From: an uncultured Eubacteriales bacterium
Lineage (GTDB): Bacteria > Bacillota > Clostridia > Monoglobales > CAYZNM01
Length of the DNA: 64,000 nt
Assembly: GCA_964479875.1 (NCBI GenBank)
Contig: CAYZNM010000016.1
Span: forward strand, 412 to 64,411
Direction of reading: 5' to 3'
The notes beneath the pieces were generated by a model. It made no database searches. It saw only the letters and a program-made list of their open reading frames with translations, and was not told where the DNA came from. Of this stretch, positions 1 to 64,000 are shown piece after piece (positions within the stretch are counted from its first letter, which is position 1; every line of letters begins with the position of its first letter). The position numbers and the translations under genes were made by a program.

Positions 1-725
1 CTTTTGGCGCAGCCGCAGTTTGGGCGTTGGTTTTTGTCCTTGGGTAGGTTTAGGGTTCGTGCGCAGATTCGTTCGACTAGGGATTTGTCTATGCAGCGCG
101 CTTGCGATATGCCGTAGGCGGACAGGCCTTGCTCGCAGCAGGCGTTTGCTGCTATGCCGTATGCGCGTGCGGTTTCGGCGATGAAGCGTGAGAGTTCGGC
201 CACTTCTTCCTCCGTTGCTTCGCGGATTAGCGGCGACTTTATCTTGGCGTATTTGTCGACATAGCTTATTGTGACGGATTCGGTGTGCGGCGATAATCGC
301 TCACAGTAGTGCGCGAATTGACGCTTGTGGTAGTCTATGGTGTAGGCGTCGTTTATCGCGATTGGGTCGTATCGCCAAATTATGCGGTGTTTGCCTATGA
401 CCCCACTTAATTCTGCGAATGTGTCGGCGATTGCGCCTTTGTCGCGCAGCGACTGCTCCAGGTCGCTACCGTAGGGTGTTAGCGAAAATTGAAAGTAGTA
501 GTTGAAGCCCATGCTGTCGATTTCGGGCAGATGTGGGATTATGTTAACAGGGTCTTTCGTCCAAAAGACTATGCAGTCAACTTCATCAGGGGTTAGCGGT
601 ATGCGTGAAACTTGGGCGTTGTTCATGGGATTGCGGGTTTCGCAATAGCCTGCGCACAGTCGGTGTATGAGCCATTCGGCGTAGTGGCAGGGTATATCGG
701 TGCGGCGCGAAGCTGACACTATCAT
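1..725 (-). CDS. DUF1848-family protein, 3' end truncated by window edge
   Basis: Not in ORF track. Manual translation from ATG at 725: MIVSASRRTDIPCHYAEWLIHRL...VDCIVFWTKDP...YYFQFSLTPYG...IIWRYDPI...CIDKSLVERIC...KDKNQRPNCGC, the typical DUF1848 pattern. ATGA overlap with the upstream HD gene. Confidence 0.85.
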   Translation of the reverse strand, partial: MIVSASRRTDIPCHYAEWLIHRLCAGYCETRNPMNNAQVSRIPLTPDEVDCIVFWTKDPVNIIPHLPEIDSMGFNYYFQFSLTPYGSDLEQSLRDKGAIADTFAELSGVIGKHRIIWRYDPIAINDAYTIDYHKRQFAHYCERLSPHTESVTISYVDKYAKIKSPLIREATEEEVAELSRFIAETARAYGIAANACCEQGLSAYGISQARCIDKSLVERICARTLNLPKDKNQRPNCGCAK

Positions 726-1306
726 GTGATATATCCCCTCTCGATGGCGTTCGCCAACGATGTTTCGATAAATTCCCACAGCTTGGGCATTGCGGTGCGG
801 ATTGGCTCCATGCGCCTCAGTACCATTTCGACGGTGACTTTATGCCCTGACCACGTGTGACCCTGCGTCATAAAGTTGCTGATGAAGGGTTGCAGCCTGT
901 CGATTGCAGTGGCGAAAAGTGCGTCGGGCGACTGCATGTCGTCGAATTCCTCCCACAGTGCGCGTAATTCCGCGCCTTGCTCACTTGGCAGCATGGCGAA
1001 AAGCTTGTCGGCGGCGGCATTTTCGCGCTCACGCTTATCCTCGGCGGCGGCCGTGTCGTAGGCGAATGTATCGCCTGCGTAAATCTCCACCATATCATGC
1101 ACCAATGCCATCTTGATAACTCGGTTTATGTCAACCTCATCGGCGGCATACTCGCGCAGCAAATACGCCGCGAGCGCAAAATGCCACGAATGCTCCGCGT
1201 CCGATTCGTTCCGCGACATGTCGATAAGCATAGTACGGCGGTATATGCTTTTCATTTTATCCGCTTCGATTAGGAAATCGAGCTGTTGTTTTAGTTTATC
1301 CTCCAT
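722..1306 (-). CDS. HD-domain phosphohydrolase (YfbR/HDDC2-like nucleotidase family)
   Basis: R.ESDAEHSWH, LVHDMVE..AGD and DRLQP motifs. Start moved to MEDKLK (1306), which follows an AAAGGAG RBS. Confidence 0.85.
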   Translation of the reverse strand: MEDKLKQQLDFLIEADKMKSIYRRTMLIDMSRNESDAEHSWHFALAAYLLREYAADEVDINRVIKMALVHDMVEIYAGDTFAYDTAAAEDKRERENAAADKLFAMLPSEQGAELRALWEEFDDMQSPDALFATAIDRLQPFISNFMTQGHTWSGHKVTVEMVLRRMEPIRTAMPKLWEFIETSLANAIERGYIT

Positions 1307-1370
1307 TGTTCTCCTTTCTATAATAAGCAAACCCGCGCAATTGCGCGGGTGTACATTTATTGGAACGTGT

Positions 1371-4300
1371 TTATTTATTTTTCTTGCGCCTGTTCATCAA
1401 GTTGTATACAACAGGTATGAATACAAGCGTGAGTGCAGTTGCGTATACAAGTCCGCCGATGGCAGTTATCGCCATAGGCTGCATTAGCTCGGTGCGATTA
1501 TTTAAGCCTACGGTCATGGTCGAGAGCGCGAATATCGTGGTGAGTGCGGTCATTAGAATCGGGCGCAGACGGTCGTTGCCTGTTTTAATCAAGGCTTCCT
1601 TGACGTCCATGCCCTCGGCTACTAGCATGTTCGCATAGTCAACGAAAACTATACCATTATTTACCACCACGCCTGTCAACACAATCAAGCCAACGAACGC
1701 AACTACGCTTATCGGCAAGCCCATTATGAACAGCGCGACAAGTCCGCCTGTGAATGCTAGCGGCACCGTGAACATTACGATAAACGGCGACTTCAACGAC
1801 TGGAATTGCGCAACCATGATGAGGTAGATGAAGATTACGCCGACGAGTAACATTAGCAGGAGGTCGCGGAAGGTGTTAATCATCGTTTCGGTCTGTCCGC
1901 CGACTTCGTAGGTGTAGCCGTTGGGCAGTGTGTAGTCGCCCAGCTTTGCAAGCAAGTCCGCGCTCACTATGCCGATGTTGTAGCCTTTGGCTATTTCGGC
2001 GGAAACTGTGAGGTAGCGTTCTTGCCCTTTGCGATTGATGGTGCGGTAGCCTTGCTCTGCCTCGATTGTGGCGATGTCGCCTAGGGCGATTTCGCCGTCT
2101 TTGCCTGAAAGTGTGATGGCTTCAAGGTCGGCGCGCGTTTGAGCTGTTTGTGCTTGTTCGTCTATGAAAATTTTGTACTCGTTGTTGTCAAGGGTCATCT
2201 GCGACACTGCGCTGTCGGAGGCGAAAAGTTTTGCGGCTTCCATATAAACTTGCGCGGTGGTTAGTCCTTGCTTCATGCCTTCTGCGCTGTTTAGGCTTAT
2301 GCGTAGCTCGGGCTGCGCTTTGTTGATTCCGTCGGACACATTGGCTGTGCCTTCTAGCCCTCGCAGAATGTCTGCGATGTCTGTTGCTACTTTTTCCAGC
2401 GTTTCGTAGTCGGGACCTTTTACGTCGATGGAGATTCCGCCGCCGCTTAGGCTGTCCATGCTAACTGTTGCGCCGGATACGCTTAGGCTTGCGACGTCAA
2501 GGCCTGTGGTGCGGCTTTCTATTTCTTCCTTGATTTGTACGGCTGTTTTGCGTGAGTTGGGGTCGAGTACTACTGTTACTGACGCACGCAGGTTGCTGCG
2601 TCTACCTCCGCCTCCGCCCATCATCATGCTTGCGAAACCGCCTCCGCCTGACCCTGCGGACATTGTTGCGCCTACTGTGTCCACGTCCTCAATCTGCCGC
2701 ACGATGTCGACGTACTCGTCCACGACTTTTGTCGCGTCCTCGAAGGAGATGTCCTTGCGCATATTTATCGTCGTGTTAATCTGTCCTGTTTCGGTTTCGG
2801 GGAACATCTGCGTGCCTACAAGCAGCACGCCGCCTAAACTTGCAATGAACAGCGCGAATATTACAGTTACAGTGATAACACTATGCTTTAACGCGAAGTT
2901 TAGCACTCGCGTGTACCCACGCTTCACCGCGTCGAGAATCCTGTGCCGCTTATCCTTTTCGTGGTCGTTTGTAACTGATGAAAGCATTGGCACGAATGAG
3001 ATTGCGACAATCAAGCTTGCAAGCAGCGAGTAGAATATGGTCAATCCCATATCTTGGAATATGTCGCGGGTCAGACCTTGCGTAAACAGTATCGGCGTAA
3101 ATACCGCAACCGTAGTCAAGGTGGATGCCGTTATCGCGCCTGTAACCTGCACCGCGCCTTTAATCGCGGCTTCCTTAATCGGCATACCCTCGTAGCGGTA
3201 GCGATAGATGTTCTCGATTACAACAATTGAGTTGTCCACCAACATTCCGACACCGAGCGCAAGTCCGCCCATCGATATTATGTTGAGCGTGATTCCGCTA
3301 AAGTACATCGCAACGAAGGTGATTACAAGGCTTATCGGAATCGACACGCCGATGATGAAGGTGAACTTTACATCGCGCAGGAACATGAACAGGATTATCA
3401 GCGCAAGTGCCGCGCCGATGATGAGATTAAGCCCCAGCGTGTTTACAACTTCGTTGATATAACGCCCTTGGTCTAGCAGCGGCACGAATGTGAGGTTGGC
3501 GTTTTGCTCCTCTAGCTGCTTTATTTTGGCGAATACATTCTTGGTTACGTCTGTGGTGGAGAATGTGCTTTGCTTTTGGATTGTTAGGATTGCGGCACGT
3601 TCGCCGTTTATGTTTGTGTAGATTTTGTCGCTGTTTGTGCCTACTTCTATGTTGGCGACGTCGCTTAGTTTGATTGGGTCGACGCCTTCCATGCCTAGGT
3701 CGACGATGACCATGTCGGTGATGTCAGAAAGGGTTTTGAAGCGTTCGCCGATTCGCACCATGTATGGCTCGTTATCTTCCTCGACGTAGCCTAGCGGCAT
3801 GTCGAAGTTTTGACCTTTAATTAGCGCGGAAATCATATCCTTGGATATGGTGAATCCACCTGTTGCGGCGGAATTGCCGCTGCCTTGGGCGAGATTTGCG
3901 CCCATGCCGGAGGTTAGGTTGTTGCCTAGGCTTCCTGCTAATAAGCTTGCAAGGGGATTGGCCGCGCCCATTGCTGAGGCTGCGGACTGTGTGTTGCCTA
4001 GCAATCCCGGAGTGGTTTGCAATCGATTCGGCACTGTTGACGTAGAAGCTGTCGAGGTATCAGAAGGGGTTGCATTAGCCATTATCGCGGCGGTAATATC
4101 CTCTTGCACCTTAGCCATCTTGTCCTCATCGAGGGTGACGCGAATGTGATTCTCAATCAAGCCGTTCGCCGATACCGACGCAACGCCGCTTACGCTTTGC
4201 AGTGCAGGAACTACCACTGATTCGATGTACGGCGACGATTCCTCCAGCTTCTTATTCTTTAACGCGACGGACACTTCCATAATCGGGAGCATGTCCGGGT

Positions 4301-4691
4301 TAAGCTTTAGAATCATGGGTGAAGTTGAATCATCCGGCAGTGAATCCTTGATTAAGTCGAGCGCCTCGCGCATTGCAAGCACTGCCAAATCCATGTCGGT
4401 GCCGTCGACGAATTGCAGTATAACCTGCGAGCTGCTCTGCTGTGACGATGAGCGCACAAGCTCAACGTTGCTCACGGTCGCCATCACCTGCTCAATCGGG
4501 CGAGTAACGCGCAGCTCCACTTCCTCGGGAGCTTTTCCGGGATACATTGTACTTACAATTGCGTAGGGCAGGTTTACGTTGGGGAATAAATCGGTAGTTA
4601 TGTTCGGGAGCGCAATCACGCCCAAAATTATCACGATGACAACCGCGACAACTACCGTGTACTTCTTTCTTACGCTAAACTTTGAAAACAT
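1371..4691 (-). CDS. RND-family (AcrB/SwrC-like) transporter permease
   Basis: 1106 aa with two large extracytoplasmic loops, GMLVDNSIVVIEN (TM4), GVVVNNGIVFVD and RLRPILMT motifs. No MFP/OMF genes adjacent. Confidence 0.92.
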   Translation of the reverse strand: MFSKFSVRKKYTVVVAVVIVIILGVIALPNITTDLFPNVNLPYAIVSTMYPGKAPEEVELRVTRPIEQVMATVSNVELVRSSSQQSSSQVILQFVDGTDMDLAVLAMREALDLIKDSLPDDSTSPMILKLNPDMLPIMEVSVALKNKKLEESSPYIESVVVPALQSVSGVASVSANGLIENHIRVTLDEDKMAKVQEDITAAIMANATPSDTSTASTSTVPNRLQTTPGLLGNTQSAASAMGAANPLASLLAGSLGNNLTSGMGANLAQGSGNSAATGGFTISKDMISALIKGQNFDMPLGYVEEDNEPYMVRIGERFKTLSDITDMVIVDLGMEGVDPIKLSDVANIEVGTNSDKIYTNINGERAAILTIQKQSTFSTTDVTKNVFAKIKQLEEQNANLTFVPLLDQGRYINEVVNTLGLNLIIGAALALIILFMFLRDVKFTFIIGVSIPISLVITFVAMYFSGITLNIISMGGLALGVGMLVDNSIVVIENIYRYRYEGMPIKEAAIKGAVQVTGAITASTLTTVAVFTPILFTQGLTRDIFQDMGLTIFYSLLASLIVAISFVPMLSSVTNDHEKDKRHRILDAVKRGYTRVLNFALKHSVITVTVIFALFIASLGGVLLVGTQMFPETETGQINTTINMRKDISFEDATKVVDEYVDIVRQIEDVDTVGATMSAGSGGGGFASMMMGGGGGRRSNLRASVTVVLDPNSRKTAVQIKEEIESRTTGLDVASLSVSGATVSMDSLSGGGISIDVKGPDYETLEKVATDIADILRGLEGTANVSDGINKAQPELRISLNSAEGMKQGLTTAQVYMEAAKLFASDSAVSQMTLDNNEYKIFIDEQAQTAQTRADLEAITLSGKDGEIALGDIATIEAEQGYRTINRKGQERYLTVSAEIAKGYNIGIVSADLLAKLGDYTLPNGYTYEVGGQTETMINTFRDLLLMLLVGVIFIYLIMVAQFQSLKSPFIVMFTVPLAFTGGLVALFIMGLPISVVAFVGLIVLTGVVVNNGIVFVDYANMLVAEGMDVKEALIKTGNDRLRPILMTALTTIFALSTMTVGLNNRTELMQPMAITAIGGLVYATALTLVFIPVVYNLMNRRKKNK

Positions 4692-4715
4692 ATTTTGTCC
4701 TTTGCGACCTTTATT

Positions 4716-5417
4716 TTATTTTGCCATGTAGGCACAAACTCCTTCGTAAATCGCTTGCGCTAGCTGCTGTTGATATTCTTCGGTTGCTAGCTTTTGCTCT
4801 TCCTCTGCATTGGAGAGGAAGCCGCATTCGACTATGATTGAAGGAATTTTTACGTCTTTTAGAATGATTATGTTGGAAGGTATCGGCTTGATTTCACGCT
4901 TGTTGCCGTCTTGGATTGAGTTTAGCAAGCCCATGCGTACGTTTTCGGCTAGGGCTTTGCTTTCCTCGTTGGAGGTTGCGTGGAATACCTGCGCGCCTTT
5001 TTGTTTGCTGTCGGAGAATGTGTTCATGTGGACGCTTACGAATGCGGCCGCGCCGCTGTTTGCGATTAATTTGCGGCGATTGCTAAGGTCGGAGTTTTTT
5101 TGCGCGCGCACTGTTTTTTTGTCCGAATCGTGCAGGGACTTGTCCTCGGTGCGTGTCATTATTACGTTGTAGCCGCCTTCTTTGAAGAGCTGCTCTAGTT
5201 TTTGTGCGATTTCGAGGTTTATTTCTTTTTCGAGAGTGCCTTGCTTGCCGACTGCGCCGCCGTCCATTCCGCCGTGGCCTGCGTCGATTAGGATTGTGTT
5301 CTTGTCAATCGGAGTTGTAGTCGCCATAGTCGTGCGTGCGAATATTGCAATCCCGGCGATGATTCCGATTACGGCTATGCAGAGTAAAATGTTGCTCTTT
5401 GTTATGGTTAAAAACAT
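4716..5417 (-). CDS. cwlD: N-acetylmuramoyl-L-alanine amidase, CwlD-like (Amidase_3)
   Basis: N-terminal TM; ILIDAGHGGMDGGA, EK..NL, SVHMN and IVECGFLSN motifs; RKxDLxxR-type segment typical of CwlD. Confidence 0.75.
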   Translation of the reverse strand: MFLTITKSNILLCIAVIGIIAGIAIFARTTMATTTPIDKNTILIDAGHGGMDGGAVGKQGTLEKEINLEIAQKLEQLFKEGGYNVIMTRTEDKSLHDSDKKTVRAQKNSDLSNRRKLIANSGAAAFVSVHMNTFSDSKQKGAQVFHATSNEESKALAENVRMGLLNSIQDGNKREIKPIPSNIIILKDVKIPSIIVECGFLSNAEEEQKLATEEYQQQLAQAIYEGVCAYMAK

Positions 5418-5533
5418 ACGAACCTCCCACAGGTAATTTAGATAGCTTGTACCAATCTAATTACATGTATATGAGGCTCAGTGGGATTTATACTATATTG
5501 CGGAAATATCGTGGGGCAATATGGTGTGTTGCT

Positions 5534-5557
5534 CGGGCGGATAATATCCGCCCCTAC
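5534..5557 (-). repeat. GTAG-type REP palindrome (single)
   Basis: Minus strand GTAGGGGCGGATATTATCCGCCCG; its TAG is the stop codon of 5554..6090. Nearly identical to the copy at 38493. Confidence 0.75.
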
Positions 5558-6090
5558 TTTAGTTTGTAGACGCGAGGTTTGCGCTTTTTGGCTTTGATGC
5601 CTAGCTTTTGGCGAATTGTTTCGGATAGCGAGAAATTGCTCATGCCTACGCGGTAGCCTACTACTGTGAAAACAGGGAATACTAGCATTGACGCGATAAC
5701 TCCGAGGACGGAAACGTTTGTGTTGACATTGTACAGTCCGGCGAACATTGAAAAGTATACGCGAATAACTGTGTTGACAACAGCTCCCCACGGAGTAACA
5801 AAGGTGAGGGAGGCAAGTATGATTCCTATGCCGATAAGTACTCCGCAAGCTTTTAACGCACGCATCGGGTGTGCTTCCACGCCTGTGTACTTCTTGCTTT
5901 CCTTGTTACCGAAACGCCAGCCCTCGGTGTAAACCTCCGCCGCGTAAATCACTGCGGTAATCACCGAAAACCCAAACATGCCAATCCAATCCATCAAATA
6001 GCCAAGCAGCAGCATCATTATAAACGTAACGCCGCACATTACAAAATGATTTACGGTGAAGGACAGCAGCATTTTTCGTATAGTATACAT
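5554..6090 (-). CDS. Hypothetical membrane protein (about 4 TM, basic C-terminus)
   Basis: 178-aa ORF with hydrophobic segments, AT-rich upstream region and GGAA RBS-like sequence. Confidence 0.7.
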   Translation of the reverse strand: MYTIRKMLLSFTVNHFVMCGVTFIMMLLLGYLMDWIGMFGFSVITAVIYAAEVYTEGWRFGNKESKKYTGVEAHPMRALKACGVLIGIGIILASLTFVTPWGAVVNTVIRVYFSMFAGLYNVNTNVSVLGVIASMLVFPVFTVVGYRVGMSNFSLSETIRQKLGIKAKKRKPRVYKLK

Positions 6091-6209
6091 ATATTCCTTT
6101 CAATTCACAATTCATTATGTAGCATTCACTTATATTTAATTGTAGCACTAATATAGGTTGCAATTGTTAATAATTTGTTAAATCAAATTATTTCTAATTC
6201 CTAATTGCC

Positions 6210-6632
6210 TTACAACGGGGCTATGAAGCCTATTGCTGCGCCGATTATTGCGCCTACCAGAACTTGGAAGGGTGTGTGACCGAGCAGTTCCTTTAGGCGA
6301 GTGTTCATTAGTTCAGGATTGTCGTGGTTCCAGCCTTCGATTATTTTGTTGAGGATTCGAGCCTGTTGACCTGCGGCGCGGCGGATTCCTGCGGCGTCGT
6401 ACATTACGATGAGCGAGAATATAAGGCAGGCGGCGAATAGCGGTGAGCCCATGCCTTCGCTTCGCCCGATACATGTGGTCAGCGTAACTACTGTCGAGGC
6501 GTGAGAAGAAGGCATACCTCCCGTGCCGATGAAGCGCGAGAAGTCTGCCTTGCCATGGATTATAAATACGATTATCACCTTCGCAAGCTGCGCTAGTATG
6601 CACGATGTGAAGGTTGCGCCGATTATGCCCAT
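6210..6632 (-). CDS. Divergent PAP2 family protein (DUF212)
   Basis: GGMPSSH, VMYDAAGIRR.AG.QA and LKELLGHTP motifs; usual position after ispA. Confidence 0.9.
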   Translation of the reverse strand: MGIIGATFTSCILAQLAKVIIVFIIHGKADFSRFIGTGGMPSSHASTVVTLTTCIGRSEGMGSPLFAACLIFSLIVMYDAAGIRRAAGQQARILNKIIEGWNHDNPELMNTRLKELLGHTPFQVLVGAIIGAAIGFIAPL

Positions 6633-6633
6633 T

Positions 6634-7485
6634 TTACTTTTCCCTGTTTTTTACATAGTCCGCTAATTCAAGTAGTAGTTGGTTGTTGTCAAGTACTTCG
6701 ATTGCTTGCTTGGCTTTTTGTATTATTTCGTTTAAACGCTCTGTTGCTTTTTCTTCGCCTAGGACTGTTACATAGGTTGTTCTGCCGTTTTGTGCGTCCG
6801 CGCCTGTGTTTTTGCCTAGGACGCTGACGTTGCCTTGTATGTCTAGGAGGTCGTCTTTGATTTGGAAGGCTAGGCCTAGGTGTTCGGCGTAGGTTAGCAG
6901 CTTTTGTGTGAAGTCTTCGGGAGCGTCGTGGACGATGCAGCTTATGGCAACGGCGGCTTTGATTAACGCGCCTGTCTTTTTGGTGTCCATCTCATAGAGG
7001 GATTCTTCGGTGCGAACAGTGAGCAGGTCAATAAGCTGTCCGCCCAACATTCCATCTATGCCGCACGCATTTGTGATTTCTCTCATACACTTTAATGTAT
7101 ATGGTTTGTCCTCGTTTAACATGACTGCAAATGCGTGGGTGAGCAATGTGTCGCCTGCGAGAAGTGCCATGTCTTCGCCGTATTCTACGTGGACGGTGGG
7201 TTTGCCGCGGCGCAGTACGTCGTTGTCCATGCAGGGCATGTCGTCGTGGACGAGCGAGTATGCGTGGATAAATTCTATTGCAATCGCGAACGGAAGTACG
7301 CTGTCAAAGTCTTTGCCTAGCATGTCGCATACCATGTGCGAAAGTATCGGGCGCAAACGCTTGCCGCCGTTGGTTAATGCGTAGGTGCAGGCTTCTTCCA
7401 ACAAGGTTGTGCCTTTGAAGGAGTAGTTTTCCAACTCTTGGTCGATGTATGCCTTCTTTTGTTCAAGGTACTGTGTTATGCTCAT
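6634..7485 (-). CDS. ispA: Farnesyl/geranyl diphosphate synthase
   Basis: GGKRLRP, FARM SLVHDDMPCMDND, KTGALI and SARM FQIKDDLLD. Confidence 0.93.
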   Translation of the reverse strand: MSITQYLEQKKAYIDQELENYSFKGTTLLEEACTYALTNGGKRLRPILSHMVCDMLGKDFDSVLPFAIAIEFIHAYSLVHDDMPCMDNDVLRRGKPTVHVEYGEDMALLAGDTLLTHAFAVMLNEDKPYTLKCMREITNACGIDGMLGGQLIDLLTVRTEESLYEMDTKKTGALIKAAVAISCIVHDAPEDFTQKLLTYAEHLGLAFQIKDDLLDIQGNVSVLGKNTGADAQNGRTTYVTVLGEEKATERLNEIIQKAKQAIEVLDNNQLLLELADYVKNREK

Positions 7486-7718
7486 CTGCTTTCTCCTTGA
7501 TTAACCGGCTGAAAATCCTGCTTCACAGTTTCGCCGTCCTTTTGAGTTATTATTTTAATGCGCGCTTCGGCTTGGTCGAGGGTTTTGGCGCATTGCTTGG
7601 ATAGGGTTACGCCTTTCTCGAAAAGGTCGAGCATTCCGTCTAAGGTGAGGTCGCCTTGCTCTAGCTTGGCTACCAGACCCTCCAGCTCCTTCATGTCTGT
7701 TTCAAAGTTGTTGCTCAT
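7482..7718 (-). CDS. xseB: Exodeoxyribonuclease VII small subunit
   Basis: FE..M.ELE..V..LE.GDL.L...FEKGV.L...C...L..AE pattern; lies between xseA and ispA. Confidence 0.93.
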   Translation of the reverse strand: MSNNFETDMKELEGLVAKLEQGDLTLDGMLDLFEKGVTLSKQCAKTLDQAEARIKIITQKDGETVKQDFQPVNQGESR

Positions 7719-7728
7719 GGTTTTCTCC

Positions 7729-8919
7729 TTATGTAGGGGATTTTGATGTTACTGTTGCGGCTAGTGTGCCGTCGGTTAGACGTACGCTAATGCTGTCGCC
7801 TTGTTCGGCTTGGGCGATGGATTTTAGGATTTCGCCGGATTTTTCGGCTAGGCTGTAGCCGCGTGATAGTGCGGATAGCGGTGAAAGTGAGTGCAGCTTT
7901 GCTGCGGCGATTTTGAATGCGTTTGATTTTTTGCTGCTGATTGCTTCGCAGTGAAGCTGCATTTGTTTGGTGAGGTTGTCGAGGTATTGCCGATTTTGGT
8001 TTACGTAGTCGGCGGGGTTTTTTACAGCGAAGCGTTTTAGGGTGTTGCGCTTGGATTCTACTGTTTTGCGGACGCAGTAGAGCATTCGAGTGTACTGTTG
8101 GCGCAGGTTGTTTAGCAGTTCTGCGGCGTTTGGTACGGATAGTTCAGCTGCGGCAGATGGCGTTGGTGCACGTAGGTCGGCGGCAAAGTCGGATAGGGTG
8201 AAGTCGGTTTCGTGCCCGACTGCGGATATTACCGGAATCTCGCTGTTGTAGATTGCCATGACTGTGGCTTCTTCGTTGAACGCCCATAAGTCCTCGGCGG
8301 AGCCGCCGCCTCTGCCTACGATTAGCACGTCGGCAAGCTGTGCTGCGTTCATGTATTCGATTGCTGCCGCAACCGAAGCGGACGCGCCTTCGCCTTGCAC
8401 GAGTACAGGGTGTATTAAAACTTCGCAAAGCGGATACCGCCGCTTGATTATGTTAACTATGTCGCGAACAGCCGCGCCTGTTGGGGAGGTGATTACACCT
8501 ACTGTGCGCGGGAATTTAGGCAGCGGCTTTTTGTGCGCGTTGTCGAATATGCCTGCCGCTGTTAGCTTTTGCTTTAGCAGCTCGTATGCTTCGTAGAGGT
8601 CGCCGATTCCCTCGGCTTGCAGGCTTTCGATGTAGAATTGGTACGCGCCGTCGCGTTCGTAGACGGACACGCGACCTCGAGCGATAACCTTCATGCCGTT
8701 TTTCATCGGAAAATTGACATTTTGTGCGGCGGAGCGGAACATAACGGCACGAACGGCTGCCCCCTCGTCTTTTAGCGAGAGGTAGATGTGTCCGCTTGTG
8801 TGTTTTACGAGGTTGGATATTTCGCCTTTGACAGATATGTCTTGGGTGATTGGGTCTGTTTCTATTATGCTTTTGATGTGGCGATTGAGCTGTGTGATTG
8901 TGATGGGTGTGGGCTGCAT
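7729..8919 (-). CDS. xseA: Exodeoxyribonuclease VII large subunit
   Basis: GEISN...SGHIYLSLKD, GVITSPTGAAVRD, GRGGGS.EDLWAFNEE, SAVGHETDFT..DF.ADLRAPTPSAAAE. Confidence 0.96.
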   Translation of the reverse strand: MQPTPITITQLNRHIKSIIETDPITQDISVKGEISNLVKHTSGHIYLSLKDEGAAVRAVMFRSAAQNVNFPMKNGMKVIARGRVSVYERDGAYQFYIESLQAEGIGDLYEAYELLKQKLTAAGIFDNAHKKPLPKFPRTVGVITSPTGAAVRDIVNIIKRRYPLCEVLIHPVLVQGEGASASVAAAIEYMNAAQLADVLIVGRGGGSAEDLWAFNEEATVMAIYNSEIPVISAVGHETDFTLSDFAADLRAPTPSAAAELSVPNAAELLNNLRQQYTRMLYCVRKTVESKRNTLKRFAVKNPADYVNQNRQYLDNLTKQMQLHCEAISSKKSNAFKIAAAKLHSLSPLSALSRGYSLAEKSGEILKSIAQAEQGDSISVRLTDGTLAATVTSKSPT

Positions 8920-8925
8920 GTGTAC

Positions 8926-9177
8926 CTACTTATTTTCTGTTATGGGTGTGCTGCTGTAGTAGAGTTCGTCGGGGCATATGTCCTGCCCGTGAATCCATTC
9001 TATGCTAAGTCCTGCCGGCTTGACGGTTTCAAACAGCGCAGGGATTTTTAATTCCTCGAACGGCTTAAAGTCGAAGAATGGCTTTACGTCGAATATACGA
9101 TTTTCGCCGTTGTCAAATGTGACTAGGAGCTGGTAGTCAGGAAGTGGAGATACTGCTGTTGCTGTGGGGCGTTTCAT
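8926..9177 (-). CDS. DUF2442-like protein (putative antitoxin)
   Basis: V.PLPDYQLLVTFDNGE..IFDVKP...F..L....F..V......IEW..GQDICPDELY pattern; directly after a DUF4160-like gene. Confidence 0.8.
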   Translation of the reverse strand: MKRPTATAVSPLPDYQLLVTFDNGENRIFDVKPFFDFKPFEELKIPALFETVKPAGLSIEWIHGQDICPDELYYSSTPITENK

Positions 9178-9180
9178 GCG

Positions 9181-9447
9181 TTACCTCAAGCCTTCGATTT
9201 TTATGACCTCGTTACTGTCGTTCCATGCTTTCCACGCGGCGTTTAACTCGTCCTCGTGGATTGCACACCACGCCTCAACCATTTTGGATTTTTTGCGCGG
9301 AAGCTCGCCTTCAATTAAGTTACCTTCAAAGTCGTAAACTGCCGAATATTCGGCAAACTTTGCGTGGAAGTTGGGGAGGTTATGGTTTGTGTTTTTTTCT
9401 CTGTAAATGTAGATTAGGATTCCGTAGAATTGGGATATTATGGGCAT
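9181..9447 (-). CDS. DUF4160-like protein (putative toxin)
   Basis: MPIISQFYGILIYIY.E...HNLP.FHA....Y.A.Y...G..I.G.LP......V.AW...H.DEL..AW pattern. ATG start at 9447 preferred over the GTG at 9456. Confidence 0.8.
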   Translation of the reverse strand: MPIISQFYGILIYIYREKNTNHNLPNFHAKFAEYSAVYDFEGNLIEGELPRKKSKMVEAWCAIHEDELNAAWKAWNDSNEVIKIEGLR

Positions 9448-9458
9448 TATAGTCACCT

Positions 9459-10331
9459 TTATATGTGCAGCGCAACACCTACTGCGTTGTCGGTGGATAG
9501 CTCCGGCGATGCGAAGTGTACGCCTTGCAAATGCTGCGTAAGGTAGGAGCGAATGTATCGGTTAGAGGCGACGCCGCCTACGATTAGCACGGGAATGTTT
9601 AGCTGCGCGGCAACAGTAGCTTTGTGCAGGCAACGCGCGATTGTGTCGAAAATCGCGGCAGCTACTGCCGTGGGGTCGGATTGCATAAGCTGCTCGGCTT
9701 TATTTTGTATGCCGCTTAGGTTGAAATAGCTGCCTTTCATGCTGAGTGGAAATTGGTGCGTGAGTTCGCCGCACATTTGGTCTAGCGACTTTCCGGCAGG
9801 AAACGGCAAGCCCATCGCGACGCCTGCGCGGTCGATTAGCTGCCCTGCTGATATGTCGAGTGTGCCGCCGATTATTTCGGCTGTGCCGTTGTTGTAATGC
9901 AGCAGCTCGGTTGTACCGCCGCTGATATGCCATACTAAAAGCTCGGCTGTTGCCATGTGAGGTATACATGCGGAGTGCAGTCCCGCGAGAATATGCCCCT
10001 GCTGATGCGAGCAGTAGTGCAGCGGCACGCCTAGTGTGCGCGACAGTATCGTTGCGTAGCAAATCCCTGCCGTGAATACAGGCATATACGAGCCTTCCAC
10101 GCTGCGCGGTTTATCCGATACACAGACGGCCGTCACCTTGCTGTAGTCGATGTCGGCTTCTGACATAAGCTTTGTGATGTTGGCGTTGTGCTGGAAAATT
10201 GCGTCGCTTTGGCGCAAGCCTTTGTCGCCTTGCTTAACTGTTAGCAGTATTCGCTTGTCAAGGATTATCTCGCCATCTTGCACTGCTGCAATCGACGTGG
10301 TGTAGCAGCTTGTGTCTATGCCGATTGTCAT
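9459..10331 (-). CDS. TsaD/Kae1-like peptidase M22 paralog
   Basis: GIDTSCYTT, metal motif HQQGH, HISGGTTELL, DISAGQLIDR.G..MGL.FPAG, GGVASN and STDNAVG. Short and divergent from canonical TsaD. Confidence 0.8.
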   Translation of the reverse strand: MTIGIDTSCYTTSIAAVQDGEIILDKRILLTVKQGDKGLRQSDAIFQHNANITKLMSEADIDYSKVTAVCVSDKPRSVEGSYMPVFTAGICYATILSRTLGVPLHYCSHQQGHILAGLHSACIPHMATAELLVWHISGGTTELLHYNNGTAEIIGGTLDISAGQLIDRAGVAMGLPFPAGKSLDQMCGELTHQFPLSMKGSYFNLSGIQNKAEQLMQSDPTAVAAAIFDTIARCLHKATVAAQLNIPVLIVGGVASNRYIRSYLTQHLQGVHFASPELSTDNAVGVALHI

Positions 10332-10756
10332 TGGCGTGAGTATGTGCCGAGAATGCCGTTGACAAAGTTCGCGGCTTCCTCGCCCTCATAGGTTGCGATT
10401 AGGTCGGTCACTTCGTTTATGACAACCGACGTGGGTATCGTCTTTTGGTCAAGCTCGTACATGCCGTAGCGCAGAGCGGTCAGCGACAGCGCGGTTATGC
10501 GCTCCAAGCTCCAGTTTTTGGCAAGGGGCGATATTTTGCTGTCAATTTCTGCAATCGCAGGGGTTACCCCTTCCAGCGTCGCGTTAATGTAGCCGCTTTG
10601 CACTATGTCCTGCGCAGTGACATGCGAACCGTCCTTCATGTAGGATTCGTCTATATTTGCAAGCAGCGATTCCTTAGCAGAAGCAGCGTCCATGTCGCAC
10701 AGCTGCATTTGATACAGCAGCTTAAAAACTATCTCTCGTTCCTGTTTTCGCGTCAT
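10328..10756 (-). CDS. nusB: Transcription antitermination factor NusB
   Basis: MTRKQEREIVFKLLYQ, NWSLERI, LRYGMYEL, VINEV and FVNGIL. Confidence 0.9.
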   Translation of the reverse strand: MTRKQEREIVFKLLYQMQLCDMDAASAKESLLANIDESYMKDGSHVTAQDIVQSGYINATLEGVTPAIAEIDSKISPLAKNWSLERITALSLTALRYGMYELDQKTIPTSVVINEVTDLIATYEGEEAANFVNGILGTYSRQ

Positions 10757-10789
10757 ATTTTATCTCTCTCATAAATTATCTTCCTTTAT

Positions 10790-10818
10790 ATCATACTGTT
10801 TTTTACGCTTATTGTCAA
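10790..10818 (-). promoter_or_regulatory. sigmaA-type promoter of the nusB-xseAB-ispA operon
   Basis: TTGACA (10818-10813), 17-bp spacer, TATGAT (10795-10790). Confidence 0.7.
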
Positions 10819-10819
10819 G

Positions 10820-10843
10820 AAAAACCCCTGCCGCGGCAGGGGA
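10820..10843 (-). terminator. Rho-independent terminator after GH38 gene
   Basis: CCCCTGC-CGCG-GCAGGGG hairpin followed by a T-run on the minus strand. Confidence 0.75.
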
Positions 10844-10848
10844 TTTAT

Positions 10849-13806
10849 TTAGCTTAGTTTTATTGTGTGTACTTCGAATGGGTGGAACGTCAGTGTTACG
10901 CTGCCGTTTTCGATCGTGAGCTGCTTTTGCTCGTATTCGAGAAGGTCGGTGAGTGCGCATTTGGTGAAGCGTGGGTCGATGCTTATGCTTGCGGTTGTTG
11001 CAGAGCCTTTGTTCTCGAACAGGCGTAGGATTATGCTGTCGTCGTCCTCGCACAGTTTTATTGTGTCGATTATGATGTTGGATTTATCGGCGGCGGCAAT
11101 GCGCGGAGCTGCGCCTATGCCGCTTACTTTTATTGGGGCGTTGTTGAATTCATAGGCGCGTTGCTGTACGTCGGAGGCGTATAGGTTGCCGTCGTGGGGG
11201 TACAGTGCGTAGTTGAATTCATGCTCGCCGATGTCTGCGTTCTCGCCCGGATATGTTTGCGCGCGGAGTAGGTTTAGGCTGATTACGCCGTCTTTAGCAT
11301 AGTGTCCGTATTTGCAATCGTTGAACAGCGCAACGCCGTACGCGTTTTCGCTGATGTCCGCCCATTTGTGCGCAGTGATTTCGATTTGCGCATAGTCGAT
11401 GCTTGTGTTGTTCAGCATGGTGCGCTGAATATGCCCGAATTGTATGTCGCAGTTGATGTAGTCGGAGTTTAGCGCAAGCGGGAATTCCGTGCGCAGCATA
11501 CGGTGTGTTTCGTGCCAATCAACCTTTGTCGCGAATTTAAGCTGCTTGCTGTTCGCGTAAAGTGTTACGGTCTGCGTAAGCTTGCTCGCGCCGATTTCGT
11601 AGACGGATACGCGCGTCGCAACTCCATTGCCGCAGGAATGTTGCACGCTCACAAGCTTTAATTCCTCACTCTGCTTGTCGCGGTAGTTTATCGAGAAGTC
11701 CCACGCGTCGCCGATGTCGAAGTGGATTAGCATTTTGTTCGCATATTCGCCGCACTTTATTAGCTCACGGTTCGCGGATTTATCGACGAATGAAGAAATG
11801 AAGCCGTTGTCAGAGAAGGTAACTTTTACTAACGCGTTTTCAAGCGTGGATTCGGTCGCGGTCGCTTGCTCTGCAATTGCGGCAGCGTCTGCTTCTTGTG
11901 CGAAGCCGAATGCAGGAATCGTCAGCACTTTCGCCTCGCTATCGCTTGCGATAACCGCGTCAACCTGCCACGGCAATTGGTTGAAGTACGCAGGTGCGGA
12001 ATCGGTAGCAATCGCCGATAGTGCGCCGTTGCGGACTGCAATCAACTCCTCCTCCATCTCCTTATATCTCGCCACGGATTCGTCGTACACGCGTTTTATG
12101 CTCGAGCCTGGAATTATGTCGTGGAATTGGTAGAGCAGGACTTCCTTCCATATTTTATCAAAGGTTTCGCGTGGATAGTCTTTGCCTGATTGCAAGTAAG
12201 CAAGCGTGCATACAAGCTCGGTATCGTGCAGCAATTGCTCCAACACGCGGTTGTATTTTTTATTGTTGGCTTGAGTTGTGAGCGTACCTTGGTGTACCTC
12301 CACGTAAAGCTCACCCTTGTAAGTCGGATATGTTTCAGCAGCAGGTGCGATTTGCTCGAAGAAGTCGAGTGCGGAGGTCTGCTTCACAGGATACAAGCCC
12401 GCGAGATTTTCCAAACGCTCCAGCCGCTCCAAATGCTCAGGTCCCGGACCGCCGCCGCCGTCGCCTATTCCGTAGACTAGCAGCGCGTTTTCGCAGCAGC
12501 CTTTCTCTTGGTAGTTCTTGCCAGCCTTTGCGATGGAATGCGGCAGTGCCGCACTGTTGTATGTGCCTTCCGGCGGCATGTGCGCAAGCACCGTCGTTCC
12601 GTCCAAACCTGTCCAATTGAAGGTGTGGTACGGGAATTTGTTCACCCTGCTCCAGCTTAATTTTATTGTGGAGAAGTAGTCGCAGCCTGCCTTTTTCATA
12701 AGCTGCGGAAGCGCGGCAGAATAGCCGAAAACATCAGGCAACCACAGCATTTTGCAGATTTCGCCGAACTCCTGCTTGAAGTAGCGTTGTCCGTACAGGA
12801 ATTGGCGCACGATTGATTCGCCGCAGGGAATGTTTGTGTCGAACTCAACCCATGTGCCGCCTTGCACCTCCCACTTGCCGTCCGCTACAGCTTGCTTTAA
12901 ATCGCTGTAAATTGTAGGATAGTCCTCACGCACCCAATCGTAAAGCTGCGCTTGGCTTGCGCCGAAAATGTGGGTCGGATAGCGTTTCATAAGCTCAAGC
13001 TGCGTGCCGAATGTGCGTCCGCCCTTGCGGCGCGTTTCGCGGATAGGCCACAGCCACGCGAGGTCGATGTGTCCGTGTCCCACTGCGTTGAAGGATAGTG
13101 CCGAATCGCCGCCGCGTTTGGACAGCAGTTTTTGCGTGATTGCGCGCGCTTTTGTAAGTTCCTCATCGGTCAGCTTGTATAGGCAGTCAACGGCTTTTTG
13201 TAGGTTGTACAGAATGGAAAAATAAAGCGGCGACTCGTTGTCGATACAGCCGAGCGTATCGTCCAGCACCATCATGTCGTAGTAAAGGTCGCGCACCTTG
13301 TCGTTGACAGTGCAGATTGCCAGTTTTTGTATACCTCTGCCTCCGTGATATTTGCCGAACAAGTCGTTGTTACCTGCGTCAATCCACAGGTCGATTGCTT
13401 CGCCGCCTGCAGCTTCATCAAGCAACGGAAATATTCGCTTTCCCGGCTTACCCAAGCTGTAGTCAAACTCGGACGAAACATTGGTAATGCCGCGAATCGG
13501 CGTACCGTCGCTAGTGTAAATCAATCCCTCGCCGTTTAAATCTATCATCAGCGCAATCTTTTTACCCTTAGCTTCCGCAGGCACTGTGCCTGTTACATGA
13601 AACCAAGCGCAGTCGAACAATCCGCCCCATTTGCCGCCCTCTGCGCATTCAATGCGCGTGCCGGATTCTCTCTCAGCGAACGCAACAGGCTCTGTCGTAG
13701 TGTAAGCGACAGCGTCAAGTGTACCCACCCTTGTATATACGTTATCGCGCAAAACCTCAACGCACCCATGTATTTGTGACCTCGAATGTTTATACTTAAA
13801 TTGCAT
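10849..13806 (-). CDS. Alpha-mannosidase, glycoside hydrolase family 38
   Basis: GHGHIDLAWLWP, WLPDVFGYS (nucleophile region), GDGGGGP, FHDIIPGSSI and C-terminal LNLLRA; no signal peptide. Confidence 0.95.
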   Translation of the reverse strand: MQFKYKHSRSQIHGCVEVLRDNVYTRVGTLDAVAYTTTEPVAFAERESGTRIECAEGGKWGGLFDCAWFHVTGTVPAEAKGKKIALMIDLNGEGLIYTSDGTPIRGITNVSSEFDYSLGKPGKRIFPLLDEAAGGEAIDLWIDAGNNDLFGKYHGGRGIQKLAICTVNDKVRDLYYDMMVLDDTLGCIDNESPLYFSILYNLQKAVDCLYKLTDEELTKARAITQKLLSKRGGDSALSFNAVGHGHIDLAWLWPIRETRRKGGRTFGTQLELMKRYPTHIFGASQAQLYDWVREDYPTIYSDLKQAVADGKWEVQGGTWVEFDTNIPCGESIVRQFLYGQRYFKQEFGEICKMLWLPDVFGYSAALPQLMKKAGCDYFSTIKLSWSRVNKFPYHTFNWTGLDGTTVLAHMPPEGTYNSAALPHSIAKAGKNYQEKGCCENALLVYGIGDGGGGPGPEHLERLERLENLAGLYPVKQTSALDFFEQIAPAAETYPTYKGELYVEVHQGTLTTQANNKKYNRVLEQLLHDTELVCTLAYLQSGKDYPRETFDKIWKEVLLYQFHDIIPGSSIKRVYDESVARYKEMEEELIAVRNGALSAIATDSAPAYFNQLPWQVDAVIASDSEAKVLTIPAFGFAQEADAAAIAEQATATESTLENALVKVTFSDNGFISSFVDKSANRELIKCGEYANKMLIHFDIGDAWDFSINYRDKQSEELKLVSVQHSCGNGVATRVSVYEIGASKLTQTVTLYANSKQLKFATKVDWHETHRMLRTEFPLALNSDYINCDIQFGHIQRTMLNNTSIDYAQIEITAHKWADISENAYGVALFNDCKYGHYAKDGVISLNLLRAQTYPGENADIGEHEFNYALYPHDGNLYASDVQQRAYEFNNAPIKVSGIGAAPRIAAADKSNIIIDTIKLCEDDDSIILRLFENKGSATTASISIDPRFTKCALTDLLEYEQKQLTIENGSVTLTFHPFEVHTIKLS

Positions 13807-13843
13807 ACCCTATGCCCCCATGTTAATGTATTTACTCAATTGT

Positions 13844-13872
13844 AGTATAACATATATCACATAATCATGCAA
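13844..13872 (-). promoter_or_regulatory. sigmaA-type promoter of GH38 gene
   Basis: TTGCAT (13872-13867), 17 bp, TATACT (13849-13844). Confidence 0.55.
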
Positions 13873-14036
13873 GCATTTTTATATATATTTTGCACATATA
13901 AGAAAATATATCAGTGATATGCAAGCCTTGCACCAGAATTATGTAAAACCCAATATGTCGCGGCATATTGGGTTTGTGTATTCACAACAGGTTTGGTTGC
14001 TTTATGATGAGCATTATCGCTTGCTGCGGATTATGC

Positions 14037-14405
14037 TCATTTTGGACGTTTAATATTTTTTAGAGAAATAGTTATTGCTATTATAATAGAAGCAATAATA
14101 TATGGAATTGTGTAGTAAAAAATTGCTAATAAGGTGTCTATATACTGAAACCAACTAGGATTGTTGTACTCATAGAGATATGGCAATAAAGGCACTGCCA
14201 CAAAACCAATAAATAAAAGCCATTGATTAAAAGGTCTTTTCTTAACAAAATGATAAAATCCGTATATGGTTAAACCATAAGCTAAAGCAATGAATCCATA
14301 CCCAACATTAAGCCTTGAAGACTCAATGCAGGGCATAAGAGAAAAGATAGCAGATAGCAAAGAAGGGTATGTCATATAAGTTGCTATATACAAGAACTTT
14401 TTCAT
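14037..14405 (-). CDS. Hypothetical small membrane protein, AT-rich
   Basis: 122 aa, 3-4 hydrophobic segments, GGGGGG RBS-like run upstream, visibly AT-richer than its neighbours. Confidence 0.65.
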   Translation of the reverse strand: MKKFLYIATYMTYPSLLSAIFSLMPCIESSRLNVGYGFIALAYGLTIYGFYHFVKKRPFNQWLLFIGFVAVPLLPYLYEYNNPSWFQYIDTLLAIFYYTIPYIIASIIIAITISLKNIKRPK

Positions 14406-14487
14406 TTTATACCCCCCATTCGCAACAAATACAGATAATCTTTATTAAAAAACAAGAATAAATCAAAGCTTCACATCTTCTCCAACA

Positions 14488-15495
14488 TCACATCTCATTC
14501 CATGTCTTAAACACGGTGTACACGTTATCGGGGTTTGCGCCCGGGCCGAATTCGCATTGGGCTATGCAGCCGCCGTCTTGCCATAGCTTGGCGCGGACTT
14601 CCTTTACGGCGTTGACTATGTCTTGCTCGGTGCCGTTAGGCAGCATGTGCTGACGGTCGATTTCGCCCCAGAAGGTGATTTTGCCTTTGTATTGCGCTAG
14701 GTTGTCTATGCCTATGCAGAAAATTTGTGAGTTGAAGGCGTCAAGACCCATCTCGATTAGCAGAGGGTATATTTGCGCGGTGTTGCCGTCGCTGTGCATG
14801 AAGATTTTTTTGCCGTGCTTGTGAGCGATGTCGATGTAGTCTTGGTACATTGGGCGGAAGATTTGATTCCAGATTTTGGGGTTGATGAGCAGTGCATTTT
14901 GGCTGCCCCAGTCGTCCATGAAATTGAGTGCGTCCACTTCGGTTTGCGCCCACTTTGTCATTAGGCGTTTGTAGTAGTCGTGCATTTTCTCGATAAATTC
15001 CATCATGCCTGTAGGCTGCAGCATGAGGTCGACGTACAGCTGCTCCGTGCCGCGAATGTATTGCAGACGCTCGAACGGATTCGGGCAGCAGCCTGCCATG
15101 ATAAATTTATCCTGCGCGCGGCAGCTTTCGTTCACCATGTCAGCGTCAAAGGAAAGGTGCTCCTCCGGAATGTGCACGCGGCTTACGTCCTCCCAATCCT
15201 CGTCGGTGACGATAGGGTGCTTTACTTCTCCGATGTGTCCGCGTTGCAGGTTTATGAAGTGGCAGCCCCAATCGTCGATATAGTCGCCGATTTCGCAGGA
15301 GTCGCCTACAGTTTTACAGCTTTCCGCATATGTAGTATGCGCGCCGCCGAAGTCGGACGGGAAGTCCTCAATTATCTTTTTAAGCTTCTCGCCGTGGTGA
15401 ATCTCCGCCCAAGGCAAATGCCATAGCTGGCGCGGCGCTCTCCCTGTGGTGTTGCGAAATTCTAATGTAGCCTTTACAAGCTCGCGTGATGTCAT
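14488..15495 (-). CDS. Uroporphyrinogen decarboxylase (URO-D)/MtaA-CmuA methyltransferase family protein
   Basis: MTSRELVKATLEF, D.WG, MDDWGSQNALLI.P, FMHSDG, FWGEIDRQ..LP.GT and GGCIAQCEFG. Start at 15495 after GGAGG. Confidence 0.85.
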   Translation of the reverse strand: MTSRELVKATLEFRNTTGRAPRQLWHLPWAEIHHGEKLKKIIEDFPSDFGGAHTTYAESCKTVGDSCEIGDYIDDWGCHFINLQRGHIGEVKHPIVTDEDWEDVSRVHIPEEHLSFDADMVNESCRAQDKFIMAGCCPNPFERLQYIRGTEQLYVDLMLQPTGMMEFIEKMHDYYKRLMTKWAQTEVDALNFMDDWGSQNALLINPKIWNQIFRPMYQDYIDIAHKHGKKIFMHSDGNTAQIYPLLIEMGLDAFNSQIFCIGIDNLAQYKGKITFWGEIDRQHMLPNGTEQDIVNAVKEVRAKLWQDGGCIAQCEFGPGANPDNVYTVFKTWNEM

Positions 15496-15544
15496 TGTGT
15501 GTGTCCTCCAAAATATCAATTAATATAAGTTAAGGTTATAGCAA

Positions 15545-16051
15545 TTAGGCGTTATATGAAAAATTTTCAGGTATTCTTATATATGCTCGTATATGTTCAT
15601 CTCTTTTTCGTTTAATCAAGCCGGAAAGGTTGTTTATGTTTCCTTCGGCGGCCGTTATCGCCCCCTCTTCGACCTCCACAACGATTCCGATGTGGTCGTG
15701 TTCTTTTTCGTCGAAAACGCGATTATACAAAACTATATCTCCGCGTTTCGGAGCAAAATTTTTATCATCGCCGCTATAGTATTCGATTCTTTCATCTGTT
15801 TTAGCCCAAGCTTCCCAAGCTCCGCAACCGGCTAGGTTATAAGAGCAGCCCATTGGCTTGATTGGAATGTTAAATCCGGCTTTGGAGCAGCAGTAGTAAA
15901 CAAATGCGGCGCACCACTTTCCGTCGGCTTCTTCGCTTGTAAATTTAGGGAAAGGGGCGATGATTTCCTGCAAATTCGGTTCTGTTTTCATGACATATCC
16001 GTGGAAGCATTTCAATGCTTCTGTTTTTGCTGTATCAGCTAATTTGCTCAA
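15545..16051 (-). CDS. Stand-alone CHAP-domain protein
   Basis: Putative catalytic Cys in WCAAFV and His in DHIGIV; GDIVLY and EGN motifs; no signal peptide or wall-binding module. Confidence 0.75.
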   Translation of the reverse strand: MSKLADTAKTEALKCFHGYVMKTEPNLQEIIAPFPKFTSEEADGKWCAAFVYYCCSKAGFNIPIKPMGCSYNLAGCGAWEAWAKTDERIEYYSGDDKNFAPKRGDIVLYNRVFDEKEHDHIGIVVEVEEGAITAAEGNINNLSGLIKRKRDEHIRAYIRIPENFSYNA

Positions 16052-16055
16052 CCTG

Positions 16056-16538
16056 TCACCTCCTTAGTGTTATTTCAAATTCAAATTCATGTTGAAGCGA
16101 TATGCCGTCCATGCCTATCAGTGGTATGCACGGCTTTAGCTCGCGTGAGCGATTGAGTGCATTGATGTGCACAGCTGCGAGGGTGAAGCCGTAGCGTTGG
16201 TAGAAGCGTATCGCGTGGGTGTTGTCGTTGGTGGTGCAAAGCCATAAGCGGCGGCAACCTGCTGCCGCTGCCGTTTCTTTTACTGCGCTGATAAGGCTTG
16301 TGCCTACGCCAATGCCTTCGCGTAAGCTGTTCAAGGTAATAATCTCGCACTCATCGCCTTGTATTTGGTAGGTTATCGCGCCAAGCATTTCGCCGTTTTC
16401 GGCTGCTACGAATCCGGGGCATTTCGATGTGTCGGTGATTATGCCTTTTGTCACGGATAAAGGGCCGTGCCATTCCTCTTTTATAAGTGCGTCAACTCTG
16501 CCGCGGAATGTTGTATCTATTGGTAATATCTCTAACAT
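16056..16538 (-). CDS. GNAT-family N-acetyltransferase
   Basis: EIITLNSLREGIGVGTSLI (acetyl-CoA loop), LCTTNDN..AIRFYQR.GF. Confidence 0.9.
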   Translation of the reverse strand: MLEILPIDTTFRGRVDALIKEEWHGPLSVTKGIITDTSKCPGFVAAENGEMLGAITYQIQGDECEIITLNSLREGIGVGTSLISAVKETAAAAGCRRLWLCTTNDNTHAIRFYQRYGFTLAAVHINALNRSRELKPCIPLIGMDGISLQHEFEFEITLRR

Positions 16539-16577
16539 TTTAACTCCTTATAAGCCACTGCGTATTGTTTGTTTATG

Positions 16578-17567
16578 TTATCCAATAAATATTTCGTCCG
16601 CTATCGATATAATGCTGCTTATAGGAAAGTTGGAACAGTTTGACAATATCGCCATTGTGCAACCGCTGCTTAGATAGTGTGCGACATAAGCTTCAATGCC
16701 TGTGCCGTTGCCTCCGTGATACACCTTGTTTTCATCAACAAAAAAGCCGTAGCCATAATTCGGTGAATGCAAATTCGGTTTGGCAGATAAAATAATGCTT
16801 TTCATTTCCTTTGGCACTATTTTAAAACTGTTAAGTGCCTCGAAAAAATGAACCAAATCAATAACTGTACTATAGCAACCGCCTGAACCTGTGCCGCGAA
16901 CAACGGGCTTGATGTAGTTGCATCGCCATTTTCCGTTATGCTGATAATAGCCTGTAGCTCTGTTTGAAATGGGCTCGTCGATGAATGAGAAATTGCTATT
17001 AATCATATTTGCCGCATTGAAAATTTCCTCGGTAATGTATTCACTGAATTTCTTGTTCGTTATTTTTTCTATAAGCACACCCAACACTAAGAATCCCATA
17101 TTACTGTATGACCAATTTGTACCAGGAACAAAACTTAGAGTTGCTTTCTTGATAATATCTTTATAATCACCAACATCTTCAAAAGTTTTATAGTAGGATT
17201 GATTATACGCATCGGAGAAGTAATCGCCAAGACCCGATGTGTGAGTTAATAGATTTTCAATTGCAATGTTCTCCGAAACAGACTTATCAAGCCATTCCTC
17301 GTCAATGTATAAAGATAACTTATCCTCAAATTGAACCGCTCCTTTTTCAACAAGCTGCGCTATGGCAACGCCTGTAAAGATTTTCCTGACAGACGCAACA
17401 TTGAATTTGGTGTCTAATTCATTTTTGATGTTGAAAGATTTGCAGGCATAACCGCAAGCCTTTTTATATTTAATATCTCCGTTTTGAGAAATTAATATTG
17501 TACCTGAAAAATCGTTATCTTCTGCAATTTTATTAAGCTGATTGTCCAAGTCTTTGTGTGAGAACAT
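16578..17567 (-). CDS. Serine hydrolase (class C beta-lactamase/PBP-like family)
   Basis: SxxK motif (ASVRK), LLTHTSG, YSN and HGG motifs; no signal peptide; AT-rich. Confidence 0.88.
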   Translation of the reverse strand: MFSHKDLDNQLNKIAEDNDFSGTILISQNGDIKYKKACGYACKSFNIKNELDTKFNVASVRKIFTGVAIAQLVEKGAVQFEDKLSLYIDEEWLDKSVSENIAIENLLTHTSGLGDYFSDAYNQSYYKTFEDVGDYKDIIKKATLSFVPGTNWSYSNMGFLVLGVLIEKITNKKFSEYITEEIFNAANMINSNFSFIDEPISNRATGYYQHNGKWRCNYIKPVVRGTGSGGCYSTVIDLVHFFEALNSFKIVPKEMKSIILSAKPNLHSPNYGYGFFVDENKVYHGGNGTGIEAYVAHYLSSGCTMAILSNCSNFPISSIISIADEIFIG

Positions 17568-17645
17568 TTAATGCCTCCAACTAAATACAAATAATATTCG
17601 CTGCAATATGTAACGGGAAATGCCTAGGCATTTCCCGCTTGTGTA

Positions 17646-18761
17646 TTAGTTGAAATAAATTGTTTTGCCGGATTTTGCGGATTCGTAGATTGCTTCGATT
17701 ATCTCGGATACAACTACGGCTTGCTCGGGAGTGGTTAGCGGGGTTTCGTCGTTGATTACGCAGTAGATGAATTGCTTTGCTTCGTATTGTTCTGCGGTTA
17801 AGTCTTCGCCCTTGAAGCGGTCGCGTGATGTGGAGGTTGGGTGGATTTTTTGGGTGTAGAGTGCACCGTGAACCTCGCCGTTTACGATAACGCCGTCGCG
17901 CATTTCCATGCCTGCTTTTGTGCCTGCGAAGGTTGTGCAGCCGCCGTCTTCGAGGTTGATTGCCCATGTTGCTTCAACAACCAGTGTCGCGCCGTTCTTG
18001 AACTTTACATAGCCCATTGCGGAATCTTCAACTTGGAATTCAGCAGGGTCCCAAATTCCCCAGCCGTTGGACATGTATGCTGTGTCGGCTAGCTTTCTGT
18101 ATACGCTGCCTGTTACGCTTTCAACTTCGTAGTTGTTCATAACGTAGAGTGCTGCGTCAATGCTGTGTGTGCCGATGTCAATCATCGGGCCGCCGCCTTG
18201 CTTTTCTTTGTCTAAAAATACGCCCCATAATGGCACGCCGCGTCTGCGGATTGCGGGAGCTTTGCAGTAGTAGATTTCGCCGATTGCGCCGTCTTCTACT
18301 AGCTTGCGAGCTAATTGGAAGCTGGGGGTTGAACGTGTTTGGTAGCCGATTGTCAGTTTTTTCCCGTTTTTCTTAGCTGATTCAACCATTGCGCGAGCTG
18401 CAGCGGCTGTGTGAGCCATCGGCTTTTCGCACATAACGTGCATACCTGCGTCCATGGAAGCGCACGCGATTTCGCTGTGGCTGGAGTTTGGAGTTAATAC
18501 GTAAACGATTTCGATGTCTTTTTCGTTTGCGAGTAAGTCCTTGTGGTTGTCGTAGGTGCGCGCGCCTTCGATTCCGTATTCCTTAGCGCACTTTTCTGCT
18601 CTTTCTACGATGATGTCGCAGAATGCTACAATCTTAACGTTGCCTAACTTCTTAATTGCAGGAAGGTGCTTGCCCTCAGCGATGCCGCCGCAGCCTACAA
18701 CGGCTACGTTGATGTCGCGCATGGGGCCGGATTTTGTTTCCACATTAATTGCGATAGACAT
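17646..18761 (-). CDS. Gfo/Idh/MocA family oxidoreductase
   Basis: VAVVGCGGIA, VLTPNSSH, CEKPMA and GGGPMIDIGTHSID. Confidence 0.93.
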   Translation of the reverse strand: MSIAINVETKSGPMRDINVAVVGCGGIAEGKHLPAIKKLGNVKIVAFCDIIVERAEKCAKEYGIEGARTYDNHKDLLANEKDIEIVYVLTPNSSHSEIACASMDAGMHVMCEKPMAHTAAAARAMVESAKKNGKKLTIGYQTRSTPSFQLARKLVEDGAIGEIYYCKAPAIRRRGVPLWGVFLDKEKQGGGPMIDIGTHSIDAALYVMNNYEVESVTGSVYRKLADTAYMSNGWGIWDPAEFQVEDSAMGYVKFKNGATLVVEATWAINLEDGGCTTFAGTKAGMEMRDGVIVNGEVHGALYTQKIHPTSTSRDRFKGEDLTAEQYEAKQFIYCVINDETPLTTPEQAVVVSEIIEAIYESAKSGKTIYFN

Positions 18762-18789
18762 ATTTGTGTCCCCCTAAAGTGAACTTATA

Positions 18790-19773
18790 TTAGAATGTAA
18801 CGATTTTGTTGTTTTTGTATGAAACATAGCTGTTTTCAAGCAGGCGTGTTAGGTCTACGCCGTCCTTCGGACCGAAGCCTTCGGGTGTGCCTGTTTTGTT
18901 TATGCACGCGTCAACAAATTGCAGCAGCGGCATGGGCAGTGCCTTTGGCAGCTTGGGCACGATGTAGCCTTCTGCGAATTTGTCTGTGTCCTTGGAGATG
19001 AACTTAACGTTGCCTGCGAATTCGTATAATGTAGCGTCAGAGCCGTAGATTTCTACTGCGCCGGGGGTGTTGTATGTGATGAAGCTTGTTTCGCAGGTTG
19101 CAACCGCGCCGCCCTCGAATTCGATTGAAGCTGTAGCGTGTTCGTCAACCTTTGTGCCGAATGGGCTTGTCATGATTGATGTAATTTTCTTCGGTGCGCC
19201 TAAGAGGTAGCACGCGGTGTACATCGGGTGGCAGCCTAAGTCCATGAGTGAGCCGCCGCCCGCTGTAGCTTCGTCGAACCAATATTCGGGCAGCCAGTTT
19301 CCGGATACGCCGTTGTGGCCGTTGCGGATACGGATTAAGCTGATTTTGCCGAATACGCCGTCGGCGATTGCTTTGCGTGCGAATTGGATTATGGACGAGC
19401 AGCGTTGCGGCAGGGAGATAACGAAGGTTACGCCGTTGTCCTCTACTGCCTTCTTGATTTTTTCTGCGCCTTCAACTGTTGTTGCCATTGCTTTTTCGGT
19501 GAATATGTGCTTCTTTGCGTTTGCAGCTTTAATCATTACTTCTTCGTGCTGAGAGGTCGGCGCGTCGCATACTACCGCGTCAACGTCAGGGCGAGCCAGA
19601 ATCTCGTCAAGGTTTGTGGAAAATGCCGCTCCAAGCTTTTCAGCCCACGGCTTACCCCTTGCTTCATCGTCGTCCCAAACTGCGGTGATTTTAACCTTGC
19701 CTGTAGACAGCAGCGTGTCGGCGTAGCCGTCGGCATGTACATGCCACCTGCTCAACATTGCAACATTTAACAT
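18790..19773 (-). CDS. Gfo/Idh/MocA family oxidoreductase
   Basis: HVHA, PTSQHEE, FTEKAMA and GGGSLMDLGCHPMY. Confidence 0.92.
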   Translation of the reverse strand: MLNVAMLSRWHVHADGYADTLLSTGKVKITAVWDDDEARGKPWAEKLGAAFSTNLDEILARPDVDAVVCDAPTSQHEEVMIKAANAKKHIFTEKAMATTVEGAEKIKKAVEDNGVTFVISLPQRCSSIIQFARKAIADGVFGKISLIRIRNGHNGVSGNWLPEYWFDEATAGGGSLMDLGCHPMYTACYLLGAPKKITSIMTSPFGTKVDEHATASIEFEGGAVATCETSFITYNTPGAVEIYGSDATLYEFAGNVKFISKDTDKFAEGYIVPKLPKALPMPLLQFVDACINKTGTPEGFGPKDGVDLTRLLENSYVSYKNNKIVTF

Positions 19774-19854
19774 AACTTACCTCCTTGGAATGAATCCAAA
19801 AATGATATATTTGTACGAAGTAGTTTCGTTGGATTAGCCTTGATATTTTACTAT

Positions 19855-19883
19855 ACTATATCACAACCAAATAAATATTGCAA
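19855..19883 (-). promoter_or_regulatory. sigmaA-type promoter of the Gfo/Idh/MocA pair
   Basis: TTGCAA, 17 bp, extended TG-N-TATAGT on the minus strand. Confidence 0.55.
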
Positions 19884-19913
19884 TAGTTTTTTATGATAAT
19901 TTACAAATATTTT

Positions 19914-20732
19914 TTATTTAACATCTTTAACATTTATGCCGCGTGAAGCTAGGTATTGCCTTGCTTTTTGCAGCTGCTCGCGGTCGTAGGAGGGGGTGTC
20001 CGCATATTTGTACGGCAATTGCAGTGCGTCATATTTGCTCGCTGCCATTGGGTGGAAGGGCATCAACTCGACATATTCTATATCAGGATAGTTCAGCAGT
20101 ATATCACTGAATTTAGAGAGTGATTCGGGCGAATCATTGAAGTTGGGGATTAGGGGTATGCGGATTATTATGTGCGCCTTGGCTTGATACAGCATGTCGA
20201 GGTTGCGGAGGATTAGGGAGTTGTCTGCGCCTGTGGCTTGCTTGTGCGCTGTTGGGTCGGGGGATTTGAGGTCGTATATGAATAGGTCGACGTGGGGGGT
20301 AAGCTTTTGCAGTATGTCGCTGCCTATGCAGCCGGAGGTTTCAACGGCGCGGTGAATGCCGCTGTCGCCTAGCATTGGCAATAATTGCTGCAATTCGTCG
20401 TGCCATAGCAATGGTTCGCCGCCGGAGAAGGTTACGCCGCCGCCCGACTGCGCATAGTACGCGGAATCGCGCAGCAGAAGTGAGTGTAGCTCCTCTGTTG
20501 AATAGTCACGTCCGACTACTGACAATGCTTCATTCGGACAAGCGCTCATGTCCTTTATGCAGCTTCCGCAGTTTGTGCATTTGTTCCTGTAAAATAATAC
20601 CACCGGCTCGTTGGGGATTGATTCGGGGTTGTGACACCACTCGCACGCTAGATTGCAGCCGCAGGTGAAAACGGTTGTGCGAATGCCGGGGCCGTCGTGG
20701 ATCGAGAAGCGTTGTACGTTGAAAACTTTCAT
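19914..20732 (-). CDS. Glycyl-radical enzyme activating protein (radical SAM)
   Basis: True start MKVFNVQRFSIHDGPGIRTTVF at 20732 (ATGA overlap with upstream gene). CxxxCxxC (CNLACEWCHNPES), short ferredoxin-like insert, GGVTFSGGEP and VETSG. Confidence 0.92.
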   Translation of the reverse strand: MKVFNVQRFSIHDGPGIRTTVFTCGCNLACEWCHNPESIPNEPVVLFYRNKCTNCGSCIKDMSACPNEALSVVGRDYSTEELHSLLLRDSAYYAQSGGGVTFSGGEPLLWHDELQQLLPMLGDSGIHRAVETSGCIGSDILQKLTPHVDLFIYDLKSPDPTAHKQATGADNSLILRNLDMLYQAKAHIIIRIPLIPNFNDSPESLSKFSDILLNYPDIEYVELMPFHPMAASKYDALQLPYKYADTPSYDREQLQKARQYLASRGINVKDVK

Positions 20733-21439
20733 GCGTCGCCTGCTGCCGCTTTGTCGAGGAATATCTCGGCTTGCGGAAGATTGCGCACAAGGCTTGCGGG
20801 AATCTGCGGCGTTATGTCGCCGTATGCGAATTTTTGCGCGATTTCGCACTTGTTTGTGCCTGTGCATTGCACGATGATTCGGCGTGACGCGAATAAGTCT
20901 TTGAAGCCGAGGGTGATTCCGCGGCTTACTTCGATTTGCTTGCCGAAGTATTTTTGGCTTGCGTTGACGCTTGCGCCGTCGAGGGTGCGGATGTGGCTGC
21001 GGCTTTCTAGGCTTGCGCCGGGTTCATTGAAGCCTAGGTGTCCGTTCATGCCTACGCCGAGGATTGTTAGGTCGATGCCTCCGTGGTTGTCCAGGAATGC
21101 GTCGGCAAGTCGGCATTGCTCGTCTAGGTCGGCGGATTTTCCGTCGAAAAAGAAGTAATGCTCCTGTGGTATCGCCAATGGTTTTAGTAAGCGGCTGCCG
21201 ATGAAGGCTATGCAGCTGCCCGAATCTTCTTCGGCGTAGCCGACCCATTCGTCTAATCCTGCCACTTTTACGCGGCTGCAATCCACTCCGCGCAGCATTT
21301 CTACCAAATAATCCAGTGTTTCAATCTGCGTATGCCCTGCCGCGACGCATATCATGCAATCGGGCTTTGACTTAATTGTGTCCGCGATAACCTCTGCGGT
21401 CGCCTTGCTCATCTCGTCGTGCGTATCAAATATTCGCAT
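20729..21439 (-). CDS. Glucosamine-6-phosphate deaminase/6-phosphogluconolactonase family protein (NagB-like)
   Basis: LDEWVG and LGVGMNGHLGFNEPG motifs, ITLGFKDLF, PASL. Confidence 0.85.
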   Translation of the reverse strand: MRIFDTHDEMSKATAEVIADTIKSKPDCMICVAAGHTQIETLDYLVEMLRGVDCSRVKVAGLDEWVGYAEEDSGSCIAFIGSRLLKPLAIPQEHYFFFDGKSADLDEQCRLADAFLDNHGGIDLTILGVGMNGHLGFNEPGASLESRSHIRTLDGASVNASQKYFGKQIEVSRGITLGFKDLFASRRIIVQCTGTNKCEIAQKFAYGDITPQIPASLVRNLPQAEIFLDKAAAGDA

Positions 21440-21454
21440 ATTGCTTCTCCTTTA

Positions 21455-21790
21455 TTAAATGTCGCCTTCTTTTCTCACTTGCGATTTAACTGCGCAAAAG
21501 CCTTCGGGGTATCTCGCTTTCAATTTATCGATGTTGTCCTGAAATATTTGCTCGAGCGAAAGGTCGAGAGCAGTGGCAGTTTCGGCAAGATACCAAGCGA
21601 TGTCGCCAAGCTCCTTTGCCAAATGCTCCCTGTTAAGCTCATGCCCTTGCGCAAGCCACTTTTTAACTATGTCTATCGCCTCGCCGGACTCGCCGCACAA
21701 GCCCATGACGCCGTTGATAATCATATCCTTTTCGCTTAAATCGCGGTTTGCGGTAGTCATTGCCAATCTTTGGTATTCATTTATTGTCAT
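21455..21790 (-). CDS. MazG-like nucleoside triphosphate pyrophosphohydrolase
   Basis: Real start MTINEYQ at 21790; GLCGESGE...K....GH and ELGDIAWY...NIDKLKARYPEGF. Confidence 0.88.
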   Translation of the reverse strand: MTINEYQRLAMTTANRDLSEKDMIINGVMGLCGESGEAIDIVKKWLAQGHELNREHLAKELGDIAWYLAETATALDLSLEQIFQDNIDKLKARYPEGFCAVKSQVRKEGDI

Positions 21791-21938
21791 ATTTTCTCCT
21801 TTGTAATACGCGTTTCTTCGTATATTATATCTCATATCTCGACTATTTTCAACAACAACAATTTTACATGCGTGGTGCGCAAGATTCTGCTTGTGTTGTG
21901 TGCAAAATAATGCTATCATTGGAAGAGAGGTGATAATT

Positions 21939-22934
21939 GTGACATCTAAAGAACGAATATACGCGCGGCTGCGCGGCGAAAAGGTTGATAAAATTCCAAA
22001 CCTTTGCATAATTATGCAGTTCGCGGCACAAGAATACGGCGTGCCTTATGGTACTTATGTAACAGACTACAAAGTTTTAGCGGCGGCAGCATACGAATGC
22101 TGTGAAAAGTATGGAATAGACTTACTTTGTGCAATCTCCGACCCTATGCGTGAAGCGGAGGGCTTCGGCGCGAAGGTTGTAATTCCGGAAAATGGCGTGC
22201 CGTACGCGGCAGAGCCGCTCATTAAAGAGCTAGCAGACATTGCCAAGCTGCGCGTAATCGACCCAATAAATGGGCGGCGCATGAATGATAGGCTGGAAGC
22301 GGTGCGGCTGCTATGCGAAAAATCCGCAGGGCAGCACAGCGTCTGCGGTTGGGTAGAGGGCGCACTCGCCGAAAGCTGCGACTTGCGCGACTTGAACAAT
22401 CTATTCATCGACATATGCGACGAGCCAGAAACCGTACACCAATTGCTGGAAATATGCACGCAGCAATCGATACTGTTCGCGCAAGCGCAAATCGCGGCAG
22501 GCGCGGATATGGTTGGAATAGGCGACGCGGCAGCTTCTCTGATAGGGCCTGCGCTGTATGAGGAATTTGCGTTCCCCTACGAAAAGCGTATCGTCGACGC
22601 GATTCATGCAGCGGGTGCAATCGCAAAGCTGCACATCTGCGGCAACATCGAGCCGATACTGCCGCTGGTTGCGCAAACAGGCGCGGACATAGTGGATTGC
22701 GACCACATGGTGCCGCTGTCGAAAGCCGCTGCAATCTGCAAAGGCAGCATAAGTGGCAACTTCGACCCTGTCGAAATTCTGCTGCACGGAAGTGCCGACA
22801 CTGTACGCTCTGCCGTACGCGACTGCATTTCCCAAGGCAACGACCGCATCATGGTTGCCGCAGGCTGCGAAGTGCCGATTGGCACGCCGCCCGAAAATAT
22901 GCGCGAAGTCAACGCGCAATGCACAATAAATTAA
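21939..22934 (+). CDS. URO-D/MtaA-CmuA family methylcobamide methyltransferase-like protein
   Basis: GTG start after GAGAGG; SDPMREAEGFG, LHICGN, GNFDP..LL.G and AAGCEVP..TP.EN. Confidence 0.85.
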   Translation: MTSKERIYARLRGEKVDKIPNLCIIMQFAAQEYGVPYGTYVTDYKVLAAAAYECCEKYGIDLLCAISDPMREAEGFGAKVVIPENGVPYAAEPLIKELADIAKLRVIDPINGRRMNDRLEAVRLLCEKSAGQHSVCGWVEGALAESCDLRDLNNLFIDICDEPETVHQLLEICTQQSILFAQAQIAAGADMVGIGDAAASLIGPALYEEFAFPYEKRIVDAIHAAGAIAKLHICGNIEPILPLVAQTGADIVDCDHMVPLSKAAAICKGSISGNFDPVEILLHGSADTVRSAVRDCISQGNDRIMVAAGCEVPIGTPPENMREVNAQCTIN

Positions 22935-22958
22935 GAAACGCCAACGGCGTTTCTTTTT
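22933..22958. terminator. Bidirectional terminator between convergent genes
   Basis: AAGAAACGCC-AAC-GGCGTTTCTT followed by T residues. Confidence 0.75.
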
Positions 22959-23553
22959 ATTTGTTCAGCTTTTGGCATAGTGATGAGATGCTAGCTTTTG
23001 CATTTGACATTTCGGCTGCGATGTCGTTGGTGGAGAAGTCGAGGCGTTCTGCCGCGATGAAGTGTTTTTCTGGTATGCCGAACATGTCGCATATGCCGCA
23101 GATGTAGTCGTAGCCTAGGTTGTAGTTGCCGATTATGCCGCCTGCTGTGGTTATGTAAACCAATCGCTCGGCGTTGGAGTTGCCGCGAATGCCGCTGTCG
23201 TCGAAATTGAATGTTATTCCGTTGACGCAAACAGCTTCGATGTATGCTTTCAATTGCGCAGGGAAGGATAAATCCCAATAGGGTGCACCTATGACTATCA
23301 TGTCGGCGTCGGCAAATTGACGCGACAATGCAAATGCGGGTGATTGCAGCCCCTCCGCTTCCGCTATTTTATCGCGTTGCTCCAGTGTGTGCTTGTCCAG
23401 GGGTGCGATTTTTTGTTCGGTTAAGTCAACCTCGCACAGCTCATACTCATCATTTACGCTCATAAATTCATCTAGGAAAGTGCGGCACAGTTCGTATGTG
23501 CGCGACACCTCGCGTCCGCGTATGCACGCGTTTACAAACAACAGTTTCTTCAT
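22957..23553 (-). CDS. FMN-dependent NADH-azoreductase/flavodoxin-like (AzoR/AcpD family)
   Basis: LLFVNACIR...SRT, F.DAD.IVIGAPYWDLSFPAQLKAYIE and YITTAGG. Confidence 0.88.
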   Translation of the reverse strand: MKKLLFVNACIRGREVSRTYELCRTFLDEFMSVNDEYELCEVDLTEQKIAPLDKHTLEQRDKIAEAEGLQSPAFALSRQFADADMIVIGAPYWDLSFPAQLKAYIEAVCVNGITFNFDDSGIRGNSNAERLVYITTAGGIIGNYNLGYDYICGICDMFGIPEKHFIAAERLDFSTNDIAAEMSNAKASISSLCQKLNK

Positions 23554-23584
23554 GTAATACCTCCGTTTTCCTCATTATAACACA

Positions 23585-23618
23585 AAAACAGGCATTGTCA
23601 AGGTGCAATGCCTGTTTT
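23585..23618 (-). terminator. Terminator of the glycan operon, overlapping the -35 of the azoreductase promoter
   Basis: AAAACAGGCATTG-N8-CAATGCCTGTTTT. TTGACA (23601-23596) and TATAAT (23579-23574) with a 16-bp spacer. Confidence 0.65.
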
Positions 23619-23629
23619 GATTTGGGCAA

Positions 23630-24535
23630 TCAGTCTTTTTGGTAAACTCTTACATATTCTATTTCCATGAGGTAGGGGAGCATTGCGTCGTCGATTTCGC
23701 CGCCCCAGTTGCCGCCCACTGCTATGTTTAGGATTAGGTAGAAGGGTTTGTCGAACGGCCAGCCACCTACGCCTATGTCGGAGCCGTCTACGCCTTTGGT
23801 GAAGCGTTTTACTGCTCTGCCGTCGTAGAAAAACTCGATGTATTCGGGCGTCCACTCGAATGAGTATTCGTGCGCGGTGTCGAATACGTCGGTGAGACGC
23901 TCGAAGTATGTGCGCTGCGTGCCTTTTATATGATTGTAGAGGGAGGTGTGTAGGCTCACGTGTACCATATTTTCGTCTTTGCCTACATGCTCCATTATGT
24001 CGATTTCGCCGCATAACGGCCACGGCGTTGGTGTTTCACTGCGAATGTCATCGGGTAGCATCCATATTGCAGGCCATGTGCCTTTGCCTTTGGGGAGCTT
24101 TGCTTTAATCTCGAATTTGCCGTATTTCCATGATTGACGCTCGAAGGTGGTAAGGCGTGCAGAGGTGTAGTTTTTGCCTTCTTTTTCTTCCTTGATTGCT
24201 TTGATGAACAGGCTTCCGTCTTTCACGTAGGCGTTGGCTTCTTCGTCTGTGTAGTATTGGCTCTCGTTGTTGCCCCAGCCGTGGCCGCCTATGTCATAGT
24301 TCCATTTTGTTGGGTCGGGCTTTCCTTCGTAGTCGAACTCATCAGACCACACTAATTTGTATTCGCTCATTAAATCCTCCTGTGGCTCGTCGCCTTCATT
24401 TATAATTTCCTCCGACGCAGGTTCTTCCTCCTGCGGCGTTTGTTCCGGGTTTAATTCCTCTTTCGGAGATACATCGGCTTTGCAGCCGCATAACATCGCG
24501 GCGCAAACAATTCCCATGATTAAATACCTCAACAT
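23630..24535 (-). CDS. GH16 beta-glucanase (laminarinase-like) lipoprotein
   Basis: Real start MLRYLIMGIVCAAMLCGC (lipobox), acidic linker, LVWSDEFD, WPAIWMLP, catalytic EIDIME and PFYLILN.AVGG.WGG. Confidence 0.92.
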   Translation of the reverse strand: MLRYLIMGIVCAAMLCGCKADVSPKEELNPEQTPQEEEPASEEIINEGDEPQEDLMSEYKLVWSDEFDYEGKPDPTKWNYDIGGHGWGNNESQYYTDEEANAYVKDGSLFIKAIKEEKEGKNYTSARLTTFERQSWKYGKFEIKAKLPKGKGTWPAIWMLPDDIRSETPTPWPLCGEIDIMEHVGKDENMVHVSLHTSLYNHIKGTQRTYFERLTDVFDTAHEYSFEWTPEYIEFFYDGRAVKRFTKGVDGSDIGVGGWPFDKPFYLILNIAVGGNWGGEIDDAMLPYLMEIEYVRVYQKD

Positions 24536-24585
24536 TGTCACCTCCGCGATTTGTGCAGAATCAGCGGAACGCATAAATGCGTTCC

Positions 24586-25521
24586 CTATTCGCCTGTTAT
24601 TCCTGCCGATTCTATGCCTTCTACAAAGAATTTTTGCAGAATCAGGTACAGTACAACCAATGGCGTAATCGTCAGGATTGTTCCTGCCATACGTATGCTT
24701 TCGTTTATGCGATTGGCTTCGCTGCCTTCGGATGCGGGGTACATCTTGGTGAACTCCGCTACGAAGCCTTGCAGGCGCAGCGGCAGCGTCGTTATCGCAT
24801 TGCCTACATACATAGAGAGCTGCGAGGTTTCGTTCCAGTACCACACGAATGAGAATAGTATCGACACAACTATTGTCGGAACTGCCATAGGCAGTGCTAT
24901 GCGGAAGAATATGCGTGCGCGGGAAGCTCCGTCGATTTCTGCGGCTTCGTCCAGCGACTTCGGGTATGTCTTAAAGTATGAGAAGAATATGAAGATGAAG
25001 ATTGTGCTTTTGATTCCCTGACCCAATATCGCAGGCAGGTGAATTATAAGCGGATTGCCGATTAAGCCGTAGCTGTTGTACAGCAAATACTTGGGCACGA
25101 GCATAACGGGCGTGGGCACTAAGAATGCGGCAAGTGCCATTACGAACCAGAAGTTTTTAAGCGGGAACTCGAAGCGTCCGAATGCGTAGCCTGCCAGCGC
25201 GGCTGTCATCGTTTGCGTGATGGTTGGCAATACAACGTAGCTAACTGTCGCGATCAGTGTTGAAAAGTAGGCGAGTACGTTGAATGCCTTGGTGTAGTTG
25301 CCGGTGTAAAACTGCGTCGGCACCCAATCCACGGTCGGGTTTATTAAGTCTGCCGTGTCCATGAATGAGTTTACAAGCATATACAGTACAGGGTAAACGT
25401 ACGCAAAGCCAATGCCTAGCAGTACGGCGTATATCACAAGCTTGAATATCAAGCCGCCGTTTTTGCCTTTACCCGAAACGGCAAGCTTCTTAACCTTGTC
25501 AAGAATAATCCCAGTTGTCAT
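24586..25521 (-). CDS. Carbohydrate ABC transporter permease
   Basis: EAA motif LDEAAEIDGAS; six hydrophobic segments. Confidence 0.93.
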   Translation of the reverse strand: MTTGIILDKVKKLAVSGKGKNGGLIFKLVIYAVLLGIGFAYVYPVLYMLVNSFMDTADLINPTVDWVPTQFYTGNYTKAFNVLAYFSTLIATVSYVVLPTITQTMTAALAGYAFGRFEFPLKNFWFVMALAAFLVPTPVMLVPKYLLYNSYGLIGNPLIIHLPAILGQGIKSTIFIFIFFSYFKTYPKSLDEAAEIDGASRARIFFRIALPMAVPTIVVSILFSFVWYWNETSQLSMYVGNAITTLPLRLQGFVAEFTKMYPASEGSEANRINESIRMAGTILTITPLVVLYLILQKFFVEGIESAGITGE

Positions 25522-26387
25522 TTTATCCTCACCTTCTTATCCTTGAGCAGCAGGAAGGCGACGCCGATTACTGCAAGCACAAAGAGGAAATAAATCCATG
25601 CCATCGCCGATGAGTAGCTGTAGACCTTGCCTACAAGCGTCATCTTCTTTGTTATCTCTGTGTTGATTTCGTTGTTGGAGAAGCTTGCAAGCTCCGCAAG
25701 GGTGTATATTGTGTTGATGAGTATCAGTGGCTTGATAAAGGGCAGGATTATCTTCCAGAATATTTGCCAGCCGCCTGCGCCGTCGATCGACGCGGCTTCG
25801 TATATGCTGCCGCCGATTTTCTGCAAGCCTGACAGGTATATCAATATCTGCACACCGGAGAACCATAGTATCAGCACGAGGTTGTCGAACACGAATATCA
25901 GTGCGTCTGATAAAAGATTCGGCGGCAAGTTTTTCAAAAATTGGTACACCATGTACTTGCCCGGAATAATAATCGATGTCGCGTTGTTCTGTATAAGCTC
26001 ATTGATAACAGGGCCGCTTATGATTATTACAGGGAAGAAGAATATCGCACGGAAGAATGTCTTGCCGTGGAATTTTTGATTTAGCATGATTGCGATTATC
26101 AGCGAGGATATGACAATCATCGGCGTCGACAGCACTACGAATTGCAGCGAATTGATCAAGCTCACGCTGAAGGTTGTGTCCACGCGGAATGCCTCGTAGT
26201 ACCACTGCAAGCCTACAAAGTCATACTCAATTCCCGTCGGCGACAGCGTGAGGTTGTTAAGGCTTATAAATATCGAAAAGACGAAGGGGTACAGCGTGAA
26301 CACAAAGAATCCAATCAGCCACGGCAGCAAAAAGAGGTAGCCGGACAATGCGTTGCGCGCTTTAATCGTGAGGGATTTTTGCTTCAT
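25518..26387 (-). CDS. Sugar ABC transporter permease
   Basis: YEAASIDGAG.WQIFWKI.LP motif. Confidence 0.93.
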   Translation of the reverse strand: MKQKSLTIKARNALSGYLFLLPWLIGFFVFTLYPFVFSIFISLNNLTLSPTGIEYDFVGLQWYYEAFRVDTTFSVSLINSLQFVVLSTPMIVISSLIIAIMLNQKFHGKTFFRAIFFFPVIIISGPVINELIQNNATSIIIPGKYMVYQFLKNLPPNLLSDALIFVFDNLVLILWFSGVQILIYLSGLQKIGGSIYEAASIDGAGGWQIFWKIILPFIKPLILINTIYTLAELASFSNNEINTEITKKMTLVGKVYSYSSAMAWIYFLFVLAVIGVAFLLLKDKKVRIK

Positions 26388-26389
26388 TG

Positions 26390-28633
26390 TTACCTCCTAT
26401 CCTTTACCGCGGCAGATAGTGCGGGGATTGTTACGCCGGCGTGTGTCACCTGCGATTCCGTGTAGTTTACGTAGATGTCTTTTCCATTTGAATAACTAAC
26501 CACTGTTAAGCCGGAGCGCGGTATGTCGCGGTTTATGATTGTTGCGCCTTCGACCTTTGACAGCACACTGTTGATTTTGTTGTATGCGTCCTTTATTCTG
26601 TTTTCCCAGTCCTCAAAGCATGTTGAGTTGTAGTCGGTCACTGTTGTTTTGAATATCTCGTGGTTTTTAAGCTGCGTCATAACGAAGGCGGGGTATGTGC
26701 CGTAGTCGATGTGCTTTAGTATGTCGGTCGCTGTGTGGAAGTCGACATTGCTGTAGGGCGCGAATATGTCGACGTAGCCTTTAAGCACGATTTGCAGGAA
26801 CGGCACTGTGTCGGTTTCGTACATATACTGCCCATTGGACATCGGCGCGTTGTAGAAGCCGTCGATGTATTCCCACATAAAGGCATTGGGTGCGCTTATG
26901 CCTAGGTATTGTGCGTTCGTGTTGCTTATGCTGTTTTTGTACATCTCCTTAACGTCGGAGCGTACGTTTATCTCGCTCTTGTAGTGGTTGCTGTACAGCC
27001 TGTCGCCTACTGATGAGAGCATTAGTCCTAGGCCTTCATCTTCCGATAGCTTGCCTGCTTTGTCGATTATCTCGACGGTTAAGGCAGGTTTTAGGAAGTA
27101 GGAATCCATCTTGAATAGGTTGTGGTTGTACTTCCAAACGGATATGGGCGACTGCGATACGGTGATTGTGCCTTCGCGGCGTATGTCGAGCTGTCCGTCT
27201 TTTGCCATCAGCGGGTCAAATGCTAGAGAGAATACCCCTTTGCCTTTTAGTAGGTCTGCTATCGCTGTGATGTCGGATTTCTTGCCTGTCTGCGGATTTA
27301 GCTTGACTTCCTTCGGCTTGCTGCCTGATAGGCCGCCGTTTTGCCAGCCTAGCAGTGCGACGTTGAGGTTGGTAATTCCACCGCTCATTATATCGTTTAC
27401 GCTTTCTTTTACAAAGGGAAGCGATGTGATTTTTTTGGTGCTGTCGAATATGAAGCCGCTTTCGCGGTCGGCGCAGATGAAGTCGAGTTTTAGCGGAATG
27501 TCGCCGGATTGCTTGCGCTGCTTTAGTACGCCCAGTTCGATTAACTCCTGCTGATACAAGAGAGCCATGCCGACGTAATCTGCTTTGTCGCCTGTCAGCA
27601 GCTTAAACTCAAGCTTTGCTTCGACAGGATTGCGCGTCTTTTGCACAACCTGTATACCTGAGCCGCTTTTTTCGGTGGGGAGCTGATACTTCTGCCGCAG
27701 GATAAACTTCGCGGCAACCCAGTTGTAGTCTGTGGTTACGCCGCTCGGGGTCGCCATTATGCTTGCGTATTCCTCGCCGCTTTTAATTTGGGCGAAAAAT
27801 GCGTGCTGCTTTGTTCCATGCACCATGCCGAATACAGGCATGAGAACAGTCGGCTCATCGGTTAAAAATTCGTTTAAGCGAATGGAGCGTAAGTTGTTCA
27901 GCACTTCTGTGCTTTCTATGCCGAAGTCGCTGCCGTAGACGCGCTTCTCGAATCCTTTGAGGTAGCTGGAGATTGAGGAGAAGCGTATTAGTGCGCCGTT
28001 TCCGTCCGGCACGAACATATAGCCCGGGATTTCATTGCCTTGGGTTGTGCCGAGGAATGGCAGGAAGTATAGCGACGATATTGTGTAATCGCCATCCTCC
28101 TTCAAGGAGTTATGGCTGAATGTGAACACGAGACTGTCGCTGCTCATCTCCATCTCGAATGTGAAGCTTATCGAGAGCGGCTCGATGTTTACGTCGAACA
28201 GCAGCTTGCTTCCGCTTTTTTTCATGCTCACTTTCGCGTCGGAGTGACCTATGCCCATCGATTTTTCGTTGCCTGTTTTGTCGTAGTAGCTGATTGCGGC
28301 AATTGAGTTGCCCATCGACGCCCAGGTCGAGTTCATATTGTCGGGCTTGTCGGAGCTTACGCCGCCCCAAATGTAGCCGGAGCGTTTGTCTAAAACTCGT
28401 ACCGCTGCCGTTTGCTCGCGGAACCAAAACTGCATGATGTCGTTTTCCATCATCAAGTTGAAGCCTTCTGTCGAGAGGTAATTCTCCTGCTTTACGAAAG
28501 CAGGCTCGGTCAGCGTGAACCTGTTCGACTTTAGCGTACGGTCCGCGCCTTCTGCGAAGGCAGATGTTGCCAGCAGCATAATCGCAAGCAGCAACGCTGC
28601 TGCTTTACCTGCATATCTTTTAAGCGGCGACAT
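26390..28633 (-). CDS. DUF5696-like secreted protein
   Basis: Signal peptide; GYMFVPDG.GALIRF, MPVFGM, GWQ.GG and PFLQIVLKGY...PYSN motifs; typical position between Yip1/NHL genes and permeases. Confidence 0.75.
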   Translation of the reverse strand: MSPLKRYAGKAAALLLAIMLLATSAFAEGADRTLKSNRFTLTEPAFVKQENYLSTEGFNLMMENDIMQFWFREQTAAVRVLDKRSGYIWGGVSSDKPDNMNSTWASMGNSIAAISYYDKTGNEKSMGIGHSDAKVSMKKSGSKLLFDVNIEPLSISFTFEMEMSSDSLVFTFSHNSLKEDGDYTISSLYFLPFLGTTQGNEIPGYMFVPDGNGALIRFSSISSYLKGFEKRVYGSDFGIESTEVLNNLRSIRLNEFLTDEPTVLMPVFGMVHGTKQHAFFAQIKSGEEYASIMATPSGVTTDYNWVAAKFILRQKYQLPTEKSGSGIQVVQKTRNPVEAKLEFKLLTGDKADYVGMALLYQQELIELGVLKQRKQSGDIPLKLDFICADRESGFIFDSTKKITSLPFVKESVNDIMSGGITNLNVALLGWQNGGLSGSKPKEVKLNPQTGKKSDITAIADLLKGKGVFSLAFDPLMAKDGQLDIRREGTITVSQSPISVWKYNHNLFKMDSYFLKPALTVEIIDKAGKLSEDEGLGLMLSSVGDRLYSNHYKSEINVRSDVKEMYKNSISNTNAQYLGISAPNAFMWEYIDGFYNAPMSNGQYMYETDTVPFLQIVLKGYVDIFAPYSNVDFHTATDILKHIDYGTYPAFVMTQLKNHEIFKTTVTDYNSTCFEDWENRIKDAYNKINSVLSKVEGATIINRDIPRSGLTVVSYSNGKDIYVNYTESQVTHAGVTIPALSAAVKDRR

Positions 28634-30662
28634 GGAACATTACCTCCTTGAAGATAGAGTAGATTAGGTTGATTATTTGATCCCAGAACATCTGAATCAT
28701 CGAGAACACCAGTATTACAACGCACATGAAGAATACTGTAAGCAGTATGTTCTTGAATATGTCCCCGAATTCATAGTCGTGTATTTCCCTCAAGCCGACG
28801 ATTACTTGTATTGCTGTCCAGCCGATTAGTACGGTTGTCGGGAATGTCACGAGGAATATCTCGTTATTCGTTATAAAGTGCGACGCTATTATTACGACAG
28901 GGGCGAATATTATGAACGGCGACAGTGCGTATGCCGTGAGTACGTATACATCGCGGAAGCGTCCCTCGCCTTCGTTGATGGAGCTTACCATGTAGTTGCA
29001 GACAATCCATAGCCCAATCGGGAGGAAGAATTGCTGCGCCAGCATCATAAGCGGCACTTTGCTTGCGTCGTCAGAGTTTACTATAAAGCCTTTGCCTAGC
29101 ATGAACCAGCAGAATATTACAAAGCCTATAGCATATAGCAAAGTCGCAGACTTTGCACTGCCTTGCAGGTCGTGGCGTATGTCGTAGTAGCTGTCGAATG
29201 GGTGACGGATAAAGCTTTTGGTGAAGATGATGTCGCTGACAAATCTGTTGCTGCGCAGCTTTTTCATGAACTTGCGCATGGGGTTTAGTATGCCTTTGCG
29301 TTTGTCGATTGCGCCGAGTATCTTCAATAATATATACAGCAGCAGTATGGATAGGATAATGTATCCAACGTTTGAGGTTATCCACTCGTTGCGGATTTCC
29401 CAATAGGCGTTGGAGTAGCCGCCTTGCTCGCCTGCTATTTTGTAGTTTTCCATCGCTTGCTCGAATTGCTGCGTTTGGAAGTAGCAGTCGGCTATGCCTA
29501 GGTGGGTTATCTTGGTGCTGCCGCTTTCTTGCAGGACGTTTTCCCAGATTGCGCGGCTTTCGTCGTATTTGCCTTGTTCGTATAGGCTTATCGCGGTATG
29601 AACGGATTTGGCAAATTCGGTCGGCGCGAATACGTGAACCTTGGCGCGTTCTTTGTCCAGCACGTACAAATTATCGCTGTCATCTACTGCGATAGCGGAT
29701 ACTAACGTGAACAAGCCGTTGCGCTCTACTGCTAACGCTTGACCGCCGAAGGAGAATACTAGATTGCCGAAGTTGTCGTACTCGAAAACTAAGCCGTTTT
29801 CGTTTACAACATAAATTTGTCCGTACCGCCCGATTGTTATGTCGGCGATGTTGTAGTCGGCGACCATAAAGTTTTTCTCAAGCATGTCTACGCCGGCGAT
29901 GTTGTGCTTTTTGATAGGACGCTCACGGCTGTTTGAGCCATAGGTTACAGAGTAGAGCAAGCCGCGATTGTCGCGTGCGACATTGCTGAATGCGCGCGGG
30001 ATTTTGTTAAACAATCGTTCCTTCTGCTCGTCTGAAAAGAATGTTTCCTGCAATAGCTCGATTAATGTGAGCGGCACTTGATTGTAGCCGAAGTAGCCTA
30101 AAAATTCGCCGTCCGGCGCAAGCTGAATTATTCCGTCGAACGAACCTTCGCCCACTAGGTAGACAATGCCTTTTTCATCGGCGGTAATTTTCATCGGGCG
30201 ATAAACGTTGTTTTCGCCGTAGGTAACAGTGGTGGGGCGGGGGTATTCGCGCAACAGCTCGCCCTCGCTCGAGAACATGAACGCTTTTTCTAAGCCCATG
30301 TCGGCAACGTAGATGTTGCCGCTTTGTGTCACGTATACACCTGTCGGCATCGACAGTACGTCAGAGCCGAAAGCGGTAATTTCGCCCGTTTCAAGGTCGA
30401 GTATAACAATTTCGCCGTGACCTGTATCGGTGACATACAGCTTGTTACCGCGTACATATAAATCCTCCGGCGACGATAGGCTATAGTCGCCGAACAAGAT
30501 TGAATCAACAAGGTAAGCGTCCTTGGTTTTCATCCAATACCAATCGGCGGACAGCGTGTAGGTGTACGCCGTAGCGTTAACCGCGCCGACTACCGTCGGA
30601 GCAAGCAGCATTAATGTGAACACAAACGCCATTGCGGCGCAAATAATTCGTAATCTTCTCAT
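28620..30662 (-). CDS. NHL-repeat + TPR + Yip1 membrane protein
   Basis: Signal peptide, repeated P.D/G.YV....IYVAD beta-propeller blades, helical TPR-like segment, C-terminal 5-TM Yip1-like domain (RHPFDSYYDIRH...EGEGRF). Confidence 0.8.
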   Translation of the reverse strand: MRRLRIICAAMAFVFTLMLLAPTVVGAVNATAYTYTLSADWYWMKTKDAYLVDSILFGDYSLSSPEDLYVRGNKLYVTDTGHGEIVILDLETGEITAFGSDVLSMPTGVYVTQSGNIYVADMGLEKAFMFSSEGELLREYPRPTTVTYGENNVYRPMKITADEKGIVYLVGEGSFDGIIQLAPDGEFLGYFGYNQVPLTLIELLQETFFSDEQKERLFNKIPRAFSNVARDNRGLLYSVTYGSNSRERPIKKHNIAGVDMLEKNFMVADYNIADITIGRYGQIYVVNENGLVFEYDNFGNLVFSFGGQALAVERNGLFTLVSAIAVDDSDNLYVLDKERAKVHVFAPTEFAKSVHTAISLYEQGKYDESRAIWENVLQESGSTKITHLGIADCYFQTQQFEQAMENYKIAGEQGGYSNAYWEIRNEWITSNVGYIILSILLLYILLKILGAIDKRKGILNPMRKFMKKLRSNRFVSDIIFTKSFIRHPFDSYYDIRHDLQGSAKSATLLYAIGFVIFCWFMLGKGFIVNSDDASKVPLMMLAQQFFLPIGLWIVCNYMVSSINEGEGRFRDVYVLTAYALSPFIIFAPVVIIASHFITNNEIFLVTFPTTVLIGWTAIQVIVGLREIHDYEFGDIFKNILLTVFFMCVVILVFSMIQMFWDQIINLIYSIFKEVMFHVAA

Positions 30663-30673
30663 CTATAATCACC

Positions 30674-31555
30674 TTATTTTATACCGGAATGCGCCATCGT
30701 GTTCATTACGTTTGATTGCAGTATGACGAATAGAATCAGATTCGGCAGGAACATTATAAGCGAAGCTGCCGCCGATATTCCCTGCCCTGCGAGTGTATTG
30801 CCCCCCGAAGCTGTGGAGGACAGTGTCGACATGTAAAACGCGAAGGTCTTTAGATTTTCTTGATTGATAAACATAGTGGACGCTTCCACCGAGTTCCACG
30901 ACGCTTGGAACGAAAGTATCGCAACCGTCGCAATCGCAGGCTTGATTATCGGAATGACTATCTTCCATAAGATGTAGTAGTCGCTTGCGCCGTCGATTGA
31001 CGCCGCTTCAACTAATGCCGAAGGGAATTGGTCGATGAATTGTTTTATCAAGAATAAGCCTACGGGCATTGCAAGCATTGGCATGACATGCGAAAAGAAA
31101 TTGTCAAGCAGACCGAGCTGCTTTATAACTAAGTATCGCGGAATCGCTACCGCTACCGCAACAAACATCATGGAAAGCGTGTTCATCTTGAAAACTAACG
31201 CCTTGCCCTTGAACTCCTTCTTCGACAAAACATAGCCTGCCGAAACCGAAAAGATGATGGACAGCAGCATTACAAGCGCGGTTGAAATCAAGCTGTTAAA
31301 TATATACAGCGACATAGGCTGCGCCGATTCGCTTGCGGCGTAAAACAGCTTCTTGAAATTGTCAAGCACAGGCCGCAGCGTGATAAATCGCGGCGGGTAT
31401 GCGAACAATTCGTCAATCGGCTTAAACGCGTGAAATATGATGAAAACAATCGGAAGCAGCATGAATAGCGCGAAAGGCACTATTATAAGGTAAAACTTAA
31501 TCTGGCTTCTCTCAAATTTGTCAGGGTTTATTTTTATAGTCCTAAGCGTTGCCAT
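30674..31555 (-). CDS. Carbohydrate ABC transporter permease
   Basis: LVEAASIDGAS and IKPAIATVAIL.FQ..WN motifs. Confidence 0.93.
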   Translation of the reverse strand: MATLRTIKINPDKFERSQIKFYLIIVPFALFMLLPIVFIIFHAFKPIDELFAYPPRFITLRPVLDNFKKLFYAASESAQPMSLYIFNSLISTALVMLLSIIFSVSAGYVLSKKEFKGKALVFKMNTLSMMFVAVAVAIPRYLVIKQLGLLDNFFSHVMPMLAMPVGLFLIKQFIDQFPSALVEAASIDGASDYYILWKIVIPIIKPAIATVAILSFQASWNSVEASTMFINQENLKTFAFYMSTLSSTASGGNTLAGQGISAAASLIMFLPNLILFVILQSNVMNTMAHSGIK

Positions 31556-31574
31556 TATGTCAGTCCCTTCTGGA

Positions 31575-32486
31575 TTAATCGGAGAACAGCTTGTATGAAA
31601 CCTTGGAGGCTAGCCATATTATGCCTAGCAATATAGTTGACAACGCCGCGGCGTAACCCATTTCGTAACGCAGGAAGCCGAAGTCCTCGATGTGGTTTAC
31701 GATTAATTGCGCCGAATACAACGGAGTTGGGTTCGAGCCTGAAAGCGCGACGCCTATTCCGGCGGAGTTAAATGTACCCACAACAGCCATTACCGCGCCG
31801 AAAAGCATTTGCGGCTTTATCATGGGGATTGTGATGTAGAATACCTCCTGCAAGCGATTCTTCACTCCGTCGATGTAGCCTGCTTCGTATACCTCGGCGT
31901 CGACGTTGAGTATGCCGCTTAGCATTGCCAAAAAGCCTACGCCCATGCTCGACCACAGTGCGACAATTATAACAATAGTCATTAGGTAATCAGGCGATTG
32001 CAGCCATATCACAGGCTCTTGTATTACGCCCATTCGCAGCATGAAGCTGTTGAGGTAACCCAATCTGTCGCCGGAAAATATTACGCCCCACAACGTAGTC
32101 ATAGTAACGCCAGAAGTCATCGAGGGCGAATATATGATTACGGCGAGAATAGTGCGCGGCACTTTTGTAAGCTGCGCAAGCACCCATGCCAAAAAGAACG
32201 ACAGCATGTATCCGCCCGGGCCTATAATTAGTGCATACATTACTGTGTTCGGCAGTACCTTCTGCATGAACACCGAATCCTGTGTGAGGATTGAGATGTA
32301 GTTCTTCAAGCCTACAAAGCTCGGAAACTGTACGGAGTCAAACTTAGTCACCGACAGACCAATCGCAATTATAACAGGGATCACGATGAAGAATGTAAAT
32401 GTCAAGAAAAATGGCGCAAGCATGACATAATGCGAATGATTATTTAAAAATGCCTTAACATTGCCCATAAGTGTTTTCTTTTTCAT
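31575..32486 (-). CDS. Sugar ABC transporter permease
   Basis: YEAGYIDGV...QEVFYITIP.IKPQMLFG and HIEDFGFLRYEMGYAAALS. Confidence 0.93.
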   Translation of the reverse strand: MKKKTLMGNVKAFLNNHSHYVMLAPFFLTFTFFIVIPVIIAIGLSVTKFDSVQFPSFVGLKNYISILTQDSVFMQKVLPNTVMYALIIGPGGYMLSFFLAWVLAQLTKVPRTILAVIIYSPSMTSGVTMTTLWGVIFSGDRLGYLNSFMLRMGVIQEPVIWLQSPDYLMTIVIIVALWSSMGVGFLAMLSGILNVDAEVYEAGYIDGVKNRLQEVFYITIPMIKPQMLFGAVMAVVGTFNSAGIGVALSGSNPTPLYSAQLIVNHIEDFGFLRYEMGYAAALSTILLGIIWLASKVSYKLFSD

Positions 32487-35197
32487 TGGCTCACCCCTAA
32501 GATTTCGGCAGGGGTTAATATTTTATAGTCCCTGACCTTTACGCCGTCCTTGATGTAGCCGAATTCGTCCAGCTTGCGTTCGATTTCGCGATTGATGTTG
32601 ATTGCGGCGCTATCCATAGCGACGCGTGCGCTCCAGCCTTGGTCGACTACGTTTATCCACGCGCTTGTTAATTCGCGCTCGAGCAGGTATCCGGCAGGAT
32701 GCCTGGGCACTTCTATAAGCTCGCTCCATTGTTGCAGGATTACGTCCTTGTGCTTTTGCGGCATTTGCAGCTTGTCGAAGGCTTTTAGGTTGCCGGGATT
32801 GTACATATACTCGGGGCCGAACTTTGTTTGCATCGAGTAGCTGTATTCCGTCTGCGTGTCCTCGCTAAGCCACCACTTCAAAAATTCCCACGACTCCTGC
32901 TTCATCTCGGAGCTTTCAAAGATAACGTTTGCACGTTCTGCCGCGGTGTAGCTGCGGTTAATGCTGCCGTCGGGACGACGCGTGCCGGGTGCGATTGCTA
33001 TATCCCATCGCCCTGCTATTTCAGGCGCGGCATTCACAAGCTTAACATATTCCGCGAAAGCGCACACGCCGATCGGCACCGTGCCGTAACGGAAGCTATT
33101 GTAAAAGTTTGGTATATTTTTTTGCAGCGCGTAGTTGCTGTACAGGTTGGTCAATGTTTCAAAGCCTTTTATTGATGCTTCGGAGTTTATCAGCGTTTTA
33201 AAGCCGTCCTCTGAATAAATCTCGCCGCCGTTTTGGAAAATAAAGGGGGTTGTGCTGTACAGCGGCTTATTACCTGTCCATTGCGACAGCGGAATAAACA
33301 TATTCATTCCGTTGCGGCGCAGCACCGGCATTAGGTCTGCCACGTCGTCCCACGTTTCGGGAATCTCAATGCCTAAATCCTCGAGTATGTCTGTGCGATA
33401 TATCAGGACGAAGTAGTCCATTGTGTCAATCGTGCCGTAGATTTTTCCGTCGAACACAAAGGTTTGGAAGGCGTTTATGTTAAACTGACCTTCCATGAAA
33501 TCCTTGAAATCAGGGAATTGCGTGAAGTCGGTTATCGCGCCGCGCAGCGCAAGGTCGTAAGGCGTAGCCGCCCACAGTCCCATTGCAACATCGGGTGAAG
33601 TTGCCGACGCATTCGACAGTATCAGCTTTTGCTCATTCGGCATGATGGAGAATTTCACGTTAATGCCTGTGTTCGGCGTAAACTTTGAGTCTGCCAAAAC
33701 TTGCATTTGCTCTACGTACTGTATCGTTCGGTTAACCCATACGTTGATTTCGCCTTCGCTTTTCACGTCCGCCGTGTATTGGTTGCGCGGGCTGAATATC
33801 GACATGAAGAAGCGTTTCACGCCTTCGGCAAGGCTGCTGAAAAAGCCTTCCTTTGCAGGGGGGAGTTTCTGACCGTTGCTAATATACAGCCTGTCGACGG
33901 AGAGGTTTTGCAGCTCTGCATCGGTGATAAAGTCAGCAATCATCTGCGTAACCGAGCCGCTGCCTTGACTTAACAGGTTCAGCTTCGCCGGAATCTTCTT
34001 CGGCTTCTCTAAGATTGTGTTGAGAGCCTTTGATGCAAGGTTTAATGTGGTGGACGCTTTGGGGTTGCCCTTATAGGTTGCGGTAAAGTTCTTGTACATG
34101 TCCGCAAGCTCATTCTTGTAGCCTTCCAATGTGGAAATAAGCCCCGGGATATAGGTTTCGATGTCCCAGCTTCTGTTTGCTACAACGCTTGTGCCTGCTA
34201 TCTTGCCGATCTCAAGCCCTATGTCGGAGATGTCCTCCAATATTTCGTACGCCCTATCTATATAGGAAGAAATAGGTGCGCCGTCCAGCATTATGCGTAT
34301 GGTGTGGCTGCCCTTTTCAAGGTAAATCTCGTACGGACTATCGCCGCCCAAAGTCATATTCTCGTATTCCACGCCTGTGTACGGGAATGCGTACGAATAC
34401 AGCTCCTCAAACGGAATCTCGCCGTCGATAAACACGCTGCCGAATACAGGCATGTTCTGCTTTTCCGTTTGCGAATACCTTAGCGTGACATTGTAAAATC
34501 CGCTGCTGTCCACATCAAATTGCCACTCAACCCACTGTCCACTGTCTTTGAAGGATTTTGGGTCGATGACGTTGAGTAGCTTTGCGTCAAGCTGATACGG
34601 ATACAGAGCTTTGTTTTGCACGCTTTTCGGGCGAATAAAAGAATCCGACTTGGACGAATATTTTTCGGCTTCTATTATTACATAGCTATCCCCTGCGCTT
34701 CCCGAATGCGACGACAGATATTGTTGATAATTCGGCAGGGTTTTAGGTGCGACAGCGTAGATGTCCTGCACCTCTATCGCTATCTTTGAATTATGTATTG
34801 TTATTGTGTTGCTGCCATTTTTTAGGTAGAAGGTCGCGGGAGATTTGTTGGTGGATACGCTGTTTCGCATTAACGTTGTCTGCAGCTCTTTGATAGTTTG
34901 CTGGTCAGGCAATGCGTCGTTGCCGTAGCGGTCTTTTGAGTATGTTTCTTCTTCATCTTTCCACAGCGAGTTAAGCTCAACGACAGTTTCGCTGCCGTTG
35001 CACACTACTGTTATCGGACTGTTCAGCAATATGTCTTCAAGCGGCTGATAGGTTATAGCAAGGTTGTATTCGCCGTCGGCAGGTGCTTCCACTGTAACTT
35101 CGGCCGTGCCGTTGCTGTCTACGACAAGGCCTTCGGCGAAAGCTGTCGCGGTGCATAGCAGAATCGCCAACGCAAAAGCTGCAAGTAATTTCCTCAT
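32483..35197 (-). CDS. Large multidomain solute-binding protein (CBM-like N-terminal domains + C-terminal sugar-binding domain)
   Basis: 904 aa, signal peptide, IEAEKY and W.F.V...G.Y....RY.Q beta-sandwich signatures, helical linker, C-terminal SBP (PDVAMG, YRTDILE.LG...PETWDD). Confidence 0.82.
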   Translation of the reverse strand: MRKLLAAFALAILLCTATAFAEGLVVDSNGTAEVTVEAPADGEYNLAITYQPLEDILLNSPITVVCNGSETVVELNSLWKDEEETYSKDRYGNDALPDQQTIKELQTTLMRNSVSTNKSPATFYLKNGSNTITIHNSKIAIEVQDIYAVAPKTLPNYQQYLSSHSGSAGDSYVIIEAEKYSSKSDSFIRPKSVQNKALYPYQLDAKLLNVIDPKSFKDSGQWVEWQFDVDSSGFYNVTLRYSQTEKQNMPVFGSVFIDGEIPFEELYSYAFPYTGVEYENMTLGGDSPYEIYLEKGSHTIRIMLDGAPISSYIDRAYEILEDISDIGLEIGKIAGTSVVANRSWDIETYIPGLISTLEGYKNELADMYKNFTATYKGNPKASTTLNLASKALNTILEKPKKIPAKLNLLSQGSGSVTQMIADFITDAELQNLSVDRLYISNGQKLPPAKEGFFSSLAEGVKRFFMSIFSPRNQYTADVKSEGEINVWVNRTIQYVEQMQVLADSKFTPNTGINVKFSIMPNEQKLILSNASATSPDVAMGLWAATPYDLALRGAITDFTQFPDFKDFMEGQFNINAFQTFVFDGKIYGTIDTMDYFVLIYRTDILEDLGIEIPETWDDVADLMPVLRRNGMNMFIPLSQWTGNKPLYSTTPFIFQNGGEIYSEDGFKTLINSEASIKGFETLTNLYSNYALQKNIPNFYNSFRYGTVPIGVCAFAEYVKLVNAAPEIAGRWDIAIAPGTRRPDGSINRSYTAAERANVIFESSEMKQESWEFLKWWLSEDTQTEYSYSMQTKFGPEYMYNPGNLKAFDKLQMPQKHKDVILQQWSELIEVPRHPAGYLLERELTSAWINVVDQGWSARVAMDSAAININREIERKLDEFGYIKDGVKVRDYKILTPAEILGVSQ

Positions 35198-35213
35198 AAT
35201 TACCTCATTTTAT

Positions 35214-35242
35214 AAAAGGGCGGCAGTTTTTGCCGCCCTTTT
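35214..35242 (-). terminator. Intra-operon stem-loop/terminator after first SBP gene
   Basis: AAAAGGGCGGCA-N5-TGCCGCCCTTTT, a perfect 12-bp stem. Confidence 0.75.
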
Positions 35243-35261
35243 GCGTTTTATTTTTTCTATC

Positions 35262-36776
35262 TTACTTAAACTTAGCTTCTAGTTCAGCCCATTGAACCTT
35301 AAATTCAGCGTTAACCTTATCCTCTAAATCCTTCGCAACCGCAGAAGGATTGATTTTGCCTGTTACGAGGTCTTGCAGTATAGGCTCGAGGTGAGGGTTA
35401 ACGAGTGCGGCGATGTCTACAGTTATCTTGTTTGTGTCGCCACGCGGTGCGTTGCCCATGTTTTCATGCATGAACCATTGTCCGGGCAGGGTGTTCTTCG
35501 CTTCCTTCAGCTTTGCAATGATGTCCGGATGTGTTGAGGACGGGAAACCAACTGCGTCATGTGTGATGTTTTCGTTGGGGGTGTTGATTGCAACTTCGAT
35601 AGAGTCGATTGTGCCTTCCTTGCCGTAGGATTTATACTTCATAAGCTCGAATGCCGCTTGTCTGTTTTCATCTTTAACAGCTGTTGTGATGAATGCGTAG
35701 TTTGCGTGAACAGGGTTTCTGTAGCCTACGCCGGGCATTTGGGGATATGGGTAGTAGTCCCAATTAAACGGAAGTGTGCTGTGCCAGCCGCCGCGCTCCC
35801 ATGTTCCGTCTATGTGGAATAATACCTTGCCTTCACGCAGAGCGTCAGCGTCCTTGCCGAATTTCTTTTGGTAGTCGTCCATCATTCCGTTGTCCGTTAA
35901 TGTTGCGTCCTTCATTTCGTCGGAGATGAGGCCTTTGATGCTCTTTAATTCTTTAACGTAGTTTATGCCTTTTTCAAATGCGCCCGATGTGTAGTCGAAG
36001 GTGTGTGTTTCGGGGTTGTATACGTCCATCCATAATTTGTCAGATGATGTTGTTGCGAATGTGTTCCATAAGTTCCATGTGTGTGTTAAGCCCGAGGTTG
36101 TGTCTGTTGTTGCTTTTTTTGCAAGGCGCATGAACTCGTCGATCGTCCAGTCGTATGCAGGCGGGTCTTCGTTCATGGATTCAAGCATGTCGAGGTTTAC
36201 GATGATTGCGTTGTGCACTGTACCCCACGGAGCCGCATACACCTTGCCGCCGTATGAGAATGAATCCCATAAAGCTTTGGGAACATATTGAGCTTCGTCG
36301 TCCTTCTCAAGCATGTCGGATATAGGTGAAATCCAGCCTTGTGAGATGAAGAAGCCGAGTGAATCCCAGCCTTGAACTACGTCGGGCAATTGACCTGCCG
36401 CTGCTGCTGTCGTTAAGTATTGTGTAAGACCTTCCCAACCTACATAGGCGGAAACATTGACTGTTATGTTCGGATATTTTTGTCTGAATAGTTCCAGCTG
36501 AGCTTTTTCGTCAGCTTCAAGGTCGCCCCATGTGGGGAAGCAGTATGATATTGTGCCTGTAACGTCCGCGGGATTGATTGCGGCCGGAGCTTCTTCCTCC
36601 TGTGTTTCGGGTTCTGCTGTTGGGTCAGGCGTTGTTGTTGTGGAATCAGTTGCGGTTGTGTCTTTGGTAGGGGCAGGCGTAGCGGAATTAGATGAACCTC
36701 CGCCTGTACATGCTGTAAGCATTAGCACCAATGCGCACATAAGTGCGGCAAAACTTTTTATTGCTTTCATAAACAT
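35262..36776 (-). CDS. ABC transporter sugar-binding lipoprotein
   Basis: Lipobox LTAC, Thr/Pro/Glu linker, F..KYPNI.V, LPDV and PPAYDWT.DEF. Confidence 0.92.
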   Translation of the reverse strand: MFMKAIKSFAALMCALVLMLTACTGGGSSNSATPAPTKDTTATDSTTTTPDPTAEPETQEEEAPAAINPADVTGTISYCFPTWGDLEADEKAQLELFRQKYPNITVNVSAYVGWEGLTQYLTTAAAAGQLPDVVQGWDSLGFFISQGWISPISDMLEKDDEAQYVPKALWDSFSYGGKVYAAPWGTVHNAIIVNLDMLESMNEDPPAYDWTIDEFMRLAKKATTDTTSGLTHTWNLWNTFATTSSDKLWMDVYNPETHTFDYTSGAFEKGINYVKELKSIKGLISDEMKDATLTDNGMMDDYQKKFGKDADALREGKVLFHIDGTWERGGWHSTLPFNWDYYPYPQMPGVGYRNPVHANYAFITTAVKDENRQAAFELMKYKSYGKEGTIDSIEVAINTPNENITHDAVGFPSSTHPDIIAKLKEAKNTLPGQWFMHENMGNAPRGDTNKITVDIAALVNPHLEPILQDLVTGKINPSAVAKDLEDKVNAEFKVQWAELEAKFK

Positions 36777-36792
36777 TCTCCTTTCTGATTAT

Positions 36793-36844
36793 TGAAACGT
36801 TTTTAATCTAAAACAAGTATAGCATAATATTTCCATGCTGTCAA
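36793..36844 (-). promoter_or_regulatory. Glycan operon promoter with downstream LacI-type operator
   Basis: TTGACA (36844-36839), 17 bp, TG-N-TATACT (36821-36816); operator-like TGAAACGTTTTTAA at 36793-36806, just after the predicted +1. Confidence 0.8.
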
Positions 36845-36930
36845 CAATTATTTTTAGTGCAATGTGACTGACAGTTATGCACATTATACATGTTTTATTC
36901 AATGTTACTTACCATTTTATAATTTAATCT

Positions 36931-36944
36931 TGTAACGTTTTCAC
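36931..36944. promoter_or_regulatory. Second LacI-type operator candidate
   Basis: TGTAACGTTTTCAC: central CG palindrome with the same AACGTTTT core as the other two sites. Confidence 0.6.
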
Positions 36945-36960
36945 ATTTCGGTAAAAAAAA

Positions 36961-37968
36961 TTACCTATTTACAAGAGTCTGTTTTATCCCTGCCGACTTT
37001 CGCACTATTAGCTCTGTTTTTAAGAAGGATACGTCGCCCTTTGTGCTGCCTTCTAACATGGAAACGAGCTTTTTCACCGAGGCTATTCCCATTATCGAGT
37101 AGGGGTTTGCGATAGTTGTAAGCGGCGGCGCGGTATATTGCGCGGCGGGAATGTTGTCGAAACCGACAACGCTTATATCAGTCGGAACCTTCATGCCGAG
37201 CGACTCCAGCGCAGATATGCAGCCATCTGCCATTTCATCGTTTGCGGCAAAGATTGCGTCCGGCACGCCGCCTGTTAATCGATTGAAATATTCCCTTATT
37301 GAATTATATGCTTGGAACTTATGGTAGTTGCATTGGAAAGCGTTGTCCATAAATGGCTGTAGGTTAAATTCGTTGAGGCATTGAAGGTAGCCGCTGTAGC
37401 GCGTGCGGTTGTCGTAGTTGTTTTGCCCGTGGATGTACAGGATTTTTTTGTGCCCCAGCTGTACAAGATGCTTGGTTGCGTCGTATGCTCCGCCTTTGTT
37501 GTCGATTACGACCGAGCCGATTTTGTCTGCGCATTCTTCCCTGTCGATAAATACCACCGGGAATTTTTTTGCGTGCAGCTTTTCGACATCGTGGCCGCTG
37601 AATCTGTCGCTTGATAAAATAGCTCCGTCCACGAATCCGTTCATCACAAGGTTTGCTACGTTTCTTTCGTCCGATGGCAGTAATTGGATTAGCACATTAT
37701 AGCCGAGGTCGATTCCTGTGTGCGATGCACTTTGCAGGAATATCGAGTAAAACTCACCTGCAAGGCTTTCAAGGTAAATTCCGATTTTCTTTTGCTTCGT
37801 CTTTTTCAAGCTCTGGCCGTGTACGTTTGGTACATACTTTAAGGCGCGTATTGCTTCATATACTTGCTCCTTCTTTTCGTCCGACACAATTTCGGGACGG
37901 TTTAGCACGTTTGATACTGTCGAAACGGCGACGCCTGCGTGCTTTGCTACATCTTTTATCGTTATCAT
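36961..37968 (-). CDS. LacI-family transcriptional regulator
   Basis: MITIKDVAKHAGVAVSTVSNVLN HTH; PDAIFAANDEMA, VP.DISVVGFDN and PPLTTI. Confidence 0.96.
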   Translation of the reverse strand: MITIKDVAKHAGVAVSTVSNVLNRPEIVSDEKKEQVYEAIRALKYVPNVHGQSLKKTKQKKIGIYLESLAGEFYSIFLQSASHTGIDLGYNVLIQLLPSDERNVANLVMNGFVDGAILSSDRFSGHDVEKLHAKKFPVVFIDREECADKIGSVVIDNKGGAYDATKHLVQLGHKKILYIHGQNNYDNRTRYSGYLQCLNEFNLQPFMDNAFQCNYHKFQAYNSIREYFNRLTGGVPDAIFAANDEMADGCISALESLGMKVPTDISVVGFDNIPAAQYTAPPLTTIANPYSIMGIASVKKLVSMLEGSTKGDVSFLKTELIVRKSAGIKQTLVNR

Positions 37969-37991
37969 CTTCTCACCTCATTCCTATCTAT

Positions 37992-38020
37992 ATTATAACG
38001 TTTTTATTGAGGCAGGTCAA
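37992..38020 (-). promoter_or_regulatory. lacI-gene promoter with overlapping operator (autoregulation)
   Basis: TTGACC (38020-38015), 17 bp, TATAAT (37997-37992); ATAACGTTTTTA at 37995-38006 overlaps the -10 and spacer. Confidence 0.75.
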
Positions 38021-38040
38021 CACTTTTTTAGTGTGCAATT

Positions 38041-38451
38041 CTATAAATTTTTTCGGGAGCGTTTATTCAAAATGCAAACCAATACACTTGCCAATGAGAA
38101 GATTGCATAGAGGATTGCTGCGTAAAAAAATACCTGCATAAGATCTTTTTCTAAATCCAATGAAAACCATCCGGGGCTTCTAATGCCTTTCGTTGTATTC
38201 AATAAGTAAAAGATTAGATACAATATCGTCATTGCTATTATGGGTTCAATCAGCAGTTTTATCCTTTTCCATTTATAGGCAATGAAAAAATATAGCACAT
38301 GGATGATGAAAATTTCAAAAGCAAACAGGAGGTTACCCGAACTGCTAACACCTGCGAAATAAACAATAAGATTCAATAAAGCCGCTAAATAGATGGTTAT
38401 CCATTCGGTTAGCGATAATATGATGACTGCAAGGACACTAATCTTCTTCAT
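38041..38451 (-). CDS. Hypothetical small membrane protein, AT-rich
   Basis: 136 aa, about 4 hydrophobic segments, visibly AT-rich. Confidence 0.65.
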   Translation of the reverse strand: MKKISVLAVIILSLTEWITIYLAALLNLIVYFAGVSSSGNLLFAFEIFIIHVLYFFIAYKWKRIKLLIEPIIAMTILYLIFYLLNTTKGIRSPGWFSLDLEKDLMQVFFYAAILYAIFSLASVLVCILNKRSRKNL

Positions 38452-38492
38452 ACTTCATGCACTCTCTCATTGGTGTATATACACAAATATAT

Positions 38493-38516
38493 GTAGGGGC
38501 GGATGTTGTCCGCCCG
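38493..38516 (+). repeat. GTAG-type REP palindrome (single)
   Basis: GTAGGGGCGGATGTTGTCCGCCCG; 22/24 identical to the copy at 5534-5557. Confidence 0.75.
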
Positions 38517-38522
38517 AGTATG

Positions 38523-38897
38523 CTATAATACTGCGATGACTTCTATTTCTACGAGTGCGCCTTTGGGTAATTGCTTTGCTGCGACGCATGAGCGTGCGGG
38601 GGCGGAGATGAAATGCTTCTCGTAGACTTTGTTGAATTCGGCGAAGTCGGCCATGTCGGCGATGAAGCATGTGGTTTTTACTACGTTGCCAAAGTCTGCG
38701 CCTGCTGCTTGCAGGACTGCGGCGACGTTTTTGCACGCGAGCTCTGTTTGTTCTGTGACTGTGCCTGCTATAAATTCGCCTGTGGTGGGGTCAATTGCGA
38801 TTTGTCCTGAGCAGTATAGGGTGTTGTCTGCTTGCACTGCTTGTGAGTATGGGCCGATGGGCTTGGGGGCGCTTTCTGTGAAAATAATCTTTTTCAT
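38523..38897 (-). CDS. ridA: RidA/YjgF/UK114 enamine/imine deaminase
   Basis: APKPIGPYSQAV, SGQIAIDP, VVKTTCF, PARSCV and LPKGALVEIE. Confidence 0.9.
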   Translation of the reverse strand: MKKIIFTESAPKPIGPYSQAVQADNTLYCSGQIAIDPTTGEFIAGTVTEQTELACKNVAAVLQAAGADFGNVVKTTCFIADMADFAEFNKVYEKHFISAPARSCVAAKQLPKGALVEIEVIAVL

Positions 38898-38902
38898 GGT
38901 TC

Positions 38903-39007
38903 GGTTTCTCCTTGGGTTTGGGGTTTGTTGCTTTTGCCTTTGTTGCTTTTGGGGGTTGTTGCTTTTTGCTTTTGCTGCCTTTTTGCCTTTGGGGTTTTTG
39001 CTTTTAT
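38903..39007. repeat. Low-complexity degenerate repeat tract between ilvA and ridA
   Basis: Minus strand is almost T-free, built from AAAAGC, AAAGGC, GCAAC and ACCCC modules. Confidence 0.6.
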
Positions 39008-39010
39008 AGC

Positions 39011-40207
39011 TTAGTTTAACAAAGTGTATCCTGCGTTTTTTAAAGCGTTCTCAATCTGTGTCAAATGCTCGTGATTGCGCGTTTCCATTGAGATGTGCAG
39101 GCAGCAGCCGATTATGTCTGTGTTCTCGCCAGCTGGATTGTGGTTTACCTTGGTTACGTTTGCGCCTAAGTCTGCGATGATAGCAGATACTTCCTTGAGC
39201 TGTCCGGGTTTGTCCAGCATTTGTATGGTGAGCTCGGTTAATCTGCCTGATTTTGTCAGGCCGCGGCTTATGACGCGCGAGAGTATGTTCACGTCGATGT
39301 TGCCGCCGGAAACTATTGCGCATACCTTTTTGCCTGCGATTGGCAGCTTGTTGAACATTACTGCGGCGACTGATACTGCGCCTGCGCCTTCGGCGACAAG
39401 CTTTTGCTGCTCCATCAATGTGAGTATCGCCGTGGCGATTTCGTCGTCGGATACCGTGACGATTTCGTCGACGTATTTGCTGCATAAGTCGTAGGTAAGC
39501 TCGCCGGGGGATTTTACCGCTATGCCGTCTGCGAAAGTGGATATGCTCTTTAAAACGCTGCGCTCTTTTTCGGCGAAGGATTTGGACATGCTTCCTGCAC
39601 CGACTGCTTGCACGCCGTAGACTTTGCAGTCGGGGTTCAGCATTTTTACGACAAACGCTACGCCGGACGCCAATCCGCCGCCGCCTATCGGGACGACTAC
39701 GGCTTCCGCTTGTGCCAATTGGTCCATTATCTCGATACCGATTGTGCCTTGCCCTGCGATTACGTCTGTGTCGTCGAATGGGTGTACGAATACTGCGCCG
39801 GTTTCTTGTTGGTATGCAACAGAGGCGGCGTATGCGTCATCGTATGCGCCGTCGACTAAGCGTATCTCCACGCCGAAGCGTCGCGTCGCTTCGATCTTGG
39901 ATATTGGCGCAATGGCAGGGAGGAATATTGTTGCGGCTATGTCATTCTTTTGCGCGGACAATGCTACGCCCTGCGCGTGATTGCCTGCCGAGCAGGCTAC
40001 TACTCCGCGCGCTCTTTCCTCCTGCGTCAATGTCGACATCTTGAAATATGAGCCGCGCACCTTGAACGAGCCTGTGATTTGTAAATTCTCCGCTTTCAAA
40101 TACAACGTGCAGTTGTCCGTTATTCCGCTCGACAATATCATGTTGGTCTTGCGCACAATAGGCTTTAGCACGTGTGAGGCTTGATAGATTCTGTCCAGTG
40201 TTAGCAT
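39011..40207 (-). CDS. ilvA: Threonine ammonia-lyase with C-terminal ACT domain
   Basis: LKAENLQITGSFKVRG (PLP Lys), SAGNHAQGVA, HPFDD..VIAGQGT, PIGGGGL, SGGNID and DKPGQL ACT motif. Confidence 0.93.
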   Translation of the reverse strand: MLTLDRIYQASHVLKPIVRKTNMILSSGITDNCTLYLKAENLQITGSFKVRGSYFKMSTLTQEERARGVVACSAGNHAQGVALSAQKNDIAATIFLPAIAPISKIEATRRFGVEIRLVDGAYDDAYAASVAYQQETGAVFVHPFDDTDVIAGQGTIGIEIMDQLAQAEAVVVPIGGGGLASGVAFVVKMLNPDCKVYGVQAVGAGSMSKSFAEKERSVLKSISTFADGIAVKSPGELTYDLCSKYVDEIVTVSDDEIATAILTLMEQQKLVAEGAGAVSVAAVMFNKLPIAGKKVCAIVSGGNIDVNILSRVISRGLTKSGRLTELTIQMLDKPGQLKEVSAIIADLGANVTKVNHNPAGENTDIIGCCLHISMETRNHEHLTQIENALKNAGYTLLN

Positions 40208-40214
40208 GATGTGG

Positions 40215-41870
40215 TTAATTCCTTAATATGGTGTTTTCAGTTACGATGTCCTTGACAGAGCCGCCGGGAGGTATCATCGGGAGTACGAATTCATCCATGC
40301 CAATTATGCAGTCGATTACTGCGGGGGTGTCGTTTAGGTTTTCGAGTATGTCGGAGAGTTCGCTCATAGATGTTGCGCGGTAGCCGTTTGCGCCGAATGA
40401 GCGTGCTAATGCAGCAAAGTCTGTTTTGCGCTCGAGCGTTGTTTGTGAGTAGCGTTTGTCGTAGAACATCGTTTGCCATTGACGAACCATGCCTAGGACG
40501 CCGTTGTTTAGCAGTACGATAACTAGCGGAAGCCGCTGCGATACTGCGGTTGCAAGCTCGTTTAGGTTCATGCCGAAGCTGCCGTCGCTAGTGAAAAGTA
40601 CAGCGCGTTTGCGTCCGCTTGCTATGCAGCCGCCTATTGCTGCGCCCATGCCGTAGCCCATTGTGCCTAGGCCGCCGGAGGTCAGCAATGTGCGCGGCTT
40701 CTCGAATTTGTAGTATTGCATCGTCCACATTTGGTGCTGCCCTACGTCGGTCGCTACGATTGCGCTGCTGCCCATTTGCGCGTTTACGAGTTCGATGATG
40801 TTTTTGGGGGTGAAGCCTTCGGCGTAGGCTACGTTTTCCTGCTGCTTGTATTTTTCGATTTCGGCGTGCCATTCTTTGTTTTCGCGCTGCGGCAGTGCTT
40901 GCAGCAGTTGCGTGAGGATTTGCTTTAGGTCGCCGTGCAAGCCGATGGATTCCACGTTTTTGCCGATTTCGGATTCGTCGATTTCGATGTGCAGGATTTT
41001 TCTGCCGCGTGCGTATTCGGTCGTGCAGCCTGTGGCTCTGTCGCTGAAGCGCACGCCCAGTGCGATTACTAGGTCTGCGTTCGCCGACGCCATGCTGGAG
41101 GCGTATTTGCCGTGCATACCGCACATTCCTAGGTTGAGCGAGTACGACGCAGGTATAGCCGAAAGCCCCATCATACTAAGCCCGATTGGTGCGTCGATGT
41201 GCTTGGAAAGTTGCAGCGCAAGTTCCTCCGCGCCTGCGTTGATTAAGCCGCCGCCTGCATATATGAAAGGCTTGCGGCTGGAATTTATAAGCTCCAAAGC
41301 TTCCGCGATGTCGTAAGTTTTTGCAGGAGCTTCGCTTTTTTGCGGTGGCATGTCGATGTACTCGCACATTTCCGCTTGAATATTTTTTGGTATGTCGATT
41401 AATACAGGGCCTTTGCGACCTTCGTTTGCAATCTCGAAGGCTTCTCGTATAGTTTCTTGCAGCTTTGTAACATCGCGTACGATGTAGTTTTTCTTCACAA
41501 TCGACTGCGTAATGCTTACGATGTCGACTTCCTGGAAACTGTCGCGCCCCAACAAATGCAGCGGCACGTTGCCTGTTATCGCAACCATAGGCACAGAGTC
41601 GAGGTATGCGTTCGCGATTCCCGTCACGAGATTAGTCGCGCCGGGGCCGCTTGTCGCGATAACCACGCCTGTTTTGCCGCTTGCGCGCGCGTAGCCGTCG
41701 GCCGCATGTGCCGCGCCTTGCTCATGCGCCGTGATAACGTGGTTAATCTTGTCTGCGTTTTTGTACAGCTCGTCGTATATGTTCAGGACAAACCCTCCGG
41801 GATACCCAAACACAACGTCCACCCCTTGATTTATCAATTCCTTAATAACTATTTGCGCTCCGTTTAACAT
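40215..41870 (-). CDS. ilvB: Acetolactate synthase large subunit
   Basis: VFGYPGG, AHEQGAAHAADGYAR, TSGPGATN, FQEVD, TDVGQHQMW, SGGLGTMGYG, ThDP motif SDGSF...NN and GMVRQWQ. Start MLNGAQ after GGAGG. Confidence 0.95.
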   Translation of the reverse strand: MLNGAQIVIKELINQGVDVVFGYPGGFVLNIYDELYKNADKINHVITAHEQGAAHAADGYARASGKTGVVIATSGPGATNLVTGIANAYLDSVPMVAITGNVPLHLLGRDSFQEVDIVSITQSIVKKNYIVRDVTKLQETIREAFEIANEGRKGPVLIDIPKNIQAEMCEYIDMPPQKSEAPAKTYDIAEALELINSSRKPFIYAGGGLINAGAEELALQLSKHIDAPIGLSMMGLSAIPASYSLNLGMCGMHGKYASSMASANADLVIALGVRFSDRATGCTTEYARGRKILHIEIDESEIGKNVESIGLHGDLKQILTQLLQALPQRENKEWHAEIEKYKQQENVAYAEGFTPKNIIELVNAQMGSSAIVATDVGQHQMWTMQYYKFEKPRTLLTSGGLGTMGYGMGAAIGGCIASGRKRAVLFTSDGSFGMNLNELATAVSQRLPLVIVLLNNGVLGMVRQWQTMFYDKRYSQTTLERKTDFAALARSFGANGYRATSMSELSDILENLNDTPAVIDCIIGMDEFVLPMIPPGGSVKDIVTENTILRN

Positions 41871-41888
41871 TATTATTCCTCCATTCGT

Positions 41889-41926
41889 AAAATGAAACAA
41901 GCCCTGCCGTATGCGGCAAGGCTTGT
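41889..41926 (-). terminator. Attenuator terminator upstream of ilvB
   Basis: Minus strand ACAAGCCTTGCCG-CATA-CGGCAGGGCTTGT then TTCATTTT. Confidence 0.85.
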
Positions 41927-41952
41927 GTTTGTACCCACAACACTATTACACC

Positions 41953-42039
41953 TCACCGACGACAACGCAAAATGACACTATTGCTAATCGCAATAATGCT
42001 AATAATGATAATCGCTATCGCTGTGAGGGTTGGTAACAT
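41953..42039 (-). CDS. Ile-rich leader peptide of the ilvB-ilvA-ridA operon (28 aa)
   Basis: Manual translation MLPTLTAIAIIIISIIAISNSVILRCRR* (9 Ile), AGGAG RBS, lying between the promoter and a terminator. Confidence 0.85.
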   Translation of the reverse strand: MLPTLTAIAIIIISIIAISNSVILRCRR

Positions 42040-42062
42040 TATGTTTACTCCTGTTTTTTATT

Positions 42063-42091
42063 ATTATACCATTGATGTTCGGGTTTGTCAA
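42063..42091 (-). promoter_or_regulatory. Consensus sigmaA promoter of ilv leader
   Basis: TTGACA (42091-42086), 17 bp, TG-N-TATAAT (42068-42063). Confidence 0.85.
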
Positions 42092-42129
42092 TCAGAAATA
42101 AATGTTTGCCGATATATTCTCTTTTGAAT

Positions 42130-43269
42130 TTAGTCAACAAAATCTTTGTATTCTTCAGTTACTACCATTGTGCCATCAACTAATTCCCCTGTAGTTATTC
42201 GTATAATATATTTGTCATCTTCATTCGGAGATGACGCCAATTTATATTCAACAAAACTGACTAGCACGAATTTATTGTCTTTATATTGATATATTTGAGA
42301 AATGTTGCCGAAACCCCCATATTTTGTAATACACTCAAGTTGCTTTTCTTCCAAATTTATTCCTAGCAATGAATAATTGCTGATTTCTATTAGTTCGGCG
42401 TTTTCTGCAAATAACCCTGCATTGTTGTCCCATAGCCAATAGTAGTGGGGGCTGTTCAAGCTTGTGCCGCCAGGGTATTTCCACAGGCTTATATCAATGA
42501 ATCCATCAAAATTCCAGTCGTCGAATGAAAGTCCGTACATTAATTTTTCCGAAGCCGGATTGTTAGTGTCCAATCCATTGATTGTTTGAATAATTGCTCC
42601 TGTATTATCGGTGATAGTGATATTATCAATTTGAGTTCGTTTAAAGTCAAAGTAATATTTTGTTTTGTTATCGAACAACTCACATGCTTTAGTATTACTG
42701 CCTGTTAGCCGAAACGTAAACTCCGGTAGTTGCTCGGATATCTTTTGTGTTGTTACAAAGTCTATGGTCACGTCAATATCCGGCGGAAGCGTGTCGCCAA
42801 AATAGTTATAGTACGATGGATGACGCTCATTTCCAACAATCTCTCCAGTCCAGCTTTCTATGCCGCCGAAATCGTAGACTTTTGTGTATCCGAGCTCGAT
42901 GAGCTTTTTGGAAGCGCGTTCGCTTCTCCTGCCTGTTCTGCAATACACTAGGATTGTTTGGTTTTTGTCTGCGATAACAATTTCGGCTTTTTCTACAATT
43001 TCATAGTCAGGTATTAGAATGGCGTTTGCAATGTGCCCGCTGTCGTATTCCTCTTGGGTGCGTACATCTAAGATGATTACATCGTCGGACATCATGTCTC
43101 GGGCTTCCTCGGGCGAAAGCTTGATGTAGTCTGCCTGATGTGGGGTTGAGGTCGCGGTGGGCGTATTGCTTGCTGCTGTTTCTTGTTGCGGCAATTTGGG
43201 TGCGGCGCAACTTGTGAGCATGGTTGCTGTTAGAAGCATCACTATGCAGATTAATTGAAGTTTCATCAT
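42130..43269 (-). CDS. Rhodanese-domain lipoprotein with uncharacterised C-terminal domain
   Basis: Lipobox LTSC; ILDVRT.EEY.SGHI..AILIP, CRTGRRS loop and VYDFGGI; AT-rich C-terminal half containing DWNFDGFIDISL. Confidence 0.8.
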   Translation of the reverse strand: MMKLQLICIVMLLTATMLTSCAAPKLPQQETAASNTPTATSTPHQADYIKLSPEEARDMMSDDVIILDVRTQEEYDSGHIANAILIPDYEIVEKAEIVIADKNQTILVYCRTGRRSERASKKLIELGYTKVYDFGGIESWTGEIVGNERHPSYYNYFGDTLPPDIDVTIDFVTTQKISEQLPEFTFRLTGSNTKACELFDNKTKYYFDFKRTQIDNITITDNTGAIIQTINGLDTNNPASEKLMYGLSFDDWNFDGFIDISLWKYPGGTSLNSPHYYWLWDNNAGLFAENAELIEISNYSLLGINLEEKQLECITKYGGFGNISQIYQYKDNKFVLVSFVEYKLASSPNEDDKYIIRITTGELVDGTMVVTEEYKDFVD

Positions 43270-46200
43270 GCGTTCGCCTCACTTAACATGCTATCGATTA
43301 TTTCGATTGCTTCGTCGAAGTCGCTCATCAATATGTGTTCGGCTATTTGGTCGATTGCGGCGGACGCGGATTGGTCGAGGTTCATCGAGCTTAGTGTGTT
43401 GATGATTTGGTGGGCGGTTACCGTGTCCATGCTGTCGAGGGATTCCCTTAGCTTGGTGAGTTCGTCGAATAGGGTGTCGCCTTCGATTGTGCCACCAGAT
43501 TTGTCGTCGGCTGCGATTACGTAGCTGATGTTTTGCAGCAGCGATGTCAGCGAATCGATGAACGCGGCATTGTTGCTTTGTATGAAGGAGGTGTCCTCGC
43601 GTTTGCCTGCGTATTCTAGGGCTTTTGCTTTGTCCGATAGGTCGCGTGCGCCTATGCTGCCCAATGCGCTTTTTAGTGCGTGAACGTGGGTCGTGTATAG
43701 TTGAATGTCGCCGCTTCGTAGGCAATCCGATAGGTCGCGAAGCTTTGCTGCTCCGTCCTTGTGGAATGTTGCCAGAATCTTTAGGTAGTTGTCGACTGTG
43801 CCGCCTGTCATTGCTACGCCGTGGCTTACGTCTACGTTTTCGATTTCAAATATTTGCTCCGCTCCCGAATTTTCTTTTGCTACGTACTTCTGCTTCTTCT
43901 CTTTCGGAATCCATTTGTCTAGTATCTCGTTCAGCTTCTTTATTTCGATTGGCTTTGCTAAAAAATCGTTGAAGCCGTTGGATAGAAACATTTCTTTCAT
44001 GCCTGATACGGCGTTCGCGGTTAGGGCGATGATTATAGCGTTTTTGCAGCTTTCCATGTCGATGGCGCGGATTGCAATTGTTGCGTCAATGCCGTTCATT
44101 TGCGGCATCATGTGGTCCATGAAAACTATGTCGTATTTGTTTTGCTTGACAAGCTCAATTGCTTCAATGCCGCTTTCGCATAGGTCGATTTGCATTTGGT
44201 AGGGGGCCATAAGTCCTTCAGCAACTTTTAGGTTGGTGCTGATGTCGTCGACGATTAGGATTTTCGCGCTGGGTGCGGTGAAGTGTATGTCGGTGTCCTC
44301 GTTGTATCCGCTGTCGCTTGTGTTGTTTAGCAGGTTCGCGATCGATACGCAGTACGCAGGCATTGCAATTGAGCGTATGTCGGGGTGTACGGTTGTTTCG
44401 CCGTAGCCTACCAATACTACAAGCTGCGCAGTTATGCCGAGATTGGTCAAGGTGTCGTTCGCTGTATCATATAGGAAGGAAGGCGTTAGCACGTAATCGT
44501 ATTGATTTTGCTTGATTGCTTCGTGATATTCCGACTGTGTGGCGACGGAGCTGCAGCGCACGTTGAGGTTTGTTAAAGTTTGGGTAAGCGATTGTGCGTA
44601 CACATTGCGCGGCTCGTATATGAGTACGTTGTGCGACTGCGGGTCTTGTACCTCTGCGAGTTGCTCCTGAGATGTGTATCCCTGCGGCAACGTTGCTGTG
44701 AATACGCTGCCTTCGCCGTAGACGCTGGAAACGGTGACGTCGCCGCCCATTGCTTTGCATAGGTTTCTGGTGATGGCAAGCCCCAGGCCTGTGCCCTCCA
44801 CGCCTTTGTTTTTGTTGATGTCGACCTGCACGAACTCGCCGAATAAGCCTGCGATATCCTCTTCCTTTATTCCGATTCCTGTGTCGATAATCTCAAAGCG
44901 GAGGTTAACGGTGTTGTCGTCTGCAATTTCGCCGCTTACGTTGAAGATGATGTGCCCTTCTTTGGTGTATTTCACGGCGTTGCTTAGCAGATTCAGCAGT
45001 ATCTGCCGCACGCGGATTTCGTCGCCGAAAAGAAGGTTCGGCAGGTTGCTGTCGATGTTTGCTGCAAACAGCAGCGGCTTATCCATTACGCGAATGCGAA
45101 TAATACTCACCACGTCGTTGATTAGCGATGTGAATATATAGTCGCTTTCGATTATCTCCATCTTGCCCGATTCTATCTTGGTCAAGTCGAGAATGTCGTT
45201 TATAATAGAAAGAAGATTTGCTCCGGCTTGCTTTATCTCGAGTATATGTTCGCGTGCGGCAGGCGGAATCTGTTCGCGCAGCACAAGCTCGCTCATGCCT
45301 ACGATTGCGTTCATCGGCGTGCGGATTTCGTGGCTCATTTTCGCCAAAAATTCGGTTTTTGCTTTGGAGTTTGCAAGGGCTTCGTCGCGCGCTATGCGTA
45401 AATTTTCCTCGGCTTGGGTAATCTCGGAAAGCATAGCTTTGAACTCGCGCAGGTCGCGGAGGTATGCTGCCAAAATGTGGCTGTTTTTGTATTTTATTTT
45501 TACAAGCGTTATTTCGACAGGAATTTGCTCGCCGTTTAGCTTTTGGTGCGTCCACTCGAAGCGTAGGTATCCTGCATTTGCTGCTTTTTGCAGAATCTCA
45601 CGCATTACTACAGGCGTAAGTCTGCCGTCGGGTAGATAAGGCGGCGACAGCTCGAGGAATCTGGTTATAAATTCCTGTCGGCTTGATAAATCGAACATTT
45701 TTACCAATGCGTCGTTGCAATCAATAAAGTTGAGGTTTACATCGAGAAGGCTGCAGCCTATCGGCGTCGAGTTAAGCATTAAGTTGGCGCGCTCTTCCAT
45801 TTCCCTCATGTCGTCTTGAGTTTGCTTGCGCGTAATTGCGCTTGCCACTAAGAAACCGCTCATTTGCAGCATGTTTTCTTCGAGGTCGGTAAATGTGACG
45901 TAGTTTTCGCAGTCGTCGATTCCGATAAAGCCCCAGTTTTCGTTGTTGATGCGTATGGGGGCGATGAGTATGGATTTAATTCCCTGCGGCTCCAGTATGC
46001 TGCGTTCGGTTTCGTGCAGGTCTGCGACAAGGCTGTTGAGGCATGTGCCGTTTTTAAGTGCTTTTAAAAAGTTCGGGAGAGTTTCGTACGGCACAAGCTC
46101 CAGCTCTTCCATGTTTTGCACGGAGCTTACTCCGTTGGTGATTTCGTACACTTGGCTGCAACAAGCAACGCCGTCCTTGGAAACGAAATCCTTCCAAACA

Positions 46201-48101
46201 TAAACTCTGTTTTGGCGTGTAACCTCGCCGATGATTTTTAGGCAATCGCTGATAAGCTCGTCAAAATTTACCGTGCCGTCGTAGGATAGCAGCTTTTTGG
46301 CGATGTCGTTTACGCTAAGCAGCATAGCGTCCTGCTGCTGCAAGTTCTCTGTGCGTTTTTCAACTTCGATTTCTAAAACGGCGCGCTGCTTTTCAAGATT
46401 CTTGTTAAGACGCCTGTTCTTTACAAGTAAAACGCATACGATTACAAAAATAACCACCAGAATAATTACGGCAACAAGAAAATAAGGCATCATGTCGGTA
46501 AGCAGCTTGTTGTCGTAATCGAAAACCTTGCGCTTCCAACGCTGCGATAAATCTTCGGTGTCTATAAGCTTTTGCGCCTTGTTTATGATTGATGATAAGG
46601 TTTTTTCTTCTATATTAAAGCCAAAGTATGAATCGGAGGCGTAGTTGAACACGATGTTCGCTTTGTAGCCGGGGATTTCCATGAAATTGGTAATGTGCAG
46701 CAGAAGATTCTGCGACGCCATGAGCAGGTCTATCTCGTTTGAGTTGAGGGCGCGATATGCTTCCTCTGTCGTTTTGTATGTATGCACATTGATTTTGCTG
46801 GGAAACCACTCTGCGAATACATCGGCATATGCCGTGCCTTCGATTACGCCTACCTTTGCGTAAAGCACTTGGTTTATGTCGAGGTAGGGATAGTCTGCCT
46901 TGGATACCAACGCGTAGTTGTCCTCGCAGTAAGGCTCATCTGTCCAAAGAAAGCGGCCTTGGCGATGCTCTGACTTGATTAACTCTGTGACAAACGAGTA
47001 TTTGCCGCTTTCAAGGTTGGCTAAAATGCCTACCCAATCCTCCGGCGATTTGCTGCCCGGCGCAAACTTTAAGCCCGTGAGCTTTGATATATCAGATAGT
47101 ATATCAATAGATATGCCTTGATATTGCTTGCTCTTGGAATTGTAAAACGCAGCGGGATAGTTATCGGAGTCCACGCCGAATACTACTGCGGTGTCGTCGC
47201 TGTTATGGCTTGCGATGTACTCCTTTTCGGCTTGGGTGAGCCGCGTCCACAGCACATTTTGCTTGTGACTATTTAAGCCTGCGTTGTACATGTCTGCAAG
47301 CTCATTGTCGCCGCCGCTTCGCAAAAACTTGTTGATTATAGCTATGATTGGTTCAAGCTCGCTATCAAATGCAGTCATCGAAACAGGCGAATAAATCAGA
47401 GGATAGAAATCCTCCGACTTAATCATGTCGTATTCGTTGCTCTCGAAAAGTACGTCGCTTATGCTTTCCTCGATATAGGCGTCGATTTCTCCTGCACGCA
47501 AGGCTTCGGCGATTGTGTATTCATCCTTGTAGAACACTGCTTCGTGCGGCTGATTCCAATTTTCTTCTACTATATTATAGGTGTTGCTTCCGTCTAGGAA
47601 TGCGCATTTTATGGTGCGTGATTTTGCTATGTCTTGAAGGTTTACGGCGTCGGCGTTGTAGTAGATTTTGATTTCGCGCTGGATTATCGGGTCGGTCATG
47701 CGGTAGATTTCGCGACGTTCAGGCGTTGGTGTAAGCTCGCCTGTGAAGTCGATTTCGCCTTGCTGCAGCCCTGTGATAAGCTCATCCCAGCTATATAGTA
47801 CAGGCGTAAACGGAATGCCGAACAGTTCTGTTAAACGTTCGCAAAATAAAGCGGCAAAGCCGCCTATGCTTCCATCGTCCTGCACAAACGCTTCATTGGT
47901 AAGATTCACGCCGTAGACAAATGAATCGTGGCGCTGCATAACCTCATTTGCCGCGGCAATCTCCGCATCTGTAACTCCCGGAATCTCACTAAGCGTCAAA
48001 TAGTGCGGCGCGGATTTTAATGTACTGCTTGGCGCGTTAAAACAGCCGCTTAGTACTACAAGGCAAAGTGCAAGCAAAGCGGCTATCCGGCAGCTCCTCA
48101 T
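43266..48101 (-). CDS. Hybrid sensor histidine kinase (2 SBP/Venus-flytrap domains, TM, GAF, PAS, HisKA, HATPase, pseudo-REC, REC, Hpt)
   Basis: H-box MSHEIRTPMN, N-box LLSNAVKYT, DTGIGI, GTGLGLAI, REC (VDD, FMDHMMP, LTAN, AKP) and Hpt HVHALKSA; N-terminal LSGC lipobox-like sequence. Confidence 0.93.
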   Translation of the reverse strand: MRSCRIAALLALCLVVLSGCFNAPSSTLKSAPHYLTLSEIPGVTDAEIAAANEVMQRHDSFVYGVNLTNEAFVQDDGSIGGFAALFCERLTELFGIPFTPVLYSWDELITGLQQGEIDFTGELTPTPERREIYRMTDPIIQREIKIYYNADAVNLQDIAKSRTIKCAFLDGSNTYNIVEENWNQPHEAVFYKDEYTIAEALRAGEIDAYIEESISDVLFESNEYDMIKSEDFYPLIYSPVSMTAFDSELEPIIAIINKFLRSGGDNELADMYNAGLNSHKQNVLWTRLTQAEKEYIASHNSDDTAVVFGVDSDNYPAAFYNSKSKQYQGISIDILSDISKLTGLKFAPGSKSPEDWVGILANLESGKYSFVTELIKSEHRQGRFLWTDEPYCEDNYALVSKADYPYLDINQVLYAKVGVIEGTAYADVFAEWFPSKINVHTYKTTEEAYRALNSNEIDLLMASQNLLLHITNFMEIPGYKANIVFNYASDSYFGFNIEEKTLSSIINKAQKLIDTEDLSQRWKRKVFDYDNKLLTDMMPYFLVAVIILVVIFVIVCVLLVKNRRLNKNLEKQRAVLEIEVEKRTENLQQQDAMLLSVNDIAKKLLSYDGTVNFDELISDCLKIIGEVTRQNRVYVWKDFVSKDGVACCSQVYEITNGVSSVQNMEELELVPYETLPNFLKALKNGTCLNSLVADLHETERSILEPQGIKSILIAPIRINNENWGFIGIDDCENYVTFTDLEENMLQMSGFLVASAITRKQTQDDMREMEERANLMLNSTPIGCSLLDVNLNFIDCNDALVKMFDLSSRQEFITRFLELSPPYLPDGRLTPVVMREILQKAANAGYLRFEWTHQKLNGEQIPVEITLVKIKYKNSHILAAYLRDLREFKAMLSEITQAEENLRIARDEALANSKAKTEFLAKMSHEIRTPMNAIVGMSELVLREQIPPAAREHILEIKQAGANLLSIINDILDLTKIESGKMEIIESDYIFTSLINDVVSIIRIRVMDKPLLFAANIDSNLPNLLFGDEIRVRQILLNLLSNAVKYTKEGHIIFNVSGEIADDNTVNLRFEIIDTGIGIKEEDIAGLFGEFVQVDINKNKGVEGTGLGLAITRNLCKAMGGDVTVSSVYGEGSVFTATLPQGYTSQEQLAEVQDPQSHNVLIYEPRNVYAQSLTQTLTNLNVRCSSVATQSEYHEAIKQNQYDYVLTPSFLYDTANDTLTNLGITAQLVVLVGYGETTVHPDIRSIAMPAYCVSIANLLNNTSDSGYNEDTDIHFTAPSAKILIVDDISTNLKVAEGLMAPYQMQIDLCESGIEAIELVKQNKYDIVFMDHMMPQMNGIDATIAIRAIDMESCKNAIIIALTANAVSGMKEMFLSNGFNDFLAKPIEIKKLNEILDKWIPKEKKQKYVAKENSGAEQIFEIENVDVSHGVAMTGGTVDNYLKILATFHKDGAAKLRDLSDCLRSGDIQLYTTHVHALKSALGSIGARDLSDKAKALEYAGKREDTSFIQSNNAAFIDSLTSLLQNISYVIAADDKSGGTIEGDTLFDELTKLRESLDSMDTVTAHQIINTLSSMNLDQSASAAIDQIAEHILMSDFDEAIEIIDSMLSEANA

Positions 48102-49189
48102 ACAAAACTCTCCTCGCGTATCGTTTCGGATATTTCTTTAAACTCACCTGCCACGACAAGGAATATTTCTATGAGCTTCGGGTCGAAATGCTTGCCGCTT
48201 CCTGCTGTGATTATGTTAACCGCTTCCTCGTGGGTGAAGGCTTTTTTGTAGGGGCGCTCGGATATGAGCGCGTCGTATACGTCGGCGATTGCCATGAGCC
48301 TGCCTTGCAGCGGAATGTTTTCGCCTGCAAGCCCTAGGGGGTAGCCACTTCCGTCCCACTTTTCGTGGTGCGTCACAGCGAGTATTCGCGCGTGTTCTAG
48401 AAAATCGTCCTCGACTGCGCTTTTGCTTATCTTTTCGATAATGCGTTCGCCGAAGGTTGTGTGCTCCTTCATTTCCTCAAACTCATCTTCGGTGAGCTTT
48501 GCGTTCTTGCGAAGGATTCCGTCTTTGATTGCGATTTTTCCTACGTCATGAAGCTGCGCCGATTGCAGGAACACTTCCATGTCCCACTTTTCGATGATGT
48601 CGCGGTAAATGCCTACTTCAAGCAGCTTGCTTGTGAGGATTCGCAGATAATTTTGCGTGCGCTCAATGTGTGCGCCTGTAATGTCGTCGCGGCACTCCAC
48701 AAGCTCCGCGACCGTTTTAAGTATCGCGTTTTGCAGCGCGACAACAGTCCTCGTCTTTTCGATAACCATTTCCATCAGGTTATCGCTGTAGTTCTTAAGC
48801 TCCTCCTTTTGCTCCTCAACCAAGAGGTGTACCTCAATCCTCTTAAGCAAAAGCGGAGGAGAAAACGGCTTCGTTATGTAGTCTATCGCGCCGAGGGACA
48901 AGCCCTCAAGCTCGCTCGCGGTATCTGTTTTCGCCGTTAAAAAGATTATGGGAACCTGCTCAAGCCCTTCGGTACTCTTGATTATCTTGCACGCTTCGTA
49001 TCCATTTATTCCCGGCATTTCAACATCAAGCAATATCAAGTCCGGCACAATCTTTTCAAGCAGCTTCAACAGCTTTTCGCCTGACGGAATCGTAAAAACG
49101 TTGTATTTACCTATTAACGCATTTTTCCCAATCGTTAGATTTGTAACATTATCATCTACCAAAAAAATATTCTTTTGACCAACACTCAT
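48098..49189 (-). CDS. RpfG-like response regulator (REC + HD-GYP c-di-GMP phosphodiesterase)
   Basis: REC (LVDD, LLDVEMP, LTA, TKP); HIERT, LHDVGKI, HHEKWDGSGYP.GL.GENIP and ADVYDAL..RPYK. Confidence 0.94.
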   Translation of the reverse strand: MSVGQKNIFLVDDNVTNLTIGKNALIGKYNVFTIPSGEKLLKLLEKIVPDLILLDVEMPGINGYEACKIIKSTEGLEQVPIIFLTAKTDTASELEGLSLGAIDYITKPFSPPLLLKRIEVHLLVEEQKEELKNYSDNLMEMVIEKTRTVVALQNAILKTVAELVECRDDITGAHIERTQNYLRILTSKLLEVGIYRDIIEKWDMEVFLQSAQLHDVGKIAIKDGILRKNAKLTEDEFEEMKEHTTFGERIIEKISKSAVEDDFLEHARILAVTHHEKWDGSGYPLGLAGENIPLQGRLMAIADVYDALISERPYKKAFTHEEAVNIITAGSGKHFDPKLIEIFLVVAGEFKEISETIREESFV

Positions 49190-49228
49190 ATCATCACCCG
49201 CATTTATATGTTCTAATTTATATAAAGC

Positions 49229-49257
49229 ATTATATCATTAATATGGAATAAATGCAA
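49229..49257 (-). promoter_or_regulatory. sigmaA-type promoter of RR-HK-rhodanese operon
   Basis: TTGCAT (49257-49252), 17 bp, TATAAT (49234-49229). Confidence 0.65.
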
Positions 49258-49265
49258 CATTTATT

Positions 49266-49345
49266 GTAGGGGCGTGCTATTAGCGCGTCCGTGTGTTTAT
49301 CGCTAATGTGCGAGTAATCCACGGACGCGCAATGCGCGCCCCTAC
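49266..49345. repeat. REPIN-like doublet of inverted GTAG REPs
   Basis: GTAGGGGCGTGCTATTAGCGCGTCCG ... CGGACGCGCAATGCGCGCCCCTAC, with flanking ATT/AAT also paired. Confidence 0.8.
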
Positions 49346-49352
49346 AATTGTT

Positions 49353-50528
49353 TTACCACTTTATATCCCAGCGTGAACTTCGCTCTCCTTGAGAATTGCT
49401 TGTTGTGTCGTCCGACTGCTTGATTGAGGAAGCGGCGGCTTTTTCTTGAAGCAGCTTGCAGAATAAATCCTTGTCGAGGGGGAGCTGTATGCGCTGACCT
49501 GTCCAGCTTGAAAGGTGGATTGCGTTGGAGATTGTCAGTCCGTTTATGCCTTCGTAGCCGGGGGCGATTAGCTTTTCGCCGTGGAGAATTGCGTTGGTGA
49601 AGTTTTGCAGGATTCCGTCGTGGCCTGTTTCTATGCCGTCCGGCTTTAGCTCGTTTACGGTGTGAGGGATTTGGCTAAAGCTTGCGGTTTCTGTGAAGCA
49701 GAATTCGCGTTCGGCTTGCTGTAATTCCGTGAATATTAGTTTGCCGTGTTCTATTACCAGCTTGCCTTTGTCGCCGCAGATTTCTAGGCGATTTGTTCCG
49801 GGATATTCGCCTGTGGATGTGATAAATGCGCCTGTTGCGCCGTTTTCATACTCGACAAAGGCGGTCACGTCGTCCTCTACCTCTATGTTGTGGTATTTTC
49901 CGTAGTAGCAATAGCCTGTGATTGCCGTGGGCATACCCGATATCCACTGCCACAGGTCGAGGTTGTGCGGAGCTTGGTTGAGCAATACGCCGCCGCCTTC
50001 GCCTGCCCATGTTGCGCGCCAGCTTCCGCTGTCGTAGTAGGCTTGGGTGCGATACCAATTTGTGATAATCCACACGCTGCGCTTTAGTTGACCCAACTTG
50101 CCGCTTTCCACTAACTCCTTGGCTTTCCTGTAAATGGGATTGGTGCGTTGATTGTACATTATGCAGAAGATTTTGCCGGAATCGGCAGCGGCTTGGTTCA
50201 TCTCCTCGACTTGCTTTGTGAATACTCCGGCCGGCTTTTCGGTGAGTACGTGCAATCCCTTGGAAAATGCTTCCACAGCCATGGGGCAGTGGTAGTAGTG
50301 CGGTGTCGCGATAATTACGGCGTCGAGGTGGGCGTTGTTTAGCATGTCCGCGTAATCGTCGTAGCGTGCAACTCCCGGCAATGCGTCGTTCGCCCAATCA
50401 AGCTTTGCTTCGCTTATATCGCATACGGCGGCAAGCTCCATGCCTTTTATTTTTCCTGCGCAAATACTCGCCGCGTGAGATGAGCCTACGTTGCCTATTC
50501 CAACTATTCCAACTTTTGCCTTATTCAT
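49353..50528 (-). CDS. Gfo/Idh/MocA family oxidoreductase
   Basis: VGIVGIGNVG, IATPHYYH, LTEKPAG and GGGVLLNQAPHNLD. Confidence 0.93.
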   Translation of the reverse strand: MNKAKVGIVGIGNVGSSHAASICAGKIKGMELAAVCDISEAKLDWANDALPGVARYDDYADMLNNAHLDAVIIATPHYYHCPMAVEAFSKGLHVLTEKPAGVFTKQVEEMNQAAADSGKIFCIMYNQRTNPIYRKAKELVESGKLGQLKRSVWIITNWYRTQAYYDSGSWRATWAGEGGGVLLNQAPHNLDLWQWISGMPTAITGYCYYGKYHNIEVEDDVTAFVEYENGATGAFITSTGEYPGTNRLEICGDKGKLVIEHGKLIFTELQQAEREFCFTETASFSQIPHTVNELKPDGIETGHDGILQNFTNAILHGEKLIAPGYEGINGLTISNAIHLSSWTGQRIQLPLDKDLFCKLLQEKAAASSIKQSDDTTSNSQGERSSRWDIKW

Positions 50529-51375
50529 ATCGAAGCTCCTTTTTGTCGAGAGTGTTTTTTAGTGCAGATACGGCGGCGGCGAATGCTTCGGCTTGGGTAG
50601 CGTATATATGGCTATGCCGCAGTTCCTCGTGCTGCAATGATGCAAGTCCGTCGAAAACTGAAAGGTGCGGCTCTAGCGATAGCACGCACTGTTTGTTGTG
50701 CGTGTTAAGCAGCTGCAGCATTCCTGCTATGTTGCCGCTTCCGCCGCCGCACGGCATTATCTCGCGCGTTGCTATGTCCGCGTCCTTGATGTGCATGTAG
50801 GTCACATAAGGCAGCAGCTCGGCGAAAAACTCAAACGGCGATTCGCCGCACATTATATAATTCGCCGCGTCAAAAACGCAGCCAACGCCTGTATTCTTGT
50901 GTATATCAAGGCAACGCTCGAACGTGTCGCCGTAGATTCCCTGCTCATTCTCGTGGCAGCACAAAATGCCTTGCTTCTGCGATTCATTAGAAAGCCAATC
51001 AAGCCGCCGCAATACTTCGTCGCGATATGCCGCTTTTTGGCAGTCGTCCATGTAAAAACTGAACATGCGTATCTTATCGGTGCAAAGCAGCTTTGCAGCA
51101 GACAAAGCCTTCGCAAAACGCTCCTTTGTAGCTTGAAAATCCTCCGCAATATCAATCTTGCCGATAGGCGAACCTATCGCCGACACCGATATTCCGCTAT
51201 CGCGAATCTGTTGTGCGATTGCTTCAAGCTCGCCTTCGGTTTTATCGATTATGTTAACTCCATCTATGCCGCGCACTTCTATTTGCTTGATTCCGTGCAG
51301 CTTTAGCGCGGCAAGCTGTCCGCTTAAATCCCGCGCGGCTTCGTCTGCGAATGCTGATAGTGTAAATTTTGACAT
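50521..51375 (-). CDS. Sugar-phosphate isomerase/epimerase (AP endonuclease 2 TIM barrel)
   Basis: SAFADE, SAIGSPIGK, CHENE..IYG, VFD.AN, YMHIKD and LEPHL. Confidence 0.88.
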   Translation of the reverse strand: MSKFTLSAFADEAARDLSGQLAALKLHGIKQIEVRGIDGVNIIDKTEGELEAIAQQIRDSGISVSAIGSPIGKIDIAEDFQATKERFAKALSAAKLLCTDKIRMFSFYMDDCQKAAYRDEVLRRLDWLSNESQKQGILCCHENEQGIYGDTFERCLDIHKNTGVGCVFDAANYIMCGESPFEFFAELLPYVTYMHIKDADIATREIMPCGGGSGNIAGMLQLLNTHNKQCVLSLEPHLSVFDGLASLQHEELRHSHIYATQAEAFAAAVSALKNTLDKKELRYE

Positions 51376-51409
51376 GCAGCCCCCGATTATATGTTCTATA
51401 TTATAACAC

Positions 51410-52174
51410 CTACTGCATATTCCAGCCTGCGCGGTTTATGTTAACTATGCTCTGCTTCAAGCACTGCATAGGCGAAAACGCAGGGCAGTCGTCGACCTCA
51501 ACGAAAGCATACTTCACGCCTGCACCCTCGCACGCAAACAAAATCTCTTCCCAGCACAAATTCCCCTCAAGAATCGGCACAGGAGTGTTCACTCCGTCGA
51601 TAACAGCCACATCTTTAAAGTGGCACACATCAACCCTGCCACGCAGCATTTCAAACTGCCGCACGACATTCCTTCCGCCTAACTGCGTCCAATATGTGTC
51701 AAGCGTAAACCCCATAAGCTCCGGCGCAGTTTCATCGGCCAAAATATCAAGCATAACCCTTTTGCACAGCTTCTCATACTCGAACGCGTGATTGTGATAA
51801 TAAAACTTCATACCCTTTTCCGCAATCAAATTCATAGCGGGTGTAAAATCAGCTATAAATCCACGCACGGCCTCAATCGAGCCGCGATACATATCCGGCA
51901 TCGCACCAAGCCCAATGCGCTTGCAGCCGATAACCTCATGCTCCGCAATCAGATTCTTTGTATCCTCCAAAATCCGCTGCGGCGAATTATGCGTAAGCTC
52001 AATCTTAAGTCCGTATCTATCCGCGCATTCCCTCAAAAAAGCAGGCTCATACGTAAAGCCCGAGGCCTGAATCGCAGTATAACCCATCTCGGCAATTTTC
52101 TTTAGTGACTCGTCGATCCCTTCGTCAGATTGCATTAATGCTCTCACAGTATAGCATTGTGCACCTAAAACCAT
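51410..52174 (-). CDS. Sugar-phosphate isomerase/epimerase (IolE-like TIM barrel)
   Basis: GAQCYTVR, YHNHAFEY, LDTYW and CHFKD motifs. Confidence 0.88.
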   Translation of the reverse strand: MVLGAQCYTVRALMQSDEGIDESLKKIAEMGYTAIQASGFTYEPAFLRECADRYGLKIELTHNSPQRILEDTKNLIAEHEVIGCKRIGLGAMPDMYRGSIEAVRGFIADFTPAMNLIAEKGMKFYYHNHAFEYEKLCKRVMLDILADETAPELMGFTLDTYWTQLGGRNVVRQFEMLRGRVDVCHFKDVAVIDGVNTPVPILEGNLCWEEILFACEGAGVKYAFVEVDDCPAFSPMQCLKQSIVNINRAGWNMQ

Positions 52175-52184
52175 TCTGCCTCCG

Positions 52185-53471
52185 TTACATCTCGCCCTCT
52201 TTATAAACAGAAAAGCTGTTTCTGCCGCTTTTCTTAGCGTTGTACAACGCCTTGTCGGCGAACTCTATATACTTTTGTTCGGTTTCCTTGTTGCTCGATT
52301 CCGGTACGCCGGAGTATATCCCTTGCGATACGCTGACATAATGCCCGGCCGTGCTGAATTCATGTGGAATGAACAGGTTGTTTATCGTATTCTTTATCTT
52401 TTCCGCAACGTATTTTGCTCCCCATATATCTGTATTCGACAGCAGTACAATTATTTCCTCGCCGCCGTACCTGCACACGATGTCTGTATTCTGCCGCAGC
52501 ACTGATGAAACTACCTTTGAAATCTTTATCAGCACCTCATCACCCTGCTGATGTCCGTAGTGGTCGTTGTAATTCTTAAAGCAGTCCACGTCAATCATTA
52601 TCGCAGACAGCGGAACATGCTTTCGGTAATGCTCGCGCACAAGACGCGGCAATACGTTGTCGAGGAATCGCCTGTTGTTCAGGGTCGTCAACGGGTCGGT
52701 ATTGGCTTCCTCGCTGCTTCTGCGGTATTTTTTAAGGTATATTATAATGTATGCGACCGTTAGAACGATAGTAGGCAGCAAATAAACAAATGTAAAGGCG
52801 TTGCGGATATTCGCAGTGTGGCTCTGGAAGCCTTCAAAATAAATGTCAACTCCGAGCATTCCCACAAACGTTCCTTCGACGGTGTAAAAAGGAACAAGCC
52901 CTGTAAAGGCGTGACCATATTCGTCGTTCGTGACAACGTAGGTTGTTTTTCGCGCATCATAAGCTGCGATATCCCCGCCGCGCATTAAGGAGTATCTGTT
53001 TACATCATCATAATACCCCGGATTATTCTCCGCTTCATAACGCTCATCTGAATTAATAATAACATCTGTCAGCCAAAAAAGATTGAGAGGTGTACCTGCG
53101 GGAGCCATGTAGTGGCCTGCTGTCGATTCATCTACATAATACTTAATCTCGTCGCCGTTCAGCTTTTGCATTATATAGGTATATTTAAAGTCCTGGCTGT
53201 AGCTTCCGCCTTCGAAAAGCTTGTTTAAGCGAACGTTCGCAGGGTGCTTGCGAACATCGTCAAACGGAAGCGCGCGAAGCTCCTCCACCTCGCTGTCGGT
53301 CAGGTAATAGCTGCGCGACGCAATCTCGGCAATATCCATAGCCTTTGTGCCAAGCGTCTTGTAATACTCGCTCGTAACCCAACCTGTAATTTGATATATT
53401 GTATAAACGCCAATTGCAATATACAGAAGTATCGCAATAAACAGCAGTTGATACTGTATTTTTTTTAACAT
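52185..53471 (-). CDS. Membrane-anchored diguanylate cyclase (extracellular sensor + GGDEF)
   Basis: Start MLKKIQY; two TMs flanking an extracellular domain; DPLT.LNNRR, MIDVDCFK.YND.YGH..GD, RYGGEEI and ADKALY.AK.SGRN. Confidence 0.92.
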   Translation of the reverse strand: MLKKIQYQLLFIAILLYIAIGVYTIYQITGWVTSEYYKTLGTKAMDIAEIASRSYYLTDSEVEELRALPFDDVRKHPANVRLNKLFEGGSYSQDFKYTYIMQKLNGDEIKYYVDESTAGHYMAPAGTPLNLFWLTDVIINSDERYEAENNPGYYDDVNRYSLMRGGDIAAYDARKTTYVVTNDEYGHAFTGLVPFYTVEGTFVGMLGVDIYFEGFQSHTANIRNAFTFVYLLPTIVLTVAYIIIYLKKYRRSSEEANTDPLTTLNNRRFLDNVLPRLVREHYRKHVPLSAIMIDVDCFKNYNDHYGHQQGDEVLIKISKVVSSVLRQNTDIVCRYGGEEIIVLLSNTDIWGAKYVAEKIKNTINNLFIPHEFSTAGHYVSVSQGIYSGVPESSNKETEQKYIEFADKALYNAKKSGRNSFSVYKEGEM

Positions 53472-53581
53472 ACCCTTGCTCCCTCGATTATGTATACAGA
53501 AGCGGCGGCCCCGTAGTACAATTTTGTTAACGATTGATAAACTCGATATATTATAGTCAAAGCCATTTATAAACGTGAGCA

Positions 53582-53654
53582 AGTCAATCGCGTTTCTTTG
53601 ATTATACCTGCATCCGTCTTAATTCTGTAGTCACGGAGTGAAACGCGATTGACT
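53582..53654. repeat. 73-bp palindromic element, copy A
   Basis: AGTCAATCGCGTTTC-N43-GAAACGCGATTGACT; homologous to 57938-58010 and 58359-58431. Confidence 0.85.
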
Positions 53655-53713
53655 ATATATGCAAGCGTTAATCTATTTTCGTGCGCGGGCGAACTCAAGT
53701 CCGCCCATTTTAT

Positions 53714-55585
53714 CTAAAACAAATACTTAACTCGTTCACTGCCTAAAAACACACACAGAATGCGGGAGATGTAGTTTAAGGCCGCCATTTCCTCTGCGTG
53801 CCACATGCGTTTTGTTGTGCAATCATCAAAGCCGATGAAGCCTCGTATTTCGCCTTTGTGGAAAAAGGCGCACTGCAATATCGACTTAATTCCTTGCTCT
53901 TGCAATGCGGAAGATGTTAGTTCGTCCAGCGTTGCAATGTCGTTGCAGCAAAATGTTCCGTCCTCGTTATAATGTTTATACAAGTGTCCTATATATTCAA
54001 CAGGCACATTTTGCAGATGCTTGATAAAAGGTTCGATGCCCTTTTTGCACCACTCGTATGTGTTGCTTATGGTTTTATTGTCGTCGGAATGCTCGAATAT
54101 ATAGCAACGGTCTACGTTATACCTAGTGCCAAGAATAGTTAGCACCATGTTAACCGTGGTGTAAATATCCTTTGTTTCATAAAGCATTTCAAATACATTG
54201 TAGATTAAATCGTCGGCATAATAGCTTGCTACAAAACGTTCCAACTGCTCATGCGTCGTCGCGTCATTGCTTATGAAGCATCTGTCGTTGCCGCTGTATA
54301 TAGTGAAGCAGTCCTTGCCCTTGCTTTTTGACTGATACAGCGCGCTGTCCGATATGCGGTACAGCGAATCGAAATCCCTCGCGTGTTGCGGACATAGCGC
54401 TATGCCTACGCTGCCGGAAATTTTATACTCATTGTGCTCGCCGGAGAATGTACGGCGGAATGCGTCGGTTATAGCTTTTGCTTTTTCGGCAATTATCGTT
54501 TCGGATTTTGTGTTGCGAAGGAAAACTACAAATTCATCGCCGCCTATGCGTCCGATGATGTCGCTGTCCCTGAAAATTCCCTTAAGCTTTTGCGCAACGT
54601 CGACAAGAACGCCGTCGCCGAATTGATGCCCAAGCGTGTCGTTTACCCCTTTGAAGTTGTCGATGTCCACCAGCATCAGGGCTGCGTTTTCGCCTTCATC
54701 CATTTCCGCAATGTACTTCTCGATTCTAACTCGAGTTTCTTCTTTATTATATAGCTTTGTCAATGGGTCGGCTTCGGCCTTGCGCGTAAGCTTTGCGATG
54801 TACTGCTTGTGCTGCGTCACGTCGACCATCTTGCCTATTACGCGCACAGGCGTGTTGTTTTCGTCGAACAAGGTGTGATAATATAAGGTATACCACGCGT
54901 CAGAGCCATCCGGAAGCTTTAGGCGTATCTCCTCGCCCATGGATTGGTTCTTATTTAATCTGCTGTAGTTTCCGGCGAAAAATGCTTTGCTCTCGTCGGA
55001 TATAACGTCTAGGTTAATAATCGAGTTGGGGTAGTCGTCGTACACCTCGTTGATGTTAAACCGCTGCGCGATATTTTTGGAAAAAGATACGCGGCGGCGT
55101 GAGATATCCAGGTCGAAAATCGCGTCGTTTGTAAGGCTTACAATAATGTCGTTATATTCCTGCTGTTTCTTTAATTCTTCTACCAACCCAACATGTTTAG
55201 TTATGTCCACGATGAGGTAACATATTTGTTTCTCGCCCTGTTTGTTATCTACAATCCTTCCGCTGAAGTGTACCCAATTGTAGCCCTTGCTTTTGTTGGC
55301 AAGCCTTGCTTGTATGCTAAAAAAGCCGTCCCGCAGCGTTTGCTCTGCAAATGTGCGAAGCCCATCGGCTATATCATCGGGGTGCAGCGTCAGAACCCCT
55401 TTGTTCTCGTACTTCTCGTACAATTCTTCCTTTGAATATCCAACTAAATCAAAATATCCTTTATTGGCGTGAGTTATCGTAAAGCTCTCATCAGCCTTAG
55501 AAATAAGTATACCCCCGGGGATCGAGGCATTCACAATATCAATATCCTCAAGGTCTTTAACCAATAATTCCTTGTGCTCTTTCAT
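53714..55585 (-). CDS. PAS-PAS-GGDEF-GAF diguanylate cyclase
   Basis: LHPDD PAS, DPLTKLYNK, DIDNFK.VND.LGH..GD, RDSD I-site and RIGGDEF; C-terminal GAF (DRCYIFE, GFIGFDDC). Confidence 0.92.
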   Translation of the reverse strand: MKEHKELLVKDLEDIDIVNASIPGGILISKADESFTITHANKGYFDLVGYSKEELYEKYENKGVLTLHPDDIADGLRTFAEQTLRDGFFSIQARLANKSKGYNWVHFSGRIVDNKQGEKQICYLIVDITKHVGLVEELKKQQEYNDIIVSLTNDAIFDLDISRRRVSFSKNIAQRFNINEVYDDYPNSIINLDVISDESKAFFAGNYSRLNKNQSMGEEIRLKLPDGSDAWYTLYYHTLFDENNTPVRVIGKMVDVTQHKQYIAKLTRKAEADPLTKLYNKEETRVRIEKYIAEMDEGENAALMLVDIDNFKGVNDTLGHQFGDGVLVDVAQKLKGIFRDSDIIGRIGGDEFVVFLRNTKSETIIAEKAKAITDAFRRTFSGEHNEYKISGSVGIALCPQHARDFDSLYRISDSALYQSKSKGKDCFTIYSGNDRCFISNDATTHEQLERFVASYYADDLIYNVFEMLYETKDIYTTVNMVLTILGTRYNVDRCYIFEHSDDNKTISNTYEWCKKGIEPFIKHLQNVPVEYIGHLYKHYNEDGTFCCNDIATLDELTSSALQEQGIKSILQCAFFHKGEIRGFIGFDDCTTKRMWHAEEMAALNYISRILCVFLGSERVKYLF

Positions 55586-55898
55586 CCTTCACCAGCTCCA
55601 AACTTTATAAACCTTGCGTTGATATAAATTCTTCATTTATATGGTAAATACCTTCTATAAGTATATAAACAGTATCACTAAAGTTTTTACTTATTCTCGT
55701 AAATTTATACCATTTATTACAAAATTTTACTAATAGAGTTATCATGTCTATTATACCACAACCTACAAAAATAATCAATGGTATATTTGTGGTATTGTTT
55801 AAAAAGGCTAAAAATCACACAAAAAAGTTTATCATGAATTTTGGTTGAAAATATAAGCTTCCTATGCTATAGTATTAATACCAAAGGGAGGGGATAAA

Positions 55899-56726
55899 AT
55901 GTCAGACATTATTACAGGGTGGGAGTTTCATAAGAGGTCGCATTTTGACGAAATTGTTGAAAACTACGACAAGGCGCGTCCGCGTTATCCAAGCGAGTTG
56001 TTCGAGGATATTTTCAAGTATGTGAGTGAGGCTGATGGCAAAAGGGCTCTTGAGATTGGCGCAGGGACTGGGAAGGCGACCGCTCCTATATTGGACGCAG
56101 GGTATGATGTGACGGCAGTGGAGCTTGGCGCGAATATGGCAGAGTTTTTGACAGAAAGGTTTAAGGGGAACAGCAGCTTCAACGTAATTGTCGACTCATT
56201 CGAGAACGTACCGCTGGAGGATGAAAGCTATGACTTGATATATGCAGGCTCTGCCTTCCATTGGGTCGAAGCCGAGATAGGCTGCCCCAAGGCTTTGCGC
56301 CTGCTGAAAAGCGGCGGCGCGATTGCGCTTTTCCGCTACAACATAGACCCTGCCGACGGCGAAGAGCTTTATGAGGAAATCCAATCAATCTATCGAAAGC
56401 ATTACTGTACCTATTACACGTCGAATGAAAGGCGGTCGAAAAAATCACGCGAAGACTTCCAAACACCCTCCGGGATTTATACTGGATTCAGGTTCGAGGA
56501 TTTAAGGGCGTACGGCTTTAGAGATGTGACGATGAAGTTTTACGATGTGAGCCGAATGTACAGCGCGGACGAGTATATCGCCTATATCGACACAATGGCT
56601 GACCACAGGGGCTTGCCTGATGAGAATAGGGCGGCGCTGTACGCGGGAGTGAAGGAAGCTATAATAAAGCACGGCGGGCATTTCAAAATTGACTTCATTT
56701 TCCAGCTGTATATCGGTAGGAAGTAG
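55899..56726 (+). CDS. Class I SAM-dependent methyltransferase
   Basis: FDEIVENYDKARP.YP, LEIGAGTGKAT and YDLIYAGSAFHW. Confidence 0.9.
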   Translation: MSDIITGWEFHKRSHFDEIVENYDKARPRYPSELFEDIFKYVSEADGKRALEIGAGTGKATAPILDAGYDVTAVELGANMAEFLTERFKGNSSFNVIVDSFENVPLEDESYDLIYAGSAFHWVEAEIGCPKALRLLKSGGAIALFRYNIDPADGEELYEEIQSIYRKHYCTYYTSNERRSKKSREDFQTPSGIYTGFRFEDLRAYGFRDVTMKFYDVSRMYSADEYIAYIDTMADHRGLPDENRAALYAGVKEAIIKHGGHFKIDFIFQLYIGRK

Positions 56727-56817
56727 GCTGATTTGCATTCTTGCATAATCTTGCAACAATTGCACGGAAATGCCGTTCGCACTCTGCTATACTGTAGTTA
56801 AAGGGGGGGATATATAC

Positions 56818-57690
56818 ATGGACTGGATACAACGTATGAACAACGCTATGGAGTACATCGAGCAGCACCTGCAAGATAAGATGGACTATGAAGCATTGGC
56901 GCAGTCGGCGTGCTGCTCTGCCTATCACTTTCAGCGTATGTTTTCGGCGATTGCGGACATTCCGCTGTCGGAATATATACGCCGCCGCAAGATGACTGCC
57001 GCCGCATTCGAGCTACAAAGCTGCGACGTCAAGGTCGTCGACGTTGCGTTAAAGTTCGGCTACGACTCGCCCGAGGCATTCACGCGCGCGTTCACGCAGA
57101 TGCACGGCATAACGCCGTCGAACGCACGCAAGGCCGGCGTCGTAATCAAAGCCTATCCGCGCATGTCCTTCCAACTCACTATCAAGGGGGATACAGAGAT
57201 GAACTACAGAATCGTGCAAAAGCCCGCATTTCAATTGTACGGAATCGAACGCATATTCGATACCAAGGACGGCAAGAACTTAATCGACGTGCCAAACTTC
57301 TGGCAGGAGATAATGAGCAACGGTGAGTTTGAAAAATTAGCAAAGTCATGCGACTTCCCATCGACCGCGCAAGCCATATGCGACTATCGCCCAATAGGCG
57401 GCGAACAGTTTGTGTACATGATAGGCTGCATGAAAACGCCGCTGTCCAACACCGACGGGTACACTGTCGTTGACATACCCGCGTCCACATGGGCAATCTT
57501 CAAGAACGAGCCGCACACCATCGAGGAAACTTCAAAAGAAACCCAAAGCTTAATCCGCCGCATTTACACTGATTGGCTGCCCACGGCTAACTACGACAAG
57601 GTAGATAGTTTTGAGCTGGAGCTATACTATGACACAACGGACGGACGCTTCTATGAGGAAGCGTGGGTTCGCGTGCAGCCTAAAGCTTAA
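56818..57690 (+). CDS. AraC-family regulator with GyrI-like effector-binding domain
   Basis: Start MDWIQRMNNAMEYIE after GGGGGGA; S.YHFQRMF, EYIRRRKM, GYDSPEAFTRAF...HG.TP and C-terminal IYTDWLP..ELY. Confidence 0.92.
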   Translation: MDWIQRMNNAMEYIEQHLQDKMDYEALAQSACCSAYHFQRMFSAIADIPLSEYIRRRKMTAAAFELQSCDVKVVDVALKFGYDSPEAFTRAFTQMHGITPSNARKAGVVIKAYPRMSFQLTIKGDTEMNYRIVQKPAFQLYGIERIFDTKDGKNLIDVPNFWQEIMSNGEFEKLAKSCDFPSTAQAICDYRPIGGEQFVYMIGCMKTPLSNTDGYTVVDIPASTWAIFKNEPHTIEETSKETQSLIRRIYTDWLPTANYDKVDSFELELYYDTTDGRFYEEAWVRVQPKA

Positions 57691-57694
57691 TAGC

Positions 57695-57732
57695 AAACAC
57701 CCTTCACCGCAAATATGGTGAAGGGTGTTTTT
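57695..57732 (+). terminator. Rho-independent terminator after AraC gene
   Basis: AAACACCCTTCACC-N8-GGTGAAGGGTGTTT followed by T residues. Confidence 0.8.
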
Positions 57733-57937
57733 GCCAAAAAGCCGCCGTCATTCATTACCATTGAGCACAGCATAAGTTTTGCAGCAACATCATCTATAAA
57801 TTATTTTGGTGTATCTTAAACGAAATTCATGCCTTTACATAGCCGACTTCTTCCAATTTTACCATATTAATTCAATTACGGCTCGATAAAAAGCTTTGCA
57901 AATTCAGCATACTCAAACAACTTTAAAACAATCTGCT

Positions 57938-58010
57938 AGTCAATCACGTTTCCTTGATTATATCAGCATTTGTCGCACTTCTGATGTAATTGAATGAAAC
58001 GTGATTGACT
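57938..58010. repeat. 73-bp palindromic element, copy C
   Basis: AGTCAATCACGTTTC-N43-GAAACGTGATTGACT, with a compensatory G-C to A-T change relative to copy A. Confidence 0.85.
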
Positions 58011-58339
58011 ATATTAAGGTTATTTGAACGTATAAAATGCCACAAATCGTCCAGCCCTATAACAATCTCACCCTTCAGCCCTTGCTTGCGTCCGTTTGTT
58101 TTAGCGTACTTTCTAATCCAGCGCATAATTGTAGACGGGTGCACATGCAATATACCGCCGATTACTGCAAAAGACAGCCCAAAGCAGTAAAGCAAAACAG
58201 CGACTTGCTCCTCCTGCGCGGTATGCCTTCCGTGCTCGCTGATAAATTGGTGCTTGCATTCTTTGCAGAGATAACACTGCTGCCCTTCACGCTTCCCGTT
58301 CTTTTTTATTTGCTGCGACCCGCACCGTTTACATTTCAT
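57944..58339 (-). pseudogene. IS1-family transposase remnant (InsA-like zinc ribbon + HTH, catalytic part missing)
   Basis: CKRCGS...KNG..EGQQCYLCKECKHQF, HTH (LSFAVIGGILHVHPSTIMRWI), then LDDLWHFI resembling the start of the DDE region; ORF ends inside repeat copy C. Confidence 0.7.
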
Positions 58340-58358
58340 AACATCACCTCATCAATAT

Positions 58359-58431
58359 AGTCAATCGCTTTTCGTTCCGCGACTATAAAACTACGACAAG
58401 CACAGACATAATCAAGGAAACGCGATTGACT
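58359..58431. repeat. 73-bp palindromic element, copy B (inverted relative to A and C)
   Basis: AGTCAATCGCTTTTC-N43-GAAACGCGATTGACT; its reverse complement aligns without gaps to A and C. Confidence 0.85.
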
Positions 58432-58511
58432 TGCACACGCTTTTAAATCGCCTCAACTATACTATAACACGCCGGAATAAGTTTTGCAATAGGGATTTAT
58501 GAAAAAAAGAC

Positions 58512-58540
58512 TTGCATTCGCTTTTGCTTTATGCTATAAT
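58512..58540 (+). promoter_or_regulatory. tRNA operon promoter
   Basis: TTGCAT (58512-58517), 17 bp, TG-N-TATAAT (58535-58540). Confidence 0.7.
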
Positions 58541-58558
58541 ACTAAATGTCGAAAGCAA

Positions 58559-58650
58559 GGAGAGATGGCTGAGTTGGTCGAAGGTGCACGATTGGAAATC
58601 GTGTGTGCGTTAATAGCGTACCGAGGGTTCGAATCCCTCTCTCTCCGCCA
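58559..58650 (+). tRNA. tRNA-Ser (GGA)
   Basis: GGAGAGA acceptor stem, anticodon arm CACGA-TTGGAAA-TCGTG, long variable arm, GGTTCGAATCC T-loop, encoded CCA. Confidence 0.95.
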
Positions 58651-58729
58651 GTTTTCACTTTATGCAAAAGCAATTTTGCACACACAAAATAATTGCAACA
58701 TTTTTACAACAATTTAATAAACAACACAC

Positions 58730-58820
58730 GGAGAGGTACCCAAGCAGGTGAAGGGGACGGTTTGCTAAACCGTTAGGTCGGGTAACTGGCGCGAGGGTTC
58801 GAATCCCTCTCTCTCCGCCA
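58730..58820 (+). tRNA. tRNA-Ser (GCT)
   Basis: Anticodon arm ACGGT-TTGCTAA-ACCGT, long variable arm, T-loop, encoded CCA. Confidence 0.95.
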
Positions 58821-58824
58821 ACAC

Positions 58825-58867
58825 AAAACGCTCAAATTTGCAAATACTGCGGATTTGGGCGTTTTTT
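58825..58867 (+). terminator. Terminator after tRNA genes
   Basis: AAAACGCTCAAATTTGCA-N5-TGCGGATTTGGGCGTTTTTT hairpin with G-U pairs. Confidence 0.7.
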
Positions 58868-59013
58868 ACATATAACCCCAAATATCTATATCAAGCAGCA
58901 ACTGATGATAAACTTCTGTCTTGCCAACAAACTTGTACTAACAAGTCTGGAGGTGAAACAGAAGTTTTTTGCATTTATCAACCTAATTAACCCATTGAAA
59001 GGATTATCTTATC

Positions 59014-59802
59014 ATGCCTAACACAAATATCATAGCTATATGTAATCAAAAAGGCGGCGTAGGGAAAACCACCACAACCGCCAACCTCGGAATCGGTCTT
59101 GCCCGAAAAGGCAAACGCATCTTGCTCATAGACGCAGATGCCCAAGGCTCACTGACAATAAGCCTTGGGCATAGACAACCGGATAAAATACCAACGACAC
59201 TCGCAACGGTCTTAGGTAAACTCTTAACCGACACCAACATTATACCATATGAAGGGATACTACGCCATGATGAGGGCGTAGACTTAATGCCTGCAAATAT
59301 AGAGCTGTCGGGGATAGAAGTATCGCTTGTCAACGTGATGAGTAGGGAAACCATACTCAAGCAGTATATTGATATGGTTAAGAACGAGTACGACTACATC
59401 ATCATCGACTGTATGCCATCGCTCAGTATGCTGACCATCAACGCACTTGCCGCTGCTGATAGTGTTATCATTCCTGTGCAAGCGCAGTATCTACCTGTCA
59501 AGGGATTGGAGCAGTTGCTGCATACCATAGGTAAAGTACGCCGTCAGATTAACCCTAAGCTAACCATAAACGGCATACTGCTCACGATGGTTGACAACCG
59601 CACTAACTACGCAAAGGACATTATCTCGCTACTTAACGATACCTACGGTGATAAACTCCGCATATATACAAACAGCATACCTCTCTCAGTACGTGCCGCA
59701 GAAATCAGCGTAGAAGGCAAAAGCATCTACGCACACGACCCAAATGGTAAAGTTGCCGCTGCCTACGAATCCTTAACACAGGAGGTACTCGGCAATGCTT
59801 AA
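59014..59802 (+). CDS. parA: ParA/Soj family ATPase
   Basis: Deviant Walker A NQKGGVGKTTT, LIDAD.QGSLT, DYIIIDCMPSL and NALAAAD. Confidence 0.94.
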   Translation: MPNTNIIAICNQKGGVGKTTTTANLGIGLARKGKRILLIDADAQGSLTISLGHRQPDKIPTTLATVLGKLLTDTNIIPYEGILRHDEGVDLMPANIELSGIEVSLVNVMSRETILKQYIDMVKNEYDYIIIDCMPSLSMLTINALAAADSVIIPVQAQYLPVKGLEQLLHTIGKVRRQINPKLTINGILLTMVDNRTNYAKDIISLLNDTYGDKLRIYTNSIPLSVRAAEISVEGKSIYAHDPNGKVAAAYESLTQEVLGNA

Positions 59803-60730
59803 ACGAAGCAGTGTTGCTGATATAAAGCTGTCCTCCTTTGATGATTTACTCAATGCAAGCGATACAAGAGAGAGTGTGCTTGACATACCCATATCCGAAC
59901 TACACCCATTTGCCAATCACCCGTTCAAGGTGACAGACGATGACGCAATGCATGACACCGCCGACAGTATCGCAAAATACGGCGTACTCGTTCCGGCAAT
60001 CGCACGACCACGTGAGGACGGCGGGTATGAACTCATAGCCGGACACAGACGTAAACGCGCGAGTGAGCTTGCGGGTTTACTAACCATGCCTGTAATCGTG
60101 CGCGAGCTTGATGATGATGAAGCCACCGTCATCATGGTTGACAGCAATCTACAACGTGAAACTCTGCTGTTCAGCGAGAAAGCGTTTGCGTACAAGATGA
60201 AGTTGGAAGCTATGAAGCGGCAGACGGGTAGACCGTCCAAAGATAATGTGTCCCAACTTGGGACACAAAAACGTTCCGACCAACTTTTAGCAGAACAAAC
60301 AGGTGAAAGCCGTAATCAAATCCAACGTTACATTCGCCTTACCTCACTCACTTCCTCTCTACTCGACATGGTAGACGAACGCCGCATAGCCTTCAACCCC
60401 GCCGTAGAGCTATCCTACTTATCTCACGAGGAACAGTCGTGGCTACTATGTGCCATAGAATCCGAACAGGCTACTCCTTCTCTGTCACAGGCACAACGTA
60501 TGAAGAAATTCTCACAGGACGGCAAACTGTCCGAAGATATGATACTCGCCATACTGTCTGAAGAAAAGAAGGAAACAACGAAGGTAACATTCACAGGCAG
60601 CAAGCTGAAACGATACTTCCCTTCCTCCTACACGCCGCGACAGATGGAAGATACCATCATCGCCCTGCTCGAAGGTTGGGCGAATCAGCAGAACGCAGAT
60701 AATCGCACCATTGACAAAGACGCTCACTGA
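59795..60730 (+). CDS. parB: ParB/RepB/Spo0J family partition protein
   Basis: HPF.NHPFKV, SI..YGVL.P...R.R..GGYELIAGHRRKRA and MVDSNLQRE..LFSEKAFAYKMK. Confidence 0.92.
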   Translation: MLKRSSVADIKLSSFDDLLNASDTRESVLDIPISELHPFANHPFKVTDDDAMHDTADSIAKYGVLVPAIARPREDGGYELIAGHRRKRASELAGLLTMPVIVRELDDDEATVIMVDSNLQRETLLFSEKAFAYKMKLEAMKRQTGRPSKDNVSQLGTQKRSDQLLAEQTGESRNQIQRYIRLTSLTSSLLDMVDERRIAFNPAVELSYLSHEEQSWLLCAIESEQATPSLSQAQRMKKFSQDGKLSEDMILAILSEEKKETTKVTFTGSKLKRYFPSSYTPRQMEDTIIALLEGWANQQNADNRTIDKDAH

Positions 60731-60859
60731 GCGTCTTTTTGTGTTATGACACGATTACGGCTGTAAGCCGTATTTAATATATGGACAAAACATAAATCAC
60801 AAACGCATAGCTCGAATATGCCTATGCTTAGTTTGTGTTTGCCAAAACGGAGGTTCACA

Positions 60860-61861
60860 ATGGCAGTATTACGAGTAGAGAAAAACAAAGGCTACACAGT
60901 GATGTCCAACCATCACTTAAAGAATAAAGAACTATCGCTCAAAAGTAAAGGATTACTCAGCATCATTTTATCACTTCCCGATGAGTGGGACTATTCCACA
61001 CGCGGACTTGCCGCTATATGCAAAGAAGGCGTAGAGTGTATCGGCAATACACTCAAGGAATTGGAAGCGGCAGGGTATGTAATACGCAATCGCCTACGTG
61101 ATGACAAAGGCCGTATTACCGACACCGAGTACGTAATATACGAAGTGCCTGTCAACAAACCAACTAACAACCGAGAGGACATTTATCCATGTACGGAAAA
61201 CCCGTATGTGGATAACACCCGCTCTGGAAGCCAACATAACGCAAGTGAGCGCGTTGCTCCTATCGACACAGCCGAGGTTATCCATAACGGCATTTCACCA
61301 CGTACGGGAAACCCGTATATGGATAACCCGTATACGGATAAGCCTAATACGGTAATGCCGTATACGGAAAACCAGTCGCAATATAATACTAAGACTATTA
61401 AAGACATAAAAGAATTAAATACCAATACATCAAATACCCATCAATCAATCACCGTCGCAACTGCCATACCTGTGGATAAGTCTGTGCATAGCCCTGTGCA
61501 AAACCCGATTGATGAGATGGACAGGTATATGCGACTGATAATGTCGAACATCGAGTATAGCATACTCATACAGAAATACGACTACAGACGCGTAGACGAA
61601 ATCGTCAGGCTCATGTTTGACACAGTGTGTTCCACACGCGATACTATCCGCATAGGCGGCGATGATATGCCTGCCAACATAGTGAAGAGCCGATTGCTCA
61701 AACTCGATTCATCGCACATCGAGTATGTATTCGAGTGCCTCGACAAGAACACAACAAAGGTAGGCAATATCAAAGCATATCTGCTCACTACGCTGTATAA
61801 CGCTCCTGTCACGATAGACGCGTACTACCGTGCCGAGGTGAATCATGATATGTTCGGCTAA
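60860..61861 (+). CDS. Replication initiator-like protein (N-terminal HTH, C-terminal DUF6017-like domain)
   Basis: Start MAVLRVEKNKGYTVMSNHHL after GGAGG; LSLK.KGLLS..LSLPDEWDYS..GLA; C-terminal VKSRLLKL...HIEYV....NIKAYLLTTLYNAP.T...YY. Confidence 0.85.
   Translation: MAVLRVEKNKGYTVMSNHHLKNKELSLKSKGLLSIILSLPDEWDYSTRGLAAICKEGVECIGNTLKELEAAGYVIRNRLRDDKGRITDTEYVIYEVPVNKPTNNREDIYPCTENPYVDNTRSGSQHNASERVAPIDTAEVIHNGISPRTGNPYMDNPYTDKPNTVMPYTENQSQYNTKTIKDIKELNTNTSNTHQSITVATAIPVDKSVHSPVQNPIDEMDRYMRLIMSNIEYSILIQKYDYRRVDEIVRLMFDTVCSTRDTIRIGGDDMPANIVKSRLLKLDSSHIEYVFECLDKNTTKVGNIKAYLLTTLYNAPVTIDAYYRAEVNHDMFG
61187..61372 (+). repeat. Iteron-like 15-bp repeats inside rep gene
   Basis: Seven CCRTATACGGAWAAC-like units at 61187, 61202, 61298, 61313, 61328, 61343 and 61358. 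Confidence 0.8.
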
Positions 61862-61900
61862 CGGTACGTGCTTAAATAATAAACAGTCTTGGAGGTACCA

Positions 61901-62836
61901 ATGGGCAAGATAAACAACTTTAGCGAAACAAACAACATGACGAATCCGAGCAAAGCCGTCACTATGCCGATAGACGCGCTTGCGCCGTATCATGACCACC
62001 CATTAAAGCTATACGACGGACAACGGCTTGACGATATGGTTAGGAGTATCGGGGAGTTAGGCGTATTACATCCAGTGATAGTCCGCTTCTATGACGGCAA
62101 GTACGAGATATTAAGCGGTCACAACAGGGTCAATGCTGCCAAAATAGCAGGACTTACCGAAGTACCTGTTATCATCAAGGAGGGTCTTTCTGACGATGAC
62201 GCACACCTTATCGTCACGGAAACCAATCTCGTGCAGCGTAGTTTTACAGACCTATCACACAGCGAACGCGCTATCGTACTCAAGACGCACATGGACGCTG
62301 TTAAACGATTGGGTAAGCGTAGTGAACTCATCAGCAGTATAGACTATCTCACGGCAACAGACGGTGATACTGCCGAGCCGCATAGTCACAATATCAAGTC
62401 ACGCGATATTACTGCCAAAAACTATGGCTTAAACAATCGCGATGTCAGCCGATATATACGACTGACCGAGCTTATCAAGCCGCTGCAAGGCCGTGTTGAC
62501 AACAAGGAAATAGGCTTCATCACAGGCGTTACCCTGTCGTATCTACAACCCCATGAGCAGGAATGGGTCGACACTGCCATTGTGTCCGGCAACGCTAAGA
62601 TTAGCATAGACACAGCAGAAAACCTACGCGATATGTCAAAGCAAGGCATACTCACGCAAGAGGGTGTGGAGCATATTCTATGCGGCAAGCCTGCGCAAGT
62701 CGAAAAGCCGCGTAATGTCAAACTACACAGCAGTGTATGCAGCAGATACCTTGACGGCATGGACAATGAGCAAGCAAGTGAAACTGTCAGCAAGGCATTA
62801 GAATATTACTTTGCAAACATAAATCAAGGAGGGTAA
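61901..62836 (+). CDS. Second ParB-like N-terminal domain protein
   Basis: L.PY.DHPLKLY, SI.E.GVL.P.IVR...GKYEILSGHNRV.AA and ETNL.QRSF.DL.HSERA; ATG after GGAGG. Confidence 0.88.
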   Translation: MGKINNFSETNNMTNPSKAVTMPIDALAPYHDHPLKLYDGQRLDDMVRSIGELGVLHPVIVRFYDGKYEILSGHNRVNAAKIAGLTEVPVIIKEGLSDDDAHLIVTETNLVQRSFTDLSHSERAIVLKTHMDAVKRLGKRSELISSIDYLTATDGDTAEPHSHNIKSRDITAKNYGLNNRDVSRYIRLTELIKPLQGRVDNKEIGFITGVTLSYLQPHEQEWVDTAIVSGNAKISIDTAENLRDMSKQGILTQEGVEHILCGKPAQVEKPRNVKLHSSVCSRYLDGMDNEQASETVSKALEYYFANINQGG

Positions 62837-62840
62837 CACA

Positions 62841-63188
62841 ATGGCTGAAAACACATTAGTTCAATGTCCAATCTGCAACAAAGAGTGCTACTGCCACAAC
62901 GATGGCGACACACTCATCATCGGGTGTCTGCCGTGTAACTTAGCGATGGACATGAGCGGCTACATCGAGGAAGAAGCATACGAAAAGTGGAACAGGCGGC
63001 CGCGTGAATACGCGTTGCGTTCGCTTGCCGACGCTGCCATTAGCGATGTTGCAGTAAACTGCGAAACATGCGCCCGTGACGGCAGTGACCCTATTTGCGA
63101 CACATGCAAGAAGGAAGGATTCAACCGTTGGATGTGGAGAAATCACGGCTTAGTCGAGGTAGTTAGACGTAAGATGAATGGTGAGTAA
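62841..63188 (+). CDS. Small Cys-rich protein, Lar (restriction alleviation)-like
   Basis: CPIC...GC.PC...EEA.EKWNRR pattern plus a second CxxC...CxxC pair. Confidence 0.55.
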   Translation: MAENTLVQCPICNKECYCHNDGDTLIIGCLPCNLAMDMSGYIEEEAYEKWNRRPREYALRSLADAAISDVAVNCETCARDGSDPICDTCKKEGFNRWMWRNHGLVEVVRRKMNGE

Positions 63189-64000
63189 ATGAATCCATAT
63201 ACACAAAACACCAATGGTGTAACGGGGGAGCAAGTCGCCGCTGCAAAAGAGATAGACCTGCTCACCTACATGAAGCAACACGAACCCAATGCCATACGCA
63301 AATGCGCTAACAACGAATACTGTCTTATCGAACACGACAGCTTAAAGATTTCAAACGGAATGTGGCATTGGTTTTCACAAAACAAAGGTGGCAAGACTGC
63401 TCTCGACTTCCTCGTGCATGTACGAGGCATGGGATTCGTTGACGCAGTGCGTACCCTCATGGAATTGCCGCGCAGTGGCGTACCGCCGTCACAGTATGAT
63501 AATCCAAACAATAGGCTCACGGATAGCAAAGACCGTGAGCCTATTGTTTTGCCCGAACGCAATGCAAACAATGACAGGATTATCGCGTACCTTCGTTCGC
63601 GTGGAATAGACAACGACGTAATAGAACACTGCATTAAGCGTGGTGTGTTGTACGAATCACGCGAATATCACGCATGTGTATTCGTGGGATACAACGGTGA
63701 CACAGCGGCATATGCCAGCATACGAGCAACGAAAAGCAACTTCAAGAAAGAAGTGACAAACAGCGACAAGCGTTACAGCTTCGCCATTCCTACTGCTGAC
63801 AATCCACGAAATGCCGTTTACGTGTTTGAGTCGGCAATCGATACACTGTCGCATGCCACGATGGAAAAAGAACGCGGTACGGCATGGAATACCACACGCC
63901 GACTATCACTCGGCGGTGTATCTCCGCTTACACTCATGCAGTATCTGAAAGATAATCCTGCCGTAAGGCAAGTTGCGTTGTGTTTAGACAACGACAAAAC
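63189..64000 (+). CDS. DUF3991/Toprim primase-like protein, truncated by window edge
   Basis: Not in ORF track. Manual translation MNPYTQ...AKEIDLLTYM...HDSLKIS.GMWHWFSQ..GG..ALDFL...YLRSRGID...VFESAID.LS...LSLGG...LCLDNDK; open to the end of the window. Confidence 0.85.
   Translation, partial: MNPYTQNTNGVTGEQVAAAKEIDLLTYMKQHEPNAIRKCANNEYCLIEHDSLKISNGMWHWFSQNKGGKTALDFLVHVRGMGFVDAVRTLMELPRSGVPPSQYDNPNNRLTDSKDREPIVLPERNANNDRIIAYLRSRGIDNDVIEHCIKRGVLYESREYHACVFVGYNGDTAAYASIRATKSNFKKEVTNSDKRYSFAIPTADNPRNAVYVFESAIDTLSHATMEKERGTAWNTTRRLSLGGVSPLTLMQYLKDNPAVRQVALCLDNDK

Follow-up and report, generated by a model that had tools for sequence, protein, structure and literature searches.

A conserved cassette with two permease pairs, predicted to import long glycans, in a ten-gene operon with a GH16 laminarinase-type lipoprotein

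What does a sugar-import locus do with two permease pairs, two solute-binding proteins (SBPs) and further proteins set between the pairs? The question is raised by ten genes at positions 23630–37968 of the window (the whole 64-kb stretch of DNA analysed, from an uncultured Eubacteriales bacterium), all on the minus strand, with a promoter-like site at one end and a terminator-like hairpin at the other (23585–23618, minus strand; 13-bp stem, then a T-run). Neighbouring genes in the run either overlap by 4 to 14 nt or lie no more than 64 nt apart. The preliminary description had listed a single run of genes, two full permease pairs with two SBPs and no ATPase, and all of this was found again; judged by its gene content, the locus is confirmed as a real ten-gene operon, predicted for growth on β-1,3-glucan. 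The best reading of the cassette that forms its core is a single machine for importing long glycans, whose accessory subunits are uncharacterised; both the complex and the accessory roles are proposed rather than observed. We give slightly better than even chances to the fuller reading, a LacI-controlled operon for laminarin-type β-1,3-glucan use that is one of seven paralogous import cassettes and acts by the mechanism set out below.

CUT1-family ABC sugar importers (TC 3.A.1.1; for example MalEFGK2 and the MsmX-dependent systems of Bacillus subtilis) can share an orphan ATPase of the MsmX/MsmK type. Like them, the cassette has family-1 SBPs, MalF/MalG-type heterodimers with EAA loops and an ATPase encoded outside the operon; unlike them, it has two permease pairs per operon and a 900-aa SBP bearing carbohydrate-binding modules (CBMs). 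We know of no described CUT1 system with NHL-TPR-Yip1 and DUF5696 proteins, the obligatory extra genes of the cassette. The first permease pair consists of P1 (31575–32486; MalF/UgpA-type, 303 aa, PF00528, EAA loop EAGYIDG) and P2 (30674–31555; MalG/UgpE-type, 293 aa, PF00528, UgpE E = 6.5e-22, EAA loop VEAASIDGAS), the second of P3 (25518–26387; MalF/UgpA-type, 289 aa, weak PF00528 match, UgpA E = 2.9e-11, EAA loop YEAASIDGAG) and P4 (24586–25521; MalG/UgpE-type, 311 aa, PF00528 E = 4.5e-15, EAA loop DEAAEIDGAS). The EAA loop is intact in all four; of all parts of the cassette, P1 varies least (mean p-distance 0.37). The locus itself contains no gene for an ABC ATPase. The whole genome encodes one MalK/MsmX/UgpC-type ATPase, located elsewhere, whose score for the UgpC/MsmX subfamily, 487 bits, exceeds the cut-off. 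Distance-matrix co-variation failed to assign the SBPs to their permease pairs, and this counts against our reading.

SBP2 (32483–35197; 904 aa) is composed of two CBM6/35-like β-sandwiches, a helical bundle and a family-1 SBP domain (Pfam SBP_bac_1/8 at residues 497–787), which is closest to Lin1841 (E = 6e-20); the last 4 nt of its gene are shared with the start of P1. Its N-terminus had been called CBM-like, and besides a weak CBM35 match at residues 215–256 an AF2 model of residues 1–485 (pLDDT 90.5) was compared by Foldseek, predicting two CBM6/35-fold modules (CBM35 2vzp and 2w1w at TM 0.70; also CBM6 8j3x). SBP2 has no lipobox, and its signal peptide, like that of the DUF5696 protein, terminates in AFA-EG; this also counts against our reading, and both proteins could simply be secreted.

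Two accessory genes follow P2. The NHL-TPR-Yip1 protein (28620–30662; 680 aa; PF01436, TPR, PF04893) has a signal peptide, a TM helix at 434–452, a positively charged loop and five TM helices at 505–656, and PDB comparison matched NHL propellers (E = 3e-10). A Yip1-family accessory subunit of an ABC transporter, YknW, affects the assembly of its transporter (Yamada et al. 2012, as summarised in PMC4338810). As summarised there, YknWXYZ of Bacillus subtilis resembles the arrangement proposed here in associating a Yip1-family membrane protein with an ABC transporter; YknYZ, however, is an exporter of the MacB type that has a membrane-fusion protein, whereas the window partners would be type I importers, and YknW is without an NHL or TPR ectodomain. 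The next protein (26390–28633; 747 aa, exported) had been labelled DUF5696-like, which was right in identity but too weak, since it is a full family member (PF18952, E = 5e-156); its start overlaps the NHL-TPR-Yip1 stop by 14 nt. No paper naming DUF5696 was found in the literature searched.

The core order, SBP1, SBP2, permease pair, NHL-TPR-Yip1, DUF5696 and second permease pair, is fixed, and from SBP2 to P4 it is kept across Bacillota, Thermotogota and Chloroflexota at 25–50% identity, the permease pairs being separated by the two accessory genes in each case; the statement covers every related locus with enough flank. Because the order recurs in all of these loci, the arrangement is far beyond chance. 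It had been expected to be widespread, and so it is, DUF5696 being carried by 104 of 400 sampled Clostridia genomes. Overlapping junctions were counted in 58 of 63 loci for SBP2–P1, 69 of 72 for NHLYip–DUF5696, 53 of 77 for DUF5696–P3 and 60 of 79 for P3–P4. The 2.7-Mb genome itself holds seven cassettes, each adjoining different glycan enzymes (GH16, GH94/GH144-like, GH29, GH26/GH130, GH38, GH106 and GH30), and among related cassettes, too, the flanking enzymes change from locus to locus. All seven giant SBPs and all nine NHL/Yip1 ORFs of the genome fall within cassettes, giant SBP, NHL/Yip1 and DUF5696 stand at 7 : 7 : 7, and NHL-TPR and Yip1, fused in the window cassette, are separate genes in three others. 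Since the seven copies adjoin different carbohydrate-active enzymes, the cassette is substrate-generic, and only the GH16 lipoprotein ties the window copy to β-1,3-glucan.

That lipoprotein (23630–24535; 301 aa, PF00722, lipobox MLCGC) is the sole GH16 of the genome. Its best PDB match is the laminarinase 3iln (E = 2.2e-78), followed by many β-1,3-glucanases, which upholds its earlier assignment as a β-glucanase. The whole catalytic domain of GH16 laminarinases (Rhodothermus marinus LamR, 3ILN) is matched, and the catalytic motif, EIDIME, is of the β-bulge type; unlike 3ILN-type laminarinases, the window enzyme is a lipoprotein that has an acidic linker of 40 residues, and its gene is the last of a cassette operon. 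The gene starts at 24535 (MLRYLIMGIVCAAMLCGC); a 404-aa GH16 ORF overlapping the permease was rejected, since it arises only when the first available start codon is called. The proposed β-1,3-glucan target is thus backed by the laminarinase type of the adjacent GH16 and by nothing else. Neither GH1 nor GH3 was found in the genome, which leaves the fate of laminari-oligosaccharides in the cytoplasm without an explanation and counts against our reading.

A link to a characterised protein is provided by SBP1 (35262–36776; 504 aa, lipobox LTAC), whose best PDB match, though distant, is 22hh, Chy400_4166 (E = 1.4e-16, residues 31–280); its membership of this family, judged by sequence, is new here. 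Chy400_4166 from Chloroflexus aurantiacus Y-400-fl (PDB 22HH–22HL; Kato et al., FEBS J 2026, PMC13731917) binds β-1,2-glucans (cyclic DP17–20 and DP121), of which it holds ten glucose units. In the window SBP1 the residues for sugar 'unit G' are W, W, N and K: equivalents of W74, W308 and K419 are kept, and D336 is replaced by Asn, as in 10 of 10 GH16-linked Thermotogota SBP1s. The K419 equivalent is unchanged in all 48 cassette SBP1s. The Chy400_4165–4178 β-1,2-glucan cluster is described as carrying type I ABC transporter genes in two sets (PMC13731917); like the window cassette it has two SBPs (4166 and 4167), and by that description six genes lie between these and a secreted GH144 enzyme, the count that the cassette requires. 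Text searches of PMC13731917 found no mention of NHL/Yip1 or DUF5696 genes. In Caldilinea, a cassette that includes DUF5696 and NHL/Yip1 encodes an SBP1 orthologue of 22hh (E = 4.6e-186) and has the same GH144-like, LacI and GH35-like flanks. From the paper's description and this Caldilinea relative, Chy400_4166 appears to belong to a Chloroflexus version of the cassette, with β-1,2-glucan as its substrate where the window locus has a linked GH16 laminarinase. According to the same source, Chy400_4167, the SBP2 orthologue, bound none of the polysaccharides tested, a further point against our reading. The system had been put forward as undescribed, which stands in so far as its three odd parts (giant SBP2, NHL-TPR-Yip1 and DUF5696) are little explored; the cassette is not wholly uncharacterised, an SBP1 orthologue having been solved (PMC13731917).

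Under the preferred reading, the GH16 lipoprotein would, by homology, cut β-1,3-glucan at the cell surface, and SBP1 would bind internal stretches of long chains, as does Chy400_4166, the sole characterised member of its family. SBP2 may hold the polymer by its two CBM6/35-like modules while its SBP domain serves the P1–P2 translocator, with whose first gene its own overlaps. The NHL-TPR-Yip1 protein would act as a membrane scaffold whose outward propeller and TPRs retain the anchorless DUF5696 protein at the P3–P4 translocator, a step suggested by overlapping reading frames, gene fusion and fission and the YknW precedent. DUF5696 takes the gene position usual for an SBP, beside P3–P4, and with its GH129-like fold is likelier to bind, orient or gate the glycan chain than to hydrolyse it. 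A surface complex with glycan hand-over is what synteny, overlapping frames and fusion or fission would point to. Gene content suggests that the single orphan MsmX/UgpC-type ATPase powers both translocators, and imported oligosaccharide would free LacI from AAAACGTT-type operators.

An alternative that we consider unlikely is that DUF5696 hydrolyses glycosides and represents a new GH129-related family, so that captured chains are trimmed at the membrane and both importers take the products. It draws on the extracellular location and on an AF2 model (pLDDT 90.8) with a full three-domain GH129/GH101/GH36-like fold; the previously suggested Foldseek search against GH folds gave GH129 5opq (E = 1.7e-33, TM 0.62–0.71), GH129 chains were the top sequence-profile PDB matches, and hhalign against GH129-like sequences gave 97–99% probability, with no Pfam GH129 match. 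In the model DUF5696 shares with GH129 (NagBb α-N-acetylgalactosaminidase 5WZN; ZgGH129/DagB 3,6-anhydro-D-galactosidase 5OPQ/8RZK) the order of N-terminal β-sandwich, (β/α)8 barrel and C-terminal β-sandwich, and both have an Arg after the nucleophile strand (R454 = R558). The GH129 catalytic pair, however, aligns to Ser540 and Pro582: 42 of 82 relatives (51%) have an acidic residue, Asp or Glu, at the nucleophile column, where the window protein has Ser, and at the acid/base column 72 of the 82 have Pro instead of Glu. The trimming supposed earlier is therefore doubtful for DUF5696. Catalysis may nonetheless occur, a point against our reading, since in the 82 close relatives E179, D210 and D236 are invariant, D608 gives way to Glu only once (Asp in the other 81) and position 643 is always D or E; yet across the seven paralogues of the genome none of the 'invariant' acids is identical, 643 alone is acidic throughout and Arg558 is the sole examined residue unchanged. 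One shared DUF5696 chemistry is also unlikely because the cassettes accompany enzymes for α- and β-linked gluco-, manno-, fuco-, rhamno- and xylo-glycans.

Two ordinary, independent CUT1 importers, for instance for short and long oligosaccharides, might instead lie in one operon with surface proteins to which they are unrelated, no joint machine being formed. Both pairs are complete and canonical, SBPs and pairs are equal in number at two, and the wording of PMC13731917 for the Chloroflexus cluster is simply two transporter sets; the strict order over three phyla, the overlapping frames from NHLYip to P4, the 7 : 7 : 7 ratio and the fusion state of NHL-TPR and Yip1 nevertheless make this quite improbable. 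We give very little credence to the idea that the NHL-Yip1/DUF5696/P3–P4 half is not mainly a nutrient importer and serves as a sensor ('transceptor') or in cell-envelope glycan recycling or export. In its favour, NHL propellers and TPRs serve as interaction modules of a general kind, the Yip1 partner known from bacteria is, as summarised in PMC4338810, an exporter, and P3 matches its permease family weakly; against this, both P3 and P4 carry EAA loops and belong to the type I importer permeases (BPD_transp_1), catabolic GHs and phosphorylases adjoin the cassettes together with LacI/AraC regulators, and no glycosyltransferase or export genes are linked.

The import unit that we favour may be a route for very long sugar chains into bacteria without an outer membrane. 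It resembles the gpPULs of Roseburia and Eubacterium rectale, reportedly defined by Sheridan et al. in 2016 as a co-located regulator, transporter and at least one glycan-degrading enzyme, in combining these functions and in the presence of several loci of differing specificity in one genome; gpPULs are said to use single ordinary ABC, MFS or PTS transporters, and the invariant eight-gene core is absent from their definition. With SusCD-type import of Bacteroidota there is only functional analogy: a generic capture-and-import core would be reused beside variable enzymes, with one copy per glycan, surface glycan-binding proteins and a surface endo-enzyme. Unlike SusCD, the window system has no TonB-dependent transporter, SusD or outer membrane, would be energised by an ABC ATPase and shows no homology. 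The 'Gram-positive' of the analogy drawn earlier fits Bacillota but not Thermotogota and Chloroflexota, which carry the cassette too.

The LacI-family repressor gene (36961–37968; 335 aa, PF00356 and Peripla_BP_1/3) is preceded by a promoter-like site at 38020–37992 that contains a AAAACGTTA site (37996–38004). The operon promoter region (36790–36950, minus strand) has TTGACA-17-TATACT with an extended TG at 36844–36816 and two candidate LacI operators, AAAACGTTW copies at 36933–36941 and 36795–36803. All three occurrences of AAAACGTTW in the window lie upstream of lacI or SBP1. A GC-rich hairpin with a 14-bp stem between SBP1 and SBP2 (35213–35243) probably acts as a partial terminator or stabilises the mRNA, which would allow SBP1 excess. 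The neighbours of the locus are unrelated, with ilvA and ilvB-like genes upstream and flavodoxin-like and URO-D genes downstream.

The ten genes of the locus are arranged in tandem on the minus strand from 37968 down to 23630 (gene calls and Pfam, in the window), and the gene composition given in the preliminary description was confirmed for all ten, as was its statement that no ABC ATPase gene is found in the ten-gene locus. In order, they encode a LacI regulator (36961–37968), SBP1, a 504-aa lipoprotein solute-binding protein with lipobox LTAC (35262–36776), SBP2, 904 aa long with a family-1 SBP as its C-terminal half (32483–35197), permeases P1 (31575–32486) and P2 (30674–31555), a 680-aa NHL-repeat/TPR/Yip1 protein (28620–30662), a 747-aa DUF5696 protein with full-length PF18952 (26390–28633; E = 5e-156), permeases P3 (25518–26387) and P4 (24586–25521) and a GH16 enzyme with the lipoprotein signal MLRYLIMGIVCAAMLCGC (start 24535, end 23630). 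A 404-aa GH16 ORF overlapping P4 was rejected as a product of first-start-codon choice; the true start is at 24535. A sigma-70-like promoter with a good match (TTGACA-17-TATACT plus TG extension) is located ahead of SBP1 at 36844–36816, a promoter-like site ahead of lacI at 38020–37992 and a terminator-like hairpin after GH16 at 23618–23585. The SBP1 and SBP2 genes are separated by a strong GC-rich hairpin (35213–35243, 14-bp stem), which is terminator-like on both strands and may raise the SBP1:transporter ratio. AAAACGTTW sites at 36795–36803, 36933–36941 and 37996–38004 are the sole three in the 64-kb window; their count is not enriched (3 observed vs 2.1 expected), and what is notable is their confinement to two promoter regions. 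Lying without exception upstream of lacI or SBP1, the three sites are candidate operators for LacI, in which case lacI would be autoregulated. Upstream neighbours (ilvA and ilvB-like) and downstream neighbours (flavodoxin-like and URO-D) are unrelated to the operon. Between lacI and the ilvA-like gene, 38041–38451 is occupied by a 136-aa ORF that matches no Pfam family.

The GH16 enzyme (PF00722) carries the catalytic motif EIDIME (ExDxxE, beta-bulge type) and has its nearest relative in the Rhodothermus marinus laminarinase 3ILN (E = 2e-78), after which about 20 more beta-1,3-glucanases match at E < 1e-40. By fold, motif and nearest relatives it is a predicted GH16 laminarinase, in agreement with the beta-1,3(4)-glucan-cleaving type first read from EIDIME. 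The genome holds one GH16 only, that of the window, and this single enzyme is the sole basis for naming beta-1,3-glucan as the most likely substrate of the window copy; the operon thus most likely serves the use of beta-1,3-glucan. GH1 and GH3 genes were not found in the 95%-complete assembly, so cytoplasmic splitting of imported beta-gluco- or laminari-oligosaccharides is unaccounted for. At another cassette of the same genome, a GH94 phosphorylase gene (contig C10, 43181–44392) is a candidate for cytoplasmic splitting of beta-gluco-oligosaccharides. Contig C3 contains a 2,693-aa open frame with a GH94 domain at 176371–177663, which by size and domain recalls cyclic beta-1,2-glucan synthases; the genome with this giant frame also carries a beta-1,2-glucan-type cassette on C10. 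In the locus of the nearest relative (L007, 14932–17991, as called in the overlapping L001), GH16 is followed by a 1,019-aa protein without Pfam match, of which the window has no counterpart.

Each of the four permeases fits either a MalF/UgpA-type or a MalG/UgpE-type model, P3 being under the Pfam cut-off for BPD_transp_1 yet matching UgpA and GlcT models, and EAA loops were read in all of them (P1–P4: EAGYIDG, EAASIDGAS, EAASIDGAG, EAAEIDGAS). Since model matches and EAA loop are kept in all four, P1/P2 and P3/P4 form two complete type I importer membrane modules. SBP2 exceeds the cut-off for PF01547 and PF13416; SBP1 has no Pfam match, is homologous to the solved SBPs 22hh, MalE1 and Lmo0181, and gives a weak MalE NCBIfam match. 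The features of a CUT1 system are therefore present: a family-1 SBP, two MalF-/MalG-like permeases (twice), and a MalK/MsmX-type ATPase elsewhere in the genome. Exactly one MalK-type ATPase is encoded in the assembly (2.7 Mb, 34 contigs, 95% complete), at contig C6, 129758–130885 (PF17912; NF008653 487 bits vs cut-off 432, UgpC/MsmX subfamily), and BLAST returned about 53 CUT1-type permease ORFs in the same genome. One ATPase shared by many importers is the usual Firmicute pattern, and the orphan ATPase on C6 presumably serves the window locus.

The eight genes from SBP1 to P4 recur as a cassette. Relatives of DUF5696 were found in Clostridia, Bacilli/Paenibacillus, Thermotogota and Chloroflexota, and SBP1, giant SBP2, P1, P2, NHL/Yip1, DUF5696, P3 and P4 stand in identical order in 5/5 neighbourhoods inspected (an uncultured Defluviitaleaceae MAG, Clostridium thermarum, Fervidobacterium, Paenibacillus spongiae and Caldilinea). 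A scan with one genome per species yielded 552 DUF5696-encoding stretches, from which 80 loci, taking in Bacilli, Thermotogota and Chloroflexota, were kept for analysis; the order SBP2-P1-P2-NHLYip-DUF5696-P3-P4 (NHLYip being the NHL-TPR-Yip1 protein) was present in every sufficiently flanked locus among them. DUF5696 occurred in 104/400 sampled Clostridia genomes and 61/217 genera (E ≤ 1e-30), and with the further phyla this bears out the earlier expectation that the arrangement is widespread; by exhaustive search the family comprises 4,007 clusters at 50% identity. While the core order is constant, the enzymes alongside vary among loci: flanking genes encode GH31 (29 loci), LacI (21), GH3 (13), GH16 (11), GFO/IDH oxidoreductases (10), GH144-like PF10091, GH35-like and GH65 (7 each), SOGP-type GH94 (6), GH66, GH13 and GH2 (3 each) and CE2 or GDSL esterases (up to 3). 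Nine loci (L053, 18135–21407, and eight others) encode, behind the cassette and in its orientation, a conserved protein of about 1,090 aa that has no Pfam match; the one copy inspected came from a Thermotogaceae genome.

The genome of the window itself holds seven full cassettes, six of them on other contigs (loci L097–L103 and L105–L116), each beside a different enzyme set and together taking up roughly 3% of the small genome's DNA. The window cassette (C16) is accompanied by GH16 and LacI, that on C10 by GH94, GH35-like, GH144-like and LacI, that on C1 by two GH29 and LacI, that on C13 by GH130, GH26, GH31 and LacI, that on C8 by GH38, that on C5 by GH106 and GH13-like, and that on C7 by GH30, GH4, DUF4838 and AraC. 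All giant SBPs (7/7) and NHL/Yip1 ORFs (9/9) of the genome lie inside cassettes. Seven copies with different enzymes and cassette-bound components argue for a substrate-generic platform, re-used once per glycan.

Gene junctions were compared across loci with mechanically called starts, so that the counts of overlaps are upper bounds. Overlapping frames were counted at SBP2-P1 in 58/63 loci, at NHLYip-DUF5696 in 69/72 (median 14 nt), at DUF5696-P3 in 53/77 and at P3-P4 in 60/79, and SBP1 and SBP2 lie a median 66 nt apart; in the window, the first, second and fourth of these junctions are overlaps of 4, 14 and 4 nt and DUF5696-P3 is a 2-nt gap. Overlapping junctions on the one hand and the spaced SBP1-SBP2 junction on the other suggest two putative production units, [SBP2-P1-P2] and [NHLYip-DUF5696-P3-P4], with a separately dosed SBP1. 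The DUF5696 gene occupies the place ahead of permeases where an SBP gene normally stands. Pairing of SBPs with permeases by mirror-tree partial correlations was attempted and gave no assignment, as all matrices correlate at 0.83–0.95 and the partial values chiefly split fast extracellular from slow membrane proteins. Divergence increases in the order P1/P2, P3/P4, NHLYip, SBP2, DUF5696, SBP1, and the highest divergence of SBP1 fits its being the main specificity determinant.

Residues 1–485 of SBP2 were modelled with AF2 (pLDDT 90.5) as two beta-sandwiches and a helical bundle. The modelled sandwiches resemble CBM35/CBM6 in Foldseek (2vzp and 2w1w, TM 0.70; 8j3x, rmsd 2.4 Å), and the CBM-like N-terminus proposed for SBP2 was borne out by these matches. 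The SBP domain of SBP2 is closest to Lin1841, the sophoro-oligosaccharide binder of Listeria. Among Bacillota cassettes, the SBP1 lipobox is almost universal and a hydrophobic N-terminus without lipobox was found in 40/51 SBP2 and 57/68 DUF5696 proteins; both window proteins end the signal peptide in AFA-EG. Without a lipobox, SBP2 and DUF5696 can be retained at the cell only by a partner or by an anchor that is not cleaved.

The best PDB match of window SBP1, at distant overall similarity, is 22hh (Chy400_4166, the beta-1,2-glucan SBP of Chloroflexus aurantiacus). According to PMC13731917, Chy400_4166 binds cyclic beta-1,2-glucans of DP17–20 1:1 (Ka ~3e7 per M for DP20), about four proteins bind per chain of linear DP121 glucan, the pocket is relatively open and accommodates ten glucose units, and Chy400_4167, the SBP2 counterpart, gave no shift with any polysaccharide tested. 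The Caldilinea cassette includes DUF5696 and NHL/Yip1 and has GH144-like, LacI and GH35-like genes at its flanks; its SBP1 and Chy400_4166 are close orthologues (E = 4.6e-186), and the six genes between Chy400_4167 and the GH144 gene 4174 equal the cassette count. By this orthology and gene number, the cassette almost certainly has its beta-1,2-glucan version in the Chloroflexus cluster. NHL/Yip1 and DUF5696 genes were not found in text searches of PMC13731917, and a Chloroflexus aurantiacus gene was absent among 120 listed homologues of the Caldilinea DUF5696, the link being drawn via SBP1 orthology. At sugar unit G, K419 is K in 48/48 cassette SBP1s, W308 is aromatic in 48/48, D336 is D in 33 and N in 14 of 48, and W74 is W in 22/48. 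Window SBP1, only distantly similar to 22hh, has W, W, N and K (W74, W308, D336 and K419) and may bind glucan in a like manner; Asn at the D336 position is also found in 10/10 GH16-linked Thermotogota SBP1s.

The NHL-TPR-Yip1 protein consists, in this order, of a signal peptide, an NHL propeller with TPR, a TM helix (434–452), a strongly basic loop and five Yip1 TM helices, by which order propeller and TPR face outward. The Yip1 domain (PF04893, E = 1.2e-11) is always encoded between the permease pairs and may associate with the transporter. Propeller-TPR-anchor and Yip1 are separate ORFs in the cassettes on C1, C5 and C8, overlapping in C1 and C5; this fusion and fission among the genome's cassettes indicates that the two parts act together. 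PMC4338810 describes the Yip1-family protein YknW as an accessory subunit of the Bacillus subtilis ABC transporter YknXYZ, although YknYZ belongs to a transporter class different from the type I importers of the window. A literature search on Yip1/NHL proteins with ABC transporters or glycoside hydrolases returned nothing relevant, and one on DUF5696 returned no paper naming it.

The DUF5696 protein matches PF18952 at E = 5.3e-156 over model positions 15–611 of 612. Its AF2 model (59-sequence alignment; pLDDT 90.8, pTM 0.91) predicts an N-terminal beta-sandwich, a (beta/alpha)8 barrel and a C-terminal beta-sandwich, and Foldseek against GH folds, proposed earlier as a check, placed GH129 on top (ZgGH129 5opq/8rzk, E = 1.7e-33, TM 0.62–0.71; NagBb 5wzn), followed by GH101 and GH36. 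In sequence profile searches GH129 chains were the top but marginal matches (E = 0.007–0.03), and hhalign against nine GH129-like proteins fetched with PF11308, a template alignment of 9 sequences only, gave probabilities of 96.6% (local) and 98.9% (global). The catalytic residues of NagBb are reportedly D435 (Asp nucleophile) and E478 (Glu acid/base), from the work of Sato et al. 2017, and the letters at these positions (D435 in AYLD, E478 in SSE) fit such roles. Mapped from 5wzn via a GH129-like protein to the DUF5696 profile (hhalign), D435 aligns to Ser540 of the window protein, in a column with D/E in 42/82 relatives, and E478 to Pro582, in a column with Pro in 72/82. The Arg following the nucleophile (NagBb R454, R558 in DUF5696) is invariant. 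E179, D210, D236, D608 and D/E643 are common to close DUF5696 relatives and vary among the genome's seven paralogues, where only R558 is constant. Position 549 (codon 26987–26989), taken as the GH129 nucleophile by naive offset mapping, was rejected, since in hhalign column 540 is the one matched to the nucleophile and 549 falls opposite a GH129 position without catalytic role; residue 549 is Asn in the window and Asp/Glu in 76/82 relatives (93%), and the Asn is shared with two Fervidobacterium proteins and one Oscillospiraceae protein. Many other Clostridia genomes carry a shorter frame, some 570 aa long, whose match to the DUF5696 model is confined to positions ~190–612 (E ~1e-40) and which looks like a separate subfamily without the N-terminal part.

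Membership of DUF5696 in GH129 was rejected: the predicted fold is present, but a PF11308 match is absent in the window protein, whose sole Pfam match is PF18952, and the catalytic pair is missing. With catalytic columns not kept and acids varying among paralogues, a binding or structural role as a pseudo-glycosidase is more likely than catalysis, and the trimming that the preliminary description ascribed to the accessory proteins is doubtful for DUF5696, given Ser540 and Pro582. Its other proposal, a surface complex that captures and hands over polysaccharide, may hold. The likeness to SusCD-type PULs drawn there is an analogy only, and membership was rejected, because neither SusC TonB-dependent transporter nor SusD matches occurred among the ten proteins (Pfam and further family models); Bacteroidota SusCD pairs would resemble the cassette in likewise being re-used once per glycan. 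LacI, GH16 and the two ABC systems share a strand from promoter-like site to terminator-like hairpin, and the locus is classed as a PUL of Gram-positive type that is built on CUT1 transporters and has novel, obligatory accessory subunits. Our overall explanation, a beta-1,3-glucan operon on a conserved twin-importer cassette, is held with slightly better than even confidence, and the individual roles of DUF5696, NHL-Yip1 and SBP2 with much lower confidence.

It is a rather unlikely, more far-reaching idea that the eight genes make one supramolecular importer taking up very long, or cyclic, glycans (DP ~17 or more) whole. A Yip1 scaffold would then join the two translocators, NHL/TPR would dock the catalytically dead GH129-fold DUF5696, which, in place of an SBP, would cover the second translocator as a lid that feeds in the chain, and CBM-bearing SBP2 and Chy400_4166-type SBP1 would capture the polymer. 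Glucans of DP17–20 and DP121 are far larger than what ABC sugar importers usually handle. The sole biochemical clue, tied to the cassette here, is that the SBP1 type binds cyclic DP17–20 and DP121 glucans, as stated in the Chloroflexus study. If true, such an importer would be a new ABC import architecture for bacteria without SusCD, in which large-glycan capture and import is a question for gut-microbiome and biomass research. The interest of the locus, read as a beta-1,3-glucan operon, lies in its conserved twin-importer cassette with three uncharacterised components of eight; if this accessory trio enables long-glycan uptake, it would serve as a marker from which glycan use by Firmicutes could be predicted, and it might add a new family of GHs or pseudo-glycosidases. 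Paenibacillus, Neobacillus, Metabacillus, Fervidobacterium and Clostridium thermarum are cultivable carriers of the cassette, which makes the question directly testable.

What the first reader, a model, noticed from the sequence alone, without database searches (positions are those of the whole stretch)
41889..42091. Classical ribosome-mediated attenuator with an Ile-rich leader peptide in a Firmicute
Seen: consensus promoter, AGGAG RBS, a 28-aa ORF with 9 Ile codons (8 within residues 8-18), then a terminator. The sequence over the stop codon (CGG TGA GG = CGGTGAGG, 41958-41951) is complementary to CCTTGCCG in the terminator's 5' arm, giving an antiterminator that is blocked when the ribosome reaches the stop. 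Established: Firmicute ilv operons are typically controlled by T-box riboswitches or CodY; leader-peptide attenuation is the enterobacterial/actinobacterial paradigm, with few Firmicute examples. Inference: Ile starvation stalls the ribosome and allows read-through. This also implies tight transcription-translation coupling in this lineage, unlike B. subtilis.
Basis: partly seen in the sequence, partly recalled or inferred. Interest (0 to 1): 0.68.

Follow-up and report, generated by a model that had tools for sequence, protein, structure and literature searches.

The report
Isoleucine leader-peptide attenuator before ilvB
A tiny isoleucine-rich gene followed by a switchable stop signal sits in front of an isoleucine-synthesis operon of an uncultured spore-forming gut bacterium; it is a textbook way of sensing amino-acid supply, seen here in a widespread sequence family that no RNA database lists.

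Summary
On the minus strand lie a perfect promoter, an AGGAG ribosome-binding site, a 28-codon ORF with 9 Ile codons and a strong terminator. They sit 27 nt before an ilvB-like gene, then ilvA and ridA, the isoleucine-specific branch.

No T-box or other Rfam family matches. About 40 related leaders stand before ilvB homologues in Clostridia, Treponema and Elusimicrobium genomes. They share an in-ORF hairpin whose 5' arm is made of Ile codons, a conserved UUUUGCGUU block, and a strand around the stop codon that copies the terminator's 3' arm.

That helix is the minimum-energy fold of the RNA left free by a ribosome stalled on the Ile run.

Similarly built leaders carry Phe/Tyr codons before DAHP synthase (a second copy is in this genome) and Leu codons before leuA.

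The mechanism is classical, and published Firmicute cases exist (Listeria Rli60, S. aureus ilvD). The claim that tight transcription-translation coupling follows is not warranted. All evidence is computational.

Verdict: a real, new member of a known kind, of moderate interest.

The parts
42063..42091 (-). Sigma-A type promoter: TTGACA, 17-nt spacer with TG, TATAAT
   Evidence: 12 of 12 consensus match with a TG extension; sequence read directly.
42048..42052 (-). Shine-Dalgarno AGGAG, 8 nt before the leader ATG
   Evidence: A GGAG-type SD at the same spacing is present in nearly all related leaders.
41953..42039 (-). Leader ORF, 28 codons plus TGA: MLPTLTAIAIIIISIIAISNSVILRCRR
   Evidence: It has 9 Ile codons. 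Related leaders keep the frame, and the three internal alignment gaps inside the ORF part (L003, L009, L037) are each 3 columns long.
41986..42018 (-). Regulatory Ile codon run (codons 8, 10-13, 15, 16, 18); one more Ile at codon 23 (41973..41971)
   Evidence: 7 Ile in 10 residues is reached by only 5 of 39,170 small ORFs in the genome.
42013..42030 (-). 5' strand of the 'protector' helix (codons 4-9, ACCCUCACAGCGAUAGCG), which pairs with the antiterminator strand when no ribosome is present
   Evidence: Minimum-energy fold of the untranslated leader. Its conservation across the family was not tested.
41975..41999 (-). Hairpin P1 inside the ORF (GCAUUAUUGC-GAUUA-GCAAUAGUGU); the 5' arm consists of Ser-Ile-Ile codons, and CAUUUUG follows
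   Evidence: The family equivalent is AGCAUUAUC...GAUAAUGCU, 90.6% paired, with 5 of 9 pairs changed on both sides. A role as an RNA polymerase pause site is inference only.
41962..41972 (-). Conserved block UUUUGCGUUGU (Ile-Leu-Arg-Cys codons)
   Evidence: Nearly invariant at the nucleotide level across the family, while the encoded residues vary (L/W/V/S, C/Y/F).
41951..41964 (-). Antiterminator strand UGUCGU-CGGUGAGG; it contains the TGA stop (41955..41953)
   Evidence: Pairs with 41921..41914 and, after a 3-nt bulge, with ACGGCA at 41910..41905. This is the minimum-energy fold of the RNA 3' of a ribosome stalled at codons 10-18. It is the window's counterpart of the family strand GCUG-A(A/U)UA-AGGG.
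41925..41943 (-). Small hairpin GUGUU-GUGGGUAC-AAACAC enclosed by the antiterminator
41889..41926 (-). Intrinsic terminator (13 bp, 8 G-C, loop CAUA) plus the U-tract UUCAUUUU
   Evidence: The hairpin is -22.9 kcal/mol. The family terminator is 97.1% paired, with 9 of 12 pairs changed on both sides and 0 of 500 shuffles as good.
40215..41882 (-). GGAGG SD and ilvB-like acetolactate/acetohydroxybutyrate synthase large subunit (ATG at 41870, 551 aa)
   Evidence: TIGR00118, 655 bits against a cut-off of 538.
39011..40207 (-). ilvA, threonine ammonia-lyase (398 aa)
   Evidence: TIGR01127, 452 bits against a cut-off of 379.
38523..38897 (-). ridA, Rid-family enamine/imine deaminase (124 aa)
   Evidence: TIGR00004, 164 bits against a cut-off of 106.

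Best explanation
This is a classical ribosome-mediated (leader-peptide) transcription attenuator that senses charged tRNA-Ile. It controls an operon for the isoleucine-specific branch: ilvB-like synthase, ilvA and ridA.

Transcription starts at the consensus promoter, and a ribosome begins translating the 28-codon leader.

When Ile-tRNA is plentiful:
- The ribosome runs to the TGA stop, which lies inside the antiterminator strand UGUCGUCGGUGAGG, and covers that strand.
- The terminator (41926..41897) forms and transcription ends before ilvB.

When Ile-tRNA is scarce:
- The ribosome stalls in the Ile run (codons 8-18).
- The stalled ribosome holds open hairpin P1 and the upstream 'protector' strand, and leaves the antiterminator strand free.
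- That strand pairs with the terminator's 5' arm as soon as the arm is made (CGGUGAGG:CCUUGCCG, then UGUCGU:ACGGCA), so RNA polymerase reads through into ilvB-ilvA-ridA.

Without any translation, the protector (codons 4-9) sequesters the antiterminator strand and the terminator forms.

Shown here: the sequence elements, their conservation, covariation of P1 and the terminator, and the concerted change of three strands. Inferred: translation of the leader, the response to Ile, and any pausing role of P1.
For: 1. All elements are present and statistically unusual.

2. The downstream genes form the Ile-specific branch, matching an almost Ile-only leader. The genome has a separate AHAS paralogue, ilvN and leuA elsewhere.

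3. Of 80 ilvB homologues fetched from public genomes, most carry an Ile-rich small ORF plus terminator upstream. 37 class-A leaders share the motif ..SIIVI..xAxLRCA(D/E).

4. The conservation is at the RNA level.
- AGCAUUAUC/GAUAAUGCU form hairpin P1.
- The strand around the stop (GCUG-AAUA-AGGG) copies the terminator 3' arm (GCUG-(C/U)AAGGGG).
- The encoded residues vary while GCGU and GCUG stay fixed.

5. P1 plus the terminator are 94.3% paired, with 14 of 21 pairs changed on both sides and 0 of 500 shuffles as good.

6. Leader strands bind their own terminator 5' arm better than the arms of other members: -16.9 against -15.5 kcal/mol, with none of 5,000 permutations as low. Most have z of -2 to -6 against shuffles.

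7. In the window, the terminator 5' arm, the 3' arm and the leader strand all differ from the consensus in a mutually compensating way. The consensus is CAGC / GCUG / GCUG; the window has GCCG / CGGC / (U)CGG. The second copy in the same genome shows CGGC / GCCG / GCCG.

8. With a ribosome placed on Ile codons 10-18, the minimum-energy fold of the downstream RNA, up to the terminator loop, is exactly the antiterminator. It extends to 15 bp (-23.7 kcal/mol) once 6 nt of the 3' arm exist.

9. Similarly built leaders carry codons matching the downstream pathway:
- Phe/Tyr before DAHP synthase.
- Leu before leuA.
- Ile before ilvB, ilvN and an MbcS-like acyl-CoA synthetase.

10. No T-box or other Rfam family matches.
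Against: - There are no expression, Term-seq or ribosome data.
- At equilibrium the terminator is always in the minimum-energy fold, even with ribosome masks. The switch must therefore be kinetic, as in classical cases.
- The window's antiterminator duplex is no stronger than shuffles of its G/U-rich strand (z = -0.3).
- A ribosome stalled at codons 15-18 no longer covers codons 4-9, which could re-form the protector behind it.
- The upper part of the family antiterminator (GCGUU..UGCUG with CAGCAAACGC) is almost invariant, so it gives no covariation signal.
- The window was one of the 26 seed sequences of model R1, so its own 82.5-bit score is circular.
Confidence: 0.85

Rival explanations
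1. The small ORF encodes a genuine hydrophobic membrane peptide (for example a type I toxin-like or regulatory small protein) with its own terminator. Its position before ilvB would be incidental.
For: The peptide looks like a single transmembrane helix with a basic C-terminus (RCRR). Some leader peptides do act in trans, for example peTrpL (PMC7298713).
Against: - Conservation is at the nucleotide level (hairpin arms and a copy of the terminator arm), while residues vary.
- Similarly built leaders are Phe/Tyr-rich or Leu-rich, matching the operon that follows them.
- Only 27 nt separate the terminator hairpin from the ilvB start codon (19 nt from the end of the U-tract), and no promoter-like site was found on that strand between them.
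Confidence: 0.03
2. The terminator/antiterminator switch is set by something other than the leader ribosome, such as a metabolite, a protein like CodY or an RNA-binding protein, or uncharged tRNA. The ORF would be incidental.
For: Firmicute ilv operons commonly use T-boxes and CodY (PMC5794164). The leader RNA is highly structured (z = -6.7).
Against: - No T-box or riboswitch match even at E <= 10.
- SD, ATG, reading frame and Ile codons are conserved in about 40 homologues.
- The stop codon sits inside the antiterminator strand.
- Codon identity tracks the regulated pathway in paralogous leaders.

Additional promoter-level control by CodY is not excluded.
Confidence: 0.04
3. It is a ribosome-dependent attenuator, but it reports general slowing of translation (antibiotics, global starvation) rather than Ile specifically. 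Alternatively, it depends on a nascent-peptide arrest motif in the conserved ..LRC.. tail.
For: Firmicute ribosome-mediated attenuators that sense translation inhibitors are well known (PMC4191407, PMC6851288). The L-R-C-A-D/E tail appears conserved at the peptide level in many members.
Against: - 9 of 28 codons are Ile, and the operon makes Ile.
- The tail residues vary (W, V, S for L; Y, F for C) while the nucleotides stay fixed. Leu is always UUG and Ala always GCU, as expected for an RNA constraint.
- The window itself ends in RCRR, not RCAD.
Confidence: 0.05

Closest known systems
E. coli / Salmonella ilvGMEDA (ilvL) and ilvBN (ivbL) leader-peptide attenuators
   Same: A short translated leader rich in branched-chain codons, mutually exclusive protector, antiterminator and terminator helices, and control of the first enzymes of the pathway (established knowledge; PMC1183508 for the general mechanism).
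   Different: There is no sequence relationship. The window's leader is almost purely Ile (ilvL mixes Ile, Val and Leu; ivbL is Val/Leu). The host is a Gram-positive spore former. The regulated operon is ilvB-ilvA-ridA.
Listeria monocytogenes Rli60 attenuator upstream of ilvD (PMC5864092)
   Same: A Firmicute with a ribosome-mediated transcription attenuator before BCAA biosynthesis genes. Rli60 has a BCAA-rich leader and terminator/antiterminator hairpins validated by mutation.
   Different: Rli60 encodes a 13-aa mixed-BCAA peptide, precedes the whole ilv-leu operon and is layered under CodY. No sequence similarity was seen. The window's element has no experimental support.
Staphylococcus aureus ilvD attenuator peptide (PMC5794164)
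   Same: A Firmicute leader peptide plus terminator before ilv-leu, proposed in place of the B. subtilis T-box.
   Different: It is Leu-rich and responds to Leu; Ile acts through CodY there. It belongs to a different sequence family.
Corynebacterium ilvBNC leader (ilvB-II motif), and the ilvB-OMG and Leptospira ilvB motifs (PMC10272879)
   Same: Conserved uORFs rich in branched-chain codons upstream of ilvB, interpreted as attenuators.
   Different: The two ilvB-OMG rows I saw in that paper's File S2 are G+C-rich and show none of this family's blocks. No Rfam family, at E <= 10, matches the window. The Clostridial family described here has its own conserved blocks.
B. subtilis-type T-box leader (RF00230)
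   Same: It is the usual Firmicute solution for sensing tRNA charging before ilv-leu, and it is also a terminator/antiterminator switch.
   Different: It senses uncharged tRNA directly and has no ORF. No T-box lies here. The genome has only 2 T-boxes, and 40 relatives in the order have 0-8.

Membership tests
Ribosome-mediated (leader-peptide) transcription attenuator | Short ORF with its own SD and start codon inside the 5' leader of a biosynthetic operon | tested here: met
   AGGAG, 8 nt, ATG, 28 codons. SD and ATG are conserved in relatives.
Ribosome-mediated (leader-peptide) transcription attenuator | Cluster of regulatory codons for the amino acid made by the operon | tested here: met
   9 Ile among 28 codons, before ilvB-ilvA-ridA. 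This is rare in the genome. Ile-rich leaders stand before most of the 80 ilvB homologues.
Ribosome-mediated (leader-peptide) transcription attenuator | Intrinsic terminator between the leader ORF and the first structural gene | tested here: met
   13-bp stem plus U-tract, 27 nt before the ilvB ATG. Covariation in the family: 9 of 12 pairs.
Ribosome-mediated (leader-peptide) transcription attenuator | Antiterminator helix mutually exclusive with the terminator, freed by a ribosome stalled at the regulatory codons and blocked by a ribosome at the stop codon | tested here: met
   It is the minimum-energy fold of the RNA 3' of a stalled ribosome. The stop codon lies inside the strand. Cognate pairing beats non-cognate pairing (none of 5,000 permutations as low), and three strands changed in concert. 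The window's own duplex is not better than shuffles.
Ribosome-mediated (leader-peptide) transcription attenuator | Leader is translated, and read-through rises when the cognate charged tRNA is scarce | not testable with these tools
T-box leader (RF00230) | Match to the T-box covariance model (specifier loop, T-box sequence) | tested here: not met
   No T-box hit in 41500..42500 at E <= 10 or in the whole window at gathering score. The genome's two T-boxes lie on other contigs.
ilvB-OMG RNA motif (Weinberg 2017; PMC10272879) | Sequence and structure similarity to the published alignment or Rfam model | tested here: inconclusive
   No Rfam hit at E <= 10 and none in 18 related loci at gathering score. 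The two rows I saw in the paper's File S2 are G+C-rich and unlike this leader. I could not confirm that the motif is in the Rfam copy used.
Clostridial 'class-A' Ile leader family defined here (model R1) | In-ORF hairpin AGCAUUAUC...GAUAAUGCU with Ile codons in the 5' arm, followed by UUUUGCGUU | tested here: met
   The window has GCAUUAUUGC-GAUUA-GCAAUAGUGU followed by CAUUUUGCGUUGU, in the same register. An independent DNA search found the same block in a same-genus genome and a same-order genome.
Clostridial 'class-A' Ile leader family defined here (model R1) | Terminator apex CAGC-AAAC-GCUG and leader strand GCUG-AAUA-AGGG | tested here: not met
   The window has GCCG-CAUA-CGGC and CGUCGGUGAGG. 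The sequence differs but the pairing is kept. The R1 score of 82.5 bits is circular, because the window was in the seed.

The most novel reading that the evidence does not exclude
The window's element would be one instance of a modular, horizontally mobile attenuator scaffold in Clostridia.

The scaffold has three fixed parts: a hairpin whose 5' arm holds the sensing codons, the block GCUUAUUUGCGU, and a copy of the terminator arm around the stop codon. It would be re-programmed for different amino acids by swapping the codons in the hairpin's 5' arm, with compensating changes in the 3' arm:
- AGC-AUU-AUC/GAUAAUGCU for Ile.
- AGC-UUU-AC/GUAAAGCU for Phe/Tyr.
- AACCUUGC/GCAAGGUU for Leu.

On this reading it does the work that T-boxes do in bacilli, in an order that has few T-boxes. 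It has also travelled with ilvB into Treponema and Elusimicrobium.
Probability: 0.45. Interest if true: 0.55.

Novelty: new member of a known kind. Interest (0 to 1): 0.4.

Why it matters
The finding gives a testable and apparently uncatalogued RNA/leader family. At E <= 1e-4 it was hit in 30 of 400 sampled Clostridia genomes, although some of those hits are plain terminators. At E <= 1e-3 it was hit in 37 of 151 genomes of the window's order.

It would improve annotation. These Ile-rich mini-ORFs could be mistaken for transmembrane small proteins.

It adds comparative evidence that leader-peptide attenuation of amino-acid operons is used in Gram-positive anaerobes, alongside or instead of T-boxes.

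Leaders of the same build carrying Ile, Leu or Phe/Tyr codons would be a natural system for studying how attenuator specificity evolves.

It does not by itself bear on the question of genome-wide transcription-translation coupling.

Tried and rejected
- **T-box or any Rfam family:** nothing at E <= 10 in 41500..42500. The best hits were sau-41 (22 bits against a gathering score of 80) and isrJ, which matched the terminator only. Nothing but tRNAs turned up in the window or in 18 related loci.
- **ilvB-OMG:** the rows I saw in the published alignment are G+C-rich and dissimilar.
- **Exact-protein look-up of the window's IlvB:** not on record, so no contig name was obtained.
- **Equilibrium folding with ribosome masks:** the terminator is always in the minimum-energy fold, so this cannot discriminate. 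I replaced it with co-transcriptional folds.
- **Covariation of the upper antiterminator helix:** the columns are too conserved to show any.
- **Link between leader composition and an adjacent ilvA:** most class-A loci lack ilvA next to ilvB, and no clear pattern emerged.
- **Leaders before the genome's other AHAS paralogue, ilvN, leuA and the MbcS-like gene:** none found.
- **A conserved arrest peptide in the LRCAD tail:** rejected because the residues vary while the nucleotides are fixed.

Full report
**Observation**

- Promoter: TTGACA (42091..42086), a 17-nt spacer ending in TG, and TATAAT (42068..42063), a 12/12 match.
- AGGAG (42052..42048), 8 nt before the ATG at 42039.
- A 28-codon ORF, MLPTLTAIAIIIISIIAISNSVILRCRR, with the TGA stop at 41955..41953. 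It has 9 Ile, 8 of them within residues 8-18.
- A 13-bp, 8 G-C terminator (41926..41897) followed by UUCAUUUU.
- CGGTGAGG (41958..41951) spans the stop codon and can pair with CCTTGCCG (41921..41914).

The arrangement is not a chance one. Only 5 of 39,170 small ORFs in this 2.72-Mb, 47.9% G+C genome have 7 or more Ile in 10 residues. A genome-wide screen for single-amino-acid-rich mini-ORFs with an SD and a following terminator returned 16 candidates, of which this one scored highest (7 Ile in 10 residues). Only one other looked like a leader peptide: a Phe/Tyr-rich ORF before DAHP synthase. The leader RNA folds with z = -6.7.

**Context**

The genes that follow are:
- an ilvB-type synthase large subunit (TIGR00118, 655 bits);
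- ilvA (TIGR01127, 452 bits);
- ridA (TIGR00004, 164 bits);
- a 136-aa ORF with no family match.

Threonine deaminase, RidA and the synthase together make acetohydroxybutyrate, the isoleucine-specific branch. This fits a leader that is almost purely Ile. A second AHAS paralogue (39% identity), ilvN and leuA lie elsewhere in the genome.

The host is a spore-forming Firmicute. Spo0A scores 296 bits against a cut-off of 200, a threshold passed only by B. subtilis among the 14 control genomes. There is no T-box here. The genome has only two T-boxes, and 40 relatives in its order have 0-8 each.

**Relatives**

I fetched 80 ilvB homologues of 56-68% identity from Clostridia, Treponema, Elusimicrobium and Lentisphaerae genomes. 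Most carry an Ile-rich mini-ORF plus terminator upstream.

37 'class-A' leaders, from Clostridia, Treponema and Elusimicrobium, share ..SIIVI..xAxLRCA(D/E). Reading the nucleotides shows that this conservation is at the RNA level:
- AGCAUUAUC (Ser-Ile-Ile) and GAUAAUGCU form a hairpin, P1, inside the ORF.
- UUUUGCGUU follows it.
- The strand around the stop codon, GCUG-A(A/U)UA-AGGG, copies the terminator's 3' arm, GCUG-(C/U)AAGGGG. It can therefore pair with the 5' arm, CCCUU-x-CAGC.
- Leu is always UUG and Ala always GCU, while the residues themselves vary (W, V or S for L; Y or F for C).
- The three internal alignment gaps inside the ORF part (L003, L009, L037) are each 3 columns long.

**Tests**

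- On a 26-sequence alignment, P1 plus the terminator are 94.3% paired. 14 of 21 pairs changed on both sides, and 0 of 500 shuffles matched this.
- The upper extension of the antiterminator into the terminator loop (GCGUU..UGCUG with CAGCAAACGC) is 84% paired but nearly invariant, so it is uninformative.
- Leader strands bind their own terminator arm better than those of other members: -16.9 against -15.5 kcal/mol, with none of 5,000 permutations as low. Most have z of -2 to -6 against shuffles.
- The window's own G/U-rich strand does not stand out (z = -0.3).

What supports the window's helix is concerted change.
- Where the family has CAGC / GCUG in the terminator and GCUG in the leader, the window has GCCG / CGGC and (U)CGG.
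- The second copy in the same genome has CGGC / GCCG and GCCG.

Folding gives the same answer.
- At equilibrium the terminator always wins.
- I also folded the RNA 3' of a ribosome placed on Ile codons 10-18, only as far as the terminator loop. It adopts UCGGUGAGG:CCUUGCCGC as its minimum-energy structure.
- That helix extends by UGUCGU:ACGGCA to about -23.7 kcal/mol once six bases of the 3' arm exist. The terminator hairpin is -22.9.
- Without a ribosome, codons 4-9 pair with the antiterminator strand, acting as a protector.
- A ribosome at the TGA covers the strand.

**Wider family**

A covariance model built from the Ile leaders found a second copy in the window's own genome (E = 1.8e-12). 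That copy has a consensus promoter and the leader MINKLFSAFAYYYFFYFTFFGGKVYLRFAESKLAT. It has the same 3' layout, and it precedes DAHP synthase and prephenate dehydrogenase.

Hits occur in 37 of 151 genomes of the order (E <= 1e-3) and in 30 of 400 sampled Clostridia (E <= 1e-4). Some of these are plain terminators. The leaders sort by codon and downstream gene:
- Ile before ilvB, ilvN and, in a same-genus genome, an HTH-cupin/AMP-binding protein whose best match is the methylbutyryl-CoA synthetase MbcS.
- Leu (MKSQFSAQLNLLNLALLLQG) before leuA (721 bits).
- Phe/Tyr before DAHP synthase.

In these leaders P1 keeps its place, but both arms change together: AGCUUUAC/GUAAAGCU and AACCUUGC/GCAAGGUU. 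Tandem double leaders occur in several Clostridia and in all the Lentisphaerae loci.

**Comparison with what is known**

The mechanism is that of the enterobacterial ilvL and ivbL leaders. Firmicute precedents are Listeria Rli60 (PMC5864092), the S. aureus ilvD attenuator peptide (PMC5794164) and His leaders in bacilli (PMC2965389). uORF attenuators before ilvB are also described for Corynebacterium, and are suggested for the ilvB-OMG and Leptospira motifs (PMC10272879).

I found no description of this Clostridial family in four literature searches, and no Rfam model that matches it. Earlier notes of this scan list many Ile-leader attenuators in other phyla, so the kind is common.

B. subtilis has a ribosome-mediated transcription attenuator, bmrCD (PMC4191407), and it uses RNA polymerase pausing together with leader-peptide ribosome stalling (PMC6851288). 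P1 followed by CAUUUUG could be such a pause site, but that is my inference only.

**Verdict**

This is a real, classical Ile-sensing leader-peptide attenuator (confidence 0.85, computational evidence only). It is a new member of a known kind. Its added interest is that leaders of the same build carry Ile, Leu or Phe/Tyr codons in a T-box-poor order of Clostridia.

Noticed in passing
own genome, contig C1:70811-70975 (-) = L085:1501-1665 (-); not in the window: A second attenuator of the same build lies in the same genome. It has a consensus promoter, the Phe/Tyr-rich leader MINKLFSAFAYYYFFYFTFFGGKVYLRFAESKLAT and the terminator AAGGGTCTGCGGC-AAAC-GCCGCAGACCCTTTTTT. DAHP synthase and prephenate dehydrogenase follow it.
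   Followed up: partly
L003 (same-genus genome G001), minus strand, about 1575..1393: The Ile leader MVIAVISIISIISIIIRDNVILRCAE plus a terminator precedes an HTH_3-Cupin_2-AMP-binding fusion protein, not ilvB. The best NCBIfam match of that protein is the methylbutyryl-CoA synthetase MbcS, at 128 bits, far below the cut-off of 850; the protein is partial. This may point to Ile synthesis from 2-methylbutyrate.
   Followed up: partly
L002:1468-1800 (+); L005, L006, L007, L036, L038; Lentisphaerae loci L052-L080: Two complete leader-plus-terminator units stand in tandem before ilvB in several Clostridia and in essentially all Lentisphaerae loci. The Lentisphaerae leaders end in ..GCGTAGCCC and ..TPPGMV.
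   Followed up: partly
L097:1486-1634 (+) (genome G007, same order): The Leu-rich leader MKSQFSAQLNLLNLALLLQG, of the same general build, precedes 2-isopropylmalate synthase (NF002086, 721 bits).
   Followed up: partly
whole genome and 40 relatives: The window's genome has only 2 T-box leaders, and 40 relatives in its order have 0-8 each. From my own knowledge this is far fewer than in B. subtilis.
   Followed up: partly
L008 (Elusimicrobium posterum chromosome), L009 (Treponema MAG): Class-A Ile leaders with the same conserved blocks stand before ilvB in non-Firmicute termite-gut genomes. This suggests the gene and its attenuator moved together by horizontal transfer.
   Followed up: no
window 38041..38451 (-): A 136-aa ORF lies 72 nt downstream of ridA on the same strand. 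It has no NCBIfam or Pfam match, and whether it belongs to the operon is unknown.
   Followed up: no
window 42130..43269 (-): The upstream gene, encoding a protein with a rhodanese domain and an XAC2610-related domain, ends 38 nt before the -35 box with no terminator-like site between. Read-through from it would also meet the attenuator.
   Followed up: no

What the first reader, a model, noticed from the sequence alone, without database searches (positions are those of the whole stretch)
53582..58431. Unexplained 73-bp fixed-length palindromic element (3 copies) with compensatory changes, bracketing an IS1 remnant and a gene block
Seen: copies at 53582-53654 (A), 57938-58010 (C) and 58359-58431 (B, inverted). 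Each has 15-bp terminal inverted repeats (AGTCAATCRCGTTTC…GAAACGYGATTGACT) around exactly 43 nt that align without gaps (yTTGATTATr…GTC…), with constant flanks GCW on one side and ATAT on the other. Copy C has a paired G-C to A-T change in both arms. In A and B an inner stem (TGATTATR/TRTAGTCR) keeps pairing through G-T variation on one strand only, with an asymmetric bulge. B and C flank the IS1-like remnant in inverted orientation, and its ORF ends inside C. A and C are direct repeats around the PAS-GGDEF, methyltransferase and AraC genes. Inference: a structured ssDNA/RNA element such as a MITE, a long REP-like HUH substrate or an attC-like recombination site that could capture, invert or excise cassettes. 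I do not recognise it as a named family.
Basis: partly seen in the sequence, partly recalled or inferred. Interest (0 to 1): 0.72.

Follow-up and report, generated by a model that had tools for sequence, protein, structure and literature searches.

The report
New 107-bp MITE family, TA duplication
The three 73-bp palindromes are the cores of a small gene-less jumping element (a MITE, like RUP of pneumococcus or the Correia repeats of Neisseria) with about 100 copies in this uncultured gut Clostridia genome; it is a real, apparently unnamed family, but an ordinary kind of element.

Summary
The three copies exist as described, but the real unit is an oriented 107-nt element, not 73 bp. It reads TA, then a 102-bp core (TAGTCAA…29-nt left extension…15-bp arm, 43-nt loop, 15-bp arm…TTGACTA), then TA and T. 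The 2.72-Mb assembly holds 94 full and about 15 partial or short copies, and every full copy is intergenic.

Copies are flanked by a 2-bp (possibly 3-bp) direct duplication, consensus TA(T). Rare flank variants match on both sides (GA/GA, CA/CA, TG/TG; permutation p ≤ 2e-5). One copy sits inside another, and removing it plus one TA restores the host copy's 43-nt loop.

No copy turned up in the sister species, 151 genomes of the order, the pattern-scanned species and metagenome collections, or BLAST of phages and plasmids. There is no Rfam match.

I read it as a MITE moved in trans by a TA-duplicating cut-and-paste transposase. That enzyme is not in the assembly. The IS1 fragment is a victim of insertion, not the parent. 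The REP/RAYT, attC and "cassette capture" readings are not supported. The arms covary strictly and are 4–6 times better conserved than the rest of the element. The inner stem is not conserved genome-wide. It is a new member of a known kind, of modest interest.

The parts
53552..53658 (+). MITE copy A, full 107-nt unit. TA (53552-53553), 102-bp core (53554-53655), TA (53656-53657), T. The palindrome is 53582-53654, with arms at 53582-53596 and 53640-53654.
   Evidence: Belongs to a 7-copy subfamily. It lies between the 3' end of the PAS-GGDEF gene (53714-55585, -) and the start of the next GGDEF gene.
57908..58014 (+). MITE copy C, full unit. Left flank CA (57908-57909), core 57910-58011, right TA (58012-58013), T. 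The palindrome is 57938-58010 and has the A:T variant of arm pair 39/95.
   Evidence: largest subfamily, 30 copies. Its right end abuts codon 108 of the IS1 fragment. The flanks are discordant (CA vs TA). That fits either a later mutation or a recombination or deletion event.
58355..58461 (-). MITE copy B, full unit on the minus strand. The palindrome is 58359-58431. Its right end (…GACTATAT) lies 15 nt upstream of the ATG of the IS1 fragment, just before the ribosome-binding site GAGGTG.
   Evidence: 13-copy subfamily. TA flanks on both sides.
58015..58339 (-). N-terminal 108 codons of an IS1-family transposase (zinc finger, HTH, first DDE aspartate region). It is cut off by copy C. The open frame continues to 57944 inside C.
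   Evidence: ORF 57944-58339. (NF033558 positions 1-109 of 199, E = 1.8e-21). (unique in the genome; no continuation beyond C).
53714..57690 (.). Ordinary gene block between A and C: PAS-GGDEF-GAF protein, class I methyltransferase, and AraC/GyrI-like regulator. It is not part of the element.
   Evidence: There is no evidence that it moves with the flanking copies.

Best explanation
The element is a non-autonomous miniature inverted-repeat transposable element (MITE). The mobile core is 102 bp. Its tips are short inverted repeats, TAGTCAA and TTGACTA. Inside the core, a 15-bp sequence (AGTCAATCGCGTTTC) 29 nt from the left tip is the exact inverted copy of the right end. The left tip region is a degenerate third copy of the same motif (TAGTCAAnnnnnTTT).

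Shown here: the element is dispersed in about 100 copies, it inserts at TA and duplicates it, and it can insert into another copy of itself.

Inferred: a cut-and-paste DDE transposase that makes 2-bp staggered cuts at TA (IS630/Tc1-mariner-like) binds the arm motif and moves the element in trans. The arms stay conserved because only elements with intact binding sites keep moving. Many copies lie in operon spacers or just upstream of ribosome-binding sites, so they are probably co-transcribed as a long hairpin, as RUP and Correia elements are.

Copies B and C are independent insertions into an IS1-family element, which they helped to destroy. Copy A is a third independent insertion.
For: - **Copy number and boundaries:** there are 94 full and 15 partial copies, and 77 of 94 are exactly 107 nt.
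- **Location:** all 94 are intergenic in a genome that is 88% coding by a crude gene call. In 16 copies a neighbouring gene's stop codon lies inside an element end. About 18 copies have their right end 6-27 nt before a start codon.
- **Target duplication:** non-consensus flanks agree on both sides (GA/GA, CA/CA, TG/TG). Permutation gives p = 2e-5 for 3 nt and 0 of 100,000 shuffles for 2 nt. No longer duplication exists.
- **Nested insertion:** the copy at C17:55460-55566 lies inside another copy. Removing the 102-bp core plus one TA restores a 107-nt host copy with a 43-nt loop.
- **Short forms:** 77-nt versions (palindrome only) are also flanked by TA.
- **Non-coding:** the consensus has stops in all six frames.
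- **Lineage-specific:** no copy was found in the sister species. The orthologous spacer upstream of alr is 39 nt there against 137 nt here. It is also absent from 151 genomes of the order. Pattern scans of the genome, metagenome and viral collections and BLAST of phages and plasmids found nothing.
- **No RNA family:** there is no Rfam match.
- **Arms behave as DNA-level symmetric sites:** 97% are Watson-Crick pairs, five pairs show double changes, and G:T (11) is about equal to A:C (15).
- **Literature:** bacterial MITEs are under 200 bp, have TIRs, 5'-TA-3' termini, target duplications and long stem-loops. RUP is 107 bp, has 108 intergenic copies, targets TA and inserts into IS transposase genes (PMC2229807).
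Against: - No partner transposase was found. The assembly has no IS630-type DDE_3, no NF033545 hit above noise and no rve. No gene is bracketed by the element's ends.
- No filled/empty polymorphism within the species could be shown. The four runs that hold the organism come from one study and carry the same allele, and Logan contigs break at the repeat.
- About a third of copies have discordant flanks.
- No two copies are more than 97% identical, so there is no sign of very recent activity.
- The outer left tip, which should be a transposition end, is no better conserved than the loop. The arms are 4-6 times better conserved even on terminal branches. That could point to a host-level constraint rather than transposase binding.
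Confidence: 0.8

Rival explanations
1. The element began as a MITE, but its palindrome arms are now kept by the host. They would act as a protein-binding site or as an mRNA hairpin, for example an RNase III site or a stabiliser in operon spacers and 5' leaders. On this reading the copies are no longer mobile.
For: The arms are 4-6 times less diverged than the loop and extension, even on terminal branches. No transposase is in the assembly. No two copies exceed 97% identity. Many copies lie in operon spacers or directly before ribosome-binding sites. The sense-strand RNA fold is more stable than the antisense fold in 83 of 94 copies.
Against: Arm mismatches show no G:U tolerance (G:T 11 vs A:C 15), which an RNA hairpin under selection should show. 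The sense/antisense difference follows from an inherited G+T-rich loop and so is not independent evidence. Inner-stem pairs change at about the neutral rate. There is no orientation bias relative to genes (57 vs 37 and 56 vs 37). Cut-and-paste turnover with loss of old copies can also give conserved binding sites on terminal branches. The assembly is a 95% complete MAG with unassembled IS interiors.
Confidence: 0.12
2. It is a long REP/REPIN-like element moved as single-stranded DNA by the genome's RAYT-like HUH tyrosine transposase.
For: One REP-associated tyrosine-transposase-like gene exists at C10:96375-96911 (NF047646, E = 1.7e-17, below cut-off). The element is a strong hairpin. The arms covary strictly.
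Against: Flanking duplications are present and statistically supported, and HUH transposition makes none. The RAYT-like gene is not flanked by the element. The genome has a separate REP-like family with a GTAG head (GTAGGGGCGC, 61 heads) that fits REP definitions far better. The stem is 15 bp with a 43-nt loop, unlike 20-40-nt REPs.
Confidence: 0.04
3. B and C are the two ends of an IS1-family insertion sequence with an internal deletion, and the dispersed copies are solo ends of that IS.
For: B and C flank the IS1 transposase fragment in inverted orientation with their outer (left) tips pointing outwards. B ends 15 nt before the transposase ATG, as an IS left end would.
Against: B and C belong to different subfamilies. 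They are only 74% complementary and differ in the arm pair 39/95. Each 107-nt unit transposes on its own with a 2-bp duplication, not the 8-9 bp I recall for classical IS1. The IS1 gene is unique in the genome. About 18 other genes have the element's right end in the same position before their ribosome-binding site.
Confidence: 0.03
4. It is an attC-like or other site-specific recombination site that captures, inverts or excises the bracketed genes.
For: It is an imperfect palindrome of attC-like length. Direct copies A and C bracket three genes, and inverted copies B and C bracket the IS1 fragment.
Against: The ends are TAGTCAA and TTGACTA, not the attC core sites. About 100 copies are scattered singly across the genome. 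No excision or inversion junction with adequate support was seen; the joints have sides under 30 nt or come from other copies. The target duplications point to transposition.
Confidence: 0.01

Closest known systems
RUP (repeat unit of pneumococcus), Streptococcus pneumoniae; proposed to be moved by IS630-Spn1 (Oggioni and Claverys 1999, as reviewed in PMC2229807)
   Same: Both are 107 bp, with about 100 intergenic copies in a Firmicute genome of 2-3 Mb. Both have short terminal inverted repeats, a TA target with duplication, and stops in all reading frames. Both insert into IS transposase genes; here copy C cuts an IS1-family gene.
   Different: There is no sequence similarity: arm-pattern scans of 185,579 species genomes found nothing. 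No IS630-type partner with matching ends was found here. This element has a perfect 15-bp subterminal/terminal palindrome with strict covariation and a one-sided 29-nt extension. The copies here are old (mean pairwise identity 76%), whereas RUP copies are highly conserved.
Correia / NEMIS / CREE elements of Neisseria
   Same: Both are about 107 bp (Correia also has a 155-bp form) and begin TA-TAG…. Both have a TA duplication and a long hairpin when transcribed. Both often abut genes and are co-transcribed. Both are orphans, in that no transposase is known.
   Different: Correia has 24-26-bp terminal repeats and an IHF site. It occurs in Proteobacteria and has no sequence relation to this element. 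Here the best-conserved repeat is subterminal on the left side.
Nezha and other IS630/Tc1-mariner-derived prokaryotic MITEs
   Same: Both have a TA target-site duplication and tips of the YAGT type after the TA (the tip comparison is from my own knowledge, not tested here).
   Different: Those families were linked to an IS630-family element by matching ends. No such element was found in this assembly.
REP/REPIN-RAYT systems
   Same: Both are dispersed intergenic palindromes, and the genome has a RAYT-like gene.
   Different: This element has a target duplication, a long loop and no GTAG head, and the RAYT-like gene is not flanked by it. A different repeat family in this genome fits REP better.

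Membership tests
Bacterial MITE (criteria as in Delihas 2008, PMC2229807) | Small (<200 bp) and non-coding | tested here: met
   The unit is 107 nt, and the consensus has stops in all six frames.
Bacterial MITE (criteria as in Delihas 2008, PMC2229807) | Terminal inverted repeats, with 5'-TA-3' at the termini | tested here: met
   The tips are TA|TAGTCAA … TTGACTA|TA in the 94-copy alignment. The left tip is less conserved than the right.
Bacterial MITE (criteria as in Delihas 2008, PMC2229807) | Target-site duplication | tested here: met
   Variant flanks are concordant (permutation p ≤ 2e-5). The nested insertion restores its host copy when one TA is removed.
Bacterial MITE (criteria as in Delihas 2008, PMC2229807) | Many dispersed copies; filled and empty sites | tested here: inconclusive
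   There are about 109 copies. The two orthologous spacers that could be aligned in the sister species lack the element, but they are too diverged to show the exact empty site. No polymorphism within the species was available.
IS630/Tc1-mariner-derived MITE | TA target duplicated to TA on both sides | tested here: met
   The consensus is TA on both sides. A 3-bp TAT duplication cannot be excluded.
IS630/Tc1-mariner-derived MITE | Ends match those of an IS630-family IS, and a DDE_3 transposase is present | tested here: not met
   There is no PF13358 hit and no NF033545 hit above noise. The assembly is 95% complete, and the interiors of at least two multi-copy ISs are missing, so absence is not proven.
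REP/REPIN with RAYT | Insertion without target duplication; short palindrome with a conserved GTAG-type head | tested here: not met
   A duplication is present. The stem is 15 bp with a 43-nt loop and has no GTAG head.
REP/REPIN with RAYT | RAYT gene flanked by the repeats | tested here: not met
   The RAYT-like gene at C10:96375-96911 has no copy in its flanks. The nearest copies are 1.7 kb away, beyond two genes.
IS1 family ends | 8-9-bp duplication, with ends bracketing an IS1 transposase in several copies | tested here: not met
   No flank identity beyond 2-3 nt. The IS1 fragment is unique in the genome. B and C are from different subfamilies.
Integron attC | R''/L''-L'/R' core sites (GTTRRRY type) and a linked integron integrase | tested here: not met
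   The ends read TAGTCAA and TTGACTA, and the copies are scattered singly. No search for an integrase gene was run.
Any Rfam RNA family | Covariance-model match | tested here: not met
   There is no match at E ≤ 1 over 52000-60500 apart from the two tRNAs and chance hits elsewhere.

The most novel reading that the evidence does not exclude
The palindrome arms may not be merely transposase-binding sites. Three observations suggest this. They are 4-6 times better conserved than the rest of the element on terminal branches. Paired changes seem to recur on the tree, with only about 2 of 94 intermediates at the main variable pair. And no DDE partner is present in the assembly. These could mean one of two things. 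The element may propagate through a snap-back (hairpin) intermediate in which one arm is copied from the other, using an enzyme not yet recognised. Or the arms may have been taken over by the host as a binding site or RNA-processing hairpin at about 100 intergenic sites.
Probability: 0.12. Interest if true: 0.6.

Novelty: new member of a known kind. Interest (0 to 1): 0.3.

Why it matters
The element accounts for a conspicuous repeat in this genome. Two other first-stage notes on another window of the same genome describe the same family. About 100 intergenic sites in an uncultured gut Clostridia species carry an insertion that is probably co-transcribed as a hairpin. In 16 cases the insertion supplies a gene's stop codon, and in about 18 it sits just before a ribosome-binding site. 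It therefore needs to be taken into account in annotation, operon prediction and assembly of this lineage.

Scientifically it adds one more orphan TA-duplicating MITE, like Correia, whose transposase is unknown. Its unusually strict arm covariation gives a concrete handle for finding the protein that recognises it. It does not open a new category of element.

Tried and rejected
- **Rfam:** a scan of the region found no family.
- **Exact-pattern scans:** Genome contigs (twice), metagenome contigs (twice) and viral contigs gave nothing. BLAST against phages and plasmids gave nothing.
- **Partner transposase in the assembly:** DDE_3, NF033545 and rve gave no hits. Y1_Tnp gave one RAYT-like gene that is not linked to the element. 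A search for extra arm-like sites bracketing a gene gave only chance matches.
- **Contig ends:** two multi-copy ISs with unrelated ends (AGAACYTGTATTCATAAGC with TNA flanks; GGTCSTGTTCGTAAAC with TA flanks) are collapsed in the assembly. Their interiors could not be recovered, so they remain untested as helpers.
- **Read evidence for excision or inversion:** the Logan contigs of the four runs break inside the repeats, and the few joints have short sides or come from other copies. A loose end at 58001 leads to sequence not in the MAG and could not be followed.
- **Empty-site search in the sister species:** sixteen joined-flank queries gave only five HSPs and two usable syntenic loci, both lacking the element but too diverged for base-level empty sites.
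- **Consensus inner stem:** RNAalifold finds none in the 43-nt loop on either strand. The register-133 quasi-palindrome is not protected from change.
- **Four-bp TATA duplication with GTCAA/TTGAC ends:** rejected. It would leave the nested insertion's host copy with a 45-nt loop, and it does not explain the GA/GA flanks.
- **Promoter function:** no convincing consensus promoter lies inside the element. The ends carry TTGACT facing outwards and TATAGT facing inwards, which I only note.


Full report
**1. The observation**

Each has 15-bp arms around exactly 43 nt: A at 53582-53654 (+), C at 57938-58010 (+) and B at 58359-58431 (-). The similarity reaches further than reported. A and B align over 112 nt and A and C over 106 nt.

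I laid the whole assembly in the Python box. It is 2.72 Mb in 34 contigs, and the window is C16:412-64411. Iterative nhmmer then found 109 non-overlapping members, of which 94 are full length. Aligning the 94 copies with their flanks shows conservation starting sharply at TATAGTCAA and ending sharply at GATTGACTATAT. Seventy-seven copies are exactly 107 nt, and all but five of the rest differ by one.

The consensus is TATAGTCAAAGAACTTTAAAACCGTGTGC-TAGTCAATCGCGTTTC-(43 nt)-GAAACGCGATTGACTA-TAT. In the window the full units are A 53552-53658, C 57908-58014 and B 58355-58461 (minus strand).

**2. Where the copies lie**

I used a crude gene call (ATG-started ORFs of at least 90 aa, resolved greedily; 88% of the genome coding). 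By that call all 94 full copies are intergenic.

- There is no orientation preference. On the right-end side the neighbour is a gene start in 57 copies and a gene end in 37. On the left-end side the figures are 56 and 37.
- Many copies fill the whole spacer between genes. In 16 a neighbour's stop codon lies inside an element end, because the ends contain TAG in both orientations.
- In about 18 copies the right end lies 6-27 nt before a start codon, directly ahead of the ribosome-binding site.
- The consensus has stops in all six frames and is 40% G+C, against 48% for the genome.

**3. Evidence that it transposes, and how**

Three lines of evidence bear on this.

*Flanking duplication.* The two bases outside TAGTC… on the left and outside …GACTA on the right are TA in most copies. 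When they differ from TA they tend to differ in the same way on both sides (GA/GA, CA/CA, TG/TG). None of 100,000 shuffles reached the observed concordance for 2 nt, and p = 2e-5 for 3 nt. Identity does not extend further out. The duplication is therefore 2 bp, consensus TA. The conserved T after the right TA means a 3-bp TAT duplication cannot be excluded; the third position is concordant only once.

*A nested copy.* One copy (C17:55460-55566, minus) lies inside the loop of another. Removing its 102-bp core plus one TA rebuilds a 107-nt host copy with exactly the family's 43-nt loop.

*Short forms.* Two 77-nt forms consisting of the palindrome alone (C4:27505-27582, C23:28220-28296) are also flanked by TA. 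This suggests that the inner left arm can also serve as an end.

A 2-bp TA duplication is the signature of IS630/Tc1-mariner-type cut-and-paste transposases. It excludes the 8-9 bp that I recall for classical IS1, and it argues against HUH (IS200/RAYT) mechanisms, which make no duplication.

**4. Structure and covariation**

- **The arms.** They occupy positions 31-45 and 89-103 of the unit and are Watson-Crick paired in about 97% of cells. Five pairs show changes on both sides. The main one is G:C in 52 copies, A:T in 36 and T:A in 4, with only two unpaired intermediates. Small subfamilies carry multi-base coordinated variants such as AGTCATTTTCGTTTC / GAAACGAAAATGACT.
- **No strand bias in arm mismatches.** G:T occurs 11 times and A:C 15 times. 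The constraint therefore looks like DNA-level symmetry rather than an RNA hairpin on one strand.
- **The 43-nt loop.** It has no consensus structure on either strand.
- **Sense versus antisense folding.** Sense-strand RNA folds are more stable than antisense folds in 83 of 94 copies. This follows from an inherited G+T-rich loop and so is not independent evidence. On terminal branches, inner pairs are lost at about the neutral rate, with a weak excess of G:T over A:C (15 vs 6).
- **Arm conservation.** Even on terminal branches the arms change 4-6 times more slowly than the loop and the left extension (1.4-1.5% vs 5.5% by the nearest-neighbour test; 1.5-2% vs 10% against subfamily consensus; p down to 1e-44). 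The outer left tip is no better conserved than the loop.
- **My reading.** I take the arms to be the protein-binding sites of a lineage that stayed mobile. A host-level role cannot be excluded. The paired change at 39/95 appears several times on a poorly resolved tree. I leave that unexplained.

**5. Age and distribution**

Mean pairwise identity is 76%. The median nearest-neighbour identity is 90% and the maximum is 97%. There are about 30 clusters, the largest with 30, 13 and 7 copies. C, B and A fall in these three respectively.

No copy of the family was found outside this assembly in any of these searches:

- the only other species of the genus;
- 151 genomes of the order;
- 185,579 species genomes, the JGI metagenomes and the viral contigs, by arm pattern;
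- phage and plasmid records.

At two syntenic loci the sister species has no element. For example, the spacer before the alanine racemase gene is 39 nt there and 18 + 107 + 12 nt here. The organism is an uncultured gut bacterium. It is present at 10-20x depth in four gut metagenomes from one study, all carrying the same allele.

**6. The partner transposase**

None was found.

- The assembly has no IS630-type DDE_3, no NF033545 hit above noise and no rve domain.
- No gene is bracketed by arm-like sites.
- One REP-associated tyrosine-transposase-like gene exists at C10:96375-96911. It is not flanked by this element. The genome also has a separate REP-like family with a GTAG head (61 GTAGGGGCGC motifs), which is its more natural partner.
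- Many contig ends are the collapsed ends of at least two multi-copy ISs whose interiors are not in the assembly. One has TNA flanks and the other TA flanks. Absence of a helper is therefore not proven.

**7. The IS1 remnant and the 'bracketing'**

The ORF at 57944-58339 (minus) matches the IS1-family transposase model over positions 1-109 of 199. It is unique in the genome and does not continue beyond C.

B and C come from different subfamilies and are only 74% complementary. They are therefore separate insertions, not the two ends of one IS. B sits before the transposase's ribosome-binding site in the same way as copies before about 18 other genes. C cuts the gene, and its discordant flanks (CA vs TA) fit a later deletion or recombination.

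Insertion of a MITE into IS genes is also described for RUP (PMC2229807). A and C flanking the GGDEF-methyltransferase-AraC block looks like ordinary dispersal with mild local clustering: 22 gaps of 5 kb or less against 14 expected. No excision or inversion junction with adequate support was seen.

**8. Comparison with known elements, and verdict**

By the criteria summarised by Delihas (PMC2229807), the element meets four MITE features. It is small and non-coding, it has terminal inverted repeats with TA termini, it makes a target duplication, and it has many intergenic copies. A fifth feature, a long stem-loop when transcribed, is only predicted from RNA folds of the window copies; transcription itself was not shown.

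Its nearest analogues are RUP (107 bp, 108 copies, TA target, hits IS genes) and Correia (about 107 bp, TA-TAG… ends, orphan). It shares no sequence with anything searched. It fails the tested features of REP/RAYT, IS1 ends, attC and Rfam families.

It is a new, apparently unnamed family of a well-known kind. Earlier notes of this scan list several other MITE families in gut Clostridia, and two first-stage notes describe this same family in another window of this genome.

The points of some interest are the strict arm covariation and arm conservation, the asymmetric architecture with a degenerate outer left site, and the missing transposase.

Noticed in passing
Genome contig C10:96375-96911 (not in the window); REP-like heads in the window at about 48248 and 49336 (C16:48659 and 49747): A single-copy REP-associated tyrosine-transposase-like gene (NF047646, E = 1.7e-17, below cut-off) overlaps by 4 nt the start of the downstream 329-aa ORF. 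The genome also has a separate REP-like repeat family with a GTAGGGGCGC head (61 motif hits). The gene is not flanked by either repeat family.
   Followed up: partly
Ends of many contigs, e.g. C1 left, C4 both ends, C5 both ends, C18 both ends, C28 both ends: Contig ends cluster into groups that share about 50 nt. One pair of ends, …GCTTATGAATACA(A/G)GTTC, is followed by TTA, TAA or TGA (12 + 14 ends; IS5-like TNA duplication). Another pair, …TTTACGAACA(C/G)GACC, is followed by TA (6 + 3 ends). These are multi-copy ISs whose interiors are missing from the assembly. At C21's right end the second IS has inserted into a copy of the MITE.
   Followed up: partly
C11:32351-32520 and C2:115218-115369: Two MITE copies carry the same type of G+C-rich insert of about 50-65 nt (…GCACGCAAAACCGCTCGCCACC…GGCGAGCCGCTGTGCC…) in their loop. 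This is either a compound subfamily or a second small element nested in the first.
   Followed up: no
C2:263626-263699 and C4:4408-4503: These are divergent relatives in which both arms have changed together over several bases (TCATTCTCGTTTC/GAAACGAGAATGA and AGTCATTTTTGTTTC/GAAACAAAAATGACT), while GTTTC…GAAAC and the loop length are kept.
   Followed up: no
window 58559-58647 and 58730-58817: Two tandem tRNA genes with identical 29-nt 3' parts lie directly beside copy B. They are followed by parA/parB-like genes (59014-60730). The MITE/IS1 cluster thus lies next to a tRNA locus.
   Followed up: no
Arm pair at positions 39/95 of the 107-nt unit, genome-wide: The G:C to A:T paired change needs about 16 changes on a tree built from the non-arm columns (34 for shuffled labels), with only two unpaired intermediates among 94 copies. 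This suggests either recombination between subfamilies or a mechanism that copies one arm onto the other. The tree is poorly resolved.
   Followed up: partly
window 58001 (runs X2 and X4): One Logan contig in each of two runs joins the last 14 nt of a C-like right arm to sequence (…TAATTTTGCAAGTTTTGTGCTAATTAATGG) that is absent from the assembly. It may be a copy in the unassembled 5% or in another strain.
   Followed up: partly
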